The notes beneath the pieces were generated by a model. It made no database searches and was not told where the DNA came from. It saw only the letters and a program-made list of their open reading frames with translations. The translations under genes and the position numbers were made by a program. This document shows, one piece after another, positions 1-64,000 of a stretch of DNA of 64,000 bases; within the stretch, counting starts at the first letter, position 1; every line of letters starts with the position of its first letter. Source of the stretch: Candidatus Curtissbacteria bacterium RIFCSPHIGHO2_01_FULL_41_11 (GTDB taxonomy: Bacteria > Patescibacteriota > Microgenomatia > Curtissbacterales > GWA2-41-24); contig MFAZ01000043.1 in assembly GCA_001776335.1 (NCBI GenBank), forward strand, positions 3,984-67,983, read 5' to 3'.

Positions 1-1012
1 ATAAATATGGTTGCAGGTAAAAGAACAACAAGTACCATTAGGTTTTTGTTGATTGCAATTTGGTTCGATGTCAGATAAACCGTCCCTAGCGCAAAAAACC
101 CAATTGCAAACTCGCAAAATGCAAAGGCCAGGAAGTTACTTTTTATGATTTTTGCATAATTTTTATAAAATAAACTTCCTATAGCTATTCCCAATAAATA
201 AAGCGCCAAAATTTCACTAAAGGCGTAGACCACGGTTCCTACGGTCGGAGTTAATATTCGTGTCCAAAGGACTTCGTAGGCTATTGAGATCAGACCCGAA
301 AGTGAGAATGCCAAAATTACGGTGGAAGTTTTTGGTGTTAATAATTTTAAAAAGTCTGTTTGTGAATTTATTTTGATTGTGGATTTAATTTCCGGTACTT
401 TTATAGTCTTTGCAACTGCGCCTATTAAAAAATTAATCAAAGCCGCAAAAATTAATGTGGTTTTCAGTCCGAATAACTCAATTAAGATAAAGGCGCTTAG
501 AAGTACGCCCAGGACCGCTCCAAATGTATTGACTGCGTAAAGAATGCTAACTGCGTTTTGGGGGCGGTTTTTTAAAAGATTTAGATGTTTGGTTAAAGTG
601 GGTAGTGTTGCTCCCATTAAAAAAGTCGGAATAATTAAAACCAGGATTGTGAAGAGGAATTTGATAAAAAGTAAAACAAAATCCTGCGAACTTCCATCAG
701 AAAACAGAGCATAAATATTTTTGATTTGGGGAATTAAAAATAGGGTTAGAAGGCTGAATAAACCTATTAAAATTTCTAAGTTAGAATAAACTTTCAGGAG
801 CTTTTTACCATTTGAGTTGTCTACAAATTTGCCAAAAGTGAGACTGCCAATTGCAAGTCCACCTAAAAATGCGGCGATGACAGCAACTATGGAGTTTGTA
901 GTCGAACCAAAAATTAAAACTAAATAACGTATCCAAACTATTTCGTAGATAAGACCAGCAGCTCCTGACAGAAAAAATAAAAGGTAGATTATTTTTGGAG
1001 ACCTAGGTTGCA
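1..1012 (-). CDS. Polyamine aminopropyltransferase (spermidine synthase)-like membrane protein, N-terminal multi-TM domain. Partial: the C-terminus lies beyond the window start.
   Basis: ATG at 1012..1010. Reverse-strand translation MQPRSPKIIYLLFFLSGAAGLIYEIVWIRYLVLIFGSTTNSIVAVIAAFLGGLAIGS... matches the signature N-terminal TM region of SpeE-like membrane fusion proteins. The frame stays open to position 1. It is not in the ORF track because it has no stop inside the window. Confidence 0.55.
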
Positions 1013-1201
1013 TTACGTAATTCTGCTTTTTGATAAACTTCCGAGTTTACATGAGCGAGTAGATACTTCAGTCCCCCGAAGTATGTATTCGTTCTTTCGC
1101 ATTCATCCGAGGACTAACAGTCCTGGGTGTTCTGCGAGCAAATATAAACTTCACTAAACCGAATACAGCTATACATTAGCCTGAAGTAATCTTCAATGAA
1201 T

Positions 1202-1966
1202 TTAGCTATGCTCCACTAAAGTGACTGTGATATAAACAACGATTATACCAAGAACCACTAAAAAACTTTCAATAGCCGCAAAACCCTTTCTTTTTTCATG
1301 ATGAATCTCCGGAATTAAATCCGAAGATGCAATATAAATAAAAAATCCAGCAGTTAGAGCAATGAATATAGGCAGATAGCCTGCCAAAATATCTCCTAAG
1401 ATATAAGTACCCACCGCACCAATAAATGCTACAGCAGCACTGGTAATATTGACCAAAATTATTTTCTTCCTCGAAAGTCCTTTATGAAGCATAAGACCAA
1501 AATCTCCAACTTCCTGGGGCAACTCGTGGGCTAAAACCGCCAGAGCAGTTACAATGCCGAGAGGTATATTTACTGTAAAAGTAGCGGCAATAATGACACC
1601 ATCTATAAAATTATGCATAGTATCACTGATAATAATTAAGGGCAGTGTGGATTTAGAATCATTATCTTCTTCGTGATACTGCTCATGGTGGTGAAACCAA
1701 TGAATAGAACGCTCCAAGAAAAAAAATAAAACCAAACCCGCAAGCGTCCAAAAAAAGATATCTATTTTTGCTTTTTCTCCTTGCTGAAGTGCCTCCGGCA
1801 AAAGATCAAAAAACGCTGTCCCAAGCAAAACTCCGGCAGCAAAAGAAGCAAGAAAATGAGAAATTTTAAGTGCAAGTTTTTCGCGGGAAAGCAAAATAAT
1901 TCCCCCGGCAAGAGCAATAATACTTCCTATAAAAGTAAACAATAAAATGTATGCTAAAGTTGACAT
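1202..1966 (-). CDS. ZIP family divalent metal (zinc) transporter
   Basis: 254 aa, about 8 TM. HNFIDGVII and HELPQEVGDFG motifs and a His-rich loop (HWFHHHEQYHEED). Confidence 0.85.
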   Translation of the reverse strand: MSTLAYILLFTFIGSIIALAGGIILLSREKLALKISHFLASFAAGVLLGTAFFDLLPEALQQGEKAKIDIFFWTLAGLVLFFFLERSIHWFHHHEQYHEEDNDSKSTLPLIIISDTMHNFIDGVIIAATFTVNIPLGIVTALAVLAHELPQEVGDFGLMLHKGLSRKKIILVNITSAAVAFIGAVGTYILGDILAGYLPIFIALTAGFFIYIASSDLIPEIHHEKRKGFAAIESFLVVLGIIVVYITVTLVEHS

Positions 1967-2246
1967 TTTTTACGGAGTCCAGATAATTCCAAACTGTGAC
2001 ATTTTGGAGGTTTTGAATCCATATTTTTCAACTAAAGTATATCATTATTGATATCCTTTAGCCTGGAATACTAAGAAACTGCATTTGTTGCAAGAAGAAT
2101 TGGAAGAAAAATCACGATCTGCAACTTAAGCTATTTTTCCATTCATATATTTAGTAACTATATCTGTAAGAATTCCTTTATCTAGCTGAAAGAAGTCAAA
2201 GTGTTCGAATAAAGGTTTAGTAAACTTTTCTACAATTTCTACTGGG

Positions 2247-2286
2247 GCCTGCCGGCAGGCAAGGCCGAGGGCTTTAGTGCCCTCGG
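2247..2286 (-). terminator. Two GC-rich hairpins (GCCTGCCGGCAGGC and CCGAGGGCTTTAGTGCCCTCGG) just downstream of the membrane-protein gene that ends at 2314
   Basis: Perfect GC-rich inverted repeats in an AT-rich spacer. There is no clean U-tract, so a role as intrinsic terminator is uncertain. Confidence 0.3.
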
Positions 2287-2313
2287 AAGTTTATGAAATG
2301 GCCGATCTAATCT

Positions 2314-3741
2314 TTACAGCCCCGTGGTAAGAGGCTGGGATAGAATCCAAAGACCAAGAGTGGTGTAAATTACCATTAATGCCAGCATTGGGAATTGACT
2401 TATCAGGGCCTTTTGCCCAGAAGGGTAAATCTTTAAGGAAACTAAATGTGCAAGGAAGACGGCAACGACGTGCCCCAAAAGAATGACCAAAACTTGAGAG
2501 TGCCATACAAAATTGGCGCCAACGATTCCGATATTTGGTGTAAAGTTAGCAGTCTTAAATAGATTCCAGCCGAATCCAAATGGATCCGAAACCAAACGAA
2601 TAATATTTTGACCTTCAGTTAAAAGTAGTGTGTAATAGTGGGCGATATTATATACCAGAGCAATCGGAATCAAGGAGAAGGCAAATTCCCTAGCAAGTTC
2701 TAAAATAGTCTGCCTAGTACCAGTGATTACTTTCGCTATTGCAATGAGTATCAAATAGATGTACAGGAATATTATAGGTGCTGCTGCAAGACCAAGTGTT
2801 TTAACTACTTGAAATGTTAAAAGCGAATTTTCTCCAAGAAGACTTCCAATTACAGTCTCTAAGCGGTAAGAAAGTCTCAACCAAGGGAGAGTCGAGCTGA
2901 AACCATCAAAGGCGGTCGAGGAAAGCATAAAGAGGATAAATACTAAAAGGCTGAAATGTTTTGTCTTGTCTTTTGCTAAACCCACAAAAGGGGGCCTGAG
3001 ATAAATTTTCCCTGAATCGACCTCGACTGGTGCGACTTTGGCAATTAAGCCAAAGAAGACACTGAAGAATTCACAATAAGAAAACCAATTTTTCTTGCCA
3101 AATGCAATGGCTCCTGTCAGGTTTATAAGAGTATATTGTATGATCAAAAGCGAAAGTTTCGCAGGTGTTGTACCACCAGCCAATTCCCACCAAATCAATA
3201 AAAAATAAATAATAAGAGCTGGCCAGTAGCTTAACTTCCGAGGATAGCTAAAAATTCCTCGTGTTTGCTGGCCTGTTAACTTCTCGCCAAGCTCAACTAG
3301 TACCCTCCAAGGATTGATAATCGACCAAAGATTGCCAAGAAGTGCCGTCAGGTAGGTAAAGCCTAGCAGGAAAACAATCCAGAAGAAAGTCATATTGAAA
3401 TTTGAGTAGGCGTCGTCAATGCCCCAAATGCCAGTAAGAACGGTTAAGAAAAAGAAAAAAAGGCTGATTGTTTTTAGTCCTTTAATAAACCAGCTTTTGA
3501 ACATCAGCCCGGATATTTCTTGAGATATTTCGAGTTTAGGGTAATTAATCTCTCTTTTGTGCTGATTGAAAAAATAGCCAATAATCAGAAAAGAAACAAT
3601 AAGAGCAGCTGCCGCCCCATACAAATAAAGCCAAAAGGGAACGGGTAAATTATAGAGTTGACCAAAGGCGTGGGCAAAGGTTGGTTTGGGAAAAATGAGA
3701 AGACTAATAAAGACGGCTATAAACGCGCCGACCCTCTTCAT
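2314..3741 (-). CDS. Polytopic integral membrane protein (>=12 TM), function unknown. Translationally coupled to the upstream cupredoxin-like gene.
   Basis: 475 aa, N-terminal signal/TM, many hydrophobic segments. Its start overlaps the stop of the 3741..4157 gene. Confidence 0.5.
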   Translation of the reverse strand: MKRVGAFIAVFISLLIFPKPTFAHAFGQLYNLPVPFWLYLYGAAAALIVSFLIIGYFFNQHKREINYPKLEISQEISGLMFKSWFIKGLKTISLFFFFLTVLTGIWGIDDAYSNFNMTFFWIVFLLGFTYLTALLGNLWSIINPWRVLVELGEKLTGQQTRGIFSYPRKLSYWPALIIYFLLIWWELAGGTTPAKLSLLIIQYTLINLTGAIAFGKKNWFSYCEFFSVFFGLIAKVAPVEVDSGKIYLRPPFVGLAKDKTKHFSLLVFILFMLSSTAFDGFSSTLPWLRLSYRLETVIGSLLGENSLLTFQVVKTLGLAAAPIIFLYIYLILIAIAKVITGTRQTILELAREFAFSLIPIALVYNIAHYYTLLLTEGQNIIRLVSDPFGFGWNLFKTANFTPNIGIVGANFVWHSQVLVILLGHVVAVFLAHLVSLKIYPSGQKALISQFPMLALMVIYTTLGLWILSQPLTTGL

Positions 3742-4157
3742 TATTTTGGTGAAACTTCAATTGCGCCTAAGTCGATTTTCGATTCTTCCAGTTCAAAAAT
3801 AAATCTTCCCGTTGAATTAGCGGTAAATTTAAGCTCTTTTGGATTATCTTTTTCTAAATCAACGAATTCGTCATAGCCATGAACATGAAACTCTTCGGGC
3901 TCATCGGTCGTTATCCTGATTACAATTTCGTCCCCTTCGGTTATTTTGATCGTTTCCGGACCAGATACCAGTTTTTTGTCTGCAATAACCAACTCAAAAG
4001 TTTTAACTGTAGATTCTGGGGATGGACTTTGAATCGTGGTAGAAGTTTGAGCCTGACCTGGAGTATTCTCTATTTGCTTTTTTGGTTTGAACATGAAAAA
4101 GAGACCTGCAAGTATTGCAACAGTTAAAACTAGATAAATTATTGGGTTAATCTTCAT
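3741..4157 (-). CDS. Secreted or membrane-anchored cupredoxin-like (Cupredoxin_1-type) beta-sandwich protein lacking the type-1 copper Cys ligand
   Basis: 138 aa, N-terminal TM or signal. The pattern F.L...D..L.SGPETIKITEGDEIVIRI.TDE..EFHVHGYD...F.F resembles cupredoxin-like domains. No Cys is present. Confidence 0.45.
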   Translation of the reverse strand: MKINPIIYLVLTVAILAGLFFMFKPKKQIENTPGQAQTSTTIQSPSPESTVKTFELVIADKKLVSGPETIKITEGDEIVIRITTDEPEEFHVHGYDEFVDLEKDNPKELKFTANSTGRFIFELEESKIDLGAIEVSPK

Positions 4158-4168
4158 AAACTTTTAAA

Positions 4169-4197
4169 TTTATACACTAAATACTCACAATTGTCTA
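4169..4197 (-). promoter_or_regulatory. Sigma70-like promoter TAGACA-17nt-TATAAA, 11 nt upstream of the ATG at 4157
   Basis: -35 at 4197..4192, -10 at 4174..4169, near-leaderless start. Confidence 0.4.
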
Positions 4198-4289
4198 GAA
4201 ATTTGTGGTAGTTTTTTTATGATTCAGTCTGTGGCCTGTACTGCAGCGCCTCTGCAACCATTCGATTACTCTCATGGTCTTAGAATCCC

Positions 4290-5828
4290 TTAATTATTAT
4301 CATTTGGGCGATATTGGAGGGATTCTGCGACATGATTTGATTTGATTTTGACGGAATCTTCCAGGTCGGCAATAGTTCTTGCAATTTTAATGACTCTATG
4401 AAATGCCCGTGCTGATAAGTTGAGTTTTGTAATTGCTTGTTTTAAAAGCAATATTGATTGCTCGTCTAAATTGCAAAACTGTTTAAGTTGCTTGTTGTTC
4501 ATTTCTGCATTTGATGTAATCTTTTGACCTTTGAATCTTTTAAGCTGAATGTCTCTGGCTCTCTGGACTCGTTTTTGGATTGTTGCTGATGATTCCGACT
4601 TAAATGCTAGAGTGAGTTTATCCGGACGCACCATGGGGACTGATATGTGCATGTCGATCCTGTCCAAAATTGGACCGGAAATTCTTTTTTGATAACGTGT
4701 AATTGCCGAGGGTGTGCAGGTGCAATTCCTGGTTTCGTCTCCAAAATAACCGCAGGGACATGGATTCGCTGCAGCAACTAAAGAAAAGCGGCATGGAAAT
4801 TTTACCGAACCGGCAGCACGTGAGATGGTAATATGACCATCTTCCATTGGTTGGCGAAGTGCCTCCAAAACTTGTCTGGGAAATTCGGGGAATTCATCAA
4901 GAAATAAAACTCCCCGATGTGCCAAGGAAATTTCTCCGGGTCTTGGAATATTGCCTCCTCCAATTAGACCAATATGACTTGTTGTGTGATGAGGACTACG
5001 AAAAGGTCTCGATGTGATTATGGGGTTGTCTGATGATAGAAGATTGGCGACTGAATAAATTTTGGTTACCTCTAAACTTTCTTCGAAGGAGAGAATTGGC
5101 AGGATCGTAGCATAACTTCTAGCCATTAAAGTTTTGCCGGCTCCAGGCGGACCTTTCATCAGAACGTTGTGGCCCCCAGCTGCTGAAATTTCAAGTGCAC
5201 GTTTAGCGCTTTCCTGGCCTTTGATATTTTCGAAATTATATTCACCGTCTTCGATGTTGGTATATTTTTGTTTCTTAAATTTTGCGGGACTTATGGATTT
5301 TGGCTCTGTTTGATTTAATGTTGAAAAGTGGTCGAAGAGTTGTTTAAGAGATTTAACAGGGAAAATTTTTATCTTGTCTACAGTTTGAGCTTCTTCCAGA
5401 TTGTCTTCGGGAATGAAAAGATTTTTAAACTTTTTGTCCCTTGCAGTTATTGCGCAAGGCAAAACTCCCCAAATTCTACGAAGAGAACCATCGAGAGAAA
5501 GTTCTCCTAAGAATATGGAGTCTGACAAATCGGGGTTCTGTAATTGCTCCGAAGCGACGAGTATCCCAAGTGCCATCGGAAGGTCGTAAGCGGGACCTTC
5601 TTTGGGAAGATCGGCGGGTGCCAGGTTGACTGTTATTCTTTTTGGAGGCATGTCGGCGCCGGAGTTTTTTAGCGCTGCGCGAACCCTTTCTTTGGATTCT
5701 TCTACTGCTTTGTCTGGAAGACCAACTATGGTAAAACTTGGGAGACCTTGCGCGGCAATATCAATTTCCACGGTTATCGGAACCGCATCAAGACCAACAA
5801 CTGCAGCCGAGGTAATTTTAGCAAGCAT
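4290..5828 (-). CDS. comM: YifB/ComM family Mg-chelatase-like AAA+ ATPase
   Basis: 512 aa. N-terminal Lon-protease-like domain, Walker A GPPGAGKT, C-terminal Mg-chelatase-like region. Confidence 0.9.
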   Translation of the reverse strand: MLAKITSAAVVGLDAVPITVEIDIAAQGLPSFTIVGLPDKAVEESKERVRAALKNSGADMPPKRITVNLAPADLPKEGPAYDLPMALGILVASEQLQNPDLSDSIFLGELSLDGSLRRIWGVLPCAITARDKKFKNLFIPEDNLEEAQTVDKIKIFPVKSLKQLFDHFSTLNQTEPKSISPAKFKKQKYTNIEDGEYNFENIKGQESAKRALEISAAGGHNVLMKGPPGAGKTLMARSYATILPILSFEESLEVTKIYSVANLLSSDNPIITSRPFRSPHHTTSHIGLIGGGNIPRPGEISLAHRGVLFLDEFPEFPRQVLEALRQPMEDGHITISRAAGSVKFPCRFSLVAAANPCPCGYFGDETRNCTCTPSAITRYQKRISGPILDRIDMHISVPMVRPDKLTLAFKSESSATIQKRVQRARDIQLKRFKGQKITSNAEMNNKQLKQFCNLDEQSILLLKQAITKLNLSARAFHRVIKIARTIADLEDSVKIKSNHVAESLQYRPNDNN

Positions 5829-5830
5829 TT

Positions 5831-6433
5831 TTAAGCTTTAGGATAGGCGATAACTATTAGACGTTTTTCGTCGAAGTTACCATCACATGTATAAACAGTC
5901 AGTTGATCTCTTGGAGAGATTATTGAATCGACATCTTGAGGTGTGACTTTTCTTTTTTCCGAAACAAGGTACGTGTATACCTTGTCTTTTGTTTTAACAT
6001 TTATCTCTGCCCCCACACTGATGTTTGCTAAATTCCCTAAAACGTTAGTCCTGTTGTGCCCATACAAAATAACATTACCTGAACCTGGTACTTCTGACGT
6101 AGAAAGCCATGAAACGCGAGTATCGGAGAGAGTCCAAACATTATCAACAATCTGACCGGGAGAAATTGGCAGATTAATGTTAACACTTGGGATTGAGATA
6201 AAAGTTGGTGGGGATAATTCTTGTTGTGCGGAGGTGTTTTCGGAATTTTGTGATACGGGTGAGGGCTTGGCAATTTTTGCTGCAAGAGTTTGTTTTTGTT
6301 TGTCTTCACCTAAAAGGTTTTTGACTATTTTTGTGGGGTAAATTTTTATAGCAAGAAGCGCAATGATGGTTGCGCTCATTCCGAAAATTAACAGTTGTAT
6401 GAAGTAATCACTCTTCAGCTTTGCTCCTGGCAA
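5831..6433 (-). CDS. Sortase family transpeptidase
   Basis: 200 aa, N-terminal TM. Catalytic His (ILYGHN), Cys (TVYTCDG) and Arg (RLIVIAYP) motifs. Confidence 0.75.
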   Translation of the reverse strand: MPGAKLKSDYFIQLLIFGMSATIIALLAIKIYPTKIVKNLLGEDKQKQTLAAKIAKPSPVSQNSENTSAQQELSPPTFISIPSVNINLPISPGQIVDNVWTLSDTRVSWLSTSEVPGSGNVILYGHNRTNVLGNLANISVGAEINVKTKDKVYTYLVSEKRKVTPQDVDSIISPRDQLTVYTCDGNFDEKRLIVIAYPKA

Positions 6434-6770
6434 TTTTTAAACCAATCAGAAAAGCAAGTAATCCAACTCCAAGTGCTATCACCCATTTTGCTATTTCTTT
6501 ATTGTTGCTCGTTTCTCCGAGAGTCGTCGTTTCACCGAGTACTTCCTGCTTGGTGGTGCCGCCTGCGGCTGCAGAACTTGATGAGGGAGTTTCAGATGGC
6601 GAAGGTGTGTCGGTGGGTGAAGGACTTGGCGAGGCTGAAGGGTCTGTGGATGGGGAGGGGCTTACGCTCGGGCTTGAGCTGGGGTCGGTTTGGGCAAAAG
6701 CGGTAACAGCTCCAGCAAATATTAAAGCGCAGGATGTGGCTAGCGCTAAGGCAGCTTTCCTTAATATCAT
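6408..6770 (-). CDS. Putative sortase substrate: signal peptide, Ser/Pro/Thr-rich low-complexity region, C-terminal TM helix and basic tail
   Basis: 120 aa. Signal peptide ALATSCALIFAGAVTAFA|QT, Pro/Ser repeats, then ...VLGETTTLGETSNNKEIAKW-[TM]-KIARSKAEE. Overlaps the sortase start by 26 nt and has its own promoter. Confidence 0.5.
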   Translation of the reverse strand: MILRKAALALATSCALIFAGAVTAFAQTDPSSSPSVSPSPSTDPSASPSPSPTDTPSPSETPSSSSAAAGGTTKQEVLGETTTLGETSNNKEIAKWVIALGVGLLAFLIGLKIARSKAEE

Positions 6771-6780
6771 GCAATATCTA

Positions 6781-6809
6781 GATTATCTAAAAACAGGCTA
6801 AAATTGCAA
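6781..6809 (-). promoter_or_regulatory. Sigma70-like promoter TTGCAA-17nt-ATAATC for the sortase-substrate/sortase pair
   Basis: -35 at 6809..6804 and -10 at 6786..6781, 10 nt before the ATG at 6770. Confidence 0.4.
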
Positions 6810-6823
6810 TACCCAAGATTTTT

Positions 6824-7657
6824 TCACTTTTTTGACTTTCTCCAACCGGCGGCTTGAGCGTCTTCTTCCGTGCAAAACCATCGTTCTCCCTGTGATTGGT
6901 CAATTTGGGTTTTGTTGTAATAATATTGTCCAGGCATATGATAAATTTTACCATTTGAGCTTATATTCCCTTTGACTATGCAATTTGCATCCGGGGGCTG
7001 CTGATTCTGAAAGGTTTGAACCGGTGCTTTATAAGATGAGTTGCAGGCTGACCACAATCCTAACTTATTCTGCTCCGCCTCTTGTTGAGCCTGCAGGAGT
7101 TGATTTTGATACTTTATGTCTGGCGGATAAGAGCTTGAGGTGGCATATCCCTGGCGCACAAGAAGATCGTTGACCATAACACCTTCAATATAAACATACC
7201 TCAGGAGTCTTCCATATTTGTCTGTTTCGGATACATCCTTCTCTAAAGTGACATTTTTACCTTCTACCAATTCCTTGTTTTTGCTTGCGGCTTCTTGCCC
7301 AAAACATTGCACAGTTTCCCGTGGATCTACGGTTTCTGGTGTATCAATTCCAATGTATCTGACTCTTTGGCCTCCTTCCCCTCCAGAGACGGGTCCGCCT
7401 ATGGCGGAGATTTCTATTGTGTCACCATCTATTACTCTGATTACTTTAAATATTTGTTCGGTAGTTGTTTCGGTAGTTGTTTTGAGTATTGTCGGACTTT
7501 GCTGATTTGAAGTTTTTGCACCTTGGGTTTTTTCTCCATCAATTTTAATACTTGTTGAAACGGGTTTTTTGAAATTTAAAGAAAAAACAGAATAGGAAAA
7601 TACAAGAGCTAATAGGGCGACGAGTGATATTAAAGAGTACTTAAATTTCGGAGGCAA
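6824..7657 (-). CDS. Secreted thermonuclease (SNase-like) family nuclease with a C-terminal Cys-containing domain
   Basis: 277 aa, N-terminal TM or signal. SNase motifs VIRVIDGDTIE, RVRYIGIDTPE, GRLLRYVY. C-terminal CIVKGNISSNGKIYHMPGQYYYNKT...GERWFCTEEDAQAAGWR. Confidence 0.8.
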   Translation of the reverse strand: MPPKFKYSLISLVALLALVFSYSVFSLNFKKPVSTSIKIDGEKTQGAKTSNQQSPTILKTTTETTTEQIFKVIRVIDGDTIEISAIGGPVSGGEGGQRVRYIGIDTPETVDPRETVQCFGQEAASKNKELVEGKNVTLEKDVSETDKYGRLLRYVYIEGVMVNDLLVRQGYATSSSYPPDIKYQNQLLQAQQEAEQNKLGLWSACNSSYKAPVQTFQNQQPPDANCIVKGNISSNGKIYHMPGQYYYNKTQIDQSQGERWFCTEEDAQAAGWRKSKK

Positions 7658-7658
7658 C

Positions 7659-8063
7659 TCAATCTTTTCTTTCTTTGACTAAAAAACCGCGCATGGTTTT
7701 TGTTGCGAAATAGAAAGCAAATAAAAAGAGGGCCGCAAGTGTTTGATTGATTAGAAAGAAGAAAAAATCATCAGCCGAGGAGAATGTCAAAACAGCATAA
7801 TATTCAAAAACTATAAAGCCTATTGACGATGTTACAACATCGACAAAGCTGAGCCATTTTTGTGCAGGATTTGTGAGACCAGCGACAAAAACCAGTGCCA
7901 GGATCGCAAAAATTGTGACGTAAAACGGAACCGGAATTAAATCCCTTAAAAGCGGCAAGCCCAGAAGCAGAATCGTTCCAGCAAGGAAGAAGAGAAGTCT
8001 CACGATATCCCCGTAATAATGAGGGAACCTGCCAATGCCAAGCAAAGTCTTAAGAGAGGCCAT
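7659..8063 (-). CDS. Small integral membrane protein (4 TM), unknown function
   Basis: 134 aa hydrophobic ORF, 1 nt upstream of the nuclease gene. Confidence 0.35.
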   Translation of the reverse strand: MASLKTLLGIGRFPHYYGDIVRLLFFLAGTILLLGLPLLRDLIPVPFYVTIFAILALVFVAGLTNPAQKWLSFVDVVTSSIGFIVFEYYAVLTFSSADDFFFFLINQTLAALFLFAFYFATKTMRGFLVKERKD

Positions 8064-8149
8064 AAATTTATGATATACAATTTAGCTTGTAAGAACAAGG
8101 ATCTCATTTCTTTGCAATTTTAGAACTACTATGTCTATTATTAAAAAGG

Positions 8150-8737
8150 ATGAGTAAAAAAGATTCTCTGCTGTCTGCAGCTGCCGGATTAGGTGTGGCC
8201 GTTTTTTTGGTGCCGACTCTTCTTAATACAAATATTGGAAGCAAGATTCCTCTTTTCCCTTTGTCTCTTTTGGCACTGCCGGTTTTTACTTATGGCGGAA
8301 TGTTCGTTGCAAGTATTATCGGAAGATCCTTTCCAATTCTTTGGCAACTTGCGAAGTTTGCGCTTGTCGGGGTTTTAAATACTGCGATTGATTTCGGAGC
8401 TTTAAACTTTTTGATTGCCAGAACAGGGGTGGTGAGCGGACCGCTCATTATTGCACTCAACGCAACATCATTTTCACTTGCTGTAATTAATAGTTATTTC
8501 TGGAATAAAGGTTGGGTTTTCCCTGAAGGGAAAAAGTCTAATTTTCTGACCTTTTTTGCGGTTACCTTGGTTGGGCTTGCGATAAATTCTGGGGTTGTTT
8601 TCATTCTGACTACTTTTGTTTCTCCCGTATTTGTGACTTCAAGTAAGCTTTGGGCGAATCTTGCGAAGGTACTTGCAACAGGACTTTCTTTGGTTTGGAA
8701 TTTCCTGGGATATCGTCTAATCGTATTTAAGCGTTGA
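8150..8737 (+). CDS. GtrA family membrane protein (polysaccharide-synthesis flippase-like) with an N-terminal extension
   Basis: 195 aa. GtrA signature FALVGVLNTAIDFG ... WNFLGYRLIVF. Confidence 0.8.
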   Translation: MSKKDSLLSAAAGLGVAVFLVPTLLNTNIGSKIPLFPLSLLALPVFTYGGMFVASIIGRSFPILWQLAKFALVGVLNTAIDFGALNFLIARTGVVSGPLIIALNATSFSLAVINSYFWNKGWVFPEGKKSNFLTFFAVTLVGLAINSGVVFILTTFVSPVFVTSSKLWANLAKVLATGLSLVWNFLGYRLIVFKR

Positions 8738-9269
8738 GGTATTTTTTCAGTTTTTTTAAGGCGAGAGCCCTGTGAGAAATTTTGTTTTTTAATGATGAAG
8801 GCATTTGAGAATAAGTTTTGTTGTACCCCTTAGGAATAAAAACAAAGTCGAACCCAAAACCGGAATTGCCTCTTGCGTGTGGAATAACTTTTCCCCAAAC
8901 CGTTCCTTTGAAAACCTTTAAAGTGCGTCCATCGTAGATTGCGACAGCATCTGTCACCTTAGTTTTTCTACTTCCCTTAACCAATTGGACAGTTTTTTCC
9001 TCGCCTAAAGTTTTAAGGAAAAACTTTACAAACGGACCGGGCAGACCGTTTAATCCTTCAATTTCCAAGCTAACATCGGTAACTAAAACCGGCTTTTTAA
9101 TTTTTTCGTATGCGGCTTTGGCTTTTTCGGTAATTACCTCGTCTAAGTTTAACGACTGGATTTCGGGAATATCTATATTGGAGATTTTATGGTTGGTCCC
9201 CAAAATTGCATTGATTTCGTCAATTTTGCCAGCGTTTGAAGTTACAACTACAAGATCGCTGATTTTCAT
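8727..9269 (-). CDS. rdgB: Non-canonical purine NTP pyrophosphatase (RdgB/HAM1, ITPase)
   Basis: 180 aa. TSNAGK, SLEIEGLNGLPG, GFGFDFVF motifs. Confidence 0.85.
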   Translation of the reverse strand: MKISDLVVVTSNAGKIDEINAILGTNHKISNIDIPEIQSLNLDEVITEKAKAAYEKIKKPVLVTDVSLEIEGLNGLPGPFVKFFLKTLGEEKTVQLVKGSRKTKVTDAVAIYDGRTLKVFKGTVWGKVIPHARGNSGFGFDFVFIPKGYNKTYSQMPSSLKNKISHRALALKKLKKYLNA

Positions 9270-9889
9270 TATATTTTTACTCCTGATTTTTTTAGGCTGC
9301 TAGCCAAACTTTTTGAACCTTTAAATAAGATTGAATGAATTCCAACAGAATTTGCACTTTCTATATTTGCAATTTTGTCATCAATAAATATTACCCCAGA
9401 AGGCTTCACTCTTATTTTTTTTAAAACGTGTAAGAAGATTTCTTGATCAGGTTTTTTTAAACCGAGCGTAAATGATGTAAAAACTTTATCAAAAAGTTCG
9501 TAAATTCCAGTTTTACCTATAGCATTGAAATGAAGATCTATGGTGTTTGAAAGTAAGTAAATTTTATAATCTTTTTTAAGTTTTTTGATTATTTTGATAA
9601 CTTGTTTATCTATATCCACTTGGGATTCATGAATTTTTTGCCATGTTTCGATTATACTTGCTATCGTTTTTTCACCTGATGTGATGTTTTGAAAAAGTTT
9701 CGCAACTTTTTTGACATTTAATCTACCCAGGGTCCAGTCATTTTTATACTTTTCGTAAAATTCTTGGACCTTTATGTCCTCAATTCCAAAGAAATTTCCC
9801 ATTAGTTCGAAGGTATTTTCATAAGTGTGTCTGAGGACGACGCCTCCCAAATCAAAAATGATAGCTTTTATCATTTTATTCGTATTCAA
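9269..9889 (-). CDS. HAD superfamily hydrolase (subfamily IA)
   Basis: 206 aa. IFDLGGVV motif I, SNT and DD motifs. Confidence 0.7.
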   Translation of the reverse strand: MNTNKMIKAIIFDLGGVVLRHTYENTFELMGNFFGIEDIKVQEFYEKYKNDWTLGRLNVKKVAKLFQNITSGEKTIASIIETWQKIHESQVDIDKQVIKIIKKLKKDYKIYLLSNTIDLHFNAIGKTGIYELFDKVFTSFTLGLKKPDQEIFLHVLKKIRVKPSGVIFIDDKIANIESANSVGIHSILFKGSKSLASSLKKSGVKI

Positions 9890-11396
9890 TGGTTGCCGGG
9901 GGCTTTTGGGTTATATCGTAAACGACACGGTTGACGCCCCTAACTTCATTGACGATTCTGCTTGAGACTTTTTCCAAAACAACGTATGGAATTTTAGACC
10001 AGTCGGCTGTCATAAAATCGGTGGTATCGACGGACCTTAGAGATACAATGTAAGAATATGTCCTGGCATCACCCATAACGCCTACGGATTTAACGGGAAG
10101 AAGTGCGGAAAACGCCTGATTAACTTCCTTATATATATTGTTAGATTTAAGTTCCGAGATGAAAATTTCATCTACCTCTCTTAAGATTTTTAGCCTCTCT
10201 TTGGTAACCTCCCCCACAATTCTTATTGCTAGCCCCGGACCAGGAAATGGATGGCGCATTAAAAACTCTTCCGGTATGCCCAGAAACTTGCCTATTTTTC
10301 TTACTTCGTCCTTGTAAAGATCGGCTACCGGCTCCAATATTTCAAGTTTTAATCCCTGGGGGAGAGTTACATTGTGATGGCTTTTAATCTTATCAGCGTG
10401 TTTCGAAGTCTGCGCGGATTCTATTCTGTCGGAATAAATTGTTCCCTGTCCCAGAAATTTTACCTGCCCAATTTTTTTGGCTTCGTCTTCTAAAATCTTG
10501 AAGTATACTTTTGCAATTCTCTTTCTCTTTTCTTCAGGGTCTACAACCCTTTTTAGTTCTTTCAGAAATGTTTTGGAAGCGTCTACAATTTTAAAATTTT
10601 TAAACTGAACTTTTTTGGCAACTTTTTTTAGGTCTGCAATGTCATAACTTCTAAGAAGTCCGGTTTCGATGAAAACTAAATAAAGATTTTTAGGAGAAGC
10701 TTCTTTAATCAGTGTCGCGGCAACCGTCGAGTCCACACCTCCGGATACTGCCATCAAAACTTTATTTTTGCCTATTTTGTTTTTTATTTTCTTTTTGATT
10801 TCTTCTTTTAGTTCCTTAAGATCCCAATCGTGTTTTGCATTTGAAATTTTAAAGAGGAAGTTTTTGAGAAGGACTCTCCCCTTTTCAGTGTGTGTAACTT
10901 CAGGATGAAATTGAATACCATAAAACTTCTTGTGGGAATTTTCCATAGAGGCAATTTTTGCATTTTTGCTGGATCCGGTTAATTTGAAACCTTTGGGAAG
11001 TTTGTCGACTTGGTCGCCGTGGGAAAACCATACTGTTTCGGTGGAAGAAAGACCAGAAAAAAGCTTTGATTTTGTGATATTTACAGTTTCTTTACCAAAC
11101 TGTTTTGATGAGTGCAACGAAACTTTTCCTCCAAGCTGATAAGCCATAAGTTGCAAACCATAACAGATTCCAAGTATGGGGAGACCTAGATGATAGATTC
11201 TTTGGTTGACGTGAGGAGCATTTTTTTCGTAACACGAAAACGGACTGCCGGAGAATATCAATGCTTGGGGTTTTAGACTTTGAACTTTTTCCGGGCTAAT
11301 ATCAGGGGAAACAAGTTCGCTTTTTACTCCAAAATCCCGCACTCTTCTGGCGATTAGGTGTGCATATTGCCCGCCAAAATTAAAAACCAAAATCAT
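9876..11396 (-). CDS. guaA: GMP synthase (glutamine-hydrolysing)
   Basis: 506 aa. GATase domain plus ATP-PPase SGGVDS motif, C-terminal ...KPPATIEYE. Confidence 0.95.
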   Translation of the reverse strand: MILVFNFGGQYAHLIARRVRDFGVKSELVSPDISPEKVQSLKPQALIFSGSPFSCYEKNAPHVNQRIYHLGLPILGICYGLQLMAYQLGGKVSLHSSKQFGKETVNITKSKLFSGLSSTETVWFSHGDQVDKLPKGFKLTGSSKNAKIASMENSHKKFYGIQFHPEVTHTEKGRVLLKNFLFKISNAKHDWDLKELKEEIKKKIKNKIGKNKVLMAVSGGVDSTVAATLIKEASPKNLYLVFIETGLLRSYDIADLKKVAKKVQFKNFKIVDASKTFLKELKRVVDPEEKRKRIAKVYFKILEDEAKKIGQVKFLGQGTIYSDRIESAQTSKHADKIKSHHNVTLPQGLKLEILEPVADLYKDEVRKIGKFLGIPEEFLMRHPFPGPGLAIRIVGEVTKERLKILREVDEIFISELKSNNIYKEVNQAFSALLPVKSVGVMGDARTYSYIVSLRSVDTTDFMTADWSKIPYVVLEKVSSRIVNEVRGVNRVVYDITQKPPATIEYE

Positions 11397-12364
11397 ACGA
11401 GTTTTGCCAAAGATTCTTCAATCCTTTTTCTTGGTTCGATTGAAAGGTCGATTTCAAATTTTTCTCCGGAAAGTTTTTCGTATACTTCTATATATCTGAG
11501 GGCAATTTTTGCGATTAGGTCGTTTGGCATTTTTGGAGCTTTCCCCCTGCCGGAATATCCTTGCTCCTTGAACCACAACCGCATGAACTCCTTATCATAA
11601 TTTTCCGGCTCTTCGCCTTTTTTAATTCTTGCTGCAAGGGTTTTTTTTACCCAGAAGCGACTGCTATCCGGGGTATGTATTTCGTCAATTAAAATCAGTT
11701 TCCCCCTTTTATCCAAGGCGAATTCGTATTTTGTATCCGCTAAAATCAGTCCTGCTTTATCGGCAATTTGGGATCCCCTTTCAAAGAGTTTCATCGCTGT
11801 CTTTTCTATTTGTTTCCAGACTTGTGGTGATACAATTTTCTGTTTTACAATTTCTTTTGCCGTTATTGGTTCATCGTGGCCGCCTGCTCCAGTTTCTCTT
11901 GTTGTTGGAGTAATGACAGGTTTTTTGAGTTTTTGGTTTTTGGTCAGACCTTGGGGAAATTTAATTCCATAAATAATTCTTTCACCGTTTGCATATTTTT
12001 GCCAAAGTGACGTATCTGTTACTCCGGTTATATACCCACGAACGACAACTTCAATAGGTAATGCTTGGCATTCGGACACAATCATGATATTAGGATCGAT
12101 TACACCAATCATGTGGTTTTGGATAATGTCACGGGTTTTTTCAAACCAAAATTCGGAAAGTTTGGTTAAAACTGCTCCGCGGAATGGAATGTGACCCAAA
12201 ACTTTATCAAAAGCGGAAATTCTATCTGTGGCTATAAGAATTCTTAAGTTGTTTTTTACAAACCAATCACGAACTTTGCCGCTATGCTTTGCTCCTAAAC
12301 CGTGAAGACTAACTGTTGTGATGGCTTGGGGAATATTTTTAGCAATGGTTTTTCTGTCAATCAT
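11393..12364 (-). CDS. purC: Phosphoribosylaminoimidazole-succinocarboxamide synthase (SAICAR synthetase), long form
   Basis: 323 aa SAICAR_synt family. Confidence 0.9.
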   Translation of the reverse strand: MIDRKTIAKNIPQAITTVSLHGLGAKHSGKVRDWFVKNNLRILIATDRISAFDKVLGHIPFRGAVLTKLSEFWFEKTRDIIQNHMIGVIDPNIMIVSECQALPIEVVVRGYITGVTDTSLWQKYANGERIIYGIKFPQGLTKNQKLKKPVITPTTRETGAGGHDEPITAKEIVKQKIVSPQVWKQIEKTAMKLFERGSQIADKAGLILADTKYEFALDKRGKLILIDEIHTPDSSRFWVKKTLAARIKKGEEPENYDKEFMRLWFKEQGYSGRGKAPKMPNDLIAKIALRYIEVYEKLSGEKFEIDLSIEPRKRIEESLAKLV

Positions 12365-12366
12365 TT

Positions 12367-12882
12367 TTATTTATTTCTGAGGTATTTGCGCCAGCCTATT
12401 TTTTGTAAAGTAGCGTTTTTAGATAATACCTCTTTTTTCATGTCATTTTTATATTTTGTAATTCTTTCGAAAAGTTCGGGGTCGGTTGAGGCGATTATTT
12501 GGGCGGCCAAGAGGCCGGCATTCTTGGCGCTATTGATGCCAACGGTTGCAACTGGAACTCCGGATGGCATTTGGACAATTGAAAGTAATGAGTCTAAACC
12601 TTCCAGTGATTTGGTCATTATCGGGACACCTATCACCGGAAGTACGGTAAGAGAAGCAATAGATCCGGGGAGAGCAGCGGCACCTCCGGCACCGGCAATA
12701 ATAACTTTGACGCCTCGACTTTTGGCTTCTTTCGCATATTTGGCAGTTTCTTCCGGGGCGCGGTGAGTTGAAAGAATTATACTTTCGTTTTTGACATGAA
12801 GTTCGTCTAAAATCTTGGAGGCATCTTTCATGACTTCCAAATCAGAATCCGAACCCATGATTATTGCAATCTGGGGCTTCAT
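12367..12882 (-). CDS. purE: 5-(carboxyamino)imidazole ribonucleotide mutase / AIR carboxylase catalytic subunit
   Basis: 171 aa. IIMGSDSD ... AGGAAALPG motifs. Confidence 0.9.
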
Positions 12883-14285
12883 TCTGATAACTCCTTATTT
12901 AGCTCTTTTAAAAAAATTGTACATTGTTGCTGGGCAAGTCCAGCGTGGGCAGTAGGATCGATTAATTGAGGAATTTTTTCACGATCCACGAACTTGATGA
13001 TTATTTTATCCCTTGCTAAAAGATGTGCAATAGGGTTTGCCCCATTTTTATCGATTTGATTCCAGGCTTCCATTGCAATTTGTCGTATTTTTTCATGAAT
13101 TTCTTGCCTGTTTGCCCCATTTTTAACTGCTTCTAACATTAAACTTTCAGTACCGGCAAATGGACCGTATTTTTCAAGATTATTTTTAATATTTGATTCG
13201 TTGACAAGCAAATTGGCGACAAGTTTTTCCGTAACTTCTAAGATTTCATCAGCCGCCAAAAAGGCTTCCGGAATAAAGATGCGACGGTTAGCACTATCAT
13301 CTAATGTTCTTTCCAGTAGTGACTCGGCTGCGTTTGCCCAAGCAATATTTACAAGTGATGAAATGTATCTTGCCAAAGAACAGACTTTTTCCGCTTTGTC
13401 AGGATTTCTTTTAAATGGCATAGCAGAGGAACCAACTCTTTTTTCATCTCTTTTTTCAGACCACTCTCCAATATTAGGTGACTCTAAAATTCTTAAATCG
13501 AAACAGAATTTATGAAGAGATTGTGCGACTGATGAAAGTGCTTGGGCGAGTAACAGATCAATTTTCCTGGGATAGGTTTGGGTGGCGATAATACTTTCTT
13601 TAAGACCAAGTTCGTCCATAACCATTTTACTCATAGTTTGAGCATCTATTTTGCTATTTTTTAGTAATTTGGCGTATGAAGCGCTTGTACCCACGGCGCC
13701 TTTCATACCTTTGGCTAGCAAATTATTTTTAAAATTACGGATAAGCTTTAGGTCAAAAAGTAAGTCTTGGGCGTAGATTGAAAATCGCAGGCCGAGAGTT
13801 GTCGGTTCTGCCGGTTGCAGATGTGTGTAGCCCATGCAAACTGTATTTTTATATTTTCTGATTTGGCGAGAGAAAGTTTTTTCAAGTTTTATTATTTTGC
13901 TTTCAATGATATCTGTGGCTTGTATAATTCTTATAATATCCGCGTTGTCTTCGATGTCCATGCTTGTTGCCCCGAGGTGAATTTTTCCGCCTGCTTTGCC
14001 GCTCTGCATAGCAAAAACTTTAATCTCGGCCATTAAATCGTGGTATATTTCTTTTTCAAATTTTTGGGCGAGAGCAATATCAATTTTGTTAGTGTTCTTT
14101 TCCAAAGATGTTAGTTCTTGTTTTGTCAGAAGTCCTGCTTTCTGCTGTGCACGCGCAAGGGCAACCCAGATTTTTCGCCAGAGTTTTCTCTTATTTATTT
14201 CGGAAAAAATTTTGCGCATCTCGTCACTACCATAGCGCCAAGAAAATGGTGATTGATAAGTGTCAAAATTTAAATCTGCTCTCAT
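12879..14285 (-). CDS. purB: Adenylosuccinate lyase
   Basis: 468 aa. Lyase_1 fold, [11 protein letters not shown] signature. Confidence 0.9.
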
Positions 14286-15370
14286 GTTGTTACTTTTTTG
14301 ATTTGATTTTTGAATAAAGCTTCTTTTATTTCCATTGCTACGCGCTTTCCCACGCTGATTGATTTACCAAACAAATATCCGCTATATGGAGTTGCGAAAA
14401 TGCCGGGAGATCCGGGCATTCTGGGTGAAACGTCAAAAACTACAATTTCTTTTTTTGGGGGGCCAGCGGTAATTATTGATTGTAAACTGAATGGACCGAT
14501 GATTCCAGGCGGAATTATTTCTCTGGCAGCTTTTACAAATTTTTCGCCTATCTCGAAAGCTGGTTCAAGGAGTGATTCTAGCGTAGTTACAGCCATGTGC
14601 CCCGCTTCCTCAAAGCTTGGCCTTGTTCCTGCTTGTAAAGCTTCTATCTGATATTCAGCCAGAAGATTTCTAAGCCCTTCTATATTTGTTTGTCTTCGAG
14701 TATCGGTTCCAATTAACTCTAGACGATTGTTTATGGATGAAAAGAAAAAATTAAAATTTACTTGAACACCAATTACAAATTCCTCGATAATTGCACTTTC
14801 AAGCCCGCGTTTATCAATCTTTCCTTGTTTTAACATGAAACTTGACCATCGGTTGTAACTTATGCGGTCGTAGCACAAGAAGAATCCCCTTTCAAAACGC
14901 CTGTCTTTCTCTTGCGCTTTGACTATAACTAAGCGGTCAATTTCGTCCGGCGTTTTGAATTGCTTGGGGTATCTGATGTCAGCTTTTTCTAGAAGATTAT
15001 ATTGATTGAATTTTTCTGTGCGCTCTTCAATTCTTAATAGTTTCCTATTGCCAAACATTGGGACATTAAAGTCTTTTTCAATTGCATCATAGTCATTTAC
15101 GTAAACTTCGAACGATCGATGAGGAATGAAGATAGCGTTTTTACTTTTGAGAATTTTTTGGACTTTTGGCGAAATTACATCTTTAAATTTATCTACATAT
15201 AAGACTTCGTCAACACAACCTAATTCTCCTTGAGATTTGAAATACTGAGCGTAAGTTTTGTCTCTACCCTTTTCAACAATAACCAGAGTTTTAAAACCTT
15301 CATCTTTTGCACCGCGGCACACATCAAGTGCGCTGTGACTTCCGATGACTGCAATTGACGGTTTAGGCAT
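14282..15370 (-). CDS. purP: 5-formaminoimidazole-4-carboxamide ribonucleotide (FAICAR) synthetase, archaeal-type PurP (ATP-grasp, formate-dependent)
   Basis: 362 aa. N-terminal IAVIGSHSALDVCRGAKDEGF typical of PurP (DUF1246/DUF1297). Confidence 0.75.
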   Translation of the reverse strand: MPKPSIAVIGSHSALDVCRGAKDEGFKTLVIVEKGRDKTYAQYFKSQGELGCVDEVLYVDKFKDVISPKVQKILKSKNAIFIPHRSFEVYVNDYDAIEKDFNVPMFGNRKLLRIEERTEKFNQYNLLEKADIRYPKQFKTPDEIDRLVIVKAQEKDRRFERGFFLCYDRISYNRWSSFMLKQGKIDKRGLESAIIEEFVIGVQVNFNFFFSSINNRLELIGTDTRRQTNIEGLRNLLAEYQIEALQAGTRPSFEEAGHMAVTTLESLLEPAFEIGEKFVKAAREIIPPGIIGPFSLQSIITAGPPKKEIVVFDVSPRMPGSPGIFATPYSGYLFGKSISVGKRVAMEIKEALFKNQIKKVTT

Positions 15371-16643
15371 AAATCACTTCACTCCTATCCGGCCCTACTC
15401 CAATAAAGCTAATGGGTAATTTGGTATAGTTCTCAACAAATTTAATGAAGTTTCTGGCTTCCTGTGGAAGATCAGTCAAGTTTCTCGCTTTTGAAATGTC
15501 TTCGTTCCATCCAGGTAATGTTTTGTAAACAGGTTTTACTGATGAGAGAAAATCTGCATCGCCAGAAATATAATCTGTTGTACTGTTGCCAATCTTGTAC
15601 TGGATGCAAACTTTTATTTCCTTTAACTGTGAGAGGACGTCTAACTTTGTCATTGCAATATTTGTGACTCTATTATTTTCGCAAGCAGTTTTTAGTAAAA
15701 CTAAATCAAGCCAACCCGGGTCTCTAATCCTTCCGGATGTTGTCCCAACTTCCCCACCTTTTTTTATAATCCAATCTCTCTGTTCACCTTTTATGTAGGT
15801 GGGCATGGGGCCCGATCCCACTCGGGTTGTATATGCTTTGGTGATCCCTATTACATAATTTATATCGGTTGGGTGGACGTCAAAACATCTCCAGATCCCA
15901 ATAATACCTGTATTTGAGGAGGTTACAAATGGATAAGTTCCCGCATCAACATCCAGAAAATACCCCTGCGCTCCTTCAAACAAAACATTCTTTTTATTTT
16001 TAATTGCGCTTTTTACAAGCGACGTAGTTTCTGTAACTAGTGGTTTGATGAGGTTTGTGTATTTATGAAATTGTGAATAAATCTTTGACGGTGATAAATT
16101 TAGACTGAAATATTTGTTTTGAATTTTTATTTCTTCACCCAGCAAATCTTTAAAATCTTTCCGGTAAAGATCTCTGACACGAATACCAACTCTTTCGATT
16201 CTATCTGCGTAGGCCGGGCCTACTCCTCTTTTCGTGGTTCCGATTTTGGCGTTTCTTGATTCTTCGCGCTGGCCATCTCTCATTTTATGCCAGGGCATTA
16301 CAAGCGTTGCGCGCTGGTCAATTCTTAAATTTTTCCAGGATACTTTCGCTTTTTTTAGTTGTTGGAGCTCATCATCTATTAACGATTCCAAGTCTACTAG
16401 TACATTTTTGCCTACAATATTTATTGATTTTGAATTAAAGATGCCAGATGGAATTATGTGAAGAGCAAATTTTCCAAATTTGTTTTTTACCGTATGGCCT
16501 GTGTTTGAACCACCATTAAATCGAGCAACAACATCTGCTGTTTGGGCTAAATTGTCTATTAATCTTCCTTTTCCGGAGTCTCCCCAATCTACTCCTATAA
16601 CAGCCGCCACTCCTTTCCAGTTTGAAAGTTTTGATTTTTTCAT
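15363..16643 (-). CDS. purA: Adenylosuccinate synthetase
   Basis: 426 aa. GDSGKGR P-loop, RFNGGSNTGHTV, KFALHIIPSGI. Confidence 0.9.
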   Translation of the reverse strand: MKKSKLSNWKGVAAVIGVDWGDSGKGRLIDNLAQTADVVARFNGGSNTGHTVKNKFGKFALHIIPSGIFNSKSINIVGKNVLVDLESLIDDELQQLKKAKVSWKNLRIDQRATLVMPWHKMRDGQREESRNAKIGTTKRGVGPAYADRIERVGIRVRDLYRKDFKDLLGEEIKIQNKYFSLNLSPSKIYSQFHKYTNLIKPLVTETTSLVKSAIKNKKNVLFEGAQGYFLDVDAGTYPFVTSSNTGIIGIWRCFDVHPTDINYVIGITKAYTTRVGSGPMPTYIKGEQRDWIIKKGGEVGTTSGRIRDPGWLDLVLLKTACENNRVTNIAMTKLDVLSQLKEIKVCIQYKIGNSTTDYISGDADFLSSVKPVYKTLPGWNEDISKARNLTDLPQEARNFIKFVENYTKLPISFIGVGPDRSEVIYA

Positions 16644-16645
16644 TT

Positions 16646-17659
16646 TTAATTTAAAATTTTTTCTGTCGATTTTTCTTTAATCGCTTTTTTTATTTCCATT
16701 GCTATTCTTCTTCCAGTCGAAACGTCTTTTTGGTAATAAAGAGATGCATAGGGGGATCCATTGATAAAAAGGTTCGTTCCAGCAACTATTCTACAAGATA
16801 TTTCAATGACGAAAAATTCCTGATTTGGAGTTATTATTGCCTCAAGACAAAAAGGGCCCCATAGGCCACCTGTCATTAATTTTTTGGAGGCTGTGATAGT
16901 TCTTTCACCCATTTCAAAAGCGTCTGCTAAAAGTGACTCACGAAGAACCAGAGGGCTGTTGCCCACGACAACAAAGCTTGGTTCTATACCAAGCCCTTGC
17001 TGGTTGTGTGACGGGATTCTACCAAGTGAGTCTACATTGCTTTCGTAACGTCTATCAATGGAAAGGACTTCCAGTTTTTTGGTAAGGGGTGAATAAAAAT
17101 AGTGAATGTATGCAGAGACACCGATAACATATTCTTGAATAATAAATTTTTTAGGTTTAAAGTTTTTAATTTTTTGCTTGTATTCTTGTTTGTTTTTAGC
17201 AAAGAAATATCCTTCGCCTCCCGACGCCCCATATGATTTAACAAGAACCGGTCTGTCTATTTCATTGGCTTTAGCAAATTTCCTAGGAACCGGGACGTTT
17301 GCTTTTTCCAACCATTCCCTTTGTTTAAGCCTATCTGATTCCCAATCTAAAACTGCTTTGTTTCCAAAATAATGCACATTCATCTTTTTGTGCTCTTTTA
17401 ATCCAAGATAAGCAACAAAGGATCCGTGGGGAATAAGAATGGCCTTTTCCTCTATAAGTTTTTTTTCGATCTTTGCGAAATCTGAAAAAGTTGGGATTTC
17501 TATTATTTTGTCAATGAAGTTAAATCGTCTATAAAGGGAAACGCGGTTTGGGGTGGCGACTACGATTGTTTCAAAACCTTCGTCTTTTGCGCCTTTTAAA
17601 ATTTGCAGGGCAGAATGAGAGCCAAGTGTGGCAATTTTGTAGGGCTTGCGACCCACCAT
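16646..17659 (-). CDS. purP: Second PurP-family FAICAR synthetase paralog
   Basis: 337 aa. IATLGSHSALQILKGAKDEGF N-terminus, ATP-grasp. Confidence 0.75.
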   Translation of the reverse strand: MVGRKPYKIATLGSHSALQILKGAKDEGFETIVVATPNRVSLYRRFNFIDKIIEIPTFSDFAKIEKKLIEEKAILIPHGSFVAYLGLKEHKKMNVHYFGNKAVLDWESDRLKQREWLEKANVPVPRKFAKANEIDRPVLVKSYGASGGEGYFFAKNKQEYKQKIKNFKPKKFIIQEYVIGVSAYIHYFYSPLTKKLEVLSIDRRYESNVDSLGRIPSHNQQGLGIEPSFVVVGNSPLVLRESLLADAFEMGERTITASKKLMTGGLWGPFCLEAIITPNQEFFVIEISCRIVAGTNLFINGSPYASLYYQKDVSTGRRIAMEIKKAIKEKSTEKILN

Positions 17660-17665
17660 TTACGT

Positions 17666-17694
17666 ATTTTACAGGAATCGAGGCTAAATTGCAA
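17666..17694 (-). promoter_or_regulatory. Sigma70-like promoter TTGCAA-17nt-TAAAAT giving an essentially leaderless transcript for purP (16646..17659)
   Basis: -35 at 17694..17689 and -10 at 17671..17666, with only 6 nt before the ATG at 17659. Confidence 0.45.
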
Positions 17695-17786
17695 ATTTTA
17701 AATAAGACTATAGGATTTTGAGGAGATTATTCCTTTTTCGGTTTCCCGAAATATGCTTAAAGTTTCAGGTTGCATGTCTGGATTCA

Positions 17787-18320
17787 TTATCTTGGAACTG
17801 ATTCTGATCGTCTTAATAAAATTTGCGAGTAAGGATAATTTTCATCGGGTAATCTACCTTTTGAAGTTTTAAAATCAATGACATGTTCTTTTCTCGTAAT
17901 CCCAGTTAATTCAAAATCTTCTTCACTAAAAACAGCGTAAGGTTTTATTCTTACACTTACCACTTCGTGAATTATTCTCGAACCATCTCCTGGATTTGTA
18001 GGAATATTATAAGAGACTGGCACCCAAACCCCCGCAATAAGAATGGCGACTTTATTTATTTTTTCCATCAATTCGCCTTGCGAATAGGTTAGTCTGACAG
18101 ATTTTAATGTGTTAACAAACGGCCAATCCAAACTTAGTTGTTCCGCGAATGTGTTCAGAGCCGCTCTCCTAACCGGGATTGGCCATAGATCAGCTAAATT
18201 TAAACCATAAAAAAAATTGCCCTTGAAGTTACGATCTTGGCTTGGTGTATACCACGAAATTTCTTTACAATATTCAATTTGATGCGAACCAGCGAGAGGG
18301 TGAAGAGTCTCGATTGTCAT
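17787..18320 (-). CDS. Conserved hypothetical protein (177 aa), last gene of the purN-to-purM-like transcription unit
   Basis: Its start overlaps the purM-like stop (ATGA). No TM segments and no motif I can assign. Confidence 0.5.
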   Translation of the reverse strand: MTIETLHPLAGSHQIEYCKEISWYTPSQDRNFKGNFFYGLNLADLWPIPVRRAALNTFAEQLSLDWPFVNTLKSVRLTYSQGELMEKINKVAILIAGVWVPVSYNIPTNPGDGSRIIHEVVSVRIKPYAVFSEEDFELTGITRKEHVIDFKTSKGRLPDENYPYSQILLRRSESVPR

Positions 18321-19414
18321 CTTAAATCTAACGTTTCTGACCCGAAGGTTATATTTTTGGGTCTGATGATTACTTGGCGAGGTCCGACCTCGACATGACC
18401 GGCATCAAGGGATGATAATTTGTTGTTTTTTATGATTTGTTGAGCTTTTTTGACATGTGATTCCGGTAAAAAAATTGCATAATCCTGCCCCATGTTAAGA
18501 GTTTGATAAATTTCATAGTCTGAGAGACCTGCATGTTTTTGGATAAATGTAAAAACTTCTTGAGGATTAAAGACCTTTTCAATTATATATGTAAATTCTC
18601 CCCTTGCCCTCATTATTTTTCTAAGTCCATGGCCGGTGATGTTGGAAATGTAATGGATATTAACTCCTTCATCGAGTAAATTCTGGATTAGTTTTGCATA
18701 AATGTTGGTTTTTGTCAGAAGGACTTCCCCATACATTTTGCCGCTCGGGAGTTTTATTGCATATCCTTTGGTGAGTTTTTTGGAAACCGCTCGGGCTAAA
18801 GATATACCGTTACAGTTAATTCCGCTGCTTTTCAAAAGCAGAATACGGTCTCCTGCTTTAAGTTTTTTGTCCGTAATCAGTTTATCTTTGGGGTCGATGA
18901 CTCCAATTGCAGACCCTCCAAGATCAACTGTGTCTTTTTCTATTACTCCTTTTAAGGTTGGGGTTTCGCCGCCGCCCCACGTTGCCATAGATACTTTACA
19001 AGCGTCACGCCAGCCCGTTACGAAATCTGTCATTCTATCTTTATCTTGTAACCAGCTGTTATCTTCGATAGCCCAGTAAGCATGAATGACTCTCGGCTTT
19101 GCACCGACTGTAATGAGGTCATTGATTATTGTGGCAACTGTGTCATAACCAATTACGTCGTAATATGTTCTTCCTGTTATCTTGCGCAATTGATCTGCGA
19201 CAAGATTTTTGGTGCCCAAACCTTCAACGACTGAGGCCATTAAAACATCCCCTTGTTGCCAAACAAAAGCTGACTCTCCACGACTGTCTGTGATTTCAAA
19301 AAAACCTGATTTCTCTTTGATTATTGTTTGACGGGCAAAAAGTTGCGCCATTTTTTTAACCGGGTCTTTTGTGTCGTAATTATCTCCGACTTTCCCGTAA
19401 GTGATTTTTTTCAT
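18317..19414 (-). CDS. purM: AIR synthase-related protein, probable phosphoribosylformylglycinamidine cyclo-ligase
   Basis: 365 aa. EGLGTKNLVAD and INDLITVGAKPRVIHAY align with PurM DGVGTKL / VNDLVVQGAEPLFFLDY. Confidence 0.6.
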   Translation of the reverse strand: MKKITYGKVGDNYDTKDPVKKMAQLFARQTIIKEKSGFFEITDSRGESAFVWQQGDVLMASVVEGLGTKNLVADQLRKITGRTYYDVIGYDTVATIINDLITVGAKPRVIHAYWAIEDNSWLQDKDRMTDFVTGWRDACKVSMATWGGGETPTLKGVIEKDTVDLGGSAIGVIDPKDKLITDKKLKAGDRILLLKSSGINCNGISLARAVSKKLTKGYAIKLPSGKMYGEVLLTKTNIYAKLIQNLLDEGVNIHYISNITGHGLRKIMRARGEFTYIIEKVFNPQEVFTFIQKHAGLSDYEIYQTLNMGQDYAIFLPESHVKKAQQIIKNNKLSSLDAGHVEVGPRQVIIRPKNITFGSETLDLR

Positions 19415-20217
19415 GACTGCTGTGCGAATTTTACCATTGATTCAAATATTAACCCACCTTTTGCACTAACGTTTCCTCTTCTCCAATTTGGATGCTGAGT
19501 TAATTCTATTATTTTTTCAGGGTGAGGCATGAGTCCCAGAATGCGGCCTGTCGGATCTGTTATACCGGCTATTGCATTTAATGCTCCATTCGGATTTGGA
19601 GGGTACTTTTGTGTAGGACGGCCATTTTGATCGACGTATCTGCAGAAAACTAAGTTTTCCTTTTCGATTTTGCTGATTGTTTTATTATCTGAGAAAAATT
19701 TACCTTCGCCATGATTTACGGAAATATCTATAACTTGTTCAACATAAGGCTTTAGAAATATTGCACATGATTGTTGGATTTTGATTTTGACGAAACGGCA
19801 TTCGAAATGGCCACTTTCGTTCTGTGCAAGTGTTGCATCCATTTCACCTAAATGATTGAAGGGTAAAAGGCCGGTCCTAACTAAAACCTGGAAACCGTTG
19901 CATATACCGAGGATCAATTTTTTTCTACTTACAAATTCCTGGATTTGATCTTTTAAAAAACTCACTAATTCTGTCGCCAGAATTTTTCCAGATACAACAT
20001 CGTCTCCATATGCAAAACCACCGGGGATTGCTAGAATCTGGTAGTTTTTTAGATGTTTGATTTTAGATCTTAGTTGGTTAATATGAACATACTCTGGTTC
20101 CCCACCGAATTTTTCGAATGCGTAGAATGTCTCTTCATCGCAATTTATTCCATCGGCCCGCAGAATACAAACTTTAGGCTTCATGTGTGAAATATCTCTT
20201 TCATTGGTTTTTGCCAA
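19411..20217 (-). CDS. purQ: Phosphoribosylformylglycinamidine synthase I (glutaminase subunit)
   Basis: 268 aa class-I GATase. Catalytic Cys in GICNGFQ, HPE near the C-terminus. Confidence 0.9.
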   Translation of the reverse strand: MAKTNERDISHMKPKVCILRADGINCDEETFYAFEKFGGEPEYVHINQLRSKIKHLKNYQILAIPGGFAYGDDVVSGKILATELVSFLKDQIQEFVSRKKLILGICNGFQVLVRTGLLPFNHLGEMDATLAQNESGHFECRFVKIKIQQSCAIFLKPYVEQVIDISVNHGEGKFFSDNKTISKIEKENLVFCRYVDQNGRPTQKYPPNPNGALNAIAGITDPTGRILGLMPHPEKIIELTQHPNWRRGNVSAKGGLIFESMVKFAQQS

Positions 20218-23012
20218 GCGGTCTTTAATTTTCCTACGTCAACAGAAAAAAAGTTTTCAATTGATAATGTTTGTTTTTTAATCGTTTCTCCGAGTATCTT
20301 GTATGGAACATTTTTAAATAATTTATGCGCTTGTTCTTTACCTTTAACTTCCACAATAAAACAGCCGGCAGTCTCGTTGAAAAGAAAATAATCGGGTCTT
20401 ACTTTTTTATCGGTGATGATTTTCGCACCCATTGTTCCTCCAAGACACATTTCAAAAATCGCAGTTATAATTCCCCCTTCAGAAACATCGTGACACGAAA
20501 GAATTTTGCCATTTGAAATACCCTGATTTATTACATCCAAAACTTTAGGCAGAATTTTAAGATCTATTTTTGGAACGCTTTCTCCAAGAAGCTCGTTTTT
20601 GCTGAAATACACAGTACCGCCCATTGATGACATATCCATCTTTCCTACTTGTACAATGGTTGACCCAGTTTTTTTAAAGTCTGAAGAGGTGGTCTTTTTG
20701 ACGTCTGGTATTTTTCCAAAAACTGATATACACAGAACCGGCGGAATTTTTAGGACGAAGCCGTCATCTGATCGATATGTTGAGGAAAGGCTGTCTTTGC
20801 CGGAAATTACCGGAATTTTTAAGGTCTTCATAAAATCAACAACGGCTGTGACGGATCTATCCAGGGATCCTAAAGACTCTTCGTCCGGAAATGGCCAAAT
20901 ATAATTGTTGACTAGCGATGCGTCTTGATAGATTCCGCCAACGGCAACATAATTTGAAATTGCTTCTGTTGCCGCCCAAATACTTCCCCAATACGGGTCG
21001 ATTCTGTTTAAGATTGGGTTTAATCCGTGGGCGACAACCATTCCATATGGTTTGCCCAAAATAGGCCGGATTACTGCAGCATCATTAGGTCCATCATAAG
21101 ATTCTCCTGTAAATGGCTGAAGAACACTTGTTCCTTGGACGGTATGGTCATACATTCTAAGAATTGGTTCTTTAGAACATATATTTCCGTCTGACAGTAC
21201 GTCTTGCAAAGTTTTTATCCATTCGGTTTGGTTTTTGGGAATCTTTGGCGATTTATTTTCTTTTGATTTGGATTTAGCAACCTCTTCCGCATTCATTACC
21301 CTTTGCGGCAATCCTTCGTGCAGAAATTGCATTTCCAAATCGCAAACTTTTTCGCTGCCATAGAAAACTTTTAGTTTTTTGGTGTCGTCGAAAGTTCCTA
21401 ATGTTGAAATTTCGACGTTATATTTTCCGCAGATTTTTTTGAACTTATTGATTTTATTTTTTGGGATTGCAAGGACTATTCTTTCTTGGGATTCAGATAA
21501 CCAAATTTCCCAAGGGTTTAGCCCTTGGTATTTTAGCCTCTCATTTTTGAGTTGAACCGATACTCCGGTTTCGGCACCCATTTCCCCTATTGCTGATGAG
21601 AGGCCGCCGCCGCCGCTGTCTTGCATCGCACGTATGCAGTCTTGATCGCGAGCTTCAATAATTGCATCGAAAGTCCTTTTTTCTTCTATTGCATTACCTA
21701 TTTGGACTGCTTGGGCGTTGACTGTTATTGTCCTTTGAGTCATTTCACCCGAAGAAAATGTTGCTCCGTGTATTCCGTCCCTACCTACCCTTCCACCAAT
21801 ACTTACAACAACATCACTTTTTTGAACTTTACCCTTTTTGGCGTATTTTTTTGGAAGAATTCCGTATGCACCAACTAATATTGTCGGCTTGGCGCGAAAA
21901 TCGTCGTGGAAATGGAAGGAGCCATTATTGGTTGGAATACCCATTCTGTTTCCGTAATCACGGACGGCTGATACGACTCGGGAAAGAATGTATCTTGGGG
22001 GCAGAGAACCCTTTGGAAGCTTTTTCGGATTCAGGTCCCAGTTTGCAAGACAAAATATATCTGTAGAAATCACAGTTTTTGCTCCTTGTCCTGTCGCTAC
22101 GATATCCCTGAAAACTCCTCCGCTTCCAGTCATAGCACCACCGTATGGTTCTATTGCAGAAGGACTGTTGTGGGTTTCTCCTTTTCCGTTAATTGCCCAT
22201 CCGTCATAGAAATCCATTACCCCTGCATTGTCGACGAAGGCTGAAACGATATTCTTCTTATGCTTAAATGCTTCTTTTTTAAGCCGCGTAATAAAAGGCT
22301 CTTTTTCTTTTCCGCCAACAATTATTTTTGCCCTAAATGTTTTATGACCAGAGTGTTCGCTCCAAGTTTGTGCAAGAGTTTCGATCTCGCAATCTGTAGG
22401 CTCTCTTTCAATTTTTTTGAAATAGTTTTGGATCACTTTCATTTCTTCAAGATTAAGAAAAAGTTTATCTTTTGAAAGATTCATAAGTTCTTCGTCTGAT
22501 ATATTTCGTATTGTCAGAGTTTGAGTTTTGCCAACTTTGCCCGTTATTAAAAGAGTCTTGGGCCTTTGATCTACTATATGTTCTATCAGTGGGTTATATA
22601 GACGTAGTTTGGCTATGAGATTTTTTGCTTCACCTCTTGTAAGTTCTCCGAAAAACACATATTCCCATGACGAATCTGCTGCCGTTAGTTTTATTCCTAA
22701 ATCTTTTGCCGCCTTAAGGAGCGAGCCGACTTCCGGATTCATCACTCCGGGTTTGTAAGCAACTTCTATCGTTTGGTTTGCATCTTTTAAGATAGACCCG
22801 TTGTATGAAACATTCTGGTCAATTTCTTCATATAAAACTTTTTGGGTGAATTTTTTAAGATCTGGTTTCGAAATTCCTTCAAGGCGGTAGACTTTTACCG
22901 TCCTTATTTTTTTAATGGGATATGTTTTAAGTGCTCTTTTAATTTCGGTGAGTAGATCTTCGCCCCGCGAATCCCGTTCTGCTTTTGATGTAACTCTAAC
23001 TTCGTAAATCAT
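20181..23012 (-). CDS. purL: Phosphoribosylformylglycinamidine synthase II with an N-terminal PurS-like domain (PurS-PurL fusion)
   Basis: 943 aa. The first ~80 aa (MIYEVRVTSKAERDSRGEDLLTEIKRALKTYPIKKIRTVKVYRLEG) resemble PurS, followed by the PurL AIRS/AIRS_C duplications. Confidence 0.85.
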   Translation of the reverse strand: MIYEVRVTSKAERDSRGEDLLTEIKRALKTYPIKKIRTVKVYRLEGISKPDLKKFTQKVLYEEIDQNVSYNGSILKDANQTIEVAYKPGVMNPEVGSLLKAAKDLGIKLTAADSSWEYVFFGELTRGEAKNLIAKLRLYNPLIEHIVDQRPKTLLITGKVGKTQTLTIRNISDEELMNLSKDKLFLNLEEMKVIQNYFKKIEREPTDCEIETLAQTWSEHSGHKTFRAKIIVGGKEKEPFITRLKKEAFKHKKNIVSAFVDNAGVMDFYDGWAINGKGETHNSPSAIEPYGGAMTGSGGVFRDIVATGQGAKTVISTDIFCLANWDLNPKKLPKGSLPPRYILSRVVSAVRDYGNRMGIPTNNGSFHFHDDFRAKPTILVGAYGILPKKYAKKGKVQKSDVVVSIGGRVGRDGIHGATFSSGEMTQRTITVNAQAVQIGNAIEEKRTFDAIIEARDQDCIRAMQDSGGGGLSSAIGEMGAETGVSVQLKNERLKYQGLNPWEIWLSESQERIVLAIPKNKINKFKKICGKYNVEISTLGTFDDTKKLKVFYGSEKVCDLEMQFLHEGLPQRVMNAEEVAKSKSKENKSPKIPKNQTEWIKTLQDVLSDGNICSKEPILRMYDHTVQGTSVLQPFTGESYDGPNDAAVIRPILGKPYGMVVAHGLNPILNRIDPYWGSIWAATEAISNYVAVGGIYQDASLVNNYIWPFPDEESLGSLDRSVTAVVDFMKTLKIPVISGKDSLSSTYRSDDGFVLKIPPVLCISVFGKIPDVKKTTSSDFKKTGSTIVQVGKMDMSSMGGTVYFSKNELLGESVPKIDLKILPKVLDVINQGISNGKILSCHDVSEGGIITAIFEMCLGGTMGAKIITDKKVRPDYFLFNETAGCFIVEVKGKEQAHKLFKNVPYKILGETIKKQTLSIENFFSVDVGKLKTAWQKPMKEIFHT

Positions 23013-24309
23013 TTTTTTTGAGCCTTTCTAAGTCACGCCAACCAATATCGGTCCTGTAATGCAAATTATCCCCTTCGATAAATAATTGTGACATAGCTTC
23101 GTATACTTTCTTTCTCGCATCAATTACTGTTTTTCCTTCCGCCACGACATGGAACAATCTTCCTGATGAGACAAAATACCTATCTTTTTCGCGTTTTACC
23201 CGAGCGCCATACATCGTCACATCTTTTAATTTGAGCACTTTTTTCAAACCGAATAGTTCTCTTTGTTTTTCTGGAATTCCAGGTTTAAGTGAACCAGTGA
23301 CGGCTACTCTGGCATTTCCGTCGGTCTTAATCTTTATATCATCAAGGGTGCCTTTTGAAACATGGACTGCGATTTCAAAGATATCGCTTTGTATTCCCGG
23401 AACAAGCACTTCTGCTTCCGGACTTCCCCAGCGTGCATTGAATTCAATGACAAAAACTTTATTATTGACAACAATTGCACCAAGGTAAAGAACTCCTTTG
23501 TATTGCCGTCCTTCTACTGCAAGACCTTGTATTGTTTTTTTTATGATTAATTCTGCCTGTTTGTAAATATTCTCGTTAACAATTAAGGGTGGGGTACTGC
23601 AACCTATCCCTCCAGTATTTGGGCCTTTGTCAGCATCGTAAAGTCTCTTGTGATCTTGTGCGCTTCCCACAATTTGAAATGTTTTGCCATCCGTTATTGC
23701 GAACATCGAGAATTCTTCTCCATCAAGCCATTGTTCAATTAAAAATGTTTCGCCTGCTTTTTTGAACTTTGACATTTGATCAATCGCATCAAAAGCCTGT
23801 TTGGTGTTTTCCGCTGGAATTGCTCCTTTTCCCTCAGCGAGTCCTGCCGCTTTTATGAAAAATCTTTTGTTTGGATTTTTGCTTATGAATTCTTTTGCGG
23901 GTTTTGTGGAATTAAAAACTCTATAAACGGGGGTGGGGATTTTATATTTTTTCATAAAATTACGTGCCCAAGCCTTATCCCACTCTATTTGGCCAGCCAT
24001 CCTAGTAGGTCCCAGTGTCATGATTCCTGTTTTTATTAAGTGATCTGTCAAACCTGCTTCCACGGCGTTGTCTTGGGCAACATCCACCAAAGTGACATTC
24101 TCCCTTTTGGAAATGTTGACTATTTCTTTTACGTCTGTGGTTTTGAGATCTGGGAAGATTTTTAAATTTTTTGTAGTATTGAGACCCATTAGGTCATTTC
24201 CTGGTACTGCAAGTAATTTTCCTACGTGTTTACTTTGAGAATATTTGTGGATTAAGGCGGCTCCTCTGCCCCCTGCGTCTACTACAAGAACAGTTGCGCT
24301 TTTTACCAT
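22996..24309 (-). CDS. purD: Phosphoribosylamine-glycine ligase
   Basis: 437 aa ATP-grasp GARS family. Confidence 0.9.
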   Translation of the reverse strand: MVKSATVLVVDAGGRGAALIHKYSQSKHVGKLLAVPGNDLMGLNTTKNLKIFPDLKTTDVKEIVNISKRENVTLVDVAQDNAVEAGLTDHLIKTGIMTLGPTRMAGQIEWDKAWARNFMKKYKIPTPVYRVFNSTKPAKEFISKNPNKRFFIKAAGLAEGKGAIPAENTKQAFDAIDQMSKFKKAGETFLIEQWLDGEEFSMFAITDGKTFQIVGSAQDHKRLYDADKGPNTGGIGCSTPPLIVNENIYKQAELIIKKTIQGLAVEGRQYKGVLYLGAIVVNNKVFVIEFNARWGSPEAEVLVPGIQSDIFEIAVHVSKGTLDDIKIKTDGNARVAVTGSLKPGIPEKQRELFGLKKVLKLKDVTMYGARVKREKDRYFVSSGRLFHVVAEGKTVIDARKKVYEAMSQLFIEGDNLHYRTDIGWRDLERLKKNDLRS

Positions 24310-24322
24310 GGGTTATTTTACT

Positions 24323-24931
24323 TTACGCACAAAGCTTTTGCAAAACTTTTACATAAAGAGCGTTTTCTTTTTTCTTGAGTCTTGTGTAGAGAGAATCAAC
24401 CGTATCATACTTTTGGGTTTTCACAAAAGCCCTTTCTAAAACCGGCCCAAAATCAAATTCATGAGTTAGGAAGTGAATACTGGAGCCGGCATACGTGGCT
24501 CTTTTATCGAGAAAGTTTTGGATAGCAACATTTGCCAACTTACCTTTATTCCAAATTGCATCTGTGCCATCCGGATTTTTAAATTTTACATTTTTGGTAT
24601 CTGGAATAATTCCGGGGTGGATATTCAAGATTCTTTTGGGAAATTTATCTATTACTTCGTCAGTTACTATTTGTTTCCACCCTGCAAGTGCGATGTAATC
24701 GGGTTTGTAACGTTCTAAAATTTTTATTAAATCTTCTTTTTTGGGAGAAATCGCAATTTTTATTTTGTGTTTTTTTGCTCTTGCTAGGCCTTTTGCGCCT
24801 GGTGTGTCGCTGATTACTATAACAATTTCAGCGTTAATTTCTTTTTTTTCGGTCGCGTCAATAATTGCCTGGAGATTGGTGCCTGTTCCGTAATTAGAGA
24901 TTAGAACAGCTAGCTTCTTCATTGAATGCAA
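24323..24931 (-). CDS. purN: Phosphoribosylglycinamide formyltransferase
   Basis: 202 aa. Formyl_trans_N, NIHPGIIPD-like motif. Confidence 0.85.
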   Translation of the reverse strand: MHSMKKLAVLISNYGTGTNLQAIIDATEKKEINAEIVIVISDTPGAKGLARAKKHKIKIAISPKKEDLIKILERYKPDYIALAGWKQIVTDEVIDKFPKRILNIHPGIIPDTKNVKFKNPDGTDAIWNKGKLANVAIQNFLDKRATYAGSSIHFLTHEFDFGPVLERAFVKTQKYDTVDSLYTRLKKKENALYVKVLQKLCA

Positions 24932-25032
24932 AAAAGTCTGAACTCCACTGAGCTTCTTTCATCCGACATTAAATTTGGGCAATTAATGCTTATATTATAT
25001 ATGAAATTAGCTCTGATTTTAAATCTTGACGA

Positions 25033-25251
25033 TTACTTCTCGTCTTTGAGGTATATTCCTAAAACTCCGAGTACTCCAGCTACAAGAAATAGTTGTGTGG
25101 GAGCTACATCGGTAAAATAATTTCTAGTAACTGATTCAAACACTGCTACCAAAATGAATAAGACTGTTAGAGCAATTAATATTTGTGAAATCGGATTGTC
25201 TTTTGATTTTTTAAATAAAGCTTTTTTGGCCATAATTATATATTGACGCAT
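25033..25251 (-). CDS. Small membrane protein (2 TM), hypothetical
   Basis: 72-aa hydrophobic ORF with no other support. Confidence 0.3.
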   Translation of the reverse strand: MRQYIIMAKKALFKKSKDNPISQILIALTVLFILVAVFESVTRNYFTDVAPTQLFLVAGVLGVLGIYLKDEK

Positions 25252-25311
25252 AACAGTTGCGATGTCAAATTAATTGAAGTTGTTGCTCATTTTTGATAGA
25301 ATTGCTTACTA

Positions 25312-25742
25312 CTTTAGGGAAGAAGGGCGATCGCTACGCTCAGTTTATATGAACGTAGAGGAAAGTCCAGACAGCAGAAAGCAGGGTGCGGGGCGTAAGC
25401 TCCGACGCGTATCCTTCGATAAGCTCAGGGTAACCCGAGTAAATTGAAGGGTCAAGCGCTAGTATCCCGAGTACCGAAAAGGAAAGGGGGCGGATTCTGA
25501 ACTGACAGGATTCGAGAGCCACAGTGACGATTAGATCCTAAGTCCGTCAGCTGACGGATATGGGTCGAAATGAAACGGTAAAGGTAATCCTCCCTGCTGC
25601 AACCCAGAACAAAGCCAATAATCATGCTTTCGAGGGGGCTTTAAATAGGGGCATCCGCCGGAGAGGCGGACGAATTGATGAATATCATTTCGAGATAGAT
25701 GATCGCATTTTAACAAAATCTGGCTTACTCACTTCCCTAAAG
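25312..25742 (+). ncRNA. rnpB: RNase P RNA (bacterial ribozyme)
   Basis: Perfect 11-bp P1 helix CTTTAGGGAAG (25312-25322) pairing with CTTCCCTAAAG (25732-25742). CR-I-like GAGGAAAGTCCAGAC at 25358, GCAGGGTGC, CCACAGTGACGA, a CR-III-like AACAAAGCCAATAAT...GAGGGGG, and CR-V-like ACAAAATCTGGCTTAC at 25713. GC-rich structured island producing only noise ORFs, followed by a T-run. Confidence 0.75.
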
Positions 25743-25751
25743 TTTTTTTGC

Positions 25752-26780
25752 TTACTCTTCTATCAGTCCGTCTTCCAACTTTTGATCCTCCATCAACAGT
25801 TCTTTTATAAGTATTTTTACAACAACTATTATAGGGATTGCGAAAAAGGCACCGCCTACTCCAGAAAGCTTGGCACCAATAAGAAGGGCCAGTATTACTG
25901 CCGGCGGCTGCAAACCAACTACTTTGGACATGACCATTGGTACTATTAAGTGATTTTCCAGCTGCTGCACAACGACGTACATTGCAATTGTCGCAAGACC
26001 AAGCACCGGTGAAATGCTAAGCCCAACAAGAACGCCAGGAATTGCAGCAATTAGAGGGCCAATTATCGGAATGATTTCAAACATTCCAGATATTAATGCC
26101 AAGGGCAATGCGTATGGGACATTAAGAATAATAAGCCCGATGTAAGTAAAAACACCAACAACTACTGATAGGGCCAACTGACCGCGAATCCAGCTACCAA
26201 GACCTTTTTCGACTTTGGAAATTATACTTACAACCTTTTTTTCCTGTCTTCCGGAAAACGGAGAGGATATGACTCTGACTATGTTTTTCCATTCCAAAAT
26301 CAAATAAAAAGTGAAGACTAAAAGAGTTAAAAGCAAAATTATACTTGAGAGGATTGCTTTTGAGATGTCAATTACGTTGCCGGCAAAACTCTGAACCTGC
26401 TGGGTTAAGACCCGGGCGAAATCTTCTGTTGGAATTTTGTTAAATACAAGAAAATCGTTAACTGTGGAAACAATCCGGGGAATTCCTGATATAAAATCTG
26501 ATGTTTGAGCAACCAGTGGCGGAACGATAATGGCAATAGTCGCCGAAAGCAGTCCAATTACAATTATATATACCAAAAGAGTCGCGAGTGCGCGCGGGAC
26601 CCTTTTTGCAGTCAACCATTCTACGGGCTTTAGGAGTGCAGATAGTACGATTGCTGAAAGAAAAAGGAAAATTATAATTTCTTTAAGCTGAATGATGAGC
26701 CAAAGACCAATTAAAAAAGCGGTTGTAAAAACAACAGTTTTATATGAAACCTCTACTCTTACGGGAGATTTTTCAAGCAT
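25752..26780 (-). CDS. AI-2E family transporter (PerM/YdiK/TqsA-like permease)
   Basis: 342 aa, 8 TM, AI-2E family signature regions. Confidence 0.85.
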   Translation of the reverse strand: MLEKSPVRVEVSYKTVVFTTAFLIGLWLIIQLKEIIIFLFLSAIVLSALLKPVEWLTAKRVPRALATLLVYIIVIGLLSATIAIIVPPLVAQTSDFISGIPRIVSTVNDFLVFNKIPTEDFARVLTQQVQSFAGNVIDISKAILSSIILLLTLLVFTFYLILEWKNIVRVISSPFSGRQEKKVVSIISKVEKGLGSWIRGQLALSVVVGVFTYIGLIILNVPYALPLALISGMFEIIPIIGPLIAAIPGVLVGLSISPVLGLATIAMYVVVQQLENHLIVPMVMSKVVGLQPPAVILALLIGAKLSGVGGAFFAIPIIVVVKILIKELLMEDQKLEDGLIEE

Positions 26781-27721
26781 TAAGCACTATGATACCAAGC
26801 CTCGACTGTTTTTTCTAATTTTTGGAAATAACTTGGGTTTGAAATATCAAAAATTTTAATATCTTTAAATTTGTTAAACCATGTTTTTTGTCTTCTGATA
26901 AGATCGTGAATGTCTCCTTTTAACCTTTCTTGAGCCTCAGGTTTGGTAGTTTTGCCGGTTAAAAATCGTGATATCCACCTGTACTCCAGCCCTATATCAT
27001 CTAACCATTCCTGGCTTACCCCATTTTTGATTAATGAGTCTATCTCTTCCACTAAATTGTGTTCTAATCGGGTCTCGAGCCAAATGTCTGATTTTTTGTA
27101 TAGATAGTTATTTGGCGCGGTTAGGCCAATGAGTAAAAAGTTTGTAGGTGGTAGAGGGTGGACAGTAGATGGTTCTTTGTTGGTATAGGTGGCTATTTCA
27201 ATAGCACGGATCAAACGGCGGGGATTCTTTTTGTCGGATTGATTCATCGATTCGACGCGAGCAGGATTGAGTTTTGCTAGCATTTTGTAAAGTTCTTCTG
27301 TAGATAACCTTTCAAGTTCTTGACGAAGTTTTAAATTTGAGGGTATGCCTGAAGAATTAATGCCCTTTAGGAGACTGTTTATGTAAAATCCAGTTCCCCC
27401 TGTGATTATTGGTAGTTTGTTTTCGTCTGTTATTTGTTTGATTTTTAATGTAGCTATCTTGATGAAATCTGCGGCTGTGAAGCGTTTTCCTGCGCCAATA
27501 ATATCGAATCCGTGAATTTTAACTCCGTTTACTATCCAGTAGCCTTCATATTTTTCAACTCTTGAATCAAAACTTACTTTTCCTGTCCCTATGTCCAGTT
27601 TTTTATAGACTTGCCTGGAATCAGCAGAAATAATTTCACCTTCAAATTTTTTTGCCAGTTTTATAGATAGACTCGTTTTACCGGTTACTGTCGGACCATA
27701 GATTATTAATACTTTATTCAT
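26780..27721 (-). CDS. miaA: tRNA dimethylallyltransferase
   Basis: 313 aa. P-loop GPTVTGKT and ISADSRQVYKKLDIGTGK. Confidence 0.9.
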   Translation of the reverse strand: MNKVLIIYGPTVTGKTSLSIKLAKKFEGEIISADSRQVYKKLDIGTGKVSFDSRVEKYEGYWIVNGVKIHGFDIIGAGKRFTAADFIKIATLKIKQITDENKLPIITGGTGFYINSLLKGINSSGIPSNLKLRQELERLSTEELYKMLAKLNPARVESMNQSDKKNPRRLIRAIEIATYTNKEPSTVHPLPPTNFLLIGLTAPNNYLYKKSDIWLETRLEHNLVEEIDSLIKNGVSQEWLDDIGLEYRWISRFLTGKTTKPEAQERLKGDIHDLIRRQKTWFNKFKDIKIFDISNPSYFQKLEKTVEAWYHSA

Positions 27722-27865
27722 TTGATCTTTATATTTTATATTTCCAGCTTATATTCGCACGTAGAAAATCCTACACTCTTAGTGTAGGGATGAGTGCAAA
27801 AAAAAGCGAATACATACTTTTGGGGGTCAAAGCCTAAAAGTAATAGAGAAGGTTATAATAATTTT

Positions 27866-29620
27866 ATGAAAGAATTAAATTTAAGAGAATTTTTGTTAAA
27901 ACGCCTTCCAGTTTTAGCTCTTTTTATAGTAATTGCTTTTCATTTATCACTTATAAATAAAACTTTTAGCGAGGACTCAAATGGAAATCTCAGGGCTGCT
28001 TCTGCCGGATATGGAGATATTCCTTTCCATATGACCCAAGTAAGTAAATTTGCATTTCAAAAAAATTTCAATTTCAACGAGCCTATATATGACGGAGAAA
28101 GGTTGCGATATGCATTCGGTATAAACCTGATAAGCGGTTTTCTGTTGCGCTACACCAACAGTTGGCCTCTTGCGATGCATCTGCCTGCAATGGGGTTTAT
28201 GGTTGCAGGTATCATCCTGACGTATCTGAGTTACCGGTTGTTTTTGAAATCAGAAACAGGAGCCGTGATTGCGGTTGTCATATTTTTGCTGGGTTCGGGA
28301 TTTGGGGCAGGTTATCTGTTTCGCGATTATTCACAAAGTACGAACATTTCGAATACTAGTTTTTTTCAGTATATAACCGATACTACCGCTTCAACCATTA
28401 CGAAATGGAATGCAATATATCCTGACCAAAATATCGCTTGGGGTGCGCCTCTTTCGCTTGTCTTTTTACACCAGCGAGCTTTTTTTATCGGATTTTTTTT
28501 GTTTTCTCTGTTTTGGTATCTACTTTGGAATTGGATTAAATATCCAGATAAGGTGAAGTGGGTACTTTTGCTTGGTGTAGTCGTGGGGCTTACTCCACTT
28601 GCTCATTACCATTCCTTTGTTGCAATGCTGGTGGTGCTTGGAGTGGTTGCTTTTGTTGGAATTATCAAACAAAAAAAAGTACTTGTAATACGTCTTATTC
28701 TTCTGGGTTTTATTATTTTAGTTTTGGCAATACCTCAGGTTTTATATCTCGTTCAGGGTAAAAGTAATTTGACTTCTTCTCAAAATTCGTTTCTTCAACT
28801 TCGGCTTGGTTGGATGAGTCAACCAACAACGGGTTCGATTCAATTTCCTTCTGAGTCTGATGTCTCTGGCAGAGTCATAGCTTTTTTAAATTTCTTATGG
28901 ATAAATTTTGGAATTATTCTGCCCATGTTTATATTTAGCACTGGAGTATCTTTAAAATCTAAAAGATTCAGGGAACGTTTTGGCGGTGTGTTAATTTTGT
29001 CGCTTGCAGCAATAGTGTTATTTTTATCGGTACAACTTATTAGATTCCAACCTTGGGATTACGATGATAATAAGATTTTGGTCTATTTCCAATTTTTCGC
29101 AGCACCGGTAATTGTCTCATTTTTTTTATGGCTTTTGGCATATAGAAAATTGGTGGGGCGCATTTTACTTGCAGCGTTCACCGTAGTTGCAATTCATTCA
29201 GGTGTGGTTGATCAAATTCCGCGTCTTTTGGTTAGCATAGATGATACACCTGTTATTTTTAACAGGGACGCTATTTCTCTTGCCGAATTTATAAAAGAGT
29301 ATATTCCAGCAGATAAAAAAATAATAACAACATCCACTCATTTGAACCCAGTTGCGTCACTTGCAGGTAGATCTGTTTTTGTCGGATATCCTGGTTGGCT
29401 ATGGACGCGTGGAATTGATTATAGTTTGCGAGAGTCGCATCTTAAGGAATTTTACGCTGACCCTATCGCTAATTTAAATAAGTCCTACATCAGTCAAGCA
29501 TATTATGTGCTTCTTGATCCGACAGCTGTTTATGATTGGAAAGCCTCCGAAGAAGTTTTTGATGAAAAATTAAACAGGATTTTTAGCAACGATACTTACA
29601 GTTTTTACAAATTAAGATAA
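27866..29620 (+). CDS. Large polytopic membrane protein, putative GT-C fold glycosyltransferase
   Basis: The start is set at the internal MKELNLREF ATG, which lies 6 nt after a TATAAT box at 27854-27859. About 14 TM with periplasmic loops. Paired with a GT39 gene downstream. Confidence 0.4.
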   Translation: MKELNLREFLLKRLPVLALFIVIAFHLSLINKTFSEDSNGNLRAASAGYGDIPFHMTQVSKFAFQKNFNFNEPIYDGERLRYAFGINLISGFLLRYTNSWPLAMHLPAMGFMVAGIILTYLSYRLFLKSETGAVIAVVIFLLGSGFGAGYLFRDYSQSTNISNTSFFQYITDTTASTITKWNAIYPDQNIAWGAPLSLVFLHQRAFFIGFFLFSLFWYLLWNWIKYPDKVKWVLLLGVVVGLTPLAHYHSFVAMLVVLGVVAFVGIIKQKKVLVIRLILLGFIILVLAIPQVLYLVQGKSNLTSSQNSFLQLRLGWMSQPTTGSIQFPSESDVSGRVIAFLNFLWINFGIILPMFIFSTGVSLKSKRFRERFGGVLILSLAAIVLFLSVQLIRFQPWDYDDNKILVYFQFFAAPVIVSFFLWLLAYRKLVGRILLAAFTVVAIHSGVVDQIPRLLVSIDDTPVIFNRDAISLAEFIKEYIPADKKIITTSTHLNPVASLAGRSVFVGYPGWLWTRGIDYSLRESHLKEFYADPIANLNKSYISQAYYVLLDPTAVYDWKASEEVFDEKLNRIFSNDTYSFYKLR

Positions 29621-29629
29621 CATATAAGT

Positions 29630-30901
29630 ATGAATCAAAAAAGATTGTTTGTTTTCATATTGTCTTTGCTTGTTTTTTCTTTCCTTGTTAGGATTTGGCG
29701 AATTTCCGAACCAAACCGATATTATTTCGATGAGGTTTATCATGTGGTAACAGCCCGTGCATATTCACAGAATAATCCTGAAGCGTATGATCCATTTGCT
29801 CCGGCACCCGAAAAGAATACTGCCTTCGATTGGCTTCATCCACCGCTTGCGAAGTTGATTCAGGCCGGATCAATTAAAATTTTTGGCGATAAACCACTTG
29901 GCTGGCGATTACCGAGTGCAATATTTGGGACTGGAATAGTTATTGCTACTTTTTTTCTTGCATCTGCACTTTTTGGACCAACCGTTGCTATTTTTGCATC
30001 ATCTGTGATTGCTTTCGAAAATCTGATTTTCGTTATGTCGCGCATAACCATGAATGATGTATTTGTAACATTTTTTACACTTGTTTCTTTTATCTTTACT
30101 TATTTTTATGTGACTCGTGGGAAAGTGAGGGATTTAGTCTTAACTTGTGTATTCCTGGGGCTAGCTGTTTCATCCAAGTGGTCAGGGGCATATACGATAA
30201 TTGCTTGTTCAGTTTTTATTTTGTGGAGTAAGTTACGAGTAAGGAAATTCGACATTCGATTAATATTTTTAGTTTTGATTCCACCTGCTGTATATCTTTT
30301 AAGCTTCAGTCAATATTGGCTGCAGGGCCATAGTTTTAAACAATTTATTGATTTAAACAAACAAGTCTGGTGGTATCAAAATAGAGAGGATTTGGAACAT
30401 TCTTATGGAACAACTGCACTATGGTGTGCCCCAAAAGGTTTGAACGGTCCCAAAACATGGTGTCCGTGGATTCTGGATGTGCGGGGGGTGTATTTGTCTT
30501 ATGAACAGTATGGTTCAAAAGCGGGATATATCTACGCGATTGGTAATCCGCTAATTTTTTGGTCAGGTGTTCTGGGAGTTTCATTTTGCTTGGGGCTTTT
30601 GATTGAGCAAAGGAAAAAAGAATATGTATTTTTATTGTTGGGCTATTTTATATTTTGGATTCCGTGGATTTTTAGCCCGAGAATCATGTTTCTTTATCAC
30701 TATTTACCGGCAATTCCATTTCTTGCCATCTCGCTCGGGGTTGTGCTTGCCGAAATTTGGAAGACTCGTTTTAAATTTATTTCAATTATTGTGATTGTGA
30801 TTTTTACTGCAGGCTTTTTCTACTTTTATCCAATAACTTCTGGCTGGCCAATTGAGCCAAAGGCGATTGATAGCTTTATGTGGCTCAAGACGTGGCGATG
30901 A
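29630..30901 (+). CDS. Glycosyltransferase family 39 (PMT-like, phospholipid-carrier-dependent) membrane protein
   Basis: 423 aa. YYFDEVYHVVTA and WLHPPLAK loop-1 signature of PMT/GT39, multi-TM. Confidence 0.8.
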   Translation: MNQKRLFVFILSLLVFSFLVRIWRISEPNRYYFDEVYHVVTARAYSQNNPEAYDPFAPAPEKNTAFDWLHPPLAKLIQAGSIKIFGDKPLGWRLPSAIFGTGIVIATFFLASALFGPTVAIFASSVIAFENLIFVMSRITMNDVFVTFFTLVSFIFTYFYVTRGKVRDLVLTCVFLGLAVSSKWSGAYTIIACSVFILWSKLRVRKFDIRLIFLVLIPPAVYLLSFSQYWLQGHSFKQFIDLNKQVWWYQNREDLEHSYGTTALWCAPKGLNGPKTWCPWILDVRGVYLSYEQYGSKAGYIYAIGNPLIFWSGVLGVSFCLGLLIEQRKKEYVFLLLGYFIFWIPWIFSPRIMFLYHYLPAIPFLAISLGVVLAEIWKTRFKFISIIVIVIFTAGFFYFYPITSGWPIEPKAIDSFMWLKTWR

Positions 30902-30902
30902 C

Positions 30903-32090
30903 TTAGTGCACGGCGGTGCGAGGCGTTCCTTTGCGATTAATCAGGTTGTTGAGGATAATCCAGCGGCGTTCTTTTTCGGCGTGAGAAATATCGTCTCTAA
31001 AAGCTTTATGAGCAGCAGTTGTGGGACGATCGGAATATTTGGAGACGTAGGCATATGCAAAATTTACTTCTTTTGCAAGTTTAACCGTACTTTGGAATTG
31101 TTCCTCTGTTTCACCAGGAAAACCCACAATAATATCCGTCGAAATTTGTACATTTGGAATCTTCGTTTTTATTTTTCTTATTAAATTTATGTACTCTTCT
31201 TGGGTATACCATCTGTTCATCCGTTTCAAGACTTCGTCATCTCCTGATTGAACTGCTAGATGAAGGTTTCTGTCTATCTTGGGATTTTTAGCTATGACGC
31301 TGATAAGTTGATCCGAAAAATCCCAAGGATTGGATGATATGAATTTTACAGTTTTAATGCCTTTTATTTTGCATACTTCGTCAAGCAGGTATGGAAAAAG
31401 TGTAGGGATGCGATATTTTCCGAGGTGTTTAACCATGACTGGCTTGACGGTTTTACCGTTTGGTAACTTGTAACCCTGCCTGCCGGCAGGCAGGCCTTTG
31501 CTGTTTTTGACTAAATCTGCCCCATAGGAGTTTACATTTTGACCAAGTAGAGTCACTTCGTAACAACCTTTTTTTGCCAGCTCCTCTATTTCTTCTATTA
31601 CATCTTTAAATGGCCGCGAGATTTCCCTTCCTCTGGTGAACGGTACAACACAAAAAGTGCAGAAGTTGTTGCAACCGTTTGAAATAGGAACCCATGAATG
31701 CGATACATCTTGCCTAAGCGCCGGGTAATCAAAACCTACTTCTTCAAGTGGTAAAAATTCATCGACTTCGGGCATTCTTTTTTGTAAGGCTTTGAGGTAT
31801 TTACCCGTTTCATCTCTGACTGCCATTCCTACCATACAACCGGAAACAACAATTTTGGGCTTAGTCTTTTCCCGCCATTTGGCGGATTTTGCGATGTTTT
31901 TGACAAGACCGGTAACTCTGTCTTCTGCAGACTGCCGGATCATGCAAGTGTTAATAACAACTTCACTTGCATCTTTCATGGTTTTAGAAGGTTTATAACC
32001 ACGAGATTTGTAATAACTGGCAATTCTTTGGCTGTCTGCCAAGTTCTGCTGACAGCCGAATGTCTTGATATAAAAAGTATTAGAGGACAT
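30903..32090 (-). CDS. MiaB/RimO/MtaB family radical-SAM methylthiotransferase
   Basis: 395 aa. N-terminal MTTase domain (IKTFGCQQN), radical SAM CNNFCTFC. Shorter than E. coli MiaB, so the TRAM domain may be reduced. Confidence 0.85.
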   Translation of the reverse strand: MSSNTFYIKTFGCQQNLADSQRIASYYKSRGYKPSKTMKDASEVVINTCMIRQSAEDRVTGLVKNIAKSAKWREKTKPKIVVSGCMVGMAVRDETGKYLKALQKRMPEVDEFLPLEEVGFDYPALRQDVSHSWVPISNGCNNFCTFCVVPFTRGREISRPFKDVIEEIEELAKKGCYEVTLLGQNVNSYGADLVKNSKGLPAGRQGYKLPNGKTVKPVMVKHLGKYRIPTLFPYLLDEVCKIKGIKTVKFISSNPWDFSDQLISVIAKNPKIDRNLHLAVQSGDDEVLKRMNRWYTQEEYINLIRKIKTKIPNVQISTDIIVGFPGETEEQFQSTVKLAKEVNFAYAYVSKYSDRPTTAAHKAFRDDISHAEKERRWIILNNLINRKGTPRTAVH

Positions 32091-32145
32091 TGTTGTATTG
32101 TTAAATTGTTAAATTGTTAAAGAAAGATTTTATCACAACGCAGAA

Positions 32146-32532
32146 CTAGCCAATAATTTTTGGCAGGAAGATTATCAGTCCGATGATTATTGCAGCAGTC
32201 GACAGGATTAGGACTCCGCCTGCTGCGCAATGTTTTGCAAGTCTTATCCTAGGATGGTGTTCGGGGTGAAGAACATCGCCCAATTCCTCAATTCCAGTGT
32301 TAATCGCTTCAGCCCCTAAAACTGCAGATGAGATAAGAATTATATTGAACCATTCGGCAGTAGTAATTCGATACACAAAGCCCAGTACAATAGCCAATAA
32401 TAAGACAGTTGTCTCAATTTTGAAATGTGTACCTTTTTTAAAACTGTAATAAATACCTTCGAATGCAAAGGCGAAGCTTTTAATCTGATGGATAAAAAAT
32501 GGGTCTTTTTTCTTAATTTCAATGGGGTCCAT
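32146..32532 (-). CDS. dgkA: Diacylglycerol kinase / undecaprenol kinase family (DgkA)
   Basis: 128 aa, 3 TM. EGIYYSF ... AEAINTGIEE signature. Confidence 0.85.
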   Translation of the reverse strand: MDPIEIKKKDPFFIHQIKSFAFAFEGIYYSFKKGTHFKIETTVLLLAIVLGFVYRITTAEWFNIILISSAVLGAEAINTGIEELGDVLHPEHHPRIRLAKHCAAGGVLILSTAAIIIGLIIFLPKIIG

Positions 32533-32619
32533 TATTCAATTTTAGCATTATTGTGAGGTAAATTTGCCTTGACTTTCGAGGCTAAAAGTAGTATATCTAG
32601 GGTTTGAAAGGGTTATAAA

Positions 32620-32958
32620 ATGCCAGAACAAAAGAATAAGGAAAAAGTACTTATTGGTCAAGTTACCGAAACAAGCAGTGCTGATTCCTTTATAGCGAGA
32701 GACTTGCAGGAGAGAAAAGAAGAATACTACGCAACCAGTGGTAAGACGCTAACGGCTAGTCCGGTTGGGCAATCCAATTCGCCAGGCCAAATTGGCATTT
32801 TAAAACCAGGTTCCTATACATCCGGTCATGCCTCAACTGAAGAAAATCGCCCAGTTCAGACCGGTGGGGTGGTAATTGATTTTAGTAATTTTAAAGAAAA
32901 CGCTTCGGGCGTCGGTCGAGAACTTGTTGCAGACAGGCAGAATAGAAAAGCTGCGTAG
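32620..32958 (+). CDS. Hypothetical soluble protein (112 aa)
   Basis: Plus-strand ORF with a plausible TTGACT-17-TATATC promoter and AAAGGG SD upstream. No recognisable domain. Confidence 0.4.
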   Translation: MPEQKNKEKVLIGQVTETSSADSFIARDLQERKEEYYATSGKTLTASPVGQSNSPGQIGILKPGSYTSGHASTEENRPVQTGGVVIDFSNFKENASGVGRELVADRQNRKAA

Positions 32959-32985
32959 TATAAGCTTCCTTATTATATTAGAGAT

Positions 32986-33258
32986 TTACTTGATTAACCT
33001 TCTGAGGGTTTTGCCTGCTGTGAATCCGGGAAGTTTGTGTGCAGAAATCTGAATGGCCCCGCCGGTTTGAGGATTTCTTCCTTTTCTAGTGGCTCTGGTT
33101 CTGACTTTGAAAGTACCGAATCCTGTAATTACGACCTTGTCCCCTTTTAAAAGTGCTTCTCTGATGGAGCCAAAAACTGAGTTGACAGCATCGAATCCTG
33201 CTTTTTTGGTAAGGCCAACTTTTTTTGCTACTCTTTCTGCCAGTTCGTTTTTTGTCAT
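32986..33258 (-). CDS. hup: HU family DNA-binding protein
   Basis: 90 aa. GFGTFKVRTRATRKGRNPQTG arm. Confidence 0.9.
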   Translation of the reverse strand: MTKNELAERVAKKVGLTKKAGFDAVNSVFGSIREALLKGDKVVITGFGTFKVRTRATRKGRNPQTGGAIQISAHKLPGFTAGKTLRRLIK

Positions 33259-33290
33259 AAATTATTTTGGTAAGGGGGATTATATCTCAA

Positions 33291-34772
33291 TTATTTTGCT
33301 ATGTCTACAGCTCTGGTTTCGCGAATTACAGTCACGGCAATTTGGCCGGGATAGGTGAGTTCTTTTTCCAACCTTTCTTTAATATCGTGAGCTAAATTTA
33401 TAATGCCCGAATCGTCCAAGATTTCCGGGTTAACAATAACTCTAATTTCGCGGCCAGCCTGTATCGCGTATGCTTTGTCTACACCTGGGAAGCTTGTTGC
33501 TATTTTTTCTATCTCTGTTAGCCTTTTTATGTACTGTTCAACCGGTTCGTGACGAGCTCCGGGACGGGCCCCGGAAACTGAGTCTGCGAGATGTACAATT
33601 ATGGACTCAATGCTTGAAAATGGTTCATCCTCGTGGTGTTGGGCGATGCAATCTATTACTTCCTGAGGGAAATTCCATCTTTTTGCTAGTTCGACTCCCA
33701 GCTGGACGTGGGTGCCTTCTTTATCCATTTGAGTTTTGCCTATATCATGGAAAAGACCCCCTGTTGCAGCGATTGTGGTATTAGCACCTAATTCTTCTGC
33801 CAATTTTTTTGCAATTTTGCCTGTTTCCAGACATGCAATAAGCTGGTTTTGCCCGTATGAGTAGCGAAATTTCAACCTACCGAGCGTGTCAAGTGTTTCC
33901 TGGGGAAGATTATAAAGACCGAGTTCGTGTGCAGCTTTTCTCCCGGCTTCGGACATATCTCTATCTACCAGTTCTTTAGCTTTTTCAACAAGCTGTTCGA
34001 TTCTTGTGGGTTGGATGCGGGCATCTTTTACCAACCACTCCAAAGCAATTCTTGCGACCTCTCTCCGTACAGGATCAAAAGAGGATAACCTAACCTCTCC
34101 CGCTACTTCACTGTCAAGTTCTACGTCTACGCCAGTGGCAAGCTCAAAAGCTCTTATGTTTCTGCCTTCTTTTCCTATAATCCTGCCTTTAATCTCTTCT
34201 GACTCAAGTCTGATTGTGGTTACTGTATATTCGGCGACCCAATCGGTGGCGCCTGCAATCATGGAGTTCACTAGGATTTCTTTCGCTCTTTCGTCCGAGG
34301 CTTCTTTAACTTTTTCTTCTGCTTCTTTTATTCTTTTAGCAATTTCGCCGGAAAGCTCCTTTTCGACATTCTCAAGAATTATTTTCTTGGCTTCATCTCT
34401 TGTTGTTGAAGTTACTTTTGAAAGTTTTGAAATTAAGTCTTCTCTTATTTTTACCAGTTCCTGTTCCTTTTTGACGTAGGATGCTTTAGCTTGCGCTATT
34501 TCTTTTTCTTGATTTTCGATTTTAGTTATTTTGTCTTCGAAGACCTGTGCTTTTTGAGCAATATTCTTTTCAATTTCCAAGGACTCTTCGCGTAATTTTC
34601 TCGCCTCTTCTTCTGCTGCTTTTTTAATTCTATAAGCCTCATCTCTTGCGTCTTGAATTATCTCTCTGGCTTGCGATGTTGGATCTTGGGAGGATTTTTG
34701 AACGTTACCCACAGAAACGACTACCTTTGTGGGCGAATCAGTATTTTGAGGATCTGAAAAAGATCTTTTCAT
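33291..34772 (-). CDS. rny: Ribonuclease Y
   Basis: 493 aa. Coiled coil, KH domain (GKEGRNIRAFELATGVD) and HD domain (HDIGK ... HHEDEP). Confidence 0.85.
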   Translation of the reverse strand: MKRSFSDPQNTDSPTKVVVSVGNVQKSSQDPTSQAREIIQDARDEAYRIKKAAEEEARKLREESLEIEKNIAQKAQVFEDKITKIENQEKEIAQAKASYVKKEQELVKIREDLISKLSKVTSTTRDEAKKIILENVEKELSGEIAKRIKEAEEKVKEASDERAKEILVNSMIAGATDWVAEYTVTTIRLESEEIKGRIIGKEGRNIRAFELATGVDVELDSEVAGEVRLSSFDPVRREVARIALEWLVKDARIQPTRIEQLVEKAKELVDRDMSEAGRKAAHELGLYNLPQETLDTLGRLKFRYSYGQNQLIACLETGKIAKKLAEELGANTTIAATGGLFHDIGKTQMDKEGTHVQLGVELAKRWNFPQEVIDCIAQHHEDEPFSSIESIIVHLADSVSGARPGARHEPVEQYIKRLTEIEKIATSFPGVDKAYAIQAGREIRVIVNPEILDDSGIINLAHDIKERLEKELTYPGQIAVTVIRETRAVDIAK

Positions 34773-34909
34773 CTTATATTTAAATCCAAAAGGAGAAAAC
34801 CCGCTTTGGGGTTATGAAGCTTTAATTAAATATTTACTTGTTTTCTCGATAATCTCGGGAAAAATCATATCTAAAACTTACTCCTAATGGTGTTTTTCTC
34901 AAGAAAATT

Positions 34910-35566
34910 CTACCGCTTATTGGAAAATATTGCAAATACCTCTTTAATGGTTTCAAAATCAAAGCCTTTTGAAATTAAATATTGGTAAATTTTCTTTTTT
35001 AAGTCAAGATTTGACAAATTTTGCCAACTTTTAATTTTCTTTTGGAGAGCTTTTTTTGCATATTCTGTTTCTTTATCAGATTTTGAAAGCAAATTTTCAA
35101 TTATACTATCTGAAATACCTTTTTTTCTCAGCTCAAGTTTTAATAATCTTGATCCTCTGGGTCTGCTTCTCAATCTGGATTCCACATACCATTTTGCAAA
35201 TTCCAAGTCATTTATGTAGCTGTATTTTTTTAATTTTGAAATAATTTTTTCTATGAGTGGACTTTCCGATGCCTGGTTGAATTTTACGTTTTCCCTGACT
35301 GCTATTTTTTTTATTAAGTGATCCCTTACTTCTTTTTCACTTCTTTGCCTGAAGGAAAGAAAGTTGGTGGCAATTTCAGTAAGTTTTGAGAGTTGTTCGC
35401 GGACCAATATTTTGGAAATCTCATCTTCGGTTAAGATTTTGCCAACTTTCAAATTATTTTCTAGAAGACTTTGGTCACTAATTCCAAAAGCAAATTTCCC
35501 ATCAAGAAAAATGTTAAATCTTGAAGTGTTCTTTTTTTGTGGTTCGATTAAAGAAATTTTGGGCAC
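34910..35566 (-). CDS. recX: Regulatory protein RecX
   Basis: 218 aa helical-repeat protein immediately downstream of recA. Confidence 0.75.
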   Translation of the reverse strand: MPKISLIEPQKKNTSRFNIFLDGKFAFGISDQSLLENNLKVGKILTEDEISKILVREQLSKLTEIATNFLSFRQRSEKEVRDHLIKKIAVRENVKFNQASESPLIEKIISKLKKYSYINDLEFAKWYVESRLRSRPRGSRLLKLELRKKGISDSIIENLLSKSDKETEYAKKALQKKIKSWQNLSNLDLKKKIYQYLISKGFDFETIKEVFAIFSNKR

Positions 35567-35571
35567 TAAAC

Positions 35572-36648
35572 TTATGCAGCGAGTGTTTCTGGAAGTTCTT
35601 CTTCTTCGTGGTCCTCTTTGCCTATGTTGTTTGTAACTTTAACCGGCCGAGAGGTGCTCTTTTTCATTTTTGTCCAAATTTCTTTTTCCAGGGCTGCCGC
35701 TTCTTTTTTGTGTTCCAAAATATATGCTTTGGCGCTTTCCCGTCCTTGTCCAATTAATTTTGCGCCCATCCTGAAAAATGCCCCTGATTTTGTTATAAGA
35801 CCAAGTTCGACTGCAACATCCAAAAGTCCTGCTTCTTTTGACATGCCTTCTTCACTCATAATATCGAACTCTGCAATTCTGAATGGTGGAGCAACTTTAT
35901 TTTTGACAACTTTTACCCGGTGCCGGGAACCGACAACCTTTTCTCCTTCTTTTATGTTTTCGATTCTTCTGATATCGAGACGGATCGAGGAATAAAATTT
36001 GAGAGCACGTCCACCCGGGGTTGTTTCCGGGTTGCCAAACATAACACCAATTTTTTCGCGCAGTTGGTTTGTAAATATTGCGACCGTTTTGGATTTGGAA
36101 ATTGCACCGGTTAGCTTTCGCAGGGCTTGTGACATAAGTCTTGCCTGAACCCCCATCATTGAATCTCCCATTTCCCCTTCTATCTCTGCACGTGGTACAA
36201 GAGCGGCGACTGAATCAATAACGATTACGTCAATCGCGCCTGAGCGGATTAAGGTTTCTGTGATTTCAAGTGCCTGCTCACCGGTATCGGGTTGAGAAAT
36301 GAGAAGATCATCGAGGTTGACTCCCATTTTTTGAGCCCACAGGGGGTCAAGTGCATGCTCTGCATCAATTAGCGCCGCGCTTCCGCCGTTTTTTTGAGCT
36401 TGAGCGATTATCGAAAGACAAAGGGAAGTTTTCCCAGATGCTTCCGGTCCGAAGATTTCGATTATTCTGCCTCTTGGAAGACCGCCAACTCCAAGAGCCA
36501 GATCTACGGGAACAGAACCGGTTGAGATAACATCTACTCCCAGCTTGCCCACAGAATCTCCCATCTTCATGATGGAGCCTTTCCCGTAAGCTTTTTCTAT
36601 TTGGGAAATGGCAGTCAAAATTGCTTGTTTCTTTGCGTCAGAACTCAT
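35572..36648 (-). CDS. recA: Recombinase RecA
   Basis: 358 aa. GPEASGKT Walker A and the highly conserved RecA core. Confidence 0.97.
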
Positions 36649-36766
36649 GTGGGGGCAGAGGCCAAGTTATTATTACAATAGTTTTTATGAAATTACAAGT
36701 GACACTTATTATACTATCCGAATATTACCCGAATATCAACAGCCACGTGTTAAAATAATAATTCAC

Positions 36767-36837
36767 CGGGGAGTAGTATAGTGGTAATACGCGCCGCTGG
36801 GGGTGGTGTATCGGGAGTTCGATTCTCCCCTCCCCGA
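36767..36837 (+). tRNA. tRNA-Pro (anticodon GGG)
   Basis: Manual cloverleaf. Acceptor CGGGGAG/CTCCCCG, D arm GTAT-AGTGGTA-ATAC, anticodon stem CGCCG/TGGTG with loop CTGGGGG, T arm GGGAG-TTCGATT-CTCCC, discriminator A. CCA is not encoded. Confidence 0.8.
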
Positions 36838-36884
36838 CACTCGGATTTGACAAAGGATATTTAAAAAGTGTTAGATATACAAAG

Positions 36885-37337
36885 ATGAAATTTTTGGAAA
36901 AGCTTCCTTTTTTTGGCAAAAAACAGTCACCAGCAGAAAATCTGCAGCCGGCTTCTCCTGCTCCGGGAAGTCCTGAAGCAAAACAGGCGACAGCAAACAT
37001 ACTTGCGCAAAACCTGGCAAATCTAGAAAACAATGCTGCAATGGCAAAGGAGTCTGGAGTAGCAAGTACTGACGCATCAACAATTTCTGCACTTGAACAA
37101 AAGCTCGCGGAAGGTGGTGTAACACCAACTGTAAATCCTGATGTTAAGAAAGCGGAGTTCAGCACGCCACCACCCCTACCGGTGACCTTCGGTCAGGTGG
37201 AAGGTCCAAAACCGAGCGCGGCTACAGTAGAAAGTTTGACTGCAGAAGTTACAAAACTGGCACAGGCGGATGCCGAATCAGAAGCGACTGCGAGCATTCC
37301 ACCAAAACCCGTTTCTACTCTAGATAAAGCTGCTTAG
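36885..37337 (+). CDS. Ala/Pro/Glu-rich low-complexity (probably disordered) protein, hypothetical
   Basis: 150 aa. A TTGACA box at 36849, about 30 nt upstream of the start, gives a near-leaderless start. The competing minus ORF 36725..37165 overlaps the tRNA and is rejected. Confidence 0.35.
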   Translation: MKFLEKLPFFGKKQSPAENLQPASPAPGSPEAKQATANILAQNLANLENNAAMAKESGVASTDASTISALEQKLAEGGVTPTVNPDVKKAEFSTPPPLPVTFGQVEGPKPSAATVESLTAEVTKLAQADAESEATASIPPKPVSTLDKAA

Positions 37338-37346
37338 AAAATTAAA

Positions 37347-37574
37347 TTAAATTTCTATAGTAGAGTTTTCTCGAAGATTTATTTTTGGGGGTAATACTGC
37401 TTCGAGTAAAAATGCTTGTTCGTATTGTCGACCAGTTTTTTCATCGCAGAATTCCACATTTGAACTTTGTGAATCCGCTTCTATCTTACGATTGAGATCG
37501 GTCTTTTGTATTGCAAACCCGACTCCAGTGATTATACCTACAATTGATAGTGTGCTTAAAACTTCTCTTCTCAC
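37347..37574 (-). CDS. Small single-TM protein translationally coupled to rpsI (GTG start overlapping the rpsI TAG)
   Basis: 75 aa, one TM helix (LSTLSIVGIITGVGFAI). Confidence 0.3.
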   Translation of the reverse strand: MRREVLSTLSIVGIITGVGFAIQKTDLNRKIEADSQSSNVEFCDEKTGRQYEQAFLLEAVLPPKINLRENSTIEI

Positions 37575-38017
37575 TAACGCTTTGGGCTTTGTTTGCCTTT
37601 CCGGGCTTTTTGGGCTCTTCCGTATTTTCGACGTTCCTTAACCCTTGGGTCACGTGTCAATAATCCTGCTTTTTTAAGAGCTGGGCGGAATGCCGGGTCT
37701 GCTTCTGTGAGGGCATGCGCTATTCCGTGTATGGCCGCTTCCAACTGACTGTTTTTGCCGGATCCTGAAATATTGATAGTCGCATAGTATGATTCCTGCG
37801 TTTTTGTGAGAACAAAAGGTTTTTGCAATTTAACTTTAGAAGTCGGCCCGGGGAAATATTTTTCAGCGGGTTTAGAGTTTACTGTAAGATCCCCTTTTCC
37901 TTTGAACAGTCTGACTCTTGCTGTTGCTTCTTTTCGCCTGCCATGGGAGCTAACGTAGTCCTTTTTTGGTTTCTTATCTGTTGCTTGTTTTTTTGTACTT
38001 TCTTCTTGATCTGCCAT
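37574..38017 (-). CDS. rpsI: 30S ribosomal protein S9
   Basis: Start trimmed to MADQEE, which overlaps the rplM stop (TAAAATG). GRRKEATARV and C-terminal ...SPKR. Confidence 0.9.
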   Translation of the reverse strand: MADQEESTKKQATDKKPKKDYVSSHGRRKEATARVRLFKGKGDLTVNSKPAEKYFPGPTSKVKLQKPFVLTKTQESYYATINISGSGKNSQLEAAIHGIAHALTEADPAFRPALKKAGLLTRDPRVKERRKYGRAQKARKGKQSPKR

Positions 38018-38018
38018 T

Positions 38019-38429
38019 TTATTGTTTGAATTTGTCTTTGTAAGCATGTTCTTTTTCCGGATAAATAAAAAGTTTTCTCATCATCTCTTTACCAATTTTA
38101 TTTTTGGGCAGCATACCCACAACGCTATGTCTCAGGAGCTCTTGGGGTTTTTGTTTTCTGACTTCTGCCGCCGTTTTTGATTTAAGACCTCCGGGATAGC
38201 CGGAGTGATGATAATAGATTTTTTGGTTTTCTTTCTTGCCTGAAAGTTTTATTTTTGAGGTGTTTATGACTACAATATTATCTCCGCAATCCAAATGAGG
38301 AGTGTAATATGGCTTATTTTTACCCATCAAAATTGTGGCAATTTTGGTGGAAAGCCTGCCGAGAACTTCATCTTTTGCATCTATAAGATGCCATTTTCTT
38401 GTTATGTCTTTTGGTTTAATGTTTTTCAT
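38019..38429 (-). CDS. rplM: 50S ribosomal protein L13
   Basis: 136 aa. WHLIDAKDEVLGRLST motif. Confidence 0.95.
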   Translation of the reverse strand: MKNIKPKDITRKWHLIDAKDEVLGRLSTKIATILMGKNKPYYTPHLDCGDNIVVINTSKIKLSGKKENQKIYYHHSGYPGGLKSKTAAEVRKQKPQELLRHSVVGMLPKNKIGKEMMRKLFIYPEKEHAYKDKFKQ

Positions 38430-38461
38430 GTATACGCTGATTTTACTGATTTAGGTTGATT

Positions 38462-38899
38462 TTAATGATGATGCGACTTACTTTGTTTTCTAGCAACCGA
38501 TTTCTTTTGAATACTCTCAACTGTTAGTGGTTTTTCTGTTTTCTTTCCAACCTTTATGAGTTCTAATCTTGCCATAGGGGCAGCATCTCCGCGACGAGGC
38601 GCAAGCTTAATGATACGAGAATAACCACCTGCCCTGTCTTTGAAAGAAGGTGCGATTTCTTTTGTCAATTTTTGAAATGCCGGACTTGACAGCTTGTTTG
38701 CGATTATTCGTTTTTGGGCTAAACCGTTTTTCCTTGCTACTGTTATCAACTTCTCGACATAAGCTCTAGCAAACTTCGCTTTTGCCAGTGTAGTGGTTAG
38801 GCGCCCACTGGCAATAAGTGAGCTCGCCAAGTTTCCGAGAAGCGCTTGTCTCGCATTGGTATCTCTTCCAAGCTTGCGACCAAATACTGCGTGTCTCAC
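38462..38899 (-). CDS. rplQ: 50S ribosomal protein L17
   Basis: 145 aa. MRHAVFGRKLGRDTNARQAL. Confidence 0.95.
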   Translation of the reverse strand: MRHAVFGRKLGRDTNARQALLGNLASSLIASGRLTTTLAKAKFARAYVEKLITVARKNGLAQKRIIANKLSSPAFQKLTKEIAPSFKDRAGGYSRIIKLAPRRGDAAPMARLELIKVGKKTEKPLTVESIQKKSVARKQSKSHHH

Positions 38900-39816
38900 T
38901 CTCTTGCGACCCCTTTCTCCCTAAGTTTTTCGTCGACTAAAGCGATCGACTTAGGACCCATGTTTTTCATTTTCAAAAGCTCCCTTCTGTCGACATGCAA
39001 AAAGTCACCAATAGTTTCGATCTTGCCTGATTTAAGACTGTTTGTCAGTCTTACTGGAAGATCAAGTTCTTCAAGAGACGTTTTTATAACTTCGTCTGAA
39101 ACTGTTGAGCTCGGTGCTTCTTTCTGTTTTTTGGCAGCAGTTTGTGGTTGATGGATTGTCATAAAATGATCAACCAAAATTTTTGCCGCCTGCTTAAGCG
39201 CTTCTTGAGGTTTGATAGTACCATCGGTCGTAATTTCAAGCGTCAGTTTGTCGTAATTTGTAAGCCTGCCGACACGAGTTGCTTCTACTTTGTAGTTGAC
39301 ATGAGTAATAGGCGAGAAGTTTGCATCAATTGGAATAACTCCAATTTCTCCAGTTTTTCTCTCATCTGCCAGCGAGTAACCACTACCATTTTCAGCGATT
39401 AGATGAACTGTCAATCTGGCTTTTGCGTCCGCAAGGTGAGCCAGTACTAGATCGCCGTTTATGATTTCAACTCCTGCTGAAGTTTGAATATCGCCCGCTT
39501 TAACAACCTTGGGACCTTTGACATCAAGTGTAAGTCTAACCGGTTTGTCTGACGAAATCTTAAGTCTAACTTTTTTAAGATTAAGGATAAATTCAACAAT
39601 GTCTTCGGTTATGCCGGGCATTGATGAAAATTGATGACGTACTCCGGAGATTTTTACCTGAGTAATAGCGGCACCTTGCAGGGATGTCAAAAGAACTCGT
39701 CTGATTGAAGTTCCAATGGTATGACCATAGCCCTGATCAAGCGGTTCTATGATAAACTTACCAAAATCTGCAGTTTCTTTTTCTGTTTGTAATTCTATTT
39801 GAGATAAATCAAGCAT
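38896..39816 (-). CDS. rpoA: DNA-directed RNA polymerase alpha subunit
   Basis: 306 aa with N- and C-terminal alpha domains, in the alpha-operon position. Confidence 0.95.
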   Translation of the reverse strand: MLDLSQIELQTEKETADFGKFIIEPLDQGYGHTIGTSIRRVLLTSLQGAAITQVKISGVRHQFSSMPGITEDIVEFILNLKKVRLKISSDKPVRLTLDVKGPKVVKAGDIQTSAGVEIINGDLVLAHLADAKARLTVHLIAENGSGYSLADERKTGEIGVIPIDANFSPITHVNYKVEATRVGRLTNYDKLTLEITTDGTIKPQEALKQAAKILVDHFMTIHQPQTAAKKQKEAPSSTVSDEVIKTSLEELDLPVRLTNSLKSGKIETIGDFLHVDRRELLKMKNMGPKSIALVDEKLREKGVARE

Positions 39817-39837
39817 CTTATATTTTCACCCCCCTCA

Positions 39838-40440
39838 CTATCTAGAGTAATACTCTACTATTAATTTTTCATTAATATCTGCTTCTATTTCTTCTCTTTG
39901 TGGCAGAGTGTTTATTTTTCCTACTGTTGCCTTTCGCGTAAGCCATGACGGTGTTTTTGGTTCCAAACTTGCTAACTTTTTGATAAAATCTAGATTGGCA
40001 GTTTTAGGAGAGAGTGAAACAATGTCTCCTATTTTAACATTGAATGAAGGAATAGTCACCCTTTTGTCATTAACAAAAACATGACCATGATTTACAAGTT
40101 GTCTTGCTTGAGGACGACTATTTGCAAGTCCCATTCGATAGATAACATTATCGAGTCTAGATTCTAATAGTTGCAAAAGCGCTTCGCCGGTTGAGCCTTT
40201 TTTGGAGGCGGCTTTGTTGTAATACTTTTGGAATTGTCTTTCTAAAACTCCATACATTCTTTTAACTTTTTGCTTTTCCCGAAGCTGAATACCATGCTCT
40301 GAAAGCTTTCTTCGGCCTTTTGCCCCGTGTTGACCTGGTGGCCCTGCATTTTTTTTGATAACCGGACAATTCGGTGAACCGCAAATGGCCATTCCCTCTG
40401 CTCTGCACAATCTATGTTTTGGTCCTGTATATCTAGCCAT
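39838..40440 (-). CDS. rpsD: 30S ribosomal protein S4
   Basis: Start trimmed to MARYTGPKHRLCR. Zn-type CGSPNC motif. Confidence 0.9.
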   Translation of the reverse strand: MARYTGPKHRLCRAEGMAICGSPNCPVIKKNAGPPGQHGAKGRRKLSEHGIQLREKQKVKRMYGVLERQFQKYYNKAASKKGSTGEALLQLLESRLDNVIYRMGLANSRPQARQLVNHGHVFVNDKRVTIPSFNVKIGDIVSLSPKTANLDFIKKLASLEPKTPSWLTRKATVGKINTLPQREEIEADINEKLIVEYYSR

Positions 40441-40450
40441 GGTAACGTCT

Positions 40451-40834
40451 TTAGACTCGTCTCCTTTTGCTTGCTCTTGGGCCATTGTGTGGAATCGGCG
40501 TAACGTCTGCAATCATAGTTATATCGAGACCTGCGGATTTAAAAGCTCTTATTGCCCCGTCTCGTCCAGGACCGGGACCCTTTATATAAACTTCAACACT
40601 TGTTATTCCTTTTTCTTTGGCTTTTTTTGCAACTGTTTCAACAGCACTTGTTGCAGCATATGGCGTTGATTTTCGAGCGCCTTTAAATCCTGACGCTCCT
40701 GCAGAACCCCACATTAGTGAATTTCCTTGAGGATCTGTAATGTTGACCAAAGTATTATTAAAAGTCGCTGTAACATACGCTTTTCCGCTTGTAACATTTA
40801 TCTTTTTTTCTTTTTTCTTTTGTTGGATAGCCAT
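40451..40834 (-). CDS. rpsK: 30S ribosomal protein S11
   Basis: 127 aa uS11. Confidence 0.95.
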
Positions 40835-40839
40835 CTAAA

Positions 40840-41259
40840 TTACTTTTGTTGTGTAGTAGTAGTTGTTGTTGGCGGCGCTACTTTTGTCACAACTTCCTTT
40901 CTGACAGTTCCGATTGTTACTCTTTTGCCTCTTTTGGTTCTTGCGTTTGTTCTGGTCCTTTGGCCTCTGACTGGCAAGTTTTTTGAATGTCTTGTGCCGC
41001 GATAAGCGCCGATTTCCTGCAATCTTTTAATGTTACTTTGGATTTCCCTTCTTAAGTCTCCTTCAACTTTGTATTCCTCGATTGCTTTTTGAAGTTTGTT
41101 AACTTGCTCTTCGGATAGATTTTTTGTTCTTATGTTTGGGTCTATTTGACATTTATTCAGGATTTTTTTTGCCATTGTCGGACCAACCCCAAAAATGTAG
41201 GGGAGAGCCGCTTCTATTCTTTTATCTTTTGGCAAATCTATGCCTGCAATACGTGCCAT
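40840..41259 (-). CDS. rpsM: 30S ribosomal protein S13
   Basis: 139 aa. [10 protein letters not shown], Thr-rich C-terminal tail. Confidence 0.95.
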
Positions 41260-41262
41260 AAA

Positions 41263-41376
41263 TTATCCTTGTCGCTGTTTGTGTCTTGGATTGATACAAA
41301 TGACGTAAAGGCGACCCTTGCGTTTGACAATTTTACAATTGATACATCTTTTTTTAACCGACGCTTGAACTTTCAT
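41263..41376 (-). CDS. rpmJ: 50S ribosomal protein L36 (zinc-ribbon form)
   Basis: Reverse-strand translation gives [37 protein letters not shown], 37 aa. Not in the ORF track because it is under 60 aa. Confidence 0.9.
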
Positions 41377-41378
41377 AA

Positions 41379-41651
41379 TTATCTATTCCTGTAGGTAATC
41401 CTTCCTTTAGTTAGATCGTATGGTGTCATTTCAAGTTTTACTCTGTCACCTGGTAGAATTCGAACATAGTGAATTCTCATTTTGCCTGATAAATGGCAAA
41501 GGACAATTCTATCCTCTTCGACATTGGGAAGAGAACCCTTTGGAACTCTGACCCTAAACATCGTGTTTGGCAGTGCTTCCGTTACTTCGCCATCGACTTC
41601 CATGACGCCCGGTTTGCTTTTGTTTGGTCTTAGATTTGAACGGTTATACAT
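41379..41651 (-). CDS. infA: Translation initiation factor IF-1 (about 16-aa N-terminal extension if the first ATG is used)
   Basis: S1-like domain [20 protein letters not shown]...[37 protein letters not shown] lies 8 nt upstream of the first ATG. Confidence 0.85.
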
Positions 41652-41823
41652 AATTAATACTCCAATGGGACACCAAGGTTTCCCCTTGGTATTCCTCTTC
41701 CTTTAGTGGATAAGCAAAGCTTGCGGTCCTCATCAATTTCATTGATTGCGGGCCTTAAATTTAATCTAGCATAGCTAGATTTAAATTTAATTTTATAAGA
41801 ATAAGTAAACGTAAATTTTATCA
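41652..41823 (-). promoter_or_regulatory. Conserved leader module copy A (family 2) between map and infA
   Basis: Contains the CTAGC-ATA-GCTAG hairpin, AAGGCCCG...GAGGACCGCAAGCUUUGCUUAU (shared with copy B) and GGAAGAGGAAUACCAAGGGGAAACCUUGGUGUCCC (shared with copy F). Confidence 0.55.
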
Positions 41824-42582
41824 TTATTTTAAATATGGCGTCAAGACTATAGGGCCATCTTTTGTGACAGCGACGGTTTGCTCAAACAGGCCGCCAAGTG
41901 ATTTGTCTTTTGTTGATATTGTCCAATTGTCTTGTTCCAGATAAACATCTCCCGATCCTTGTGCATAAATGACTTCAATTGCCAGGACCATACTTTCCAA
42001 GATTTTGGGGCCAAGTCCTTTTTTGCCGAATCCCGGAACCATGGGATCCTCGTGTAACTCGCGGCCAACACCATGACCGGTAAGACTTTTAACAATACTG
42101 TAACTGGCGCCTTCAATCTTGTTTTGGATGGTTGATGAAATATCACCGATTGTGCCACCTACTTTTGCGGCTTTTATGGCTTCTTTTAATGTTTGTTTTC
42201 CTGTTTCTAAAAACTTCATAGTACTTTTGGGGATATTCCCAACAGGAACAGATATTGCCATGTCACTGTGATATCCCCGATAAATTGCGCCGATATCTAT
42301 TCCCAAAACATCTCCCGATTCTAACTGTCTTTCCGTCGGTATGCCATGTACAACCTGACTGTTAATTGTTGTACAAATTGTCCATTTGTAATCATCGACA
42401 GTTTTAAAGGACGATTCACCGCCGTTTTTTCGAATCTCAACATCTGCAATCCTATCCAAATCTATGCATTTTACACCCGGTCTAACACTCTCCAAAACTT
42501 TCTTCAACGCTTTGGCGCAAATTGCACCTGAAACTTTCATCAGTTTCAGTTCCTCTTTAGTCTTTACCTGTGACATTTCCAA
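41824..42582 (-). CDS. map: Methionine aminopeptidase type I
   Basis: 252 aa pita-bread fold with metal-ligand residues. Confidence 0.9.
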   Translation of the reverse strand: MEMSQVKTKEELKLMKVSGAICAKALKKVLESVRPGVKCIDLDRIADVEIRKNGGESSFKTVDDYKWTICTTINSQVVHGIPTERQLESGDVLGIDIGAIYRGYHSDMAISVPVGNIPKSTMKFLETGKQTLKEAIKAAKVGGTIGDISSTIQNKIEGASYSIVKSLTGHGVGRELHEDPMVPGFGKKGLGPKILESMVLAIEVIYAQGSGDVYLEQDNWTISTKDKSLGGLFEQTVAVTKDGPIVLTPYLK

Positions 42583-43102
42583 GTTTTGATAATATATCCT
42601 GCTGAACCTCGCCCTGGGTTCTTACCCCGTTGATTTCTTCCAAGTTACCTTGTTGTCTGAAATACGTCAGAAGGGGTTCTGTTTCCTTGTGATAGAGTTC
42701 CAGACGTCTGGTGATTACATCCAGGCTGTCATCGTGTCTGCCCCTTGCGATTAATCTTTTTATGCCTTCGTTATCCGAAACTTTAATATAAAAGACCTTA
42801 TCAATATCTGTTGGCAGGCCCTCAATCTGGGCATAATTTCTGGGATATCCGTCCAGGACATAACCGTTCTTGCAATCGTTTTCGGATACCCTTTTTTTCA
42901 TTAGGCCAATTGTTATTGTGTCCGGAACAAGATTGCCTACTTCCAGGGCTTGTCGGATTTCCCCGCCTTCTTCGTCATTATCTTTTGATTTATCACGTAG
43001 AAGCTGACCCATCTCGATGTAGGGGAGACCTAGCTTTTCTGAAAGCATTTTTGCCTGTGTTGATTTACCAGATCCTTGTGCGCCTAAAAAAATAATCTTC
43101 AT
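42557..43102 (-). CDS. adk: Adenylate kinase (short LID)
   Basis: 181 aa. GAQGSGKSTQ P-loop. Confidence 0.9.
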   Translation of the reverse strand: MKIIFLGAQGSGKSTQAKMLSEKLGLPYIEMGQLLRDKSKDNDEEGGEIRQALEVGNLVPDTITIGLMKKRVSENDCKNGYVLDGYPRNYAQIEGLPTDIDKVFYIKVSDNEGIKRLIARGRHDDSLDVITRRLELYHKETEPLLTYFRQQGNLEEINGVRTQGEVQQDILSKLGNVTGKD

Positions 43103-43105
43103 TTT

Positions 43106-44389
43106 TTATCTTTTTCTTAAATAACTATCGTAATCTCTCATAACAAGTTGTGACTCGACCTGTTTGAATGTTTCGAGAACAACCGAAACTACGATTAAAA
43201 TTCCCGTACCGCCGACTAAAAGATTTTGGAGATCTGTTATGCTTTGAACAATAGATGGCAATATTGCAATTAACCCTAAAAATAATGCTCCAAACAAAGT
43301 TATTCTGAAAGAAATATATTCAAGGAAAGACTTGGTTGCCTGACCCGGTCTGATACCGGTTATAAAACCACCTTGCTTCATGAGCATTTCTGAAAGTTGT
43401 TTTGTATTGAAAGCCACTGTTGTGTAGAAATAAGTAAAAATTACTACCAGAAGAAAATAAGTAACGTTGTATAAAATTCCGTTTGGGTTAAAAATACGCT
43501 GAATGTTTTGAGCAGCGTTAGCGACCAAAACGTTTGGAGAAGATTCGAAGAATCTAGCGAAAGTTGTCGGCAACAAAATCAAGGACACCGCAAAAATTAT
43601 AGGGATTACACCGGCCTGATTAACTCTCATCGGAATAAAACTTGTAACTGCCGACTGAGAACCAGCTGACCTTCTTGAATAATTTACCTTTATTGGTCTC
43701 CGTGCTTCGGTTACAATAACTATTGAGACAACTACAATTAAACTCATTACTAAAAATATAAGAATATTTTTTATCTGACTTGGATCAAAAACTGATGCCG
43801 TTTGCAAAAAACTTATTGGAAGTCTTCCCACAATTCCTGCAAAAATTACCATTGAAATACCGTTCCCTATTCCCCTTTCTGTGATAAGTTCACCAAGCCA
43901 CATCAAAAAAATGGTCCCGGCTGTCATGGTTGTTATCATCGAAAGCAACGTCAGTGGAGTTACAGTAGTAATGATGTTTGAATTCTTTAAGAGTATATAC
44001 ATGCCGAAAGCTTGAATTACCGTAAGTGGAACTGTGAGATATCTTGTATATTGATTGATTTTTTCTCTTCCCGATTCTCCTTCTTTGGAAAGCTCTTCAA
44101 GTTTTGGGATTACCATTTGGAGCAGTTGCATGATAATGCTGGCATTAATGTATGGGTTAAGACCCAGCGACATGACCGAAAAATTGGCCAGTGTCCCACC
44201 GGAAAAAATGTCGAGTAGCGAAAGTAGCTGACTCTGGCCAAAAAGTTGTTTCAGTGACGAGATGTCAACTCCCGGAACAGGAACGTGTGCAAAAATTCTA
44301 AAGACAAGCAAGATCATTGCAGTAAAAATAATCTTTTGTCTAATCTGACTAACTTTAAAGGCTTTAATTAATGTGGATAAAAATCTCAT
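43106..44389 (-). CDS. secY: Preprotein translocase subunit SecY
   Basis: 427 aa, 10 TM. Confidence 0.95.
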
Positions 44390-44391
44390 CT

Positions 44392-44865
44392 TTATTTCTT
44401 TGCGATTTTTGGTTTAGCGTTTTCTGATTTTAATTGAGGCTTGCCCGCACCGATTTTTTCAGCAGCTTTTTTGGATATCGGAACATTTATTTTCAGGGTT
44501 TTAGTTAATTTACCGTCACCCAAAATTTTTACACCATATACTTTTGCGTCATCAGCCTTTACGATTTTATATTTAACCAGAGTTTCTATATCAACCGTTG
44601 ATCCTTCCGGTAAAATGTTTAGGGCAACTAAGTTTATTACCAAAGGTTTTTTACTAACTCTTTTATTACCCTTACCTCTTCTATAAGGTAGTCTTTTGAA
44701 AAGTGGTCTTTGCCCACCTTCAAAGTGAGGGTGCATAAGTGAAACTTTACCTCGGGCTTTTTGTCCTTTGGTTCCCCTACCGGATGTTTTCCCTTTGCCG
44801 GACCCTGGTCCTCGTCCGATTCTTTTTTTAGAAAACTTTTTGATTTTTAAGAGTTGTTGTTTCAT
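44392..44865 (-). CDS. rplO: 50S ribosomal protein L15
   Basis: 157 aa. [15 protein letters not shown]. Confidence 0.95.
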
Positions 44866-45320
44866 TTAAATGTTGTCAGTGCTTCTAATGTTGCGTAAAC
44901 GTTGGACGCCTGATTTTTGGTTCCCAGAACTTTGCTGGAAATATTTAAGATGCCCGCAGCTTCCACTACGCTTCTTACTGCGCCACCAGCGATTACTCCA
45001 GAACCTTCAGGTGCCGGCTTAAGTAAAATTTTGGCTGCTCCTCTTTTTATTAACACATCATGAGGTATTGTGCCACGAACAATCGGGACTGTGATTAAAT
45101 GCTTTTTGGCGTAAGCCGACGCTTTGCGAATAGCAGATGCGACATCACGAGCTTTTCCAAGTCCTACACCAACTCTCCCTTTTTTATCGCCAACTACTAG
45201 CAAAACCGAAAAGGCCATTCTATTGCCTCCTTTGGTCTTTTTAGAAACACGATTGACTTGGATTACTCTTTCGTCGAATTCTCTGGCTTCCTGCATAAAA
45301 CGAGCTTCGTTGTTTGCCAT
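44862..45320 (-). CDS. rpsE: 30S ribosomal protein S5
   Basis: 152 aa uS5. Directly followed by rplO, with no L30 gene between them. Confidence 0.95.
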
Positions 45321-45322
45321 GT

Positions 45323-45661
45323 TTAAAAAGCTAGACCTCCTTCTCTTGCACCTTCTGCCAGTGCTTTAATTCTGCCGTGATATTTATAACCAGCACGATC
45401 AAAAACCGCTTTTTTTACATTTTTCTTAAGTGCTGCGCTTGCCAATGTTTTGCCGACTTCTTTTGCTCTTTCTGTTTTAGAACCAGATTTTTCTACGTCC
45501 GATGCAGAAACAATTGTCAATCTCTTTTTATCGTCTATAAGCTGGGCGTATATATACTTGTTGGATCTGAAAACTGAGAGTCTGGGAAGGCTTTCTGTTC
45601 CCTCTACCTTCCTTCTAACTCTGGCGTGTCTTGCAATTCTTTGAGATCTTTTGTTTTTCAT
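45323..45661 (-). CDS. rplR: 50S ribosomal protein L18
   Basis: 112 aa uL18. Confidence 0.95.
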
Positions 45662-45664
45662 AGA

Positions 45665-46210
45665 TTACGCTCCTACTGCTTTAACAGCTTTTCCTGCTTT
45701 CTTTCTGACTATTTCATCGCTATATCTAATTCCTTTTCCTTTGTAGGGTTCGGGCGGGCGGACTTTTCTAATTTTTGCTGCCATTTCACCCACTGCAATT
45801 TTGTCTATTCCGGAAACTATAATTTTGTTATCTTTAGTGTCAAATTCCACACCATTTGTCGATATTATAACTACTGGGTGGGAATATCCAACATTTAGTA
45901 CTAAGTCGTTTCCTTGTTTGGCTGCTTTATATCCAACACCTACAAGTTCCAGCATTTTTTGATGACCATCGGTGACGCCTTTTACCATGTTTGAGATTAC
46001 ACTTCTGGTTAAACCGTGGAGTGCTTTTGCGAATTTATTTTCCGACTTTCTGCTAATTTTTACTGTTTGGTTTTCAACCATAACTGCAATTTCCGGTCTT
46101 ATTTGAAACGAGATATTGCCCTTTGGACCAGAAACATTAACGGTTAAATCTTCAACTTTTACCGTTACCCCCTGTGGTATCTGAACCGGTTGTTTGCCTA
46201 TTTTTGACAT
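45665..46210 (-). CDS. rplF: 50S ribosomal protein L6
   Basis: 181 aa uL6. Confidence 0.95.
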   Translation of the reverse strand: MSKIGKQPVQIPQGVTVKVEDLTVNVSGPKGNISFQIRPEIAVMVENQTVKISRKSENKFAKALHGLTRSVISNMVKGVTDGHQKMLELVGVGYKAAKQGNDLVLNVGYSHPVVIISTNGVEFDTKDNKIIVSGIDKIAVGEMAAKIRKVRPPEPYKGKGIRYSDEIVRKKAGKAVKAVGA

Positions 46211-46226
46211 AATTTGTTTCAGGTTT

Positions 46227-46601
46227 TTACCAAACCCTACAGATGACCTCCCCGCCCAGTTTTTTTGCTTTGGCTTCTTTACCTGTCATCACTCCTTGAG
46301 GAGTCGAGAGAATATATGTTCCCCTGCCACCTTTTAGTGTTGGAATTTTTTTACTTTTTGAATAAACTCTAAGGCCGAGCTTCGATACTTTTTGGATTTG
46401 GGAAATCTTGGGTTTGTGATTGTCATATAGAAGCTCGATAGTTATTTCTCGATCTTCGCTCTTAATATTGCCAATAAACTTTTCCTTTTCAAGCACTTTG
46501 GCAATTTCCAACTTAAATTTGGAAACTGGAATGGTCACAGATGGCTTTTTGGCCATATAACCGTTTTTTATTGTTATTAACATGTCTGCTATCGGATCCA
46601 C
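46227..46601 (-). CDS. rpsH: 30S ribosomal protein S8
   Basis: Start set at the GTG (46601) preceded by AAAGGAGGG. VDPIADMLI.IKNG motif. The longer track ORF would overlap S14. Confidence 0.9.
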   Translation of the reverse strand: MDPIADMLITIKNGYMAKKPSVTIPVSKFKLEIAKVLEKEKFIGNIKSEDREITIELLYDNHKPKISQIQKVSKLGLRVYSKSKKIPTLKGGRGTYILSTPQGVMTGKEAKAKKLGGEVICRVW

Positions 46602-46677
46602 GAGCCCTCCTTTGTCGGGAATTTCCAATTGGTCCCGTTTTCTGACGAAAAATGAATTTCCAATTTCCAATGATTTT

Positions 46678-46863
46678 TTACCATGATGATTTTTTGATTC
46701 CTGGTATCTCTCCTTTGTGTGCAAGATCTCTAAAACAGAGTCTGCATATTCCAAACTTGTTCATGAAAGCCCTTGGCCTGCCGCAAATCATGCAACGGTT
46801 TCGATGTCTTACCTCAAACTTTTGTTTTTTGTTGTTTTTAACTATCTTTGATGTTTTTGCCAT
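46678..46863 (-). CDS. rpsZ: 30S ribosomal protein S14 type Z (zinc-binding, 61 aa)
   Basis: [33 protein letters not shown]...[22 protein letters not shown] with a C4 motif. Confidence 0.9.
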
Positions 46864-46994
46864 AAAGATACTTGGAGAAAAGCTTAAGCTTTTCTCAATA
46901 TTCCCTTTCACTTAATAAGCAAAGCTTGCGGTCCTCGTCCTTTGAACTACGGGCCTTGGATAAAATTTTGGATTGTATTTTTAGATTACTCATA
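46864..46994 (-). promoter_or_regulatory. Conserved leader module copy B (family 2) between rplE and rpsZ
   Basis: Shares AAGGCCCG..GA.GAGGACCGCAAGCUUUGCUUAU with copy A and AATTTTGGATTGTA with copy D. Confidence 0.5.
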
Positions 46995-47537
46995 TTAATT
47001 ATTGCGGAATGGTACTCCTAAAAGCTCCATTAATTTTTTAGATTTTTCGGGATCACTGTTTTTTATAACTATGGAAACTACCAGGCCGCGAATCTTGTCT
47101 ATTTTTGCGTAGTCAATTTCCGGAAAAAGAATTTGCTCTGTAATACCCAAGCTGTAGTTGCCCATTTTGTCGAATTTATTTGTTTGTAGCCCTCGAAAAT
47201 CTCTCATTCTTGGCATAACAATTGCTATTAACTTCTCTAAAAAAATCCAAGCTTTTTTACCCCTAAGTGTTACCATCATTCCAATCGGATCCTTTTCTCT
47301 AAGTTTAAAAGTAGAAATTGCAGCTTTTGCCCGAGTTATTTTTGGTTTTTGTCCCGTTATGGTTGCCAGCTGTTCGTCTACTTTTGTCAAAATATCTTTG
47401 TTATCTTTTGCTTCTGCGATTCCCATATTAACTACAACCTTTTCAACATAAGGGATTGCTAAATCGTTTTTAAGATTAAATTCTTGTTTGAGTTTCGGCA
47501 TTATTTCCTGTTTATATTTTGTTTGTAAATTTGTCAT
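46995..47537 (-). CDS. rplE: 50S ribosomal protein L5
   Basis: 180 aa uL5. Confidence 0.95.
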   Translation of the reverse strand: MTNLQTKYKQEIMPKLKQEFNLKNDLAIPYVEKVVVNMGIAEAKDNKDILTKVDEQLATITGQKPKITRAKAAISTFKLREKDPIGMMVTLRGKKAWIFLEKLIAIVMPRMRDFRGLQTNKFDKMGNYSLGITEQILFPEIDYAKIDKIRGLVVSIVIKNSDPEKSKKLMELLGVPFRNN

Positions 47538-47860
47538 TTTTTCTCCTTAGGTTGGGCCAGACGACCCTGACATTTTTTACATATTCGTACTTTTATTTTC
47601 CCCTCCATCAGAAATCCTACTCTTGTCGGCTTCCCGCATTTTGGACAAATGATTGCTACCGTAGATGTAGACAATGGTCTTGCAATTTCGTAAATTCCCG
47701 CGGGTTGAGTCCTGGTTACTTTTCTGTGCCTTTTATAAATATTGACACCGGCAATAACAATTTTGTTTTCTTTTTTGTAAACCTTTTCAATCTTTCCTTT
47801 CTTACCTTTGTCTCGACCGGCCATAACTTGCACTTCATCTCCAACTTTGAATTTGTACAT
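47534..47860 (-). CDS. rplX: 50S ribosomal protein L24 with a C4 zinc-ribbon motif in its C-terminal half
   Basis: 108 aa. KOW-domain N-terminus, then ...AIICPKCGKPTRVGF...RICKKCQGRL. Confidence 0.9.
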   Translation of the reverse strand: MYKFKVGDEVQVMAGRDKGKKGKIEKVYKKENKIVIAGVNIYKRHRKVTRTQPAGIYEIARPLSTSTVAIICPKCGKPTRVGFLMEGKIKVRICKKCQGRLAQPKEKK

Positions 47861-48229
47861 TTATATAACCTCCTTGGCCAGAGACGCGATTTTCGCGAAC
47901 CCAAGTGATTTAACTTCTTGTGCTATTGGTCCAAAGACTCTGGTTGCCCTGGGAACTTTAGTGTTATCGATAATGACTGCAGCGTTTTGTGAAAATCTTA
48001 TATAAGAACCATCCGGTCTTCTTGTTTCCTTTTTGGTTCTCACTACAACAGCTTTTACTATTTCATGATCTTTGACTTGACCGTTGGGGTCTGCACCGCG
48101 CACTACACAAGTAACAATTTCTCCCAGTCGAACAAATCTTTTACCGGACCCTTTGCCCACTCCAATTACTACCAATAATTTGGCTCCACTATTATCAGCA
48201 ACTATCAAGTTAGATCTTCTTGCAAGCAT
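47861..48229 (-). CDS. rplN: 50S ribosomal protein L14
   Basis: 122 aa uL14. Confidence 0.95.
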   Translation of the reverse strand: MLARRSNLIVADNSGAKLLVVIGVGKGSGKRFVRLGEIVTCVVRGADPNGQVKDHEIVKAVVVRTKKETRRPDGSYIRFSQNAAVIIDNTKVPRATRVFGPIAQEVKSLGFAKIASLAKEVI

Positions 48230-48231
48230 AG

Positions 48232-48492
48232 TTACTTCACAACCTCCAATACTTTGAAGTGAACATTTTTAGAATAAGGTCTGGTTTCTGTAATTTTTAC
48301 TTTTTGGCCCATTTGTGCGCCTATCTCATCATGGGCCTTAAAGTTTCTAGTTCTTGAAATTATCTTTTTGTAAAGCGGATGTTTAATTTGTATTTTTACC
48401 TCGACCACAACTGTTTTTGGCATTTTATTTGAAACCACAGTTCCCTGTTTAACTTGCATTTTGACCATTCTCCTTTTGTGATTTTTCGGCAA
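48232..48492 (-). CDS. rpsQ: 30S ribosomal protein S17 (the real start is probably an internal Met)
   Basis: VVSNKMPKTVVVEV motif. Confidence 0.9.
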   Translation of the reverse strand: MPKNHKRRMVKMQVKQGTVVSNKMPKTVVVEVKIQIKHPLYKKIISRTRNFKAHDEIGAQMGQKVKITETRPYSKNVHFKVLEVVK

Positions 48493-48685
48493 AAGATTTT
48501 TCGTTTATCAGGGTCATAACCTGAGCGATGCTGCGCTTAATTGACAATAAGTGATGGTAATTTTTCGTTTTTGACATATCCCGTTCTATCATCGCTTCGT
48601 TTTTTTCCTTTAATAATCTCTCTCTTTCTTTTTTAAGAGCTTCGATGTTTTTGCTTTTTAATTCTTTTAAATCTTTGTTTTTCAT
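48449..48685 (-). CDS. rpmC: 50S ribosomal protein L29
   Basis: 78 aa. LKELKSKNIEAL.KE...LLKEK helical uL29. Confidence 0.85.
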   Translation of the reverse strand: MKNKDLKELKSKNIEALKKERERLLKEKNEAMIERDMSKTKNYHHLLSIKRSIAQVMTLINEKSFAEKSQKENGQNAS

Positions 48686-49089
48686 TATTTTGATATAATT
48701 CTGGTTTTTATTGGCAACTTGTGTGCAGCTAGGCGCATTGCTTCTTCGGCAACACTGGGCATGACAGCGCCCATTTCGAAAAGAATCATTCCCGGTTTAA
48801 CAACCGCAACGTATTGATGGATGTCACCTTTTCCGGAACCCATTCTGGTTTCTGCAGGTTTTTTGGTTGTTGGTTTATCGGGAAATATTCTGATCCAAAT
48901 ACGACCCCCTCTTTTGGTGTAATGAGTCATTGCTCGTCGGGCTGCTTCTATTTGTCTTGCAGTGATCCACGCGCATTCGAGAGCCTTTATACCGTGTGAT
49001 CCAAAAGCAAGAGAACTGCCGCGAGTGGCAATGCCTCGTCTTTTGTTTCTAAATTGTTTTCTATATTTTGCTCTTTTTGGCGATAGCAT
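48685..49089 (-). CDS. rplP: 50S ribosomal protein L16
   Basis: 134 aa uL16. Confidence 0.95.
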
Positions 49090-49092
49090 GTC

Positions 49093-49734
49093 CTACGATT
49101 CTCCTTTAAATATCCAAACTTTAATTCCGACTATCCCGGATTTAGGAACTTTGGCGTCTAATTTTGCAAAATCAATGATTGCTCTAAGGGTGTGCAGGGG
49201 AATTGCACCGTCTTTTAAAGATTCTCGTCTGGCGATTTCCGAACCACCCAGTCTTCCGGAAAGTTGAATTCTGACGCCTTTTGCACCGGATCTTTTTACT
49301 CTTTCCAAAGATTGATTCATAATTCTTCTGAAAGGAATTCTTCTCGTCAGCTGCTCGGCAATGTTTACCGCAACAAGATAGGCATCGAGATCTGGTGTTT
49401 TTACTTCTTCGAATTTTATTTCCATTTTTCCGGCGTCTTTAATTTTGAATCTTTTCAACATAGCTGCTTTTAATTGCTCGATTCCGGTCCCGCCGCGACC
49501 AATGGCGACACCTGGACGGGATACGTAAATATAGATTGTCCTTTTATCAAAAGATCTTTCAATATCGACCCTGGAAATTCCTGCAGCTTTTAAATTTTCC
49601 ATCAAAAAATTTCTGATCTTTCGATCTTCAAGCAAAGATGTCGCGAAATCCTGGTTTTTGCTGGCAAACCAGCGTGATTTCCAGGGATAGAATGAGCCTA
49701 GTCTGAATCCGTACGGATTAACTTTTTGTCCCAT
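49093..49734 (-). CDS. rpsC: 30S ribosomal protein S3
   Basis: 213 aa, KH domain plus S3-C. Confidence 0.95.
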   Translation of the reverse strand: MGQKVNPYGFRLGSFYPWKSRWFASKNQDFATSLLEDRKIRNFLMENLKAAGISRVDIERSFDKRTIYIYVSRPGVAIGRGGTGIEQLKAAMLKRFKIKDAGKMEIKFEEVKTPDLDAYLVAVNIAEQLTRRIPFRRIMNQSLERVKRSGAKGVRIQLSGRLGGSEIARRESLKDGAIPLHTLRAIIDFAKLDAKVPKSGIVGIKVWIFKGES

Positions 49735-50125
49735 TTTTCTCCTTTGGCTCCTCCAGTTTTTTTGTTTCTTTTGTTGCTTCGGTTTTTTTCTTTTCTTCTC
49801 CTTCGAGAATAACTGTTATGTGGCTGGTTCTTTTCAAAATACTGTGAGCGCGACCTCTTGCCACTGGCTGAAATCTTTTAAACATGGGTCCAATGCCAAC
49901 TAAAATTGATTTAAAAGCCAATGATTGCTCGTCTAGACCAAAGTTGTTTTTTGCGTTGGCAATTGCTGAGCCAATTACCTTTATCAATGGTTTTGCAGAT
50001 GACTTGTGAACCAATTTTAAAACTACCATGGACCTTGCCGGTTCCATTTTTTTAATTTGATCTACCACGAGCCGTACCTTTTCGGGTGAGACTCTTATGT
50101 TATTTGCTTTTGCTATGACTTGCAT
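49718..50125 (-). CDS. rplV: 50S ribosomal protein L22
   Basis: 135 aa uL22. Confidence 0.95.
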   Translation of the reverse strand: MQVIAKANNIRVSPEKVRLVVDQIKKMEPARSMVVLKLVHKSSAKPLIKVIGSAIANAKNNFGLDEQSLAFKSILVGIGPMFKRFQPVARGRAHSILKRTSHITVILEGEEKKKTEATKETKKLEEPKEKNGTKS

Positions 50126-50127
50126 TT

Positions 50128-50412
50128 TTATTTCTTCGCAGATGATTTTTCTGTTATTTTTCCATGTCCGCGAAATGTTCTGGTTGGTGCAAATTCGCCG
50201 AGTCTGTGTCCGACCATTGGTTCGCCAACGAAAACGTTTATGAAAGTTCGTCCGTTGTGAACCGAGAAAGTATGATTGACAAACTCCGGCGCTATCTGGC
50301 TAGCTCTCGACCATGTTTTGATGGCAGATTTCTGGCCTGATTGCTTTTGCGCCATTACCTTCTTCATTAATTTTTCGTCCACATACGGACCTTTTTTGCT
50401 AGATCTGGACAT
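50128..50412 (-). CDS. rpsS: 30S ribosomal protein S19
   Basis: 94 aa uS19. Confidence 0.95.
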
Positions 50413-50504
50413 TATTTTCTCTTCCTTTCGATAAAATCAGCAGGTCGACTTGCGAGACTTCGTCCTCGCAATGTCGCTCCTCTGATATTTTCTCTAGTCG
50501 TCAT
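50412..50504 (-). CDS. Candidate 30-aa basic small ORF ([30 protein letters not shown]) filling the rplB-rpsS spacer
   Basis: Its ATG overlaps the rplB TGA (ATGA) and its TAA overlaps the rpsS ATG (TAATG). AGGAGG lies 5 nt upstream, inside rplB coding. It contains a perfect 7-bp GC-rich hairpin TTGCGAG-N8-CTCGCAA at 50450-50471. It could equally be a noncoding structured spacer. Confidence 0.25.
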
Positions 50505-51322
50505 TTATTCCTCCTAGATAAAATGAAGCGGCTTGATGGTTTGTTTCTGTTTCTGGTTTTCTTGCCCATTGCCGGTTTGCCCCATGGTGTTTTTGGATGC
50601 ATACCTGTTCCGCTTCTTCCTTCTCCCCCACCATGCGGATGTGAACCAGGGTCCATGGCAACGCCCCGCACTTTTGGACGTTTTCCCATGTGACGACTTC
50701 TGCCGGCTTTTCCGATCATAAGATTTTTCCAATCAACGTTACCGATTTGACCGACCGTCGCAAAACAGTTTCCATGAATCTTTCTGGTTTCTTTGGAAGG
50801 CAATTTTATGTGAATATACTTGCCTTCGCGTGCCGCGATAATTGCCCCTGCTCCGGCACTTCTAATTAATTTTGCTCCGGATCCAGGAGTCAGTTCGACG
50901 TTATGTACGACTGTTCCAACCGGCATTTTGGAAAGCGGCAGAGCATTTCCGGGTTTTATTTCTGCACTTTCCCCTGACATAATTTTCTGACCTACTTTCA
51001 AACCTACTGGAGCCAGAATGTATCTCTTTTCGCCGTCTGTGTAATGAAGAAGTGCGACATTGGCACTTCGGTTCGGGTCATATTCTATGGCTGCAACAGT
51101 CGACGGCACGTGTTTGTCTCTTCGGAAATCTACCTGTCTGTAGTTTCTTTTGTGTCCGCCGCCTTTACCCCGGGTTGTAATCCTTCCCCCCGAACGGCCT
51201 GCTGTTTTATTTAACCTGTTAATCAAAGATTTTTCCGGTTTGGTTTTGGTTATATCTCCAAAAACCAAAAATGATTTGAATCTTTGGCCTGGTGTTTCCG
51301 GTCTAATTTGTCTGACTGCCAT
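50501..51322 (-). CDS. rplB: 50S ribosomal protein L2
   Basis: 273 aa uL2. Confidence 0.95.
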   Translation of the reverse strand: MAVRQIRPETPGQRFKSFLVFGDITKTKPEKSLINRLNKTAGRSGGRITTRGKGGGHKRNYRQVDFRRDKHVPSTVAAIEYDPNRSANVALLHYTDGEKRYILAPVGLKVGQKIMSGESAEIKPGNALPLSKMPVGTVVHNVELTPGSGAKLIRSAGAGAIIAAREGKYIHIKLPSKETRKIHGNCFATVGQIGNVDWKNLMIGKAGRSRHMGKRPKVRGVAMDPGSHPHGGGEGRSGTGMHPKTPWGKPAMGKKTRNRNKPSSRFILSRRNK

Positions 51323-51324
51323 TT

Positions 51325-51711
51325 TTAACCTTCCTTTCCTTCCGATATAACTTGTACATCTTTATCTTTCATGCTGTTTTTGGTTTTTGGTTCTTTTGCG
51401 GCCTCTCGACTTCGCTTGGGACCTTCGGCAGCTTTGGGCGAAAGAACAGCAATTTTTTGTCCCGGTTTAAGGTAGACAATGGCTTTTTTACCACCGCCGA
51501 CTTCTGTTTCTTTCCTTGTTTTTGCAATTCTTTTTGTCTTTGTGGCCCGGCTTAAAACATTTACTTTTTTAATGTCTACCGAAAACTGGTTTTTGACTGC
51601 TTTTGCGATTTGTTTTTTCGTTGCCCTCTCATCCACCAAAAACGTGTAAAGACCTCTTTCCATCAGTCTGTATGCTTTTTCAGAAAGAATAGTTTTTTTT
51701 ATGATATCCAT
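51325..51711 (-). CDS. rplW: 50S ribosomal protein L23 (C-terminal extension)
   Basis: 128 aa uL23. Confidence 0.9.
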   Translation of the reverse strand: MDIIKKTILSEKAYRLMERGLYTFLVDERATKKQIAKAVKNQFSVDIKKVNVLSRATKTKRIAKTRKETEVGGGKKAIVYLKPGQKIAVLSPKAAEGPKRSREAAKEPKTKNSMKDKDVQVISEGKEG

Positions 51712-52466
51712 TTGCCAAGTGCCTCCTTTGAAATTAATAGATTGTTATTTTGTAATACTTGATACGCATTGATGTTTGATACTGGTTCTACTGTAAGTGA
51801 TTGTATGTTTCTGGTTGCCAACTTCACGTTGTCATTTTTTGAAGAAATTATAAGAAGCGTGTTTTTTTGAGCATTTAATTTTTTGAGAAGGTTGGCAACT
51901 GGTTTTGTTTTTGTAGAAATTTTTTCGAGGTTTGAGATAATATTTATGTCTCCATCTTTGGCTTTTTGTGATAGAGCATGAATTAATGCCTTGCGTCGCA
52001 TTTTTTGTGGCAGAGTAAGTTTTGCTTCTCGATATCTTGGACCAAATGTAGTTCCTCCACCGACCCAAAGGGGTGATCTTATGGATCCGGCGCGGGCATT
52101 ACCTGTTCCTTTTTGGCGCCAAGGTTTTTTGCCGCCGCCGCGGACTTCACCGCGGGTTTTGGTGTGGGCGGTATTTTTAATACTTTTTGTTTTGTAAACT
52201 CTTATCGCAGTAGCTAAAAGTTGTTTATTTGTTGTTTGTCCAAAAATTTCTTTAGGTAAGACAACTGTACCGACGCTTTTTCCGGACATATCAAAAACCT
52301 TAGCTGTTAGACCAGTTGGTTTTGTTTCTGTTTTAACAACGGGTTTTGTTATTGGTCGTTGGGATTGCTTCGCATCCGCTCGCAATGACTTTGACGTCAC
52401 GATTGATTTTTCTTTCGTTACTTTTGATGCCTTTGATACTTGCGATACTCTTACTTTATCTGCCAT
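51699..52466 (-). CDS. rplD: 50S ribosomal protein L4
   Basis: 255 aa uL4. Confidence 0.9.
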
Positions 52467-52575
52467 TTATTTTTTACTTTAAGGGCAAACCTCTACGGTT
52501 TTCCCTTAATATTCCCTTTCCCTTAAAGGACAAAATTTCACTAGCAAAGCTAGATGAAATTTTGGTTTAAGAATT
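52467..52575 (-). promoter_or_regulatory. Conserved leader module copy C (family 1), directly upstream of the rplD ATG
   Basis: About 50 nt near-identical to copies at 58651-58770 and 59257-59399. The RNA sense carries UAAGGGA-AAACCGUAGAGGUUUG-CCCUUA around GAGG, preceded by the CUAGC-UUU-GCUAG hairpin and AU-rich flanking arms. Confidence 0.6.
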
Positions 52576-53319
52576 TTATTTAGAAACCTCCTTTGTTTGT
52601 TTTTCTTCTTTCTTTTCTTCTTTTGGCTCCTCTGGCTCTTTTGGCTCTTCTGATCCCTTTGTCTCTAGTTTTTCCTCTTCATCTTCTTTAGGTTTTTCTT
52701 CCGGTGGTGCTACATATTTTTTGACCTTTCCTGTTTTTTCGATCATCAAATATCCATTTCTAAATCCCGGAACTGCACCTTTTATGACTAGCATGTTTTC
52801 TGCAGGATTTACTTCTATTACTTCCAAGCCTGTAACTGTAATTTTTTCATTGCCCTGGTGCCCCGCCATATGCTTGCCTTTATAGACTCTTCCCGGTGTT
52901 GTGCCCTGACCAATTGATCCCGGTGCTCTGTGCCTGTCTGATTGTCCGTGTGTTTTTGGCCCCCCGTGAAATCCCCACCTTTTGACTCCACCTGTGAAAC
53001 CGTGACCTTTTGTTATGCCTGTAATTTTTACTGCGTCTTGGTTTGCGAAGATGGCAACTGTGATTTTGTCGCCTATTTTTACCTGTCCATCTGTTTTAAC
53101 TTCCCTGACAAATCTTGGCGCTACTCCAACTTTGTTGACGAAATCATTTTGGGGTTTTTTGACTTTCTTTCTTGCTCCAAGCCCCAAAACTGCGTGGTCA
53201 CCTTTAATGTCGACGACGACATTTGGTTCGGCTTTTATGACCGTGACAGGAACCCGATGTCCCCGCAGGTTGTATCGGGCTTCCATATTTCCTTTGATTC
53301 CTAAAATTGTGTTTAACAT
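52576..53319 (-). CDS. rplC: 50S ribosomal protein L3 (Lys/Glu-rich C-terminal tail)
   Basis: 247 aa uL3. Confidence 0.95.
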   Translation of the reverse strand: MLNTILGIKGNMEARYNLRGHRVPVTVIKAEPNVVVDIKGDHAVLGLGARKKVKKPQNDFVNKVGVAPRFVREVKTDGQVKIGDKITVAIFANQDAVKITGITKGHGFTGGVKRWGFHGGPKTHGQSDRHRAPGSIGQGTTPGRVYKGKHMAGHQGNEKITVTGLEVIEVNPAENMLVIKGAVPGFRNGYLMIEKTGKVKKYVAPPEEKPKEDEEEKLETKGSEEPKEPEEPKEEKKEEKQTKEVSK

Positions 53320-53525
53320 TGTCGTTTAAGTACTAAAAATCGGAGACCCTTGAGATTATTCCTTCGCTTGGCTTGGGATTTTCAGGAGTCTCTCTTTAGT
53401 AAATTTCTAATTTCTAATTATTCTAATTTCTAATAATCCCGTTTTCTACGAAAAACAAATCCCAATTTTTTAATTTCTAAATTTATTTAGGTCAATTAGG
53501 TTAATTAGAGCAATTAGAAATTACT
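53320..53525 (-). promoter_or_regulatory. 206-nt structured spacer between rpsJ and rplC
   Basis: Four CTAATT repeats face four AATTAG repeats as inverted AT-rich tandem repeats. A GAGAC/GUCUC hairpin plus U5 lies about 20 nt before the rplC start. Confidence 0.4.
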
Positions 53526-53834
53526 CTACATCTTCAGTTCAATATCTACGCCGGCCGGTAGTTCGAGATGAGTTAATGAATCTATGGTTTTGTTTGTCGG
53601 TTCAATAATATCGATTAGCCTTTTGTGCGTTCTCATCTCAAATTGTTCGCGTGCATCTTTATCTGTGTGGGGTGACGTTAACACCGTAAATTTCTGAATT
53701 CTTGTTGGCAGGGGAATCGGACCCGAGATTTTGGCACCTGTCGAAAGGCCGGTGTTTATGATATCCCGACACGCAGCGTCAATGACTCTGCCGTCGTATG
53801 CTTTTAGTTTGACTCGAATTCTACCTTTAGGCAT
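53526..53834 (-). CDS. rpsJ: 30S ribosomal protein S10
   Basis: 102 aa uS10. Confidence 0.95.
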
Positions 53835-54028
53835 TTTCTTTTAATGTGCTTTTTCCGAGAAAGAAAACGAGTCGAGAGGAAATTACTTATTACTTTAAGC
53901 GGTTAGACTTGAAGTTAAATATGGTTAATTTCATATTCAGCAGTGTCCTCGACTATTCGCTCTCTCAAATAGATTTGCAATTGAGTTCGCTTCGCTCACG
54001 TAATTTTGCAAATTTGCAAAATTATAGC

Positions 54029-54070
54029 AAAAAAAATCCTCCTTCGGCAAGCTCAGGATAAACCCTTGCC
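54029..54070 (-). terminator. Intrinsic terminator after tuf: GGCAAGGGUUUAUCCUGAGCUUGCC hairpin, then GAAGGAGGA and U8
   Basis: GC hairpin 54046-54070 followed (in RNA sense) by the run at 54029-54036. Downstream are three TTGCAAA repeats, a likely S10-operon promoter region. Confidence 0.5.
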
Positions 54071-54095
54071 AAAAAAGGAGTCATTGCCTTGCCGT

Positions 54096-55277
54096 TTACG
54101 CAATAATCTTAGAGACGACGCCCGCACCTACGGTGTGGCCGCCTTCTCTAATTGCAAATCTAAGTCCCTCTTCCATCGCAACCGGCGCAATTAGTTTTAC
54201 TTTCATTTTGATATTGTCACCAGGCATGACCATTTCGGTCCCTTCCGGCAGGGTTGCTTCTCCTGTAACGTCTGTGGTTCTGATGTAAAACTGTGGTCTG
54301 TAACCGGTAAAAAATGGTGTATGTCTACCGCCCTCTTCTTTAGTCAGAATGTAGACTTCGGCTTCGAATTCTGTGTGGGGGGTGGCTGTTGCGGTTTTGG
54401 CAAGAACTTGTCCTCGTTCAACGTCGTCTTTTTCGATACCTCGAAGAAGTACTCCAACGTTGTCTCCGGCCTGACCCTGGTCAAGTTCTTTTCGAAACAT
54501 TTCAACACCGGTGACAACTGTCTTTTTGGTAGGTCTGATTCCGACAATTTCGATTTCGTCATTAACTTTGACAACTCCCCGTTCGACTCTTCCGGTTACA
54601 ACTGTACCTCTGCCTTTAATTGAAAAGACGTCTTCAACCGGCATAATAAAGGGTTTGTCAAGATCGCGAACCGGAGTTGGGATTTTTTCATCTACAGCTG
54701 CCATTAAATCTTCGATTGCTTTTACTGACTGGGCATCTCCTTCGAGAGCTTTTTTAGCAGATCCACGAATGATGGTGGCCCCTTTACCGTCGTATTCATA
54801 TTTGTCAAGAAGTTCACGGACTTCGAGTTCAACCAGATCCAGAAGTTCGGCATCCTGAACCATGTCGACCTTATTTAAGAAAACGACAATTGCAGGTACG
54901 TTAACCTGACGAGCCAGAAGAACGTGTTCTCTTGTTTGAGGCATTGGGCCGTCCGGTGCGGAAACAACAAGAATAGCGCCGTCCATTTGAGCGGCACCTG
55001 TAATCATGTTTTTGATGTAATCGGCATGACCCGGAGCATCGATGTGGGCATAATGTCTTTTTTCTGTTTCATATTCGACGTGAGTGATGTTGATGGTTAT
55101 TCCACGCTGTTTTTCTTCCGGAGCATTGTCGATTTGGTCATAGGCTTTTTCCTGCGCCATACCTTTTCCGGCCAAAACCTTGGTGATGGCTGCAGTGAGC
55201 GTGGTTTTACCATGGTCGACGTGACCAATGGTTCCGATATTTACGTGTGGTTTTGTTCGTTGATACTTTTCAGCCAT
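54096..55277 (-). CDS. tuf: Elongation factor Tu
   Basis: Start trimmed to [26 protein letters not shown]. The track ORF begins at an upstream TTG. Confidence 0.97.
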
Positions 55278-55348
55278 GTCATCAAAATAAATGAATACCA
55301 ATCAAGCCAAGATGTTACACTTGGCAGGCTGATATTCAGTTTGTGTAG

Positions 55349-55376
55349 TTTATACTATTTCTACAGGCTAGTGCAA
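55349..55376 (-). promoter_or_regulatory. Candidate tuf promoter TTGCAC-16nt-TATAAA
   Basis: -35 at 55376..55371 and -10 at 55354..55349, about 70 nt upstream of the tuf ATG. Confidence 0.35.
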
Positions 55377-55572
55377 GAGGCGAAAAAGTATTCAATATTT
55401 TCGGGGTAAAAGGGAAGTTAAAAGGAGATCCTTCGTCTCACTCAGGATGACAAATTGAATTTCTCAATTGTATTCAGTTTGTCAACTTTCCTTTGTTTCG
55501 CCTTTTTGTTTGGCAACGATTTTATCGGCCCTTCACTACGTTCAGGGTAAACTCTAATAAACTTTTGACTGA

Positions 55573-57708
55573 CTAACTCTCTTTGGTTTCACCTTTCGTT
55601 TTGGCCACAATTTTATCTGCAATATTGCCCGGGACTTCTTCGTAATGGGACGGTTCCATATAAGCAGACCCACGACCTTGAGTAATCGAGCGCAGAGTGG
55701 TGACGTAACCGGACATTTCGGAAAGCGGAACAAGCGCTTTGACGATGACGGCATTGCCATGATGGGAAGAATCTAGAATTTGGGCACGTTTTGAGGAAAG
55801 ATCGCCTATGACATCTCCCATAAATTCTTCGGGGATTGTGACTTCAATATTCATTATCGGTTCCAAAAGAATCATATTGGCTTTTTTGGCTGCAGCTTCA
55901 AAAGCCATGGATCCTGCTATTTTGAAAGCGATATCGGAAGAGTCGACATCGTGATAGCTGCCGTCGTAGACTGCGACTTTCATGTCCACCATCGGATAAC
56001 CTGCCAAAACTCCAATTTCCATTTTTTCTTTGACACCTTTTTCGATAGACGGAATAAACTCCTGAGGAATTCGGCCTCCTTTGATTTCGGAAACATATTG
56101 GAAACCCTCTCCGCGGCCGAGCGGTTCAACCCGAAGGAGACAGTGACCATATTGACCATGACCCCCGGTTTGCCTGATGTATTTTCCTTCTCCTTCTGCG
56201 ATTTGTTTAATAGTCTCGCGGTAAGCAACTTGAGGACTACCGACATTTGCCGAAACCTGAAATTCCCGCTTCATTCTGTCTACTAATATTTCAAGATGGA
56301 GTTCGCCCATCCCTGAAATAATTGTTTGGCCGGTTTCCGGGTCACCTTTAATTCTGAAGGTGGGATCTTCCTCGGATAGTCTTCCGAGAGCATAACCCAG
56401 TTTTTCCTGGTCTGCTTTGGTTTGCGGTTCTATCGCCAAAGAAATGACCGGTTCGGGAAACGAAATTGATTCAAGGACGATGGGTGCTTGCGGGTCGCTA
56501 AGTGTATCTCCTGTTCCGGTATTTTTAAGACCGACAACTGCTATAATTTCCCCCGCATAAGCTTCCTGGATTTCTTCACGTTTGTCGGCGTGCATCAAGA
56601 GGAGCCTGCCGATTCTTTCAGAATCGTGTTTGCTGGAATTTGCAACTGCGCTACCTGACTTTAAAGTCCCGGAGTAAATACGAACATAGGTGAGTTTCCC
56701 AACGTGAGGATCAACCTGGATTTTAAATGCAAGGCCTGCAAAAGGCGCTTCTACTGTCTGTTTTCTGACTTCTTTTTCGCCGGATTTTGGGTTAGTACCT
56801 TCAATTTCTGCTTTGTCCATTGGAGACGGAAGGTAGTCAACAACTGCGTCCAAAAGTGGTTGAACTCCTTTGTTTCTTAAACTTGATCCGGCCATAACAG
56901 GCACGATTTTATATTCGATTACCGATTTTCTAAGAGCCGCTTTTAGATCGTTTACGTCTAATTCTTCACCTGCCAGATATTTCTCAAGCAGCACATCGTC
57001 TGCTTCTGCAATCTTTTCGACAAGTTCGTGGCGGTATTTTTCCATGTCTGCCTTGGCACCCTCTGGAATTGGGACTTCAGAATACTTCATGCCGGTTTTG
57101 TCTGTTTCATCCCAGACATAGGCTTTTCTTGTAAGAAGATCGATCACGCCTTTAAAATCATTTTCCTTTCCAAGCGGTATGTTGTAGGGATAAGCCGGTG
57201 CTCCAAGTTTGTTTCTGATTGATTCTAATGTCGCAAAGTAATCTGCACCAAGTTTGTCCATTTTATTTACGAAACAGATTCGGGGGACTTTATATTTGTC
57301 AGCCTGGCGCCAAACTGTTTCTGATTGAGATTGAACTCCTTCTTCGGCATCGAGAACTGTTACACCACCGTCTAAAACGCGGAGTGATCTTTCGACTTCT
57401 GCCGTAAAATCTACGTGGCCCGGGGTGTCAATGATGTTAATTCTAGCTTCAATATCTTTGTGGGGACCGTCTTTTGGAGTCCAAAATGCCGTAACTGCGG
57501 CGGAAACGATTGTAATTCCACGTTCTTTTTCCTGAGCCATCCAGTCGGTAACTGTTGTTCCCTCGTCGATATTACCGAGTTTATATGACTTACCCGTGTA
57601 ATAAAGAATCCGCTCCGTTGTCGTTGTTTTACCCGCGTCAATGTGGGCAATAATGCCTATATTTCGGATACGGTCAAGTGGATATGATCTGTCTTTTGCG
57701 TCGGCCAT
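55573..57708 (-). CDS. fusA: Elongation factor G
   Basis: 711 aa. AHIDAGKTT G-domain and all five EF-G domains. Confidence 0.97.
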   Translation of the reverse strand: MADAKDRSYPLDRIRNIGIIAHIDAGKTTTTERILYYTGKSYKLGNIDEGTTVTDWMAQEKERGITIVSAAVTAFWTPKDGPHKDIEARINIIDTPGHVDFTAEVERSLRVLDGGVTVLDAEEGVQSQSETVWRQADKYKVPRICFVNKMDKLGADYFATLESIRNKLGAPAYPYNIPLGKENDFKGVIDLLTRKAYVWDETDKTGMKYSEVPIPEGAKADMEKYRHELVEKIAEADDVLLEKYLAGEELDVNDLKAALRKSVIEYKIVPVMAGSSLRNKGVQPLLDAVVDYLPSPMDKAEIEGTNPKSGEKEVRKQTVEAPFAGLAFKIQVDPHVGKLTYVRIYSGTLKSGSAVANSSKHDSERIGRLLLMHADKREEIQEAYAGEIIAVVGLKNTGTGDTLSDPQAPIVLESISFPEPVISLAIEPQTKADQEKLGYALGRLSEEDPTFRIKGDPETGQTIISGMGELHLEILVDRMKREFQVSANVGSPQVAYRETIKQIAEGEGKYIRQTGGHGQYGHCLLRVEPLGRGEGFQYVSEIKGGRIPQEFIPSIEKGVKEKMEIGVLAGYPMVDMKVAVYDGSYHDVDSSDIAFKIAGSMAFEAAAKKANMILLEPIMNIEVTIPEEFMGDVIGDLSSKRAQILDSSHHGNAVIVKALVPLSEMSGYVTTLRSITQGRGSAYMEPSHYEEVPGNIADKIVAKTKGETKES

Positions 57709-57714
57709 AGTAAA

Positions 57715-57975
57715 TTATTTGGAAATTTTGTCTGAGGAGACTTGTGCGCCTAGTGGGTGTTCCAGATTTCGAATTTCTTTTTTGACTTCCGCAACCATTG
57801 CACGCAGAACAGAAACTTCTTCGTCTGCAAGTTCCCAGGCTGCATTTTCATTCCAGGCTGCGCCGGACTCCTGGAATGCGTCGCCATATTTGGCCAGAGC
57901 ATCCTTGAGCTTAACATTTTCAAGCTCGTCGAGCCTTTTTCTCAGATCTTTTATTTTTTGTGTTTTAGTTTGCAT
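57715..57975 (-). CDS. GreA/GreB N-terminal coiled-coil-domain-like protein (86 aa), with no C-terminal FKBP-like domain
   Basis: Acidic coiled-coil ORF. The tip ESGAAWNENAAWELADEE aligns with GreA ELGDLKENAEYHAAKEE, so the E44 equivalent is conserved while D41 is replaced by Ala. GAGGAAGGAA SD 8 nt upstream. 6 nt upstream of the fusA start. Confidence 0.45.
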   Translation of the reverse strand: MQTKTQKIKDLRKRLDELENVKLKDALAKYGDAFQESGAAWNENAAWELADEEVSVLRAMVAEVKKEIRNLEHPLGAQVSSDKISK

Positions 57976-58123
57976 TTCGTCAGTTCCTTCCTCAATGTAA
58001 ACATGCTTTGGTTAACAAATTTCATTTAAGCAGAAACTAGTCATCTTATACAAGGATTGACTTTATCCATTACTAAGCGGAAAAGCTTAATTCACCTGGC
58101 TAGAGGTATTAGGATAAGCGGGA

Positions 58124-58152
58124 ATTATATCAGTGAACGTCTTTTTAAGCAA
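58124..58152 (-). promoter_or_regulatory. Strong sigma70-like promoter TTGCTT-17nt-TGATATAAT (extended -10), immediately downstream of the rpsG stop
   Basis: -35 at 58152..58147, TG at 58132-58131, -10 at 58129..58124. Drives the GreA-N-like gene and fusA. Confidence 0.5.
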
Positions 58153-58155
58153 GAA

Positions 58156-58650
58156 TTACCACCTAAAGTGGGCAAACGCCTTATTCGCTTCGGCTGCGCG
58201 GTGCATTTCGTCGCGCTTTGCAACAGCTTTGCCCGTTCCTTGTGCTGCCTCTAGAATTTCTGCTGCCAGTTTTGCCGCGATTGGTGGAAGGTTTTTGATC
58301 TTTTCGACTTCCTTGGGCGAGCGGCTTCTGGCTGAAATTACCAACCAGGTAAGAGCCAGGGATTGCCTCCTGGGACCTCGAACTTCCATGGGCACCATGT
58401 AGGAAGCACCGCCGACACGCCTTGGTCTGACTTCCATTTTTGGTGTTACATTTTCCAGGGCTTTTTCGAAGGTAGTTTGCGGGTTTTGGCCTTTGCCTTC
58501 AATATATTCGAATGCGCCGTAGACTGCCTTTTGGGCAATACTTTTTTTACCGTGCATCATGATTTTATTTACAAGCTTTGCAACGGTGGGATTCTGGTAG
58601 ATGGGATCCGCTTCAATTTTTCTTTTTATGATTTTTCCTGCTCTTGGCAT
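58156..58650 (-). CDS. rpsG: 30S ribosomal protein S7
   Basis: 164 aa uS7. Confidence 0.95.
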   Translation of the reverse strand: MPRAGKIIKRKIEADPIYQNPTVAKLVNKIMMHGKKSIAQKAVYGAFEYIEGKGQNPQTTFEKALENVTPKMEVRPRRVGGASYMVPMEVRGPRRQSLALTWLVISARSRSPKEVEKIKNLPPIAAKLAAEILEAAQGTGKAVAKRDEMHRAAEANKAFAHFRW

Positions 58651-58770
58651 GTTTTTACTTTAAGGGACAACCTCTACGGTTTTCCCTTAATATTCCCTTT
58701 CCCTTGAAGGACAAAATTACACTGGCTGAGCCAGATATAATTTTGGATTGTAAAATAAATTTATTCATAT
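58651..58770 (-). promoter_or_regulatory. Conserved leader module copy D (family 1) in the rpsL-rpsG intercistronic region
   Basis: Same 50-nt module as copies C and E. The upstream hairpin has compensatory changes, CTGGC-TGA-GCCAG here against CTAGC-AAA-GCTAG in C and E. Confidence 0.6.
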
Positions 58771-59256
58771 TTATTCTGTTGGTGCTGTAGGCTGAGATGC
58801 AGCTGCCTGGGCACCAACTGTTGCTGCTGCCTGGGCTCCTGTTGTAGCACCAGATTTCTTGGTTCCGTAAAGTGATCTTCCCTGTTTTCTATTTGAAACA
58901 CCTGTTGTGTCAAATTTGCCCCGAATTATGTGATATTTTACTCCGGGTAAATCTTTAACTCTTCCACCTCTTATTAAAACAACAGAGTGTTCTGCCAATT
59001 CGTGTCCGATACCGGGAATGTATGCTGTTATTTCCTGTCTGTTGGAGAGCCTGACGCGGGCCACTTTTCTGAGCGCAGAATTCGGTTTTCTGGGTGTCAT
59101 GGTTTTAACGATTATGCATACACCGCGCTTTTGACCGGAAGGATAACTTACATACCGGTTCGTTCGCGAGTTATAAGCACGCCTTAGACCGGTTAAACCA
59201 ATTCTTTTGATTTTTGCTTTTCTTCCTTTTCGAATTAACTGATTGACTGTTGGCAT
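58771..59256 (-). CDS. rpsL: 30S ribosomal protein S12 (Ala/Thr/Gln-rich C-terminal extension)
   Basis: 161 aa uS12. Confidence 0.95.
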
Positions 59257-59399
59257 ATCGTTACTTTAAGGGACAACCTCTACGGTTTTCCCTTAATATT
59301 CCCTTTCCCCAATGGTAAATTTAAACTAGCAAAGCTAGATTTAAATTTGATTTTAATTGAGGATGACATTTTAAGTTTTTACCGGGTAAATTTCAATGT
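59257..59399 (-). promoter_or_regulatory. Conserved leader module copy E (family 1) between rpoC and rpsL
   Basis: Near-identical 50-nt module ending ...CCCUUAAAGUAACGAUAUG at the rpsL start. Upstream is the hairpin CAAAUUUAAAUCUAGC-UUU-GCUAGUUUAAAUUU, followed by a U-rich run. Confidence 0.6.
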
Positions 59400-62300
59400 T
59401 TACGATTCTTTAATTCTAGCTCTTTCCGCACTGGAGGGGATAAGACGGCCAATTATAACGTTCTCTTTGAGACCCAGAAGTTGGTCGGTTTTGCCTTCGA
59501 TTGCAGCATCAGTTAGCACGTGCGTTGTCTCCTGGAAGGAGGCTGCTGAAAGGAAGCTTTCGGTATAGAGTGCTGCGCGAGTGATACCCAGAATCACGAT
59601 TTGGGCGGTTGCGGGTTCTCCACCCTCTGCAAGAATCTTGGAGTTTTCCTGCTCGAATCTGTGTTTATCTACAAGCTCACCTGGTAGAAGTGCAGTGTCG
59701 CCCGAGGATTCTATTCTGACTTTTTCGCTCATTTTTCTGACTATAACCTCGAAATGTTTGTCGTTAATTGGGACGCCCTGACTTTCGTAAACTTCCTGAG
59801 CGCCTTCAATGACGTATCTTTGTGCGCTTCTGAGGCCAGAAATTGAAAGGATTTCTTTAACATCAAGATATCCTGACGAAAGAGAGGTTCCTGCTGTAAT
59901 TTGATCGCCATCTGCAACTGTTAATTCCGAAGTAGGCGGAATGAAATATTCTTTCTCGACCGGTGGTTTAAGATTGGTACTTCTAACTTTGACTACATAA
60001 CCTTCTGCTGTTTCTTCGACGCTTACTTTGCCGGTTATTTCTGAAATTTTAGCCGCAAATTTTGGAGTTCGAGCCTCGAAAAGCTCTTCGACACGAGGAA
60101 GGCCTTGAGTAATATCAAGACCAACGATTCCACCTGTGTGGAAAGTTCTCATGGTAAGCTGCGTTCCGGGTTCACCAATAGATTGTGCCGCAATTACGCC
60201 AACCGGCGTACCGATAGTAACTTTTTGTCTTGTTGCGAGATCGCGTCCATAGCAGTTTGCGCAAAGACCATATTTTGCTTCGCAAGTTAATATTGATCTT
60301 ACAGTCACTTCCTCTATTCCCGCTTTTTCAATCGCCTCAGCCTTTTCTTCGGTTATTTCTTCTCCGGCTGTGACTATGGGTTTTTTGCCCTTTGGCCCGA
60401 TATCAACTGCTGCGATTCTGCCGGTAATTCTCAGTGTGAAGAGAGCCTGACGTTTATCGTGCTTTGAAACCAACAGTCCGAGTTTAGTGTCACAATCTTC
60501 GGTTCTGATGATTGCGTCATGAGCAACATCGACAAGACGACGGGTGAGGTAACCGGATTCGGCAGTTTTAATCGCCCGGTCAGCCAAACCTTTTCGGGCA
60601 CCACGAGCTGATGTGAAGTATTCAAAAACAGAAAGTCCTTCACGGAAGTTTGATTTAACAGGAAGGGGCACGATTTGCCCTGAAGGATCCGTTACTAAAC
60701 CTCTAATTGCAGCAAGTTGTTTGATCTGTTCCGCTGTTGCACGGGATCCGCCGGAATCAGAAATAATTTTGATGGCGTTTGTGAGCGGCAGGCTTCTCCA
60801 AGTAAGGTCTGCCAGTTCGTTGGTTGTTGAAAGCCAGACTTCCTGGGAGAGTCTCCTTTCCTCTTCTCTTGTTATAAGGCCCATCTTAAAGTTCTTTTCG
60901 ATGTTTTTAACTTCTTTTTCCGCCTTTTGAATAATTTCCTGTTTGTTTGGGACAATCATACAGTCAAAAACCGATACCGAAAGACCGGAAAATGTGGCAC
61001 CTTCGAAACCCAGAGTCTTAAGCCTGTCTATAAGTTCAATTACCTGGTCTTCTGTCAAAAAGTCGACGCTTTTGCCAATTATCTTTTTAATTGCCGATGC
61101 TGAGACTGCGTCGTTTATAAAGCGGAGAGACTCCGGAATCTGCATATTAAAAATAACTCTTCCGGCAGAAGTATCCAGAATGTCTTTTTTGATTTTGACT
61201 TTGATTGGCTGGCGCATGCTAATTTTGGCGGTGTTAACTGCCAGAACAACTTCTTCTTCGCTTTGAAATACGTTTTCTACCGATTCTTTGGTGGAGTCAA
61301 TTGAAGTCAGGTAGTAAATTCCAAGAGCCATTTCTTTGTTGGGTAAAGTGATTGGTGATCCGTCAGCCGGACGAAGCAAGTTTCTGCCGGCCATCATCAA
61401 GCCAATTGCTTCCTCCTGGGATTTTTCAGAAAGAGGGACATGAACTGCCATTTGGTCACCGTCGAAATCGGCGTTGAAACCGGCGCAAATACAAGGATGA
61501 ATTCTAATTGCATCGCCTTCGATTAATATCGGATAGAAGGCTTGAATGCCTAATCTGTGTAGGGTAGGAGCGCGGTTGAGAAGTACCGGGTGATTTTTGG
61601 TAATTTCTTCCAAAATATCCCAGACTTCTCCGCTTCTTCTTTCCAAAAAGTGTTTTGCGCTTTTAACGTTTGGTGCAAATCCGCGGTTTATGACTTCGCG
61701 CAGAACAAATGGCTTAAACATTTCAAGAGCCATTTCTTTGGGTATACCGGTTTGGTTAAGATTGAGTTCGGGACCAACGACAATTACAGAACGACCTGAA
61801 TAGTCAACACGTTTCCCGAGCAGGTTTTGCCTGAATCTTCCCTGTTTCCCACGAAGCATGTCGGAAAGAGACCTTAGTTCTTGTGAAGCTCTGGTTGTCT
61901 TAACTTTTTGAGAATCTATTAGGGCATCTACCGCTTCCTGGAGCATTCTTTTTTCATTTCGAAGAATGATTTCCGGTGCTCCAAGCTCGATAAGTTTTTT
62001 GAGCCTGTTATTTCTGTTTATAACCCTTCGGTAAAGATCGTTAAGATCCGACGTCGCAAACCTACCACCGGAAAGCTGAACCATGGGTCTTAGGTCCGGT
62101 GGCAAAACCGGAAGGGTTTTTATAACCATCCAGGTTGGAGCGATGCCTGCTTTTCGCATCCCCTCGACAACGCGGAGTTTTTTAGCGGCTTTAATGTATT
62201 TTTGTCCGGTAGCTTTTGTGAGTTCCTGCCTAAGCTGTGCTGCCGAATTTGCCAGATCTACTTTTTCCAAAACTGCCAAAACAGCCTCCGCTCCCATGCC

Positions 62301-63089
62301 AACTTTAATGAATTCGTCTGCATTGTAGTCGCCTAGTTTGAAATATTCTTCTTCTGATAGAAGATCCAGGGGCTTTATAGATTTAACAAGGTTCGTGATA
62401 TTTTTGTAGATTTCTTCCAGTCTTGAAAGTTCTTTTGCGTTTTCGTCACGCATCATAGCTGTTTTGTGACGCATCACAAGTTGTGCTTCTTCTATTTTTA
62501 GATCTGACTGTTCTTTTGGACCTGTTTTTTTGGCTTTTATTACGGTGATCTCTTTTTTGCTTTCCGCTTCCAACTCTTCGATTCTCTTTTTGAGAAGGTT
62601 TTGTTGTTCTTTGCTTTTTTGAGCCAATTCGTTTTCTAAACCTTTTAAGACTGCTTTTCTCTTCTCCTCGTCGACTTCGATTACAATGTAGGATGCGAAG
62701 TAAATAACCGCATCAAGGCTTCTTGGCGAAACGTCCAAGAGAAGACCAAGTTTGGAAGGGCTTCCTTTGAAGAACCAGTTGTGGACAACAGGTGCGGCCA
62801 GAGTGATGTGGCCCATTCTTTCTCTTCGGACCCTGGATTGGGTTACTTCAACACCACATTTATCACAAATTATTCCTCGGTATCTGATTCTTTTATATTT
62901 TCCACAGTAACATTCCCAATCCTTTGTAGGTCCAAAAATACGTTCGTCAAAAAGACCATCTTTTTCCGGCTTAAGGGTTCTGTAATTTATTGTTTCGGGC
63001 TTGGTAACTTCTCCAAAAGACCAGGTTTTAATGTCATCGCCTGAGGCTATTGTAAGTTTTAATGCTTCAAAATCTACTAATTCGTTAAT
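59400..63089 (-). CDS. rpoC: DNA-directed RNA polymerase beta-prime subunit. The 5' end is uncertain: there is no ATG, GTG or TTG upstream of the conserved N-terminus, and an AUU initiator is proposed.
   Basis: The track ORF begins at an internal Met (MGHITLAAP). Codon-by-codon translation upstream recovers a conserved beta-prime N-terminus, ...INELVDFEALKLTIASGDDIKTWSFGEVTKPETINYRTLKPEKDGLFDERIFGPTKDWECYCGKYKRIRYRGIICDKCGVEVTQSRVRRERM, open to an in-frame TGA at 63168-63170. NADFDGDQMAVHVP is at the expected position. Confidence 0.85.
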   Translation of the reverse strand: MNELVDFEALKLTIASGDDIKTWSFGEVTKPETINYRTLKPEKDGLFDERIFGPTKDWECYCGKYKRIRYRGIICDKCGVEVTQSRVRRERMGHITLAAPVVHNWFFKGSPSKLGLLLDVSPRSLDAVIYFASYIVIEVDEEKRKAVLKGLENELAQKSKEQQNLLKKRIEELEAESKKEITVIKAKKTGPKEQSDLKIEEAQLVMRHKTAMMRDENAKELSRLEEIYKNITNLVKSIKPLDLLSEEEYFKLGDYNADEFIKVGMGAEAVLAVLEKVDLANSAAQLRQELTKATGQKYIKAAKKLRVVEGMRKAGIAPTWMVIKTLPVLPPDLRPMVQLSGGRFATSDLNDLYRRVINRNNRLKKLIELGAPEIILRNEKRMLQEAVDALIDSQKVKTTRASQELRSLSDMLRGKQGRFRQNLLGKRVDYSGRSVIVVGPELNLNQTGIPKEMALEMFKPFVLREVINRGFAPNVKSAKHFLERRSGEVWDILEEITKNHPVLLNRAPTLHRLGIQAFYPILIEGDAIRIHPCICAGFNADFDGDQMAVHVPLSEKSQEEAIGLMMAGRNLLRPADGSPITLPNKEMALGIYYLTSIDSTKESVENVFQSEEEVVLAVNTAKISMRQPIKVKIKKDILDTSAGRVIFNMQIPESLRFINDAVSASAIKKIIGKSVDFLTEDQVIELIDRLKTLGFEGATFSGLSVSVFDCMIVPNKQEIIQKAEKEVKNIEKNFKMGLITREEERRLSQEVWLSTTNELADLTWRSLPLTNAIKIISDSGGSRATAEQIKQLAAIRGLVTDPSGQIVPLPVKSNFREGLSVFEYFTSARGARKGLADRAIKTAESGYLTRRLVDVAHDAIIRTEDCDTKLGLLVSKHDKRQALFTLRITGRIAAVDIGPKGKKPIVTAGEEITEEKAEAIEKAGIEEVTVRSILTCEAKYGLCANCYGRDLATRQKVTIGTPVGVIAAQSIGEPGTQLTMRTFHTGGIVGLDITQGLPRVEELFEARTPKFAAKISEITGKVSVEETAEGYVVKVRSTNLKPPVEKEYFIPPTSELTVADGDQITAGTSLSSGYLDVKEILSISGLRSAQRYVIEGAQEVYESQGVPINDKHFEVIVRKMSEKVRIESSGDTALLPGELVDKHRFEQENSKILAEGGEPATAQIVILGITRAALYTESFLSAASFQETTHVLTDAAIEGKTDQLLGLKENVIIGRLIPSSAERARIKES

Positions 63090-63201
63090 TTCTCCAAGGG
63101 GACACCAGGGTTTCCCCTTGGTATTCCTCTTCCTCCATAGGATAATTTTGAACTGGCGGAGCCAGATTCAAAATTAATTTTATTTTTATAATTTTCATTG
63201 T
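63090..63201 (-). promoter_or_regulatory. Conserved leader module copy F (family 2) between rpoB and rpoC, overlapping the region where rpoC must initiate
   Basis: Shares GGAAGAGGAAUACCAAGGGGAAACCYUGGUGUCCC with copy A upstream of infA. Upstream hairpin CTGGC-GGA-GCCAG. Confidence 0.55.
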
Positions 63202-64000
63202 TTATTGCTCCAGTTCCATTGGACTGCTCGGTTTTGCGATGTCGGCTTCTGACGCAACGATTTCTGCACCAGAGACTGCAGCGAACTCTTTTGCCTTTTC
63301 CATATCAGCTTCGGTTTTTGCAGTTTCGGTTTCTTCTACAGTTTTTGCACCAATTGTTTGAACGTTTAGAGATAAACTGTTGAGCTCTTTAACCAAAACT
63401 TTGAATGATTCGGGGATTAGGGCCTGGGGAATTTCGGTTCCTTTGATGATTGCCTCAAATGCTTTTGCTCTGCCCACTACATCATCCGATTTTATGGTTA
63501 ACATTTCCTGTAGAGTGTAGGCTGCTCCATAAGCTTCAAGAGCCCAGACCTCCATTTCTCCAAGTCTTTGACCACCCATTTGAGCTTTTCCTCCCAACGG
63601 TTGCTGGGTAATAAGAGAGTATGGACCTGTTGATCTTGCGTGCGTTTTGTCCTCGACCATGTGGATAAGTTTCATAATGTATCCTTGACCTACAACAATC
63701 GGCCTATCGAAGGGGAGACCTGTTCTTCCGTCGTAGAGAACCATTCGCCCGTCTTGTGGAAGACCAGCAGATTTAAGTTCTGAAACTATTTTTTCTTCCT
63801 CAATGTGCTCGAATACCGGGAGAGCTACTTTGTAATTTAAGTTGCTTAAAGCAATTCCAAGATGAGCTTCTAAAAGTTGTCCGAGGTTCATTCGAGAAAG
63901 AACCGAAAGCGGGCTGATTATGATGTCGATTTGGGTTCCATCAGAAAGATAAGGCATGTCTGCAGCAGGAATTATTTTTGAAATAACACCTTTATTGCCG
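63202..64000 (-). CDS. rpoB: DNA-directed RNA polymerase beta subunit, C-terminal part. The gene continues beyond the window end.
   Basis: Conserved beta C-terminal region ...[27 protein letters not shown]..., stop at 63202. Confidence 0.95.

Follow-up and report, generated by a model that had tools for sequence, protein, structure and literature searches.

This locus raises the question of whether a small hypothetical protein encoded beside a sortase gene is the dedicated substrate of that enzyme and, if it is, which of its residues the enzyme recognises. The two genes lie in a 64,000-nucleotide stretch of DNA from Candidatus Curtissbacteria bacterium RIFCSPHIGHO2_01_FULL_41_11 (the window), where a 120-residue open reading frame, hereafter the mini-protein, overlaps the start of a co-oriented downstream sortase gene by 26 nt (Table 1). 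The mini-protein is identical in sequence to OGD86366.1 and the sortase corresponds to OGD86365.1; GenBank labels both as hypothetical. The initial annotation had read the locus as a sortase with an adjacent substrate that is transcribed from its own promoter and carries LGET repeats in place of LPXTG. The idea of a pair with a non-canonical signal has held up with respect to adjacency, co-orientation and conservation, but the motif, the repeat and the promoter have not survived in the form proposed.

Table 1. Features of the mini-protein and sortase genes (positions counted from the first nucleotide of the window)
Feature	Position	Strand	Basis or remark
Candidate promoter-like hexamers TTGCAA-16-GATAAT	6782..6809	-	11 nt upstream of the mini-protein ATG; 9/12 consensus match
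Mini-protein CDS, predicted dedicated sortase substrate	6408..6770	-	120 aa + stop; conserved family
Signal peptide, residues 1-26, predicted cleavage AFA/Q	6693..6770	-	A26 and Q27 invariant; AF2 helix 2-26
Disordered Ser/Pro/Thr-rich linker, residues 27-76, with GGTTK (K74) near its end	6543..6692	-	AF2, composition
Upstream conserved element VLGETT, residues 77-82 (family VLG-x-[A/T]-T)	6525..6542	-	Family logo
Predicted sortase pentapeptide LGETS, residues 84-88; predicted scissile bond T87/S88	6507..6521	-	Logo and positional equivalence
Juxtamembrane AKW, residues 94-96, predicted outer face	6483..6491	-	K 48/55, W 45/55
C-terminal TM helix, residues 97-111	6438..6482	-	Hydrophobicity scan; AF2 helix, pLDDT 85-91
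Charged cytoplasmic tail KIARSKAEE, residues 112-120	6411..6437	-	Family tail type [KR]..[RK]S..EE conserved
Mini-protein signal-region peptides: KQEVLGETTTLGETSNNKE; TTTLGETSNN; KQEVLGETTT			
Sortase CDS	5831..6433	-	200 aa + stop, TTG start; Pfam PF04203
Sortase N-terminal membrane anchor, about residues 11-31, followed by near-invariant YP	6341..6403	-	AF2 helix 7-31; alignment
Sortase catalytic beta-barrel, residues 76-198	5840..6208	-	AF2, alignment
Sortase His126	6056..6058	-	Invariant column
Sortase Cys183 (YTC)	5885..5887	-	Invariant column
Sortase Arg191	5861..5863	-	Invariant column

The identity of the enzyme is clear at the level of the superfamily. The Pfam Sortase model PF04203 matches with E=9.8e-21 (74.2 bits against a cutoff of 26.6), and TIGR01076 scores 40.7 bits, above its cutoff of 39.35. 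The His, Cys and Arg motifs noticed at first reading are confirmed by an alignment of 27 homologues, in which His126, Cys183 and Arg191 are invariant, and we checked the three codons in the sequence. The deposited protein begins at an internal ATG and has 182 residues; the N-termini of homologues align with the upstream TTG start, which supplies the full N-terminal transmembrane (TM) anchor. The AF2 model of this longer protein consists of a helix at residues 7–31, a disordered linker and a β-barrel spanning residues 78–198 with pLDDT >90.

The class of the enzyme is a different matter. A comparison with the class A to F models had been proposed as a check, and it returned a significant sortase domain without any NCBIfam class model reaching its cutoff (bits/cutoff: SrtD-LPxTATN 44.4/140, class E 39.4/160, class D 37.3/165, class C 34.1/160, class F 31.4/166, class GN 16.2/158); the matches at E<=0.1 included neither a class A nor a class B model. 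A profile search of PDB sequences placed classes A, C and D in a near tie (the class A structure 2kw8 at 7e-15), and Foldseek with the AF2 model retrieved sortase A, C and D structures about equally (~1e-9, probability 1.00). Because no cutoff was reached and both the sequence and the fold searches tie, we rejected an assignment to any one class. Related CPR sortases likewise score below every class cutoff in NCBIfam. The enzyme probably belongs to a CPR-specific clade and, judged by these sequence models, is a member of no defined class.

The mini-protein has the tripartite architecture of a sortase-sorted surface protein, as had been recognised from the sequence: a signal peptide, a Ser/Pro/Thr-rich stretch, the segment VLGETT-T-LGETS followed by NNKEIAKW, and then a hydrophobic helix and a basic KIARSK tail. 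LGETS ends 8 residues before the TM helix, so that helix and tail come directly after the motif, as they do in LPXTG signals. The pentapeptide itself does not read LPXTG, and a scan of the 120-residue protein for LPXTG, LAXTG and NPQTN found none of them, in agreement with the initial annotation. LPXTG-anchor models in NCBIfam and Pfam (Gram_pos_anchor) gave no match to the window mini-protein at E<=0.1, and the Pfam anchor models gave none at E<=10 in five close homologues, one of them P0031 with 98% identity. UniRef nevertheless carries the exact mini-protein under the automatic name "LPxTG domain-containing protein". The name implies that a PROSITE-type rule has fired, and thus that automatic annotation already handles the mini-protein as sortase-sorted despite the silence of the Pfam and NCBIfam anchor models.

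Between the signal peptide and the motif there appears to be nothing that folds. Residues 27–73 have an AF2 pLDDT <50 and no secondary structure, and across the family the linker is 64% Ser, Pro and Thr (S 24%, P 22%, T 19%). In one lineage (locus L013) an acidic E/V-rich stretch takes the place of this linker while the C-terminal signal is the same. The lack of a predicted fold together with this exchange suggests that the selected feature is a disordered hydrophilic spacer. Two other leads on the mini-protein were dropped: a lipoprotein reading based on Cys14, since the protein lacks a lipobox and its homologues do not conserve the Cys, and a weak match of homologue P0037 to PF27998 ("ArabinogalactanP"), which is an uninformative low-complexity hit.

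The linker also accounts for the unusual base composition of the segment. The mini-protein reading frame has a GC content of 0.507 compared with a window mean of 0.399 (sd 0.04), a value reached by 0.3% of equal-sized segments, so the striking GC richness described earlier is real; it peaks at 0.585 in positions 6501–6700, where the linker is encoded, and is explained by Ser, Pro, Thr and Ala codons. The claim that the mini-protein gene has its own promoter fared less well. The hexamers in Table 1 match the consensus at 9 of 12 positions, but matches of this quality occur 13 times in the region compared with 8.8±3.2 in shuffled sequence, roughly the rate expected by chance. A separate promoter is possible but not demonstrable.

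If the mini-protein is a dedicated substrate, its gene would be expected to accompany the sortase in other genomes. Sortase homologues with 42–99% identity occur in Curtiss-, Davies-, Gottesman- and Chisholmbacteria and in other CPR bins. In all 24 Microgenomates-type loci with upstream sequence, namely the window and 23 others (L001, L003-L011, L013, L016, L019-L022, L024-L028, L032 and L035), the gene directly upstream of the sortase encodes a mini-protein. These proteins are 92–153 residues long, and their coding sequences usually overlap that of the sortase. YifB downstream and SNase upstream are neighbours common only to the closest relatives. The overlap points to coupled, roughly stoichiometric expression, and suggests that the two genes form a translationally coupled cassette. 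The pair is restricted to Microgenomates/CPR, which bears out the earlier suggestion that it is specific to this lineage.

A profile of the C-terminal 54 residues, run against 1.84e9 protein representatives, found 48 proteins, of which about 43 are mini-proteins of 92–153 residues with the signal domain at the extreme C-terminus. The long matches P0063, P0070, P0069 and P0079 are unrelated "LGDGTSANHIAKW"-type repeat proteins, and we rejected them as signal carriers. The window, which covers ~7% of the genome, contains no other open reading frame with an LPXTG-like tail. Extending the search to the ~560 kb of the window and the ±10-kb loci combined revealed no other candidate substrate, canonical or not; the signal is found only on sortase-adjacent genes. 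Canonical LPXTG on other substrates, which had been named at the outset as an observation that would count against the proposed pair, is therefore absent from the part of this genome that the window covers.

To define the signal, we built a logo of 55 mini-protein family members anchored on the last L[GA]xT. It reads K-x-E-V-L-G-x-[A/T]-T-x-L-G-x-T-[G/S/N/D]-x-x-[K/R]-[E/D]-[I/F]-A-K-W-TM-tail and contains two elements. In the first, V, L and G are each present in 51 of 55 sequences, and the fifth position counted from V, which corresponds to P1, is Ala in 26 and Thr in 25. In the second, Leu and Thr are found in 55/55 and Gly in 54/55, the x position is mixed (A 15, S 14, E 11, D 7) and the last position is G in 23, S in 21, N in 5 and D in 5. 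The spacing between the elements varies from 0 to 2 residues, and the distance from the second element to the TM helix is stable. Because Ala is as frequent as Thr at the would-be P1 of the first element, the two are not equivalent. The "LGET repeats" of the initial annotation and its [VT]LGET motif are therefore better replaced by VLGx[AT]T followed by LGxT[G/S/N/D]: the apparent copies are different elements, and the Glu that they share is variable, only 11 of 55 sequences having it as the x of the second. At the level of the logo, the second element behaves like LPXTG, with Leu at P4, Gly at P3 and Thr at P1 fixed, P2 free, and a small or polar residue at P1'. The Ala that marks P3 of class E LAXTG signals gives way to Gly in the 54 sequences counted above.

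Beyond the motif, the conservation of AKW and the tail exceeds what a retention signal that is simply discarded would require, which hints at an additional or a different role.

Comparison with more distant sortases places the second element in a series. Microgenomates-type sortases (36–67% identical to the window enzyme in the loci) have upstream the 92–153-residue S/P/T-rich mini-protein ending in VLGx[AT]T-x-LGxT[G/S/N/D]-TM. Sortases of other CPR bacteria, with catalytic domains 36–51% identical to that of the window enzyme, have upstream genes for 200–390-residue proteins ending in (Q)VLGAST...LAATG, LASTG, LADTG or LAMTG and a TM helix; Ala at P3 is confined to this sister group. Sortases that are 28–33% identical are preceded by genes for 345–888-residue proteins with a canonical LPVTG-TM-RR ending and no VLG element. 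An upstream substrate is thus common to all three groups, which indicates that the arrangement is old. All four LAxTG-type partners that we scanned (L012, L014, L015 and L017) contain an Fn3 domain, one of them together with an F5/8-C-like domain, and juxtamembrane AKW is absent from both LAxTG-type and LPVTG-type partners. Since the signal also sits on folded passengers, it is modular, and this speaks for genuine sorting and against a structural element peculiar to the mini-protein. As aligned, the pentapeptide at the equivalent position runs from LPVTG through LAxTG to LGxT[G/S], and the signal is best seen as a form of LAXTG/LPXTG with Gly in place of Ala or Pro, not as an unrelated signal. 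The enzymes offer little to match this series: the catalytic domains of G-type and A-type sortases closely resemble each other, and an alignment of G-, A- and P-type enzymes revealed only soft differences (for example WTLYD..VSWL versus WDLFD..VAWL), too soft to assign the choice at P3 to any one residue.

Positional homology with LAATG and LPVTG makes LGETS, and only this second element, the probable sortase site, with cleavage likely between Thr and Ser. The conservation of VLG (51/55), close to that of the second motif, raises the alternative that the enzyme cuts VLGETT itself, for example after T81 or T82, or cuts both elements, the second LGxT[G/S] then being a spacer or relic. This alternative could also draw on the window sequence, whose first element likewise reads L-G-E-T-T, and on the Fn3-type substrates, in which (Q)VLGAST is sometimes even duplicated. 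Known sortases require Thr at P1, however, and the even mixture of Ala and Thr there in the first element is difficult to reconcile with cleavage at this point. The LPVTG-type relatives lack VLG altogether, alignment puts their LPVTG at the second motif and equally far from the TM helix, and it is the second motif, not the variable gap between the elements, that keeps a stable spacing. We consider cleavage in the first element unlikely.

Would the mini-protein need to be cleaved at all? In Actinobacteria, SafA is a 52-residue protein encoded downstream of SrtA that uses an FPW motif on the exoplasmic side to bind the TM segment of the sortase and to prevent cleavage by signal peptidase (PMC9282373). 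The mini-protein resembles SafA in being a small single-pass membrane protein encoded beside a sortase, with an exoplasmic juxtamembrane Trp motif (PMC9282373). It could accordingly act uncleaved as a SafA-like sortase-associated membrane factor that stabilises or regulates the enzyme, or, in a variant of this idea, the remnant left after cleavage, [G/S]xxKEIAKW-TM-tail, could have a role of its own. The conserved outer-face A-K-W, the conserved tail and the fixed stoichiometry implied by the overlapping genes all fit such a role. The details differ, however: SafA has no signal peptide, an N-in/C-out topology, a downstream gene, FPW after its TM segment and no LPXTG-like motif, whereas the mini-protein (120 residues in the window, 92–153 in the family) has a signal peptide, an N-out/C-in topology, an upstream gene and AKW before a C-terminal TM helix. 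AKW is also missing from the partners of both the LAxTG and the LPVTG type, which are conventional surface proteins with several domains, and a pure regulator needs no signal peptide, no 50–100-residue S/P/T linker and no LPXTG-like motif with a free P2. We regard a purely SafA-like function, or a role for the remnant, as doubtful.

A third alternative is that the mini-protein is polymerised head to tail through K74 (GGTTK) in the manner of a pilin sortase, giving a thin S/P-rich fibre. K74 is invariant in the nine closest homologues, 36 of 50 family members have a Lys 8–12 residues ahead of motif 2, and the combination of a dedicated sortase with one substrate recalls pilus islands. Sortase-assembled pilins, however, have Ig-like or CnaB domains and an obligatory pilin Lys; the mini-protein has neither a pilin fold nor a YPKN-like motif, its mature part is disordered in the AF2 model, and 9 of 50 family members have no Lys anywhere in the mature region. 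The sortase, for its part, lacks a class C lid in its predicted structure and, at 34 bits, stays far below the class C cutoff of 160. Polymerisation therefore seems very improbable.

These results leave a dedicated sortase–substrate pair, in which a CPR-clade sortase acts on a single substrate with a non-canonical LAXTG-like signal, as the explanation that we favour and think probably correct. In the pathway that we infer, the mini-protein would be exported by Sec, lose its signal peptide after AFA26, and be retained in the membrane by TM helix 97–111 and the basic tail. The sortase, through Cys183, His126 and Arg191, would recognise L84-G-E-T-S88, with Cys183 attacking the T87–S88 bond, and the ~60-residue S/P/T-rich peptide Q27–T87 would then be passed to the amine of a peptidoglycan precursor. 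VLGx[AT]T may be an extension of the recognition signal or a relic of a duplicated motif. Once attached to the wall, the peptide would form a disordered hydrophilic brush, possibly O-glycosylated. The gene anatomy, the catalytic triad, the conserved pairing, the logo and the alignment of LGxT[G/S] with LAxTG and LPVTG are observed; the cleavage site, the acceptor, any glycosylation and the biological role in this scheme are inferred.

Among known systems, the closest parallel is the class E/LAXTG system of S. coelicolor, in which SrtE1 and SrtE2 act on the chaplins ChpA-C (PMC5148588). Both systems have a membrane-anchored, housekeeping-type, lidless sortase, both replace the P3 Pro with a small residue, and both anchor small surface proteins (PMC5148588); the sister CPR loci even carry a literal LAATG at the equivalent position. 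In contrast to class E, the window sortase reaches only 39 bits against a cutoff of 160, P3 is Gly rather than Ala, and there is an extra VLGx[AT]T element. Moreover, the window has one adjacent, overlapping substrate where class E has a dispersed regulon, and the host is a CPR bacterium rather than a member of the Actinobacteria. The S. aureus SrtA/LPXTG system shares the signal peptide, Leu at P4, Thr at P1, the hydrophobic helix, the charged tail and a Cys/His/Arg transpeptidase, and the solved sequences and structures closest to the window sortase include class A enzymes (2kw8). It differs in that the mini-protein family lacks Pro at P3, has Gly at P1' in only 23 of 55 members, leaves the anchor HMMs silent and carries no folded passenger, and in that the window sortase falls below all class cutoffs. 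A conceptual precedent for a brush is provided by GspA, a substrate of A. oris SrtA that serves chiefly to carry glycan or as a surface polymer and not as an enzyme or adhesin (PMC6381275, PMC9282373). GspA is larger (mature ~31–256), glycosylation has been demonstrated for GspA only, and adjacency to a sortase gene is not known for it from PMC6381275 or PMC9282373.

Among the papers searched, none mentions 'LGXTG', joins sortase, LPXTG and CPR bacteria, or treats CPR sortase signals; the CPR genome papers note the presence of sortases only, in a single sentence. No native sortase is known to accept Gly at P3, and the envelope biology of CPR/Patescibacteria is almost unexplored. A sortase substrate without domains is itself unusual. 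One could go further and picture a one-enzyme, one-substrate Microgenomates module that grafts a probably glycosylated brush onto the wall while the remnant xxKEIAKW-TM-tail serves as a SafA-like partner of the enzyme, making the cassette a self-regulating union of substrate and chaperone and a source of an orthogonal sortase/tag pair for protein ligation; this is a speculative extension to which we give a small chance.

The cassette is a lineage-specific variant of a well-known system and not new machinery. Because that machinery is textbook and an LPxTG-like automatic annotation already exists, the surprise to a specialist would be moderate. Its importance would be greater if the enzyme turned out to select for a P3 Gly or for the extended signal, or to be regulated by the remnant. 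If the signal is what it appears to be, the known P3 series would be extended from Pro through Ala to Gly, and a native enzyme with specificity for LGxT[G/S], or for the longer VLGxxT-LGxTG, would offer an orthogonal recognition sequence for sortase-mediated ligation. In the sequence covered, a disordered S/P/T-rich peptide is the one substrate detected for the sortase, which would suggest something of what these ultrasmall cells carry on their surface.

The sortase encoded beside the mini-protein, its predicted substrate, at window 5831..6433(-) has been deposited as OGD86365.1, a 182-aa form that begins at an internal ATG, and this start cuts the N-terminal membrane anchor short. Alignment with homologues supports a true start further upstream, at the TTG at 6433 or nearby, and the sortase and mini-protein genes would therefore overlap by 26 nt.

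The genes on either side of this cassette are listed in the table below. The YifB/ComM-type gene starts only 2 nt past the sortase stop codon in the window. This gene order is confined to Curtissbacteria-like loci (L019, L003, L001/L002 and L020), and the ATPase therefore probably has no functional tie to the cassette. On the other side, the nuclease homologue has a 'sunset' domain at its C-terminus, where NCBIfam NF051437 scores 52.9 bits (cutoff 27). It adjoins the mini-protein gene in the closest relatives only (L019, L001 and L025) and is missing from L003. Elsewhere in the window, a markedly AT-rich stretch at ~9200..9800 (GC 0.28-0.29 versus 0.40 for the window) covers the point where two ORFs on the minus strand meet, one at 8727..9269 and the other at 9269..9889.

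Neighbours of the sortase cassette and the Chisholmbacteria mini-protein
Feature	Location	Strand	Remarks
YifB/ComM-type Mg-chelatase-like AAA ATPase	window 4290..5828	-	TIGR00368, 4e-190
Staphylococcal-nuclease homologue, membrane-anchored or secreted	window 6824..7657	-	Pfam SNase, 5.9e-28
Chisholmbacteria version of the mini-protein	L013:9643-10005	+	Acidic linker, same C-terminal end

Sister CPR sortases are preceded by genes for proteins of ~200-390 aa (L012, L014, L015, L017, L029-L031, L033 and L036), with an Fn3 domain in all four of the partners scanned (L012, L014, L015 and L017). The partners of the sister sortases share a conserved Cys-containing stretch, RAVN(D/G)C(T/M)PGDPS, followed by one or two copies of QVLGAST and then by LAATG; the VLGAST element is duplicated in some of them. 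Several records with clear CPR/Microgenomates-type loci (L004-L006, L010, L011 and L014-L017) are titled 'uncultured Gammaproteobacteria bacterium', which looks like a systematic mislabel of these deposited MAGs.

A profile search with the mini-protein C-terminus also matched P0063 (915 aa) and P0070 (468 aa), whose tandem repeats of ~52-56 residues, with F(T/I)xLGDGTSAxxIAKW, align to the LGxT...AKW part of the profile. Both are large, unrelated proteins with what is probably a β-propeller-type repeat, and we set them aside as probably coincidental matches.

In the Chisholmbacteria mini-protein, the Ser/Pro/Thr-rich linker is replaced by a strongly acidic, Glu/Val-rich one (EEEEIVEEEEVLEEEEVV...), with the end of the protein retained as VLGGATELGDTG-TM-KIARS. 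Disorder and the signal alone are thus conserved, and the chemistry of the linker is not.

Follow-up and report, generated by a model that had tools for sequence, protein, structure and literature searches.

A purine biosynthesis cluster with an archaeal-type PurP pair and an empty purH slot in a Curtissbacteria bacterium

Introduction

Where does IMP come from in a bacterium whose purine biosynthesis cluster contains two archaeal-type PurP genes and no recognisable gene for an IMP cyclohydrolase? This question is raised by a 64,000-nucleotide stretch of DNA (hereafter the window) from Candidatus Curtissbacteria bacterium RIFCSPHIGHO2_01_FULL_41_11, a member of the CPR (Microgenomates), for which a first-pass annotation had proposed that a 177-residue open reading frame embedded in the cluster, here ORF177, is a candidate for the missing enzyme. 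The account that we favour, with a probability of about 0.65, is that this is a two-operon purine cluster equipped with a PurP pair of archaeal type, that ORF177 is a lineage-specific insertion and that the cyclohydrolase activity has another source.

A two-operon purine cluster

The de novo purine cluster spans positions 8727-24931 of the window on the minus strand, on which all features below are found, with the gene order purN, purD, purS/L, purQ, purM, ORF177, purP, purA, second purP, purB, purE, purC, guaA, HAD and Ham1. The ORF list, together with Pfam and NCBIfam matches, places every purine gene named in the first-pass annotation where that annotation had put it. The cluster would be read as two operons, purN-purD-purS/L-purQ-purM and purP1-purA-purP2-purB-purE-purC-guaA-HAD-ham1.

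Operon 1 opens with purN (24323..24931; GAR formyltransferase), which scores 111.6 bits against Pfam Formyl_trans_N and 127 bits against TIGR00639 (under the cut-off of 150), and which holds the same position in the related loci L008 and L011. It is followed by purD (22996..24309; GAR synthetase; Pfam GARS_N, GARS_A and GARS_C) and by a 943-residue purL with an N-terminal PurS-like extension (20181..23012), which had been described as a purS-purL fusion. The PurL part of that description stands (TIGR01736, 525 bits over residues 187-940, with Pfam FGAR-AT_linker, AIRS and AIRS_C also matched); the PurS part is plausible and weakly shown, because the extension matches PurS weakly (NF005019, E 3e-4, residues 81-143). 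Next come purQ (19411..20217; FGAM synthase glutaminase subunit; Pfam GATase_5, 266 bits) and a divergent purM (18317..19414; AIR synthetase), which scores 186 bits against TIGR00878, under the cut-off of 236. Its earlier description as purM-like is borne out by its AIRS and AIRS_C domains and by orthologues, 59-88% identical, in every related cluster. The last gene is ORF177 (17787..18320), whose start, as first reported, overlaps the purM stop, within the sequence ATGA.

Operon 2 carries, besides the two purP genes discussed below, purA (15363..16643; adenylosuccinate synthetase; Pfam Adenylsucc_synt, 498 bits), purB (12879..14285; adenylosuccinate lyase; Lyase_1 and ADSL_C), purE (12367..12882; AIRC, 210 bits), purC (11393..12364; SAICAR synthetase; SAICAR_synt, 217.6 bits) and guaA (9876..11396; GMP synthase; GATase and GMP_synt_C). 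Unlike in three related loci (L010, L011 and L015), no purK adjoins purE in the window cluster. The cluster also runs past the interval first described (9876-24931), with two more genes at its 3' end: a HAD-family hydrolase gene (9269..9889; Pfam Hydrolase and HAD_2), possibly a nucleotidase gene by its weak NCBIfam matches of that type, which overlaps the 3' end of guaA, and, last in the operon, a Ham1/ITPase gene for a non-canonical purine NTP pyrophosphatase (8727..9269; Ham1p_like, 146.8 bits), found after guaA in L010, L011, L013 and L014 as well.

The boundary between the two operons lies downstream of ORF177. A promoter scan placed TTGCAA, 17 nt and TAAAAT at 17666..17694, where operon 2 would start; the promoter ends 6 nt before the purP1 ATG, which predicts a leaderless or near-leaderless purP1 mRNA, with the corresponding putative transcription start. 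All eight Curtissbacteria-type loci (the window and L008-L014) share TTGC, the TAnAAT hexamer and the ATG without change, and this conserved promoter directly upstream of purP1 supports the earlier placement of ORF177 at the end of its transcription unit. A small hairpin read from the sequence downstream of ORF177 (17736..17751; TTTCGG-GAAA-CCGAAA) is of uncertain significance because no T-run lies behind it, and the scan that placed the promoter did not call it a terminator.

In agreement with the first-pass annotation, the window has no recognisable IMP cyclohydrolase: neither PurH (MGS + AICARFT_IMPCHas) nor PurO domains occur in any substantial ORF of the 64 kb, and tblastn with related CPR PurH returned nothing there. 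The cluster is, however, not a full gene inventory, since purF, for which we know of no substitute, was found neither in the window nor in L008-L014 (it is in the cluster in L015, L017 and L034). No purK was found in the window either, and no pur gene lies within 5 kb beyond the start of the window.

The PurP pair

Both ATP-grasp genes encode true PurP family proteins of archaeal type, as had been proposed, by their Pfam domains, PDB matches and subtype signatures, and the N-terminal motifs quoted for them (...GSHSALQILKGAKDEGF and ...GSHSALDVCRGAKDEGF) are present. The diagnostics that separate cluster I from cluster II, namely the length of a loop and Asn or His at position 258 of the Methanocaldococcus jannaschii (Mj) protein, were taken from PMC3261824.

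PurP1 (16646..17659) has the DUF1246 + DUF1297 ATP-grasp architecture (148.6 and 232.2 bits) and would be a cluster Ib, PF1517-like protein ('PurP II' of Cruz et al.), with PF1517 as its top-scoring PDB match (358 bits, against 305 bits for MjPurP). Aligned to 2R7K, it keeps His27 (GSHSAL) and Arg314 (ISCRIV) and has Asn at Mj position 258 (VVGNSP). Its loop, GASGG--EG, is of cluster-I length and keeps the glycines, with Ser and Glu instead of the basic residues of the cluster I reference, (K/R)GG(K/R)G, which Brown et al. (2011) give for Mj positions 161-165; other Curtissbacteria read AGG(R/A/H)G. PurP1 proteins with 75-87% identity come from Curtissbacteria MAGs, in line with the taxon. PurP2 (14282..15370; DUF1246 + DUF1297; 234 bits against MjPurP) is a cluster II PurP-like protein ('PurP III' in the naming of Cruz et al. 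2019): its loop, EKDRRFERG, is basic, has lost most of the glycines and is two residues longer than that of MjPurP (G-ARGG--RG), and it has His at Mj position 258 (EAGHMA), as do all 19 cluster II copies aligned. By these signatures the window PurPs are an archaeal cluster Ib and cluster II pair, and every cluster II gene is matched by exactly one cluster Ib partner, both in the window and in L008-L019, L022, L028, L030 and L034-L037, counted over loci as opposed to whole genomes.

M. jannaschii PurP (MJ0136, PDB 2R7K), a formate- and ATP-dependent FAICAR synthetase, shares the DUF1246 + DUF1297 ATP-grasp architecture, and both window proteins retain His27, Arg314 and most of the positions that contact AICAR; MJ0136 is, however, a single-copy cluster Ia protein accompanied by PurO, whereas neither window PurP belongs to cluster Ia, and PurP2 departs from it by its His for Asn258 and its longer loop. 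The closer parallel is the archaeal pair of Pyrococci, Sulfolobales and Thaumarchaeota (PF1517, PDB 2R84, and PF0421), likewise two paralogues, one per subtype, within a purine cluster and with no PurO or PurH2 nearby. The window pair differs in that its host is a bacterium, in that its genes flank purA instead of adjoining each other, in the PurP1 loop without the basic residues and in that sister CPR lineages add a full-length PurH to the pair. PurPs had been described as restricted to archaea (Cruz et al.; PMC6486802). The purine cluster of this CPR bacterium has a PurP pair previously reported from archaea only.

ORF177 and the missing cyclohydrolase

Several points favour the earlier proposal, by which ORF177 would be an IMP cyclohydrolase of a new, non-homologous kind that completes a PurP-based pathway: its place inside the cluster with an ATGA overlap with purM, the lack of PurH and PurO in the window, and its fold class, which includes small nucleobase-amide amidohydrolases. 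The proposal fares badly against the phyletic pattern, which strongly disfavours it: counted over loci as opposed to whole genomes, ORF177 is in none of the seven other PurH-less Curtissbacteria-type loci, and it is equally missing from the four archaeal cluster Ib + II loci (L016, L018, L019 and L022), so that there is no co-occurrence with PurP-only pathways, an outcome that the first-pass annotation had itself listed as refuting. When the family was run by tblastn (E <= 0.01) against 117 loci, matches were confined to L001-L007, with no PurP or PurH locus among them. Searched exhaustively, 1.84 billion representative proteins yielded only five real homologue clusters, and an alignment-based search on the scale of 5.8 billion gave five proteins, of which only P0007 was new. 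Surroundings could be read for three homologues (P0002, P0003 and P0007), and none of these lies beside purine genes. As far as these searches reach, ORF177 is restricted to one species-level lineage.

The predicted fold points the same way. PurO has an Ntn-hydrolase fold and PurH2/PurJ an MGS-like fold, and no structure of either kind is among the top 50 to 60 ORF177 structural matches listed; these known cyclohydrolases share with ORF177 a purine-cluster neighbourhood only and have no sequence match to it. ORF177 matches nothing in Pfam, NCBIfam or PDB sequences, and the Pfam ASCH profile misses all six family members even at E <= 10. Two predicted models nevertheless match ASCH/PUA-like proteins (E. 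coli YqfB, an ac4C amidohydrolase, 9KYF; L. crispatus 3S9X; E. faecalis EF3133 1T62; and Z. mobilis 5GUQ), which suggests a highly divergent ASCH/PUA-like beta-barrel, differing from YqfB and other ASCH proteins by a disordered N-terminus of ~35 residues and an extra helix. Some ASCH enzymes, such as YqfB, are nucleobase amidohydrolases, so catalysis on a purine intermediate by ORF177 is chemically conceivable. The YqfB catalytic residues are Lys21, Thr24, Arg26 and Glu74 (PMC6972931). In the register given by hhalign, which is not a structural superposition and has a non-significant probability of 0.9%, Glu74 falls on Thr139, in a column that reads T/A/I/S in the family, and the segment K73-S74-x-R76 varies across it. 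The family invariants are L42, L62, G97, W99, P101, V120, K126, P127, P163 and L169, so that Lys126 is the only invariant polar residue. A YqfB-type N4-acylcytidine amidohydrolase was considered for ORF177 and rejected, as the Lys-Thr-Arg-Glu set is not kept in this register. It is thus very unlikely that ORF177, a one-species insertion with a fold type that binds RNA or nucleosides, is the last enzyme that the pathway lacks.

The empty purH slot and the source of ring closure

A result that may matter more than the ORF177 question concerns the place where purH would be expected. In 9/9 CPR loci with PurH, purH sits exactly between the two purP genes, and no other context was seen. In the window this slot, which holds purH or purH-purA in related CPR clusters, is filled by purA, and purP1 and purA are only 2 nt apart: the purH slot is empty. 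The seven loci L008-L014 have the same gene order, and their purA is 60-67% identical to that of the window, against ~40% for the purA of the PurH-bearing L034-L037; L034 and L037 have the same flanking synteny with purH in the slot. The Curtissbacteria-type cluster has lost purH from the spot between its purP genes.

The IMP cyclohydrolase activity would then come from elsewhere: from purH, purJ or purO outside the window, from the PurP Ib/II pair or from another enzyme. It is quite possible, if somewhat short of an even chance, that the missing step is only apparent and that the Curtissbacteria genome has purH (or a stand-alone purJ or purO) at another site, just as it must have purF, which would make ORF177 irrelevant to the pathway. 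The absence of purF from the same clusters and the full-length PurH of related Microgenomates fit well with such an arrangement, but the uniform position of PurH in CPR loci and the lack of pur genes just beyond the window start do not, nor does the fact that, among the best 120 PurH relatives, none is on a contig as long as the 527-kb Curtissbacteria contig with L013; these objections are all indirect. The other serious contender, which we hold more tentatively, is that the cluster Ib and II PurPs, alone or with a partner other than ORF177, catalyse AICAR formylation and ring closure alike, making purH dispensable. Both genes are conserved (68-87% identity across species) around the emptied slot that sisters with the same synteny still fill. 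[quoted passage not shown] (PMC6486802). Against this, neither the cluster Ib nor the cluster II protein of P. furiosus was active as a FAICAR synthetase in vitro (PMC6486802, PMC3261824), PF1517, the nearest characterised relative of PurP1, did not perform formate- and ATP-dependent AICAR formylation in vitro (PMC6486802), and PurH is retained alongside the pair in many genomes of CPR and Methanosarcinales, so that the pair is not simply redundant with PurH.

That Curtissbacteria have truly lost purH, and that the archaeal-type Ib + II pair acquired by Microgenomates, alone or with a partner other than ORF177, suffices to convert AICAR to IMP, we consider rather doubtful. If true, this clade and its purH-bearing sisters would form a natural knock-out series for the 'third IMP cyclohydrolase' long sought in Pyrococci, Crenarchaeota and Thaumarchaeota.

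The role of ORF177

The junction between purM and purP1 is a variable, permissive site: it spans 54 bp in L008 and 93 bp in L011, and in L009, L012, L013 and L017 it is filled by inserts unrelated to ORF177, among them a dioxygenase-like protein, an M24-like peptidase and a module of toxin-antitoxin and PD-(D/E)XK. ORF177 would have been added there, behind operon 1 and ahead of the purP1 promoter, with its start coupled to the purM stop, and would stand outside the conserved purine machinery. It might then be no more than selectively neutral cargo, a recent insert without a role that is tolerated at the end of an operon, as its confinement to one lineage, its GC3 of 27.5% (the lowest of the pur-cluster genes, with only the HAD gene lower, at 25.6%) and the largest codon-usage divergence among the genes compared could suggest. 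This is improbable, since ORF177 has an intact reading frame and a start in precise coupling with purM, its difference in composition is no larger than short genes can show, and across 20-38% identity its family retains a conserved core and a confidently predicted fold. We infer instead that ORF177 would bind, and perhaps process, a modified nucleoside, nucleotide or RNA base, through a surface made of the conserved Trp99, Arg/Lys115, Lys126 and Tyr162-Pro163, as an accessory nucleotide-hygiene or salvage factor loosely resembling the HAD and Ham1 proteins at the other end of the cluster.

One counter-point deserves mention. ORF177 is coupled to purM and co-oriented inside the purine cluster, and translational coupling with co-orientation is a classic signature of functional linkage.

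Gene content of the purine cluster

All the genes named by the first-pass annotation are present on the minus strand, as judged from the ORF list and from Pfam and NCBIfam scans. The cluster begins with purN (24323-24931) and purD (22996-24309), followed by a 943-aa PurL (20181-23012) whose N-terminal extension has a weak PurS-like match, purQ (19411-20217), a divergent purM (18317-19414) and a 177-aa gene from the ORF list (ORF177, 17787-18320). Then come the genes for a first PurP (PurP1, 16646-17659), purA (15363-16643), a second PurP (PurP2, 14282-15370), purB (12879-14285), purE (12367-12882), purC (11393-12364) and guaA (9876-11396). A HAD hydrolase (9269-9889) and then a Ham1/ITPase (8727-9269) extend the purine unit beyond guaA. 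Spacing within the two purine blocks consists mostly of overlaps or 1-2 nt gaps (13 nt between purN and purD), and the purM stop codon and the start codon of ORF177 overlap in the sequence ATGA. Neither purine nor ZTP riboswitches were found within or upstream of the cluster.

Two pathway genes, purF and purK, were not found in the 64-kb window. Several relatives have purK in-cluster, between purB and purE (loci L010, L011, L015, L017, L028, L030, L034 and L035 were compared), and several have in-cluster purF, adjoining purN or fused with it (L034 has an in-cluster copy); purF must be elsewhere in this genome if the pathway works. As for the closure of the purine ring, domain scans of the other ORFs of the window found no PurH (AICAR transformylase/IMP cyclohydrolase), PurJ or PurO domain, and a related PurH from CPR bacteria gave no match as tblastn query, which agrees with the earlier reading that no IMP cyclohydrolase is visible in the window.

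An archaeal-type PurP pair in bacteria

The two PurP proteins are indeed of archaeal type, and matches to solved structures together with loop and residue 258 diagnostics identify them as a cluster Ib (PurP1) and cluster II (PurP2) pair. The solved structure that PurP1 matches best is P. furiosus PF1517 (358 bits), ahead of M. jannaschii PurP (305 bits), while PurP2 is far more divergent and scores 234 bits (M. jannaschii PurP) and 160 bits. Brown et al. (2011, PMC3261824) characterise cluster I proteins by a (K/R)GG(K/R)G loop and Asn258, and cluster II proteins by His258 and a loop that is longer by two residues and contains basic ones. In an alignment of two PDB sequences with 39 copies of PurP taken from the window and other loci, PurP1 has the loop GASGG--EG followed by GN, that is, cluster I length and Asn but with the basic loop residues absent, and PurP2 has EKDRRFERG followed by GH, which is of cluster II type. 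This split is identical in every locus aligned. A neighbour-joining tree has two deep PurP clades, in each of which CPR sequences group together beside DPANN-like archaeal sequences; a single transfer of the pair would fit this rough tree, and the two genes probably came to Microgenomates together from DPANN-like archaea.

In archaea, PF1517-type and divergent-type PurPs are always found together, in species from which PurH, PurO, PurV and PurJ are missing, and no FAICAR synthetase activity was seen in vitro for either P. furiosus protein (Cruz et al., 2019, PMC6486802). Brown et al. (PMC3261824) and Sarisky's group (PMC6797443) concluded that a third IMP cyclohydrolase, not yet identified, must exist, and spontaneous FAICAR cyclisation was not seen under the assay conditions of either study. 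The missing-cyclohydrolase puzzle sensed in the first-pass annotation is therefore real, and already described in archaea. What is new here is the occurrence in bacteria of the paired cluster Ib/II PurP system – which the literature calls archaea-only – and our literature search found no paper tying PurP to CPR bacteria. Among CPR Microgenomates the pair is common, and its conservation is good.

Conservation of the cluster and its operon boundary

Searches of GTDB species representatives with PurP1 returned Candidatus Curtissbacteria MAGs at 75-87% identity, then, farther away, Levyibacteriota and Gottesmanbacteria (both Microgenomates, CPR), followed by DPANN-like and other archaeal MAGs (40-55%). 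By tblastn mapping, seven other Curtissbacteria-type loci (L008-L014) share the order purSL-purQ-purM and, across a junction, purP1-purA-purP2-purB-(purK)-purE-purC-guaA, with ham1 after guaA in four of them and purN-purD preceding purSL where the available sequence extends that far. Some MAG labels disagree with cluster content: L011 ('Gammaproteobacteria') and L010 ('Saccharimonadales') carry Curtissbacteria-type clusters, and L016 and L019 are labelled 'Methanosarcinales' though their clusters are DPANN-like. These mismatches are probably binning or labelling errors.

The junction is marked by a sigma-70-type promoter (17666-17694, minus strand), consisting of TTGCaa, 17 nt, TAnAAT and then 6 nt to the purP1 ATG, which is invariant in eight Curtissbacteria-type loci (the window and L008-L014) and divides the purine cluster into two operons. 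Its position predicts a purP1 mRNA that would be leaderless or nearly so. Just 5' of this promoter is the motif CCTATAGT, present in the window, L010 and L011 and partially in L008 and L013. Since the promoter is directly upstream of purP1, the 3' end of purM closes an operon, and additions there are tolerated. The purM-purP1 distance is 54 bp in L008 (the closest relative) and 93 bp in L011, and in other loci this junction has received unrelated inserts: a membrane-anchored dioxygenase-like protein in L009, an opposite-strand gene in L013, a 4.3-kb toxin-antitoxin and PD-(D/E)XK insert in L012, and an M24-like peptidase in L017. With the conserved promoter downstream of it, ORF177 is, as originally proposed, the end of its transcription unit, and it is this very position that makes guilt by association weak.

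ORF177

ORF177 is exceedingly rare. A word-indexed search of 5.8 billion proteins had a 99% identical copy as its sole match, HMMER run exhaustively against 1.84 billion representatives gave five real homologue clusters and one repetitive artefact (P0004, 1773 aa, which proved to be of low complexity on reading its sequence), and a profile search added one further protein. The closest homologue, P0002 (38% identity), follows genes for Exo_endo_phos, 7TM_transglut and ATPgrasp_ST proteins. P0003 (30% identity; longest recorded contig 723 kb) is among hypothetical genes and adjoins a PIN toxin pair, and P0007 is flanked by a Wzy_C-type gene and, in the other direction, by a 192-aa gene and then an AAA ATPase. 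No pur genes are near these three and no conserved partner gene was found beside the homologues; the regional synteny that P0002 and P0003 share is distant and limited to an Exo_endo_phos gene and a gene of 150 aa. In a tblastn search of 117 loci, matches at E <= 0.01 were confined to L001-L007 and no relative was found in any PurP/PurH locus. ORF177 thus does not pass the test of co-occurrence with PurP pathways, the surroundings of P0002, P0003 and P0007 being non-purine as well, and it is a single-lineage insertion.

No usable annotation of the ORF177 sequence came from Pfam (E <= 10), NCBIfam, PDB (by phmmer and by profile), PHROGs or PADLOC, the DgpB, RPC5 and AbiEi matches being at chance level. 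AlphaFold2 with a six-sequence family alignment yielded one confident model (pLDDT 73.7 overall and ~85 over residues 40-175, with a disordered N-terminus). Foldseek independently ranks ASCH/PUA-like proteins (YqfB and others) at the top, with probability 0.99-1.0 and E ~4e-3; the two ORF177 models are not fully independent because one alignment is behind both. The predicted fold is thus ASCH/PUA-like. The Pfam ASCH profile does not match the family even at E <= 10, and an hhalign comparison with YqfB was not significant, albeit aligning the same region as the later fold search; the divergence within this family is too great for profile-based comparison.

The catalytic Lys21, Thr24, Arg26 and Glu74 of YqfB (PMC6972931) have no conserved counterparts in the ORF177 family, in which G97, W99, P101, K126, P127, P163 and hydrophobic positions are invariant, and a basic residue at 115 and Tyr/Phe162 are largely conserved. 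Because an aromatic/basic surface is conserved and a nucleophile/acid is not, ORF177 looks more like a putative PUA-like binding module than a hydrolase. PurO (Ntn fold) and PurH2 (MGS fold) show no similarity to it among the structural matches listed. The family adds a tiny, highly divergent branch to the ASCH/PUA-like fold.

Source of the IMP cyclohydrolase step

In L015 (Levyibacteriota), a full-length PurH (MGS and AICARFT_IMPCHas) is encoded between purP1 and purP2. With this PurH as query, surroundings were examined for six of the best 120 relatives and for one more from a metagenome scan, and folate-dependent purH directly follows the cluster Ib purP in 9/9 CPR loci where PurH was found (L015, L028, L029, L030, L034, L035, L036, L037 and L040). 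In L015 and L028-L030 the cluster II purP comes next, sometimes with a small phosphatase gene between, and in L034-L037 purA separates it from purH; the L040 sequence stops inside purA. The metagenome scan yielded only three close PurH relatives, all in the PurP1-PurH arrangement, the others being unrelated (~40% identity). The PurP pair and PurH form one tight unit in many Microgenomates.

In the window, the purP1-purA gap of 2 nt leaves no room for purH. The window shares the flanking synteny recX-rny-HU-miaA-AI-2E with L034 and L037. The window purA (15363-16643, minus strand) is only ~40% identical to L034-type purA (11516-12772 in L034), against 64-70% for the purP genes and those of PurH-bearing sister clusters. 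This suggests that a purH-purA segment was replaced by another purA in the window-type cluster.

Where, then, does the cyclohydrolase come from? One candidate source, at a probability of about 0.4, is a purH, purJ or purO gene elsewhere in the genome, which is in keeping with purF being likewise missing from the window-type cluster, but against which it counts that no relocated purH was found in non-exhaustive, indirect searches (surroundings of PurH relatives, metagenome scan and 5 kb past the window, where there is no pur gene). Since the window-type slot is without purH and sister loci have it, true purH loss with the PurP pair kept is a possibility, and that the pair itself, or an unknown enzyme, performs the step as in archaea is almost as probable as a gene elsewhere. 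A new cyclohydrolase in ORF177 would address a question open since at least 2011, but this proposal of the first-pass annotation is rejected, and we consider it very improbable for a single-lineage insertion, absent from the other PurP/PurH loci, with a predicted ASCH/PUA-like fold.

On this comparative evidence, ORF177 is not the first place for effort on the cyclohydrolase. The presence or absence of purH between paired purP genes in CPR is a more interesting lead and a workable approach to a long-standing problem in archaea, as this contrast supplies mesophilic genes with which E. coli complementation is feasible: does the PurP pair alone close the purine ring?

Other features of the window

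Outside the purine cluster, the genes are those of a typical bacterial core region, with rpoB, rpoC, S12, S7, EF-G, EF-Tu and ribosomal protein operons, together with adk, map, rpoA, recA, recX, RNase Y, miaA and others. Two ORFs are without Pfam match, one of 475 aa (2314-3741, minus strand) and one of 608 aa (27794-29620, plus strand) that adjoins a PMT-family glycosyltransferase gene. A tRNA gene (36767-36837, plus strand; Rfam 55.7 bits) is overlapped by ORFs 36725-37165 (minus strand) and 36885-37337 (plus strand), which are therefore probably not genes. Finally, purN is separated from the AI-2E transporter gene by a divergent bacterial class-A RNase P RNA (25315-25743, plus strand), which matches the full model with E 2.3e-22 at 76.7 bits, below the Rfam gathering score of 100, and the 129-aa ORF overlapping it (25560-25949, plus strand; without Pfam match) is probably spurious.

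Follow-up and report, generated by a model that had tools for sequence, protein, structure and literature searches.

The six intergenic spacers studied in the window (the whole stretch of DNA that was analysed, 64,000 nt) carry copies of one strand-specific, bipartite structured element of about 100 nt. The element is well supported, apparently undescribed, and lineage-specific to Candidatus Curtissbacteria and close relatives. Its covariance model (R1) has exactly six matches in the window, each of them on the strand of the genes (minus), and a search of positions 1-38000 with filters off gave no match. Copies A to F follow map, rplE, rplC, rpsL, rpoC and rpoB and precede infA, rpsZ, rplD, rpsG, rpsL and rpoC, respectively, with gene assignments taken from a reading of the translations and from Pfam calls on identical contigs; the six gaps lie between ribosomal-protein and RNA-polymerase genes. 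A previous sequence-only reading had placed such leaders in a separate 'family 2', a division which is not retained given that a single covariance model matches all six copies: A and F carry a CC/GG variant of the second helix, and 'family 1' is the UU/AA variant of the same helix. The strings quoted in that reading are all present on the minus (gene) strand where it had located them.

Read 5' to 3' on the gene strand, the element starts with a -10-like TAnAAT box, followed by a first hairpin (HP1) with a 14-15-bp AU-rich stem, a bulged U and a CURGC-NNN-GCYAG tip. Then come UUnUCC, a GGA-rich purine tract with GGAAUA at its end, and a second hairpin (HP2), the 12-13-bp stem of which pairs UAYYAAGGGRAAACC with GGUUKYCCCUURR. 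AGU comes next, and the start codon lies 4-13 nt past HP2. No copy lacks the purine tract or HP2, and GGAAUA, although fixed in the search pattern, is still kept in nearly all copies found by the model only. The loop of HP2 varies in length from about 2 to 9 nt, and in one locus (L143) there is a 40-nt insert as well, which argues against a dimeric DNA operator. The element is built of modules: what lies between HP1 and the purine tract differs from copy to copy, and a separate insert of about 45 nt (M3) is nested in some copies, within the HP2 loop in the case of L214. The proposal that the spacers are mosaics of reusable modules is supported. A related domain formed by the purine tract and HP2 also exists at non-coding loci of other kinds (groups 2 and 3), the group 3 relatives having duplicated tRNA 3' ends on their flanks.

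Copy A (41658-41800; 54-56 bits, E about 4e-11; fold z = -3.6) lies before infA, whose AUG is at 41651. It comprises the -10-like TATAAAAT (41790-41797), HP1 (41757-41788), M3 (41710-41756), the purine tract (41690-41704) and a CC/GG-variant HP2 with one mismatch (41662-41689). Copy B (46869-46981; 34.5 bits, E 2.5e-6), before rpsZ (AUG 46863), has TACAAT at 46972-46977, M3 at 46915-46957 and the purine tract GUGAAAGGGAAUA at 46899-46911; the core of its HP1 is deleted, leaving the remnant CCAAAAUUUUAUCC at 46958-46971, and its HP2 (46872-46898) has a swapped stem, GAGAAAAGC/GCUUUUCUC, a variant also found before nusA in L164. The fold of the whole copy B spacer is not significant (z = -0.7). 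Copy C (52475-52575; 108.7 bits; z = -5.2) begins immediately past the rplC stop codon and precedes rplD (AUG 52466), with HP1 at 52532-52563, the purine tract at 52510-52524 and a UU/AA-variant HP2 at 52479-52509.

Copy D (58656-58756; 102.6 bits; z = -5.4), before rpsG (AUG 58650), contains TACAAT (58747-58752), HP1 (58713-58744), the purine tract (58691-58705) and HP2 (58660-58690). Copy E (59262-59396; 97.5 bits; z = -4.3), before rpsL (AUG 59256), contains HP1 (59317-59348), the purine tract (59297-59311) and HP2 (59266-59296), and upstream of its entire module lies a sigma-70-like TTGAAA-17-TAAAAT at 59368-59396, which matches at 10 of 12 positions. Copy F (63087-63187; 101.1 bits), before rpoC, consists of TAAAAT (63177-63182), HP1 (63144-63175), the purine tract GGAGGAAGAGGAAUA (63122-63136), a CC/GG-variant HP2 (63094-63121) and the probable AUU start of rpoC (63087-63089).

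Sharing among these copies is extensive. All copies but B contain the core GGAATAYYAAGGGRAAACC (0.14 occurrences expected), A and F have 54 nt in common at 89% identity, A and B share the exact 22-mer GAGGACCGCAAGCTTTGCTTAT (0 expected by chance), and the TACAATCCAAAATT block reported for B and D is confirmed. Two modules proposed earlier require qualification. The AAGGCCCG...GCUUAU block is indeed common to A and B, yet it belongs to the separate nested insert of about 45 nt; likewise, the CCAAGG/CCUUGG string is present, but as a stem-loop it is an alternative fold in copy A, the family-wide helix being the outer CCAAGGGG/CCCMUUGG.

Both helices, HP1 and HP2, are supported. Among about 60 distinct copies from relatives, 97.2% of positions in the helices are paired, both partners vary in 18 of the 23 pairs, and the observed covariation is attained by none of 500 shuffles, while slid-helix controls reach at most 65% pairing. 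An unfitted MAFFT alignment gives comparable values (97.6% paired, 0/500 shuffles, 9 of 13 HP1 pairs). Copies C to F fold with z between -4.3 and -5.4, and copies found only by the model include compensatory HP2 variants, namely AAGGAG/CUCCUU (L160, L176) and the swapped stem that B has in common with L164. Regarding the tip hairpin, CTRGC-NNN-GCYAG occurs five times (41766, 52541, 58722, 59326 and 63153) against 0.08 expected, a count reached in 0 of 100 shuffles. Its A:U to G:C covariation holds with the 60 distinct copies (GC in 31, AU in 19, UA in 2), and its interpretation as part of a selected helix is supported: in HP1 as a whole, all 13 pairs have changes on both sides and 0 of 500 shuffles score as high. 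G-U pairs are barely commoner than A-C mismatches (14 versus 9), hence the wobble test is no proof of a sense-strand RNA helix.

The sequence-only reading considered the AU-rich hairpin and its U-run as a possible terminator or attenuator; HP1 with its U-rich 3' side would then be an intrinsic one, dividing long ribosomal operons into units. In favour, HP1 has an A-run on its 5' side and a U-run on its 3' side, as in bidirectional terminators, and the -10-like box directly upstream would give a promoter-attenuator pair. We consider this very unlikely. The U-run is paired with the A-run in the supported helix, in which every pair covaries, and the full stem is followed by (G/A/U)UCC instead of a U-tract; were the upper stem to form alone, its tail would start with AAA. 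A terminator scan flags, on both strands, the 5-bp GC tips of copies D and E, but no others, and their tails are weak; the 34 terminator-like matches in the region against 23.2 +/- 4.6 expected are only about two standard deviations above chance. Moreover, intrinsic terminators have neither a conserved tip sequence nor a bulged U as a feature, and the purine tract and HP2 would be left unexplained.

Every assignable ORF or RNA gene downstream of a copy is on the element's strand. More than 20 different genes are found behind the element, among them rpoA, rpoC, tuf, infA, nusA, secY, hrcA and ftsL, as well as RNA genes, i.e., tRNA-Val (L093, L138) and a probable tmRNA gene (L197). The set belongs mostly to the translation and transcription apparatus and includes tRNA-Val, nusA, hrcA and secY; a Pro-rich protein and small ORFs without known function accompany ftsL among the others. 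Being a conserved structured RNA immediately before ribosomal-protein genes, the element could be taken for a classical autoregulatory leader, in which an rRNA mimic is bound by one protein encoded downstream, and it does share a conserved, covarying structure with the ribosomal-protein leaders of the Rfam r-leader families (Eckert and Weinberg 2020, PMC7247131). Unlike these, it is not bound to one operon or protein, having many copies per genome, variable position and no Rfam match. In the window, a single tRNA passed the gathering score in a search against Rfam 15 (4227 families); at E <= 5 over 41000-64000 the sole match was a weak Alpha_RBS outside the element, so that no leader family matches it even at this threshold, and the search of related loci returned tRNAs only. 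As the downstream genes number more than 20, non-ribosomal ones and tRNA-Val included, and the site differs between genomes, this reading is extremely improbable. In its single-protein form it is ruled out by the housekeeping, tRNA-Val and probable tmRNA genes downstream.

The relation between HP2 and the start codon is regular. In about 40 cases the start codon lies 4-13 nt past HP2 with no Shine-Dalgarno (SD) sequence between, and in about six it lies 21-53 nt past HP2 with a canonical GGAGG; about 50 of the roughly 75 predicted genes of the window have no strong SD sequence. Given that in a compact genome any inserted element abuts a start codon, the tight spacing is weak evidence. The starts of two genes favour a link between the element and translation. 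Where relatives have the AUG of MKPGV, infA here has AGC, with an AUG 11 codons upstream, 10 nt past HP2. The rpoC frame has no ATG, GTG or TTG before 62816, and its probable AUU start is 4 nt past HP2, at the codon where the near-identical strain L204 has ATG. Gene callers mis-start rpoC, at 1138 residues versus 1229 in L204, and also predict spurious small ORFs within the element.

Our preferred interpretation, held tentatively although we regard it as quite possible, is that the element is a portable expression cassette for the gene behind it, composed of a promoter, a 5' hairpin and a structured site for ribosome loading. We infer all three functions, i.e., promoter activity, stabilisation of the RNA and loading of ribosomes. 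Transcription would start internally from the -10 box, at the base of HP1, which may cap the 5' end of the RNA, or serve as a processing site in read-through transcripts, and so stabilise the RNA. The SD-like purine tract and HP2 would form the ribosome-loading site, with HP2 bringing the tract to about 8-15 nt from the start codon and fixing the initiation site. Genes without their own Shine-Dalgarno sequence, even rpoC with its AUU start, could in this way be translated after a 100-nt spacer. The tRNA-Val and probable tmRNA genes behind some copies are left unexplained by ribosome loading.

As for the promoter component, 21 of 43 copies have TA[ACT]AAT at a constant distance from GGAAUA (-56/-55), the box being weak or absent in about half, including C. 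No conserved -35 element exists across copies, and a window-wide promoter scan showed no enrichment (33 versus 29.5 expected). These genomes also have a -10-only type of promoter-like site ahead of rpsJ, a U-run followed by TGnTATAAT. Copies occupy the starts of transcription units in L101 (after a divergent gene) and L130 (before hrcA), and possibly in L138. In putative mobile promoters (Matus-Garcia et al. 2012, PMC3488235), genes that are not homologous have homologous upstream sequences, both within a genome and between related ones. The element resembles them in having a homologous upstream region, with a -10-like box, before non-homologous genes, yet it differs in its length of about 100 nt, its two covarying hairpins, its fixed relation to the start codon and its concentration in ribosomal-protein operons, its promoter being predicted from sequence.

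Two other kinds of system resemble parts of the proposed cassette. In phage T4 genes 38 and 25, 'split' ribosome-binding sites have a stable hairpin between an SD-like tract and the start. The hairpin of the element would similarly bring an SD-like tract near the start codon; in contrast to the T4 sites, it belongs to a multi-copy, family-wide cassette also found before RNA genes, and its effective spacing of about 8-15 nt is longer than optimal. The ompA leader, the Bacillus 5' stabilisers and the STAB-SD of cryIIIA are 5'-terminal stabilising stem-loops. Like them, the element has a hairpin at its predicted 5' end and an SD-like tract far from the start, whereas its 5' end and any stability effect are predictions.

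There is almost no sequence variation in the purine tract, GGAAUA and HP2, less than the helix would allow, and a 26-nt core is identical before rplD, rpsH (L082) and rplP (L083). This near-invariance, together with a gene set drawn mainly from the translation and transcription apparatus, favours a regulon operator, i.e., a common site of one trans-acting factor (a protein or small ligand) through which many housekeeping genes would be regulated together, at the level of transcription, processive antitermination, stability or translation. Such an operator would be to bacteria what the 5'TOP leader is to eukaryotes, or would correspond to antitermination leaders of the Nus/boxA type. In L085, L101, L132 and L172 the element is directly followed by a strong terminator hairpin and then the gene, a layout suited to an attenuator, antiterminator or decoy small RNA, and the domain related to the purine tract and HP2 in groups 2 and 3 points the same way. 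However, no candidate factor was found, copies also precede ftsL, the Pro-rich protein and small ORFs, and the location and copy number (0-6) differ between close genomes, with L204 lacking copy F, which is unusual for a core regulon. The 3' arm of HP2, furthermore, resembles the boxA consensus only partially, and the resemblance is lost in the CC/GG variant. We judge an operator of this kind unlikely. In a broader form, to which we likewise give a low probability, candidate-phyla-radiation bacteria would use the element as an RNA operator for a whole regulon or as a device for ribosome docking, with one leader before dozens of translation and transcription genes, tRNA and tmRNA genes included. 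Acting in trans, a single factor would read the element, giving 5'TOP-like growth-rate control or an RNA-based processive antiterminator. Acting in cis, HP2 would mimic the SD:anti-SD helix (arms AAGGRG and CYCCUU) and dock on the 30S platform, which could allow SD-independent initiation, even at AUU.

Among relatives, each ribosomal cluster has 0-6 copies, located in different spacers, and no copy is present in 20 kb of the same gene cluster in L215, indicating that the element is dispensable. The sequence-only reading held that absence of the modules from orthologous spacers of relatives would count against them. This is half borne out: three relatives do lack the module in the rplC-rplD spacer, and L204, with identical flanks, lacks copy F, but other spacers of those relatives contain the element. 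The difference between L204 and the copy-F strains is a patch replacement in which 27 nt of rpoB are also changed, with no duplication; the rpoB stop overlaps the rpoC ATG in L204, and the copy-F strains have ATT at that codon. Copies are also kept at orthologous sites though the ribosomal-protein coding DNA is only 60-75% identical. At shared sites, including ftsL, rpsH, rplF, rplP, rpsL, rpoA and rpmJ, the identity of the purine tract and HP2 within a subtype is 0.80-0.95, against only 0.47-0.75 for the 150 nt of coding sequence with which the downstream gene opens. In our preferred interpretation, the element spreads by copy-and-paste or recombination into spacers and is then held by purifying selection.

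Such variation in site, along with presence or absence between strains with identical flanks, near-identical copies within one genome (94% for D versus E, 85% for C versus D) and a modular architecture with M3 nested at different positions, including the HP2 loop of L214, is what a selfish element would produce: one of MITE type, or a hairpin-ended derivative of IS200/IS605 or REP type, inserted into spacers and tolerated because the gene behind it can still be expressed. The end hairpins of IS608-type elements also have an extrahelical base, as HP1 conserves; strict strand bias is typical of single-strand transposition too, and the duplicated tRNA 3' ends flank the group 3 relatives. Against this stand the lack of terminal inverted repeats (the element's ends are not mutual inverted repeats) and of a target-site duplication, the site of copy F being a patch replacement that includes part of rpoB. 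Copies persist at orthologous sites, where the coding DNA beside them evolves faster than they do. In every copy the pairing of HP1 is preserved by compensatory changes, ribosomal-protein clusters are strongly enriched in copies, and a non-systematic look at the genes called in the loci, with about 75 kb from the source genome, noticed no transposase near any copy. A selfish element of this kind seems improbable to us. REP/BIME of enterobacteria, BOX of pneumococcus and Correia of Neisseria are multi-copy intergenic palindromes made of reusable sub-modules, whose location varies between strains and which can affect transcript stability or carry promoters. The element is equally multi-copy, intergenic, palindromic, modular and strain-variable in location; unlike them, it is strictly gene-oriented, lies before start codons, has no terminal inverted repeats or target duplications, and is kept at orthologous sites, where it evolves more slowly than adjacent coding DNA.

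Candidate-phyla-radiation bacteria have tiny genomes and few regulators and, to our knowledge, almost nothing is known about their control of gene expression. An element reused before ribosomal-protein, RNA-polymerase, translation-factor, chaperone-regulator and RNA genes gives concrete access to the promoters, leaders and ribosome-binding signals of a lineage that is uncultured. There is a consequence for annotation too, through the mis-started rpoC and the spurious ORFs noted above. Ribosomal-protein operons, commonly seen as rigid, prove open to new punctuation by a portable cassette, time and again; between rpoB and rpoC, an AUU start has taken the place of translational coupling.

An alignment of 43 copies, taken from the window and from relatives, was folded with RNAalifold into two hairpins (HP1 and HP2), and on these the covariance model R1 was built. 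Searched with filters off, R1 has six matches in the window and no more, each of them on the minus strand: copy C before rplD (108.7 bits), copy D before rpsG (102.6 bits), copy F before rpoC (101.1 bits), copy E before rpsL (97.5 bits), copy A before infA (54 bits) and copy B before rpsZ (34.5 bits). The sequence-only reading had divided the spacers into two families. Given that a single model matches all six copies, these are one element, "family 1" (C, D and E) being the UU/AA variant of HP2 and "family 2" (A and F) its CC/GG variant. The repeats behind that division are real: the quoted strings are all present where they had been placed, the CTRGC-NNN-GCYAG tip hairpin is found 5 times against 0.08 expected, five spacers contain the shared core GGAATAYYAAGGGRAAACC, for which 0.14 occurrences are expected, the 22-mer common to A and B is exact with a chance expectation of zero, and a repeat finder recovers the same families.

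The window has a G+C content of 39.9%, and its ribosomal-protein supercluster runs from 37.5 to 64 kb on the minus strand in the order rpoB, rpoC, rpsL, rpsG, fusA, tuf, rpsJ-to-rplE, rpsZ-to-secY, adk, map, infA, rpmJ, rpsM-to-rpoA. Its L4 protein matches that of Candidatus Curtissbacteria bacterium RIFCSPHIGHO2_01_FULL_41_11 at 100% identity. The apparent infA-rpsM spacer is rpmJ (L36, 37 aa; 41263-41376, minus strand), a gene preceded by an element copy in three relatives (L090, L112 and L187). The 447-nt rpsG-fusA spacer holds an 86-aa ORF (57715-57975, minus strand) with no Pfam match; the relatives L214, L215 and L216 have a called ORF of 81-91 aa at that position, and in L214 an element copy lies upstream of it.

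Read on the gene strand, the element begins with a -10-like TAnAAT box, followed by HP1, an AU-rich hairpin with a 14-15 bp stem, one bulged U and a CURGC-NNN-GCYAG tip. After UUnUCC comes a GGA-rich purine tract whose last six bases are GGAAUA; this hexamer was fixed in the search pattern and is also kept in nearly all copies found by the model only. HP2 (UAYYAAGGGRAAACC, loop, GGUUKYCCCUURR) follows, and AGU with a few further bases separates it from the start codon. In copy B the HP1 core has been lost and the HP2 stem is wholly different, GAGAAAAGC/GCUUUUCUC. The block common to A and B, AAGGCCCG...GAGGACCGCAAGCUUUGCUUAU, is a separate structured insert of about 45 nt (M3), detected solely within element copies: in A, in B, in a seventh copy from the window's genome and at locus L169 it separates HP1 from the purine tract, and in L214 it lies inside the HP2 loop. 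The seventh copy, just past the window's right end (L203, 1153-1299), comprises HP1, an M3 identical to that of copy A, the purine tract and an AAGGAG/CUCCUU HP2; a 66-aa Cys-rich ORF starts 4 nt downstream of it, between ruvX and yceG (mltG). On one metagenome contig (L179) the left half of this copy, after ruvX, runs through the shared M3 into infA preceded by the right half of copy A; the repeat has probably led to a chimeric assembly there. ORFs are also called inside copy A (56 aa; 41654-41824, minus strand) and copy F (37 aa; L203, 6059-6172), and these calls are probably spurious, as the frame is not conserved between copies.

Both hairpins are supported by covariation. Over 60 distinct copies, standard pairs fill 97.2% of cells and both-side changes occur in 18 of 23 pairs; the covariation at the tip, proposed from five copies, extends to this larger set (GC in 31, AU in 19, UA in 2). 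In the model alignment, none of 500 shuffles reaches the observed value of any of the five covariation measures, whereas sliding the 3' partners as a control gives at most 65% pairing. A MAFFT alignment, not fitted to the model, is 97.6% paired, with four of five measures above all 500 shuffles. The seed pattern fixes most of HP2 and, because the 3'-arm filter biases its two outer pairs, the case leans on HP1, where 13 of 13 pairs covary, and on the model-only copies. HP2 is nonetheless supported independently of the seed pattern: model-only copies carry an AAGGAG/CUCCUU variant (L160, L176 and the seventh copy), the stem is swapped in copy B and in L164, and the loop length varies between about 2 and 9 nt, L143 having a 40-nt insert. 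This variable loop length also argues against HP2 as a dimeric DNA operator. Single sequences of copies C-F fold with z = -4.3 to -5.4. The wobble test is no proof of folding as sense RNA, since G-U pairs (14) are hardly commoner than A-C mismatches (9).

Relatives were gathered through L4 homologues and exact-protein matches, back-translated L4 patterns being too conserved, with matches in Firmicutes and other distant phyla. Scanning public metagenomes with the core pattern gave 123 matches in 117 DNA stretches, about 30 of which have no 3' arm and look like chance; requiring that arm left 74 unique full modules, and viral contigs yielded one chance match only. The full alignment, model-only matches included, holds 64 copies, the 60 distinct ones among them. 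Proteins behind the metagenome copies are 60-90% identical to those of the window, and because two NCBI genomes named Curtissbacteria (L082 and L083) fall in the same range, the element is assigned to this lineage and its close relatives. No family in Rfam 15 matches it, and full-text literature searches by sequence, lineage and topic found no description of it.

Every assignable downstream ORF or RNA gene lies on the same strand as its element. Directly behind copies are ribosomal-protein genes (rpsH, rplP, rplF, rpmJ, rpsG, rpsL, rplC, rplD, rplB, rplN, rpsS, rpsZ, rplT), further translation and transcription genes (tuf, infA, rpoA, rpoC, nusA), secY, hrcA, ftsL (assigned from an rsmH-like end upstream), a gene for a Pro-rich protein and small unknown ORFs; one small protein is presumably DUF2795-like. 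A classical autoregulatory leader is excluded by this range, the element being tied to no single gene. The start codon lies 4-13 nt past HP2 in about 40 cases, with no Shine-Dalgarno (SD) sequence intervening, and 21-53 nt past it in about six, where a canonical GGAGG precedes the start. At two loci a tRNA-Val gene begins 3-7 nt downstream of HP2, and the gene behind the L197 copy is probably a tmRNA, judged by a typical 5' end (GGGGAUGUAUUGUUUCGACGGG); that sequence is the sole basis, as the locus stops about 240 nt past the candidate 5' end, and ARAGORN called no tmRNA there.

The reading tentatively favoured, at somewhat below an even chance, is a portable cassette combining promoter, 5' hairpin and ribosome loading. 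The -10-like box would set the transcription start, so that HP1 would form the RNA 5' end; folding of HP2 would leave about 8-15 nt between the SD-like purine tract and the start codon, whose position the element would dictate, the starts of rpoC and infA having shifted to match. It is the box, the tract and the two shifted starts that favour this reading. In 21 of the 43 copies TA[ACT]AAT precedes HP1 at a constant distance, but the box is weak or absent in half of them. Upstream of rpsJ, the promoter-like site of these genomes is likewise -10-only (a U-run, then TGnTATAAT), and the entire module of copy E is preceded by a good promoter-like match, TTGAAA-17-TAAAAT. An internal sigma-70 promoter, TTGTCC-N16-TATTAA, is considered unlikely: its -10 is poor, missing the last-position T, and its start would fall inside HP2, which gives no account of the covarying helix. 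HP1, to judge from its sequence, is a poor intrinsic terminator, since the covarying lower stem takes up its U-run and the bases after the stem are NUCC. The cassette reading also has to contend with the copies ahead of RNA genes, with the roughly 50 of about 75 predicted window genes that have no strong SD regardless, and with genomes so compact that any insert lands beside a start codon.

The rpoC start is seen best against a strain (L204) whose S12 protein and flanks are identical to those of the window and in which copy F is absent. There the rpoC ATG is coupled to rpoB, overlapping its stop (GCACCATGAACGAA; 6168-6171), whereas in the window the last 27 nt of rpoB differ, a 112-nt element is present and rpoC has ATT at its probable start codon (63087-63089, minus strand), 4 nt past HP2. 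The difference resembles the replacement of a patch by recombination more than a clean insertion. The N-terminus aligns from this ATT onward, and no in-frame ATG, GTG or TTG start precedes 62816; as called, rpoC has 1138 residues (truncated) in the window-type strain versus 1229 in L204. In window infA, AGC replaces the AUG of the MKPGV(I)EVEG start kept by two relatives (L121 and L136), and a new AUG 10 nt past HP2 of copy A gives an 11-codon N-terminal extension (41601-41651, minus strand).

Conservation of the modules in sister genomes, which the sequence-only reading had set as a check, is found at some sites and not at others. Same-site copies occur in several genomes before ftsL, rpsH, rplF, rplP, rpsG, rpsL, tuf, rpoA, hrcA and rpmJ, but none in the orthologous rplC-rplD spacers of three relatives, which measure 1, 37 and 8 nt; two of the three have the identical 26-nt core elsewhere, upstream of rpsH (L082) and rplP (L083). 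Per 14-20 kb of ribosomal cluster, the window has six copies, L214 two, L216, L082 and L083 one each, and L215 none. Copies A, B and C are fixed across all strains of the source species. This turnover, together with modular cargo, M3 nesting and the bulged base, would suit a selfish, hairpin-ended mini-element, an account we consider improbable given long retention at orthologous sites, evolution slower than that of coding DNA, and no terminal repeats or target duplications. At same-site, same-subtype copies the purine tract and HP2 are 0.80-0.95 identical, against 0.47-0.75 for the first 150 nt of downstream coding sequence; this better conservation than the adjoining coding DNA indicates purifying selection on the element.

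The near-invariant sequence and the housekeeping gene set would fit a shared operator for one putative trans-acting factor, a rather unlikely reading with which a further arrangement agrees: at four loci (L085, L101, L132, L172) a strong terminator hairpin (GACCCC...GGGGUC with a U-run) lies immediately 3' of the element, and a gene for a small membrane protein follows about 145 nt later, behind a conserved stretch that contains the perfect palindrome TACTGGCCAGTA. Element and terminator could there be a stand-alone small RNA or attenuator; in L101 the element lies downstream of a divergent gene. The operator and selfish-element readings are compatible with that of a portable cassette, not mutually exclusive with it.

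Related purine-tract-plus-HP2 domains are found near tRNA genes at twelve loci (L099, L100, L107, L114, L141, L143, L163, L166, L171, L185, L190, L193), within non-coding elements of about 190-480 nt whose purine tract is paired with an upstream pyrimidine tract. Four of them (L163, L166, L171, L190) are flanked by a duplicated 3' end of the neighbouring tRNA, as if integrated at tRNA 3' ends. No Rfam family matches these elements, and a group I intron or tmRNA identity, considered for this "group 3", has no Rfam support. At five loci (L110, L127, L133, L175, L201) an HP2-containing element is flanked by tRNA genes of the opposite strand and has CCUUCC paired to its purine tract, in a context and orientation unlike those of the window copies.

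Among known systems it comes nearest to putative mobile promoters (PMC3488235), ribosomal-protein leaders (PMC7247131), mosaic intergenic repeats (REP/BIME, BOX, Correia), split ribosome-binding sites as in T4 genes 38 and 25, and 5' stabiliser hairpins; the element has features in common with each and fully fits none. Two other leaders on the minus strand, conserved in L081-L083, have no Rfam match. That before rpsJ (53835-54095), after tuf, has a terminator hairpin, an eight-U run, a TGnTATAAT-type -10 box and a conserved CAAGYCUAACCGCUUA; that before rplC (53320-53525) has long AU-rich inverted repeats, then a hairpin and U-run (GAGACUCC...GGGUCUCCGAUUUUU) resembling an attenuator. The ribosomal operons of L214, from another Curtissbacteria genome, contain two more repeated spacer-module families, unrelated to the element (3420-3512, 12292-12390, 13412-13565, 16274-16394), with an SD at the end of each module (CCGGAGGUU, GAAAGGAGC). 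The reuse of leader modules seems to be general across this lineage.

Follow-up and report, generated by a model that had tools for sequence, protein, structure and literature searches.

Genetic configuration of the rplB–rpsS junction

The window, that is, the whole 64-kb stretch of DNA analyzed here, comes from Candidatus Curtissbacteria bacterium RIFCSPHIGHO2_01_FULL_41_11 (CPR/Microgenomates), whose L22 and S19 match those of the window at 100% identity, and carries on its minus strand an operon in which rplB (L2, 273 aa; positions 50501-51322, assigned from the ORF table and from the Pfam L2 domains on the public contig) is followed by rpsS (S19, 94 aa; 50128-50412). All the elements of the junction described below are on the minus strand. 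Read directly, the distance from the rplB stop codon to the rpsS ATG is 88 nt, and not the 87 nt given in the initial annotation, in which L2 and S19 genes were taken to be normally almost contiguous. The median gap of about 21 nt that we found in 80 diverse bacteria agrees with this view; however, 13 of the 80 have a gap of at least 57 nt, so the length of 88 nt is by itself unexceptional.

The gap is bridged by a mini-ORF of 30 codons (50412-50504), whose ATG (50504-50502) overlaps the TGA of rplB (50503-50501) as ATGA and whose TAA (50414-50412) overlaps the ATG of rpsS (50412-50410) as TAATG. An AGGAGG Shine-Dalgarno (SD) sequence (50510-50515) is located 5 nt upstream of the mini-ORF ATG, within the final codons of rplB, and is kept at synonymous positions in the window and in the relatives L100 and L099. 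The ORF, both overlaps and the SD sequence had been described in the initial annotation, and all of them were verified on the minus strand. Judged from the letters, ATGA, TAATG and AGGAGG at -5 make up a stop/start overlap with an SD sequence inside the upstream coding sequence, such that the cistrons are predicted to be translationally coupled.

Several modules are distinguished across the junction. The last nine codons of rplB, TTCATTTTATCTAGGAGGAATAAATGA (50527-50501), constitute copy 1 of a tail/SD module. A conserved 5' block, ATGACGACTAGAGAAAATAT (50485-50504), contains the start codon and an A-rich leader, and it is followed by an extended, imperfect stem-loop revealed by folding, with outer arms AUCAGAGG and CCUGCUGAU (50436-50486), whose tip or core is the inner GC hairpin TTGCGAG-GACGAAGT-CTCGCAA (50450-50471). 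The 3' module, CTGATTTTATCGAAAGGAAGAGAAAATAATG (50410-50440), is copy 2 of the rplB-tail/SD module and comprises a weak SD sequence for rpsS, weaker in the window than in relatives devoid of a spacer, and the ancestral TAATG. T accounts for only 18% of the spacer, and its ends, GAAAAUAUCAG and CUGAUUUUAUC, pair at 9 of 11 positions, a match that is short and AU-rich.

The inner hairpin had been proposed as seven uninterrupted Watson-Crick pairs, and this was borne out: the arms at 50471-50465 and 50456-50450 form 7 such pairs, 8 when one G-U is counted. The stability of the structure exceeds what its composition predicts, as the folding energy of the 88-nt spacer is -26.3 kcal/mol (z = -3.6), none of 200 shuffled sequences was as stable, and the stem-loop region ranks third among 12,788 RNA segments of 60 nt on the minus strand (top 0.07%). 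A second copy of the inner hairpin was absent from the 64-kb window at up to 3 mismatches. No Rfam family reached its gathering score in the window and none matched the spacer at E = 10; the best weak match in 50350-50580 scored 18 bits against a threshold of 55. An intrinsic terminator was also considered and discarded: a simple scan found 13 terminator-like sites in 44000-56000, the spacer not among them, and UUUUAU is all that follows the extended stem, in place of a U-run directly after a GC-rich stem.

The junction in related genomes

Relatives were CPR contigs gathered by a pattern search with the S19 N-terminus and by targeted look-ups, and in those recovered the gap between L2 and S19 measures anything between -4 and 450 nt. 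L001, L136, L138, L139 and the P0003 contig have no spacer but a plain TAATG overlap, the rplB TAA lying on the rpsS ATG. Spacers homologous to that of the window were found in L100 (60 nt), L099/L129 (153/141 nt) and L137 (118 nt); only three or four independent lineages have this spacer type. L2 of the window is 69-74% identical to L2 of the lineages with homologous spacers, and synonymous third positions between spacer-bearing lineages are about 50% identical, that is, saturated. The insert is absent from L138 and L139 despite L2 proteins 96% and 94% identical, respectively, to that of L100, indicating that it is gained or lost on short time scales. An identical spacer is present in ten contigs, drawn from nine different samples, that have the same S19. 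In L099 and L137, there is no SD sequence within 15 nt of the rpsS ATG.

Another set of relatives (L092, L096, L109, L114, L121, L123 and L124) has in the junction a gene, here called X, of 95-152 aa and coupled at both ends. Among them is L092, the closest relative of the window (L2 88% and L22 83-86% identical), in which X is in place of the insert. Gene X has no Pfam match, and its AlphaFold model has a mean pLDDT of 39.6. A 164-aa "S19" in P0160 was considered as a possible fused spacer ORF; it proved instead to be a tandem S19-S19 fusion from another organism.

Conservation of nucleotides, frame and structure

The spacers of the window and L100 align with z = 8.4, with 62 of 64 aligned bases identical; the alignment needs 7 gaps, and only 8 columns are in a common codon phase. 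The block running from rplB TTCATTTTATC through ATGACGACTAGAGAAAATAT is identical to L099 at 44 of 45 positions; ATGACGACTAGAGAAAATAT itself is identical in L099 and L129, and in L100 it differs by a 1-nt deletion and one substitution. No further copy of this 5' block was found in the 64-kb window, nor any match in viral contigs. The motif GCGAGGAC is common to the window and L099, yet it is read in different phases. Between L099 and L137 the frame is retained. Third codon positions are not favored among the differences, which include a compensatory hairpin pair (UUGAA/UUCAA to UUGGA/UCCAA).

The encoded peptides have 23 (L100, MTQEKISGSAARLIFYRGGRNNV), 30 (window), 41 (L137) and 47 aa (L099/L129), and their sequences differ as well; the window peptide shares only its first 7 residues, MTTRENI, with L099/L129. 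The codon score of the mini-ORF is -0.095 against 0.389 +/- 0.192 for real genes; a score this low occurs in only 0.8% of 29-codon segments of real genes, and 4.8% of off-frame segments reach it, although with 29 codons this is a weak test. The 30-aa peptide has no Pfam match at E <= 1, an exact-sequence look-up returned only the source contig, and only on the public contig has the mini-ORF been annotated by a gene caller.

The initial annotation had suggested a small ribosome-associated peptide and had proposed to judge it by the conservation of the L2-S19 spacer in relatives, a hairpin kept without the reading frame pointing to noncoding RNA. Nucleotide blocks are kept, whereas peptide and frame are not. 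As the nucleotides are conserved and the frame is scrambled by indels, the ORF does not encode a conserved peptide by that very standard, and the divergent peptides, the codon usage in the bottom 0.8% and the absence of the insert from close relatives of L100 speak against the suggestion as well.

The second suggestion, an RNA hairpin, was nearer the truth in that the spacer is structured, but relatives do not keep the inner hairpin. A 23-nt stretch from the second loop base through the 3' arm and including bases past it is missing from L100, the spacer of which folds at the level of shuffled sequences (z = -0.19). At this junction, L099/L129 and L137 have hairpins of another kind, which covary, such that the same helix is not kept across the homologous spacers compared (window, L100, L099 and L137). 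The inner GC hairpin is thus specific to its lineage. The outer closure of A-tract and U-tract (GAAAAUAU... / ...AUUUU) does recur in L100 and L099; it is short and AU-rich.

Origin of the two-ended coupling

The 3' module of the window (ATCGAAAGGAAGAGAAAATAATG) has 18 of 20 positions in common with the end of rplB in L092 (shuffle P ~0.001). In L100, 21 nt of the rplB tail recur without a mismatch as a direct repeat on the two sides of the insert, and the downstream copy ends in TAATG. From these two matches, and from the plain overlap in the relatives that have no spacer, it follows that TAATG is the ancestral rplB/rpsS overlap, pushed downstream by the insert. In the window, the flanking duplication amounts to 8 nt plus a diverged remainder, and the rplB tail resembles those of L099 and L100 and differs from that of L092 from TTCAT onward. 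The spacer is a short, indel-prone structured insert in a junction that ancestrally overlapped as TAATG, and not a conserved small-protein gene.

The initial annotation had argued that chance would hardly produce so perfect a coupling at the two ends. Descent is the explanation: TAATG is ancestral, and a family of inserts repeatedly has a start codon on the stop of the upstream gene. The coupling is hence no evidence for a peptide gene. Within the 64-kb window, no spacer block of 18-22 nt has a second copy at up to 4 mismatches. A tandem duplication of the 5' end of rpsS was considered as an origin and rejected: once the 8-mer ATTTTATC is set aside, shuffled sequences align equally well (P = 0.48).

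A dispersed intercistronic element in the same operons

The hairpins at the rplB–rpsS junction of L099, L129 and L137 belong to a dispersed, two-hairpin intercistronic element, here called E, that is also present in at least six other gaps of the window, always on the minus strand. The copy in the rplC-rplD gap (52468-52578) consists of hairpin 1, an SD-like module and hairpin 2, is identical at 91 of 106 positions to the rplB–rpsS spacer of L137, folds at -34.6 kcal/mol (z = -5.2) and scores 88.9 bits with the covariance model; it has no start codon and has stops in all frames. Other copies are found in the rpsL-rpsG gap (58653-58758, with a bridging ORF of 37 aa), in the rpoC-rpsL gap (59261-59362), downstream of rpoB in the rpoB-rpoC gap (63092-63194), in the map-infA gap (41654-41824, with an extra M module and spanned exactly by an ORF of 56 aa) and, in the M-module form, in the rplE-rpsN gap (46877-46981). 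A profile search revealed four more in the 14.9-kb contig L129. All the copies found are on the sense strand, and E occupies different junctions in different genomes.

E is built from modules. An A-rich leader comes first and hairpin 1 second; a purine-rich SD-like module follows, either directly or after an M module (GGCCCGCA...GAGGACCGCAAGC), and hairpin 2, where there is one, stands between it and the ATG of the next gene. Hairpin 1 is 96.7% paired, with changes on both sides at 6 of 15 pairs, a figure that none of 500 shuffles reached, and hairpin 2 has compensatory changes at 6 of 12 pairs. E has no match in Rfam.

We asked whether the window spacer is itself a member of this family, and rejected it. 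A covariance model of E (R1), run over the whole window with filters off, left 50413-50500 unmatched at E <= 10 (true copies score 72-89 bits), and nhmmer with a profile of the M and SD modules from four copies left it unmatched at E <= 100; with these modules the spacer has in common only the short motifs GAGGAC and CGCAAG. Its layout is that of a short form of E: the upstream stop carries a start codon, and an A-rich leader, a hairpin and an SD module lead up to the ATG, on the sense strand of a translation operon. The 44 of 45 identical positions noted above for L099 lie in the block that precedes the E copy there. The link of the spacer to the E family thus consists of the shared 5' block and the shared architecture only.

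Open reading frames across the inserts

When the E copies and the rplB–rpsS spacer type were pooled (12 copies), about 7-8 had an ATG at -4 to +3 of the upstream stop together with an ORF end at -9 to +8 from the next ATG. In all four lineages with the spacer type, the ORF has its start -4 to +2 nt from the stop of rplB and its end between -9 and +8 of the ATG of rpsS. The probability of such a frame being open by chance, estimated with shuffled sequences, is 0.20-0.28 for the window mini-ORF, 0.33-0.52 for L100, about 0.05-0.065 for L099 and 0.03-0.08 for L137; among the copies of E, it is 0.014 for the 56-aa ORF in map-infA, 0.021 for a 60-aa ORF in L129 and 0.079 for rpsL-rpsG. In the T-poor spacer of the window, the open frame is by itself weak evidence. 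As lineages and copies are related, these values cannot simply be multiplied. In two or three copies, the ORF stops 30-54 nt short of the next gene; these and the rplC-rplD copy, devoid of a start codon, indicate that a bridging ORF is not obligatory. The frame read in the SD module varies between copies. What is conserved, then, are the nucleotides and the structure, usually with an open path for the ribosome, and not the peptide.

A proposed relay between rplB and rpsS

The spacer has, then, a defined anatomy, homologs in which the frame is scrambled, a presence that changes among close relatives and a dispersed family of similar layout. The reading that we favor, to which we give an even chance of being correct, is that a structured spacer was inserted and that the mini-ORF running through it acts as a relay, which would preserve translational coupling, the peptide being incidental. 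From the sequence context, we infer that the mini-ORF is probably translated and that selection may act on the relay. The 5' end of the insert provides the final codons of rplB, a strong AGGAGG and an ATG on the rplB stop; its middle forms the long stem-loop; and its 3' end is the second copy of the tail/SD module, ending in the old TAATG. Ribosomes finishing rplB would re-initiate at AUGA, translate across the stem-loop and unfold it, stop on UAAUG and hand over to rpsS, whose SD sequence is weak. The 30-residue product would be a by-product, and the open frame across the insert would be what counts, since with the frame open the coupling of L2 to S19 would be left unbroken.

Translational coupling by stop/start overlap, with ribosome-assisted unfolding of intergenic structure, is outlined by Tian and Salis (2015; PMC4538824). 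The junction resembles the coupling outlined there in its AUGA and UAAUG overlaps, in an intergenic structure that ribosomes could unfold and in a downstream cistron with a weak SD sequence. It differs in the separate mini-cistron interposed as a would-be relay, and in that the coupling is here deduced from sequence.

The insert is part of a wider habit of the lineage, in which modular hairpin inserts (E and the spacer variant) are placed between cistrons of translation and transcription operons. Tentatively, E and the rplB–rpsS variant could be regarded as portable intercistronic cassettes of Curtissbacteria, a mobile or recombining RNA element specialized for operon junctions; we put this forward as a possibility of rather low probability. 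By bringing a start codon, an open frame, covarying hairpins and an SD module, such a cassette could sit between coupled ribosomal or RNA-polymerase genes and still pass ribosomes on. The cassettes might also set translation ratios, for example through a split SD sequence bridged by hairpin 2.

Alternative explanations

Palindromic elements of Rickettsia are read in frame. The alternative that we take most seriously, albeit as an unlikely one, is that the spacer is a selfish or neutral insertion scar. A small palindromic insert, MITE- or REP-like or spread by recombination, would have been tolerated because the rplB tail was restored and an SD sequence was left for rpsS, and neither the ORF nor the hairpin would have a role, not even that of a relay. 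The presence of the insert in L100 and its absence from L138 and L139, the perfect 21-nt flanking repeat in L100, the inverted-repeat-like ends GAAAATATCAG and CTGATTTTATC, the unremarkable openness of the window ORF (P = 0.20-0.28) and the multi-copy nature of the related element E, at different junctions in each genome, are all consistent with a scar. So is the 97% identity to L100 in aligned bases: at saturated synonymous divergence, recent spread fits better than ancient constraint, and such high nucleotide identity together with dispensability could equally reflect the recent horizontal spread of a selfish insert.

Comparable small dispersed repeats of bacteria are described in articles on MITEs, REP/BIME, the pneumococcal BOX, Correia and the enterobacterial RU/ERIC elements (PMC10969869, PMC3184786, PMC3049150), and according to one of the sources some such repeats carry ORFs (PMC2759123). 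The inserts described here are likewise short, hairpin-forming and modular, with optional modules as in BOX; they are co-transcribed and intergenic, are present or absent between relatives and have ORFs running through them. In contrast to such repeats, the window spacer type is single-copy in 64 kb, which also weighs against a scar; E, in the sample examined, occurs only in sense orientation between the cistrons of translation and transcription operons, where it adjoins start codons and itself supplies a start codon and an SD-like module; and the flanking duplication is 21 nt of the tail of the target gene and not a short target-site duplication, no transposase partner being known. Two further observations disfavor a roleless insert, namely that starts at upstream stops and long open frames are commoner across copies than shuffles predict, and that the hairpins of E covary, which indicates selection on structure.

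We consider it improbable that the stem-loop acts in cis as an RNase processing site, a stabilizer of the mRNA, a leaky attenuator or an operator for a ribosomal protein, with an ORF that is only incidental. The stem-loop is an energetic outlier, stable hairpins occupy the gap in three of the four lineages, those of E in L099 and L137 show compensatory changes at the same junction, and every copy has the sense orientation within a highly expressed operon. As in the autoregulatory mRNA structures of ribosomal protein operons treated by Fu et al. (2013; PMC3616713), a stable RNA structure lies just upstream of a cistron. Unlike in the structures treated in that article, no structure is conserved at the junction across relatives and Rfam, searched to E = 10, yields no match; moreover, the inner hairpin is not kept, the fold of L100 is no better than shuffles, the simple terminator scan did not flag the site and close relatives do without the insert.

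Small ribosome-associated proteins such as bL36 and bTHX of Thermus are conserved at the amino-acid level. Like them, the mini-ORF peptide is small, basic and encoded in a ribosomal operon; unlike them, it already differs between the nearest homologous spacers. That a functional peptide of 30 aa is made, for instance one working with the ribosome, is very improbable in our estimation. The strong SD sequence, the perfect coupling to two ribosomal genes, the basic composition, the call by the gene caller on the public contig and the MTTRENI start common to L099/L129 would agree with such a protein. Against it are the indels that scramble the frame in the closest homologous spacer, the lack of any consistent peptide sequence or length, the atypical codon usage with no Pfam match, the absence of the insert from close relatives and from the sister genome L092, and the differences between L099 and L137, with no third-position bias and with a compensatory hairpin pair. 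We likewise hardly believe that the spacer is a decayed remnant of gene X, for even though X is found at exactly the same junction and coupled at both ends, has similarly A-rich start regions of the ATGAC type and in L096 matches the 3' module of the window with its 3' end at 17 of 20 positions (19 of 22 with a 3-nt indel placed by eye), the X profile scores the mini-ORF peptides at noise level and the spacer aligns far better to the spacers of L100 and L099 and to the rplB tail.

Implications for operon organization in Curtissbacteria

In this CPR lineage, a junction that is normally fused, and that lies in the most conserved bacterial operon, is a hot spot: some relatives have nothing in it, others a structured insert of 60-153 nt and still others gene X of 95-152 aa. 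The same genome has in at least six other operon junctions a covarying two-hairpin repeat, unmatched in Rfam and usually crossed by a mini-ORF from stop to start. Rejecting the mini-ORF as a candidate ribosomal peptide spares the databases a false annotation. If the mini-ORFs are indeed relays, as the reading that we favor proposes, they would show how compact, coupled operons tolerate insertions, and they would offer a testable model of expression control for organisms that have not yet been grown.

The rplB-rpsS junction and its neighbors in related genomes

Comparison of the window with the public contigs that carry the rplB-rpsS region revealed a single-base difference inside rplB, at about position 50629, where the window has G and the ENA contig k141_2981815 (L081/L082) has T. 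The L2 protein of the window matches that of the other rplB-spanning contigs (L083-L085 and L088-L091) at 100%, and that of L081/L082 at 99.6%; L086 and L087 do not span rplB. One more difference, located upstream of the rplB-rpsS spacer, is found in L087.

In L092, the closest relative, and in other relatives, a gene family, here named X, sits as an insert between rplB and rpsS, coupled at both ends (L092, 1812-2135; L096, 3-194; L109, 4615-4947; L114, 8062-8430; L121, 386-844; L123, 5058-5345; L124, 1553-1915). Its products have 95-152 aa with invariant G, G, and W residues, and an exhaustive profile search recovered only 36 representatives. No Pfam match was obtained for X, and its structure model (pLDDT 39.6) was too poor for use.

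In more distant CPR relatives (L104, L105/L120, L108, and L122, with rplB-rpsS gaps of 74-134 nt, and L109, 4533-4614), the filling consists of unrelated sequences. These gap sequences are assembled from short tandem units in inverted orientation, such as CTGAAAG, repeated three times and facing CAGTCAT, or GGTTTCTGG facing CCAGAAACC; L109 carries a palindrome of the GTCATCCTGAGGGCGAAGCCCGAAGGATC type. ORFs bridging these gaps are present in some of the relatives and absent in others. Gaps of 88-154 nt also occur in relatives at rpsS-rplV, rplV-rpsC, or rpsC-rplP (L092, 2413-2500 and 2909-3004; L137, 1786-1884 and 2906-3059; L093, 425-517), junctions that in the window are, in the same order, a 2-nt gap, an overlap, and a 3-nt gap; the choice of insert-bearing junctions varies between genomes.

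An ENA contig of another organism encodes a predicted 164-aa protein, P0160, made of two S19 copies fused head-to-tail, which may reflect either a genuine duplication or an error of assembly. Within the window, L3 (52576-53319) bears a long Lys/Glu-rich C-terminal tail, L4 (51699-52466) is extended by about 60 aa at its N-terminus, and L23 (51325-51711) and L22 (49718-50125) end in charged C-terminal tails.

Intercistronic structures of the window

Two very stable local folds (-27.9 and -21.5 kcal/mol) are located at the tuf 3' end and just downstream (54021-54155, minus strand), adjoining a promoter-like site, TTGCCG-18-TATAAT with a TG (54050-54021, minus strand); together they may represent a terminator and, after it, the promoter of the S10 operon. 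In the rpsJ-rplC gap (53320-53525, minus strand; 206 nt), a long inverted repeat, rich in AU and of the AAUUAGAAAU type, folds with z = -2.1, and a second hairpin with z = -2.9; the model of element E matches weakly there (53435-53485, 13.8 bits).

Element E is a modular, dispersed repeat of two hairpins, each with strong covariation, for which Rfam gave no match. It occupies gaps among rpoB/rpoC/rpsL/rpsG, rplC/rplD, rplE/rpsN, and map/infA, with window copies at 41654-41824, 46877-46981, 52468-52578, 58653-58758, 59261-59362, and 63092-63194, all on the minus strand. Copies are also present in lineages with a homologous rplB-rpsS spacer: L129 (4502-4632, 7269-7336, 10918-11061, and 13382-13517), L137 (1383-1501), and L099 (7730-7865). 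The genes rplD, rpsG, and rpsL lack a Shine-Dalgarno (SD) sequence close to the ATG. Because a purine-rich stretch is positioned 5' of hairpin 2 in element E, the sequence suggests a candidate split SD, which hairpin 2 would carry close.
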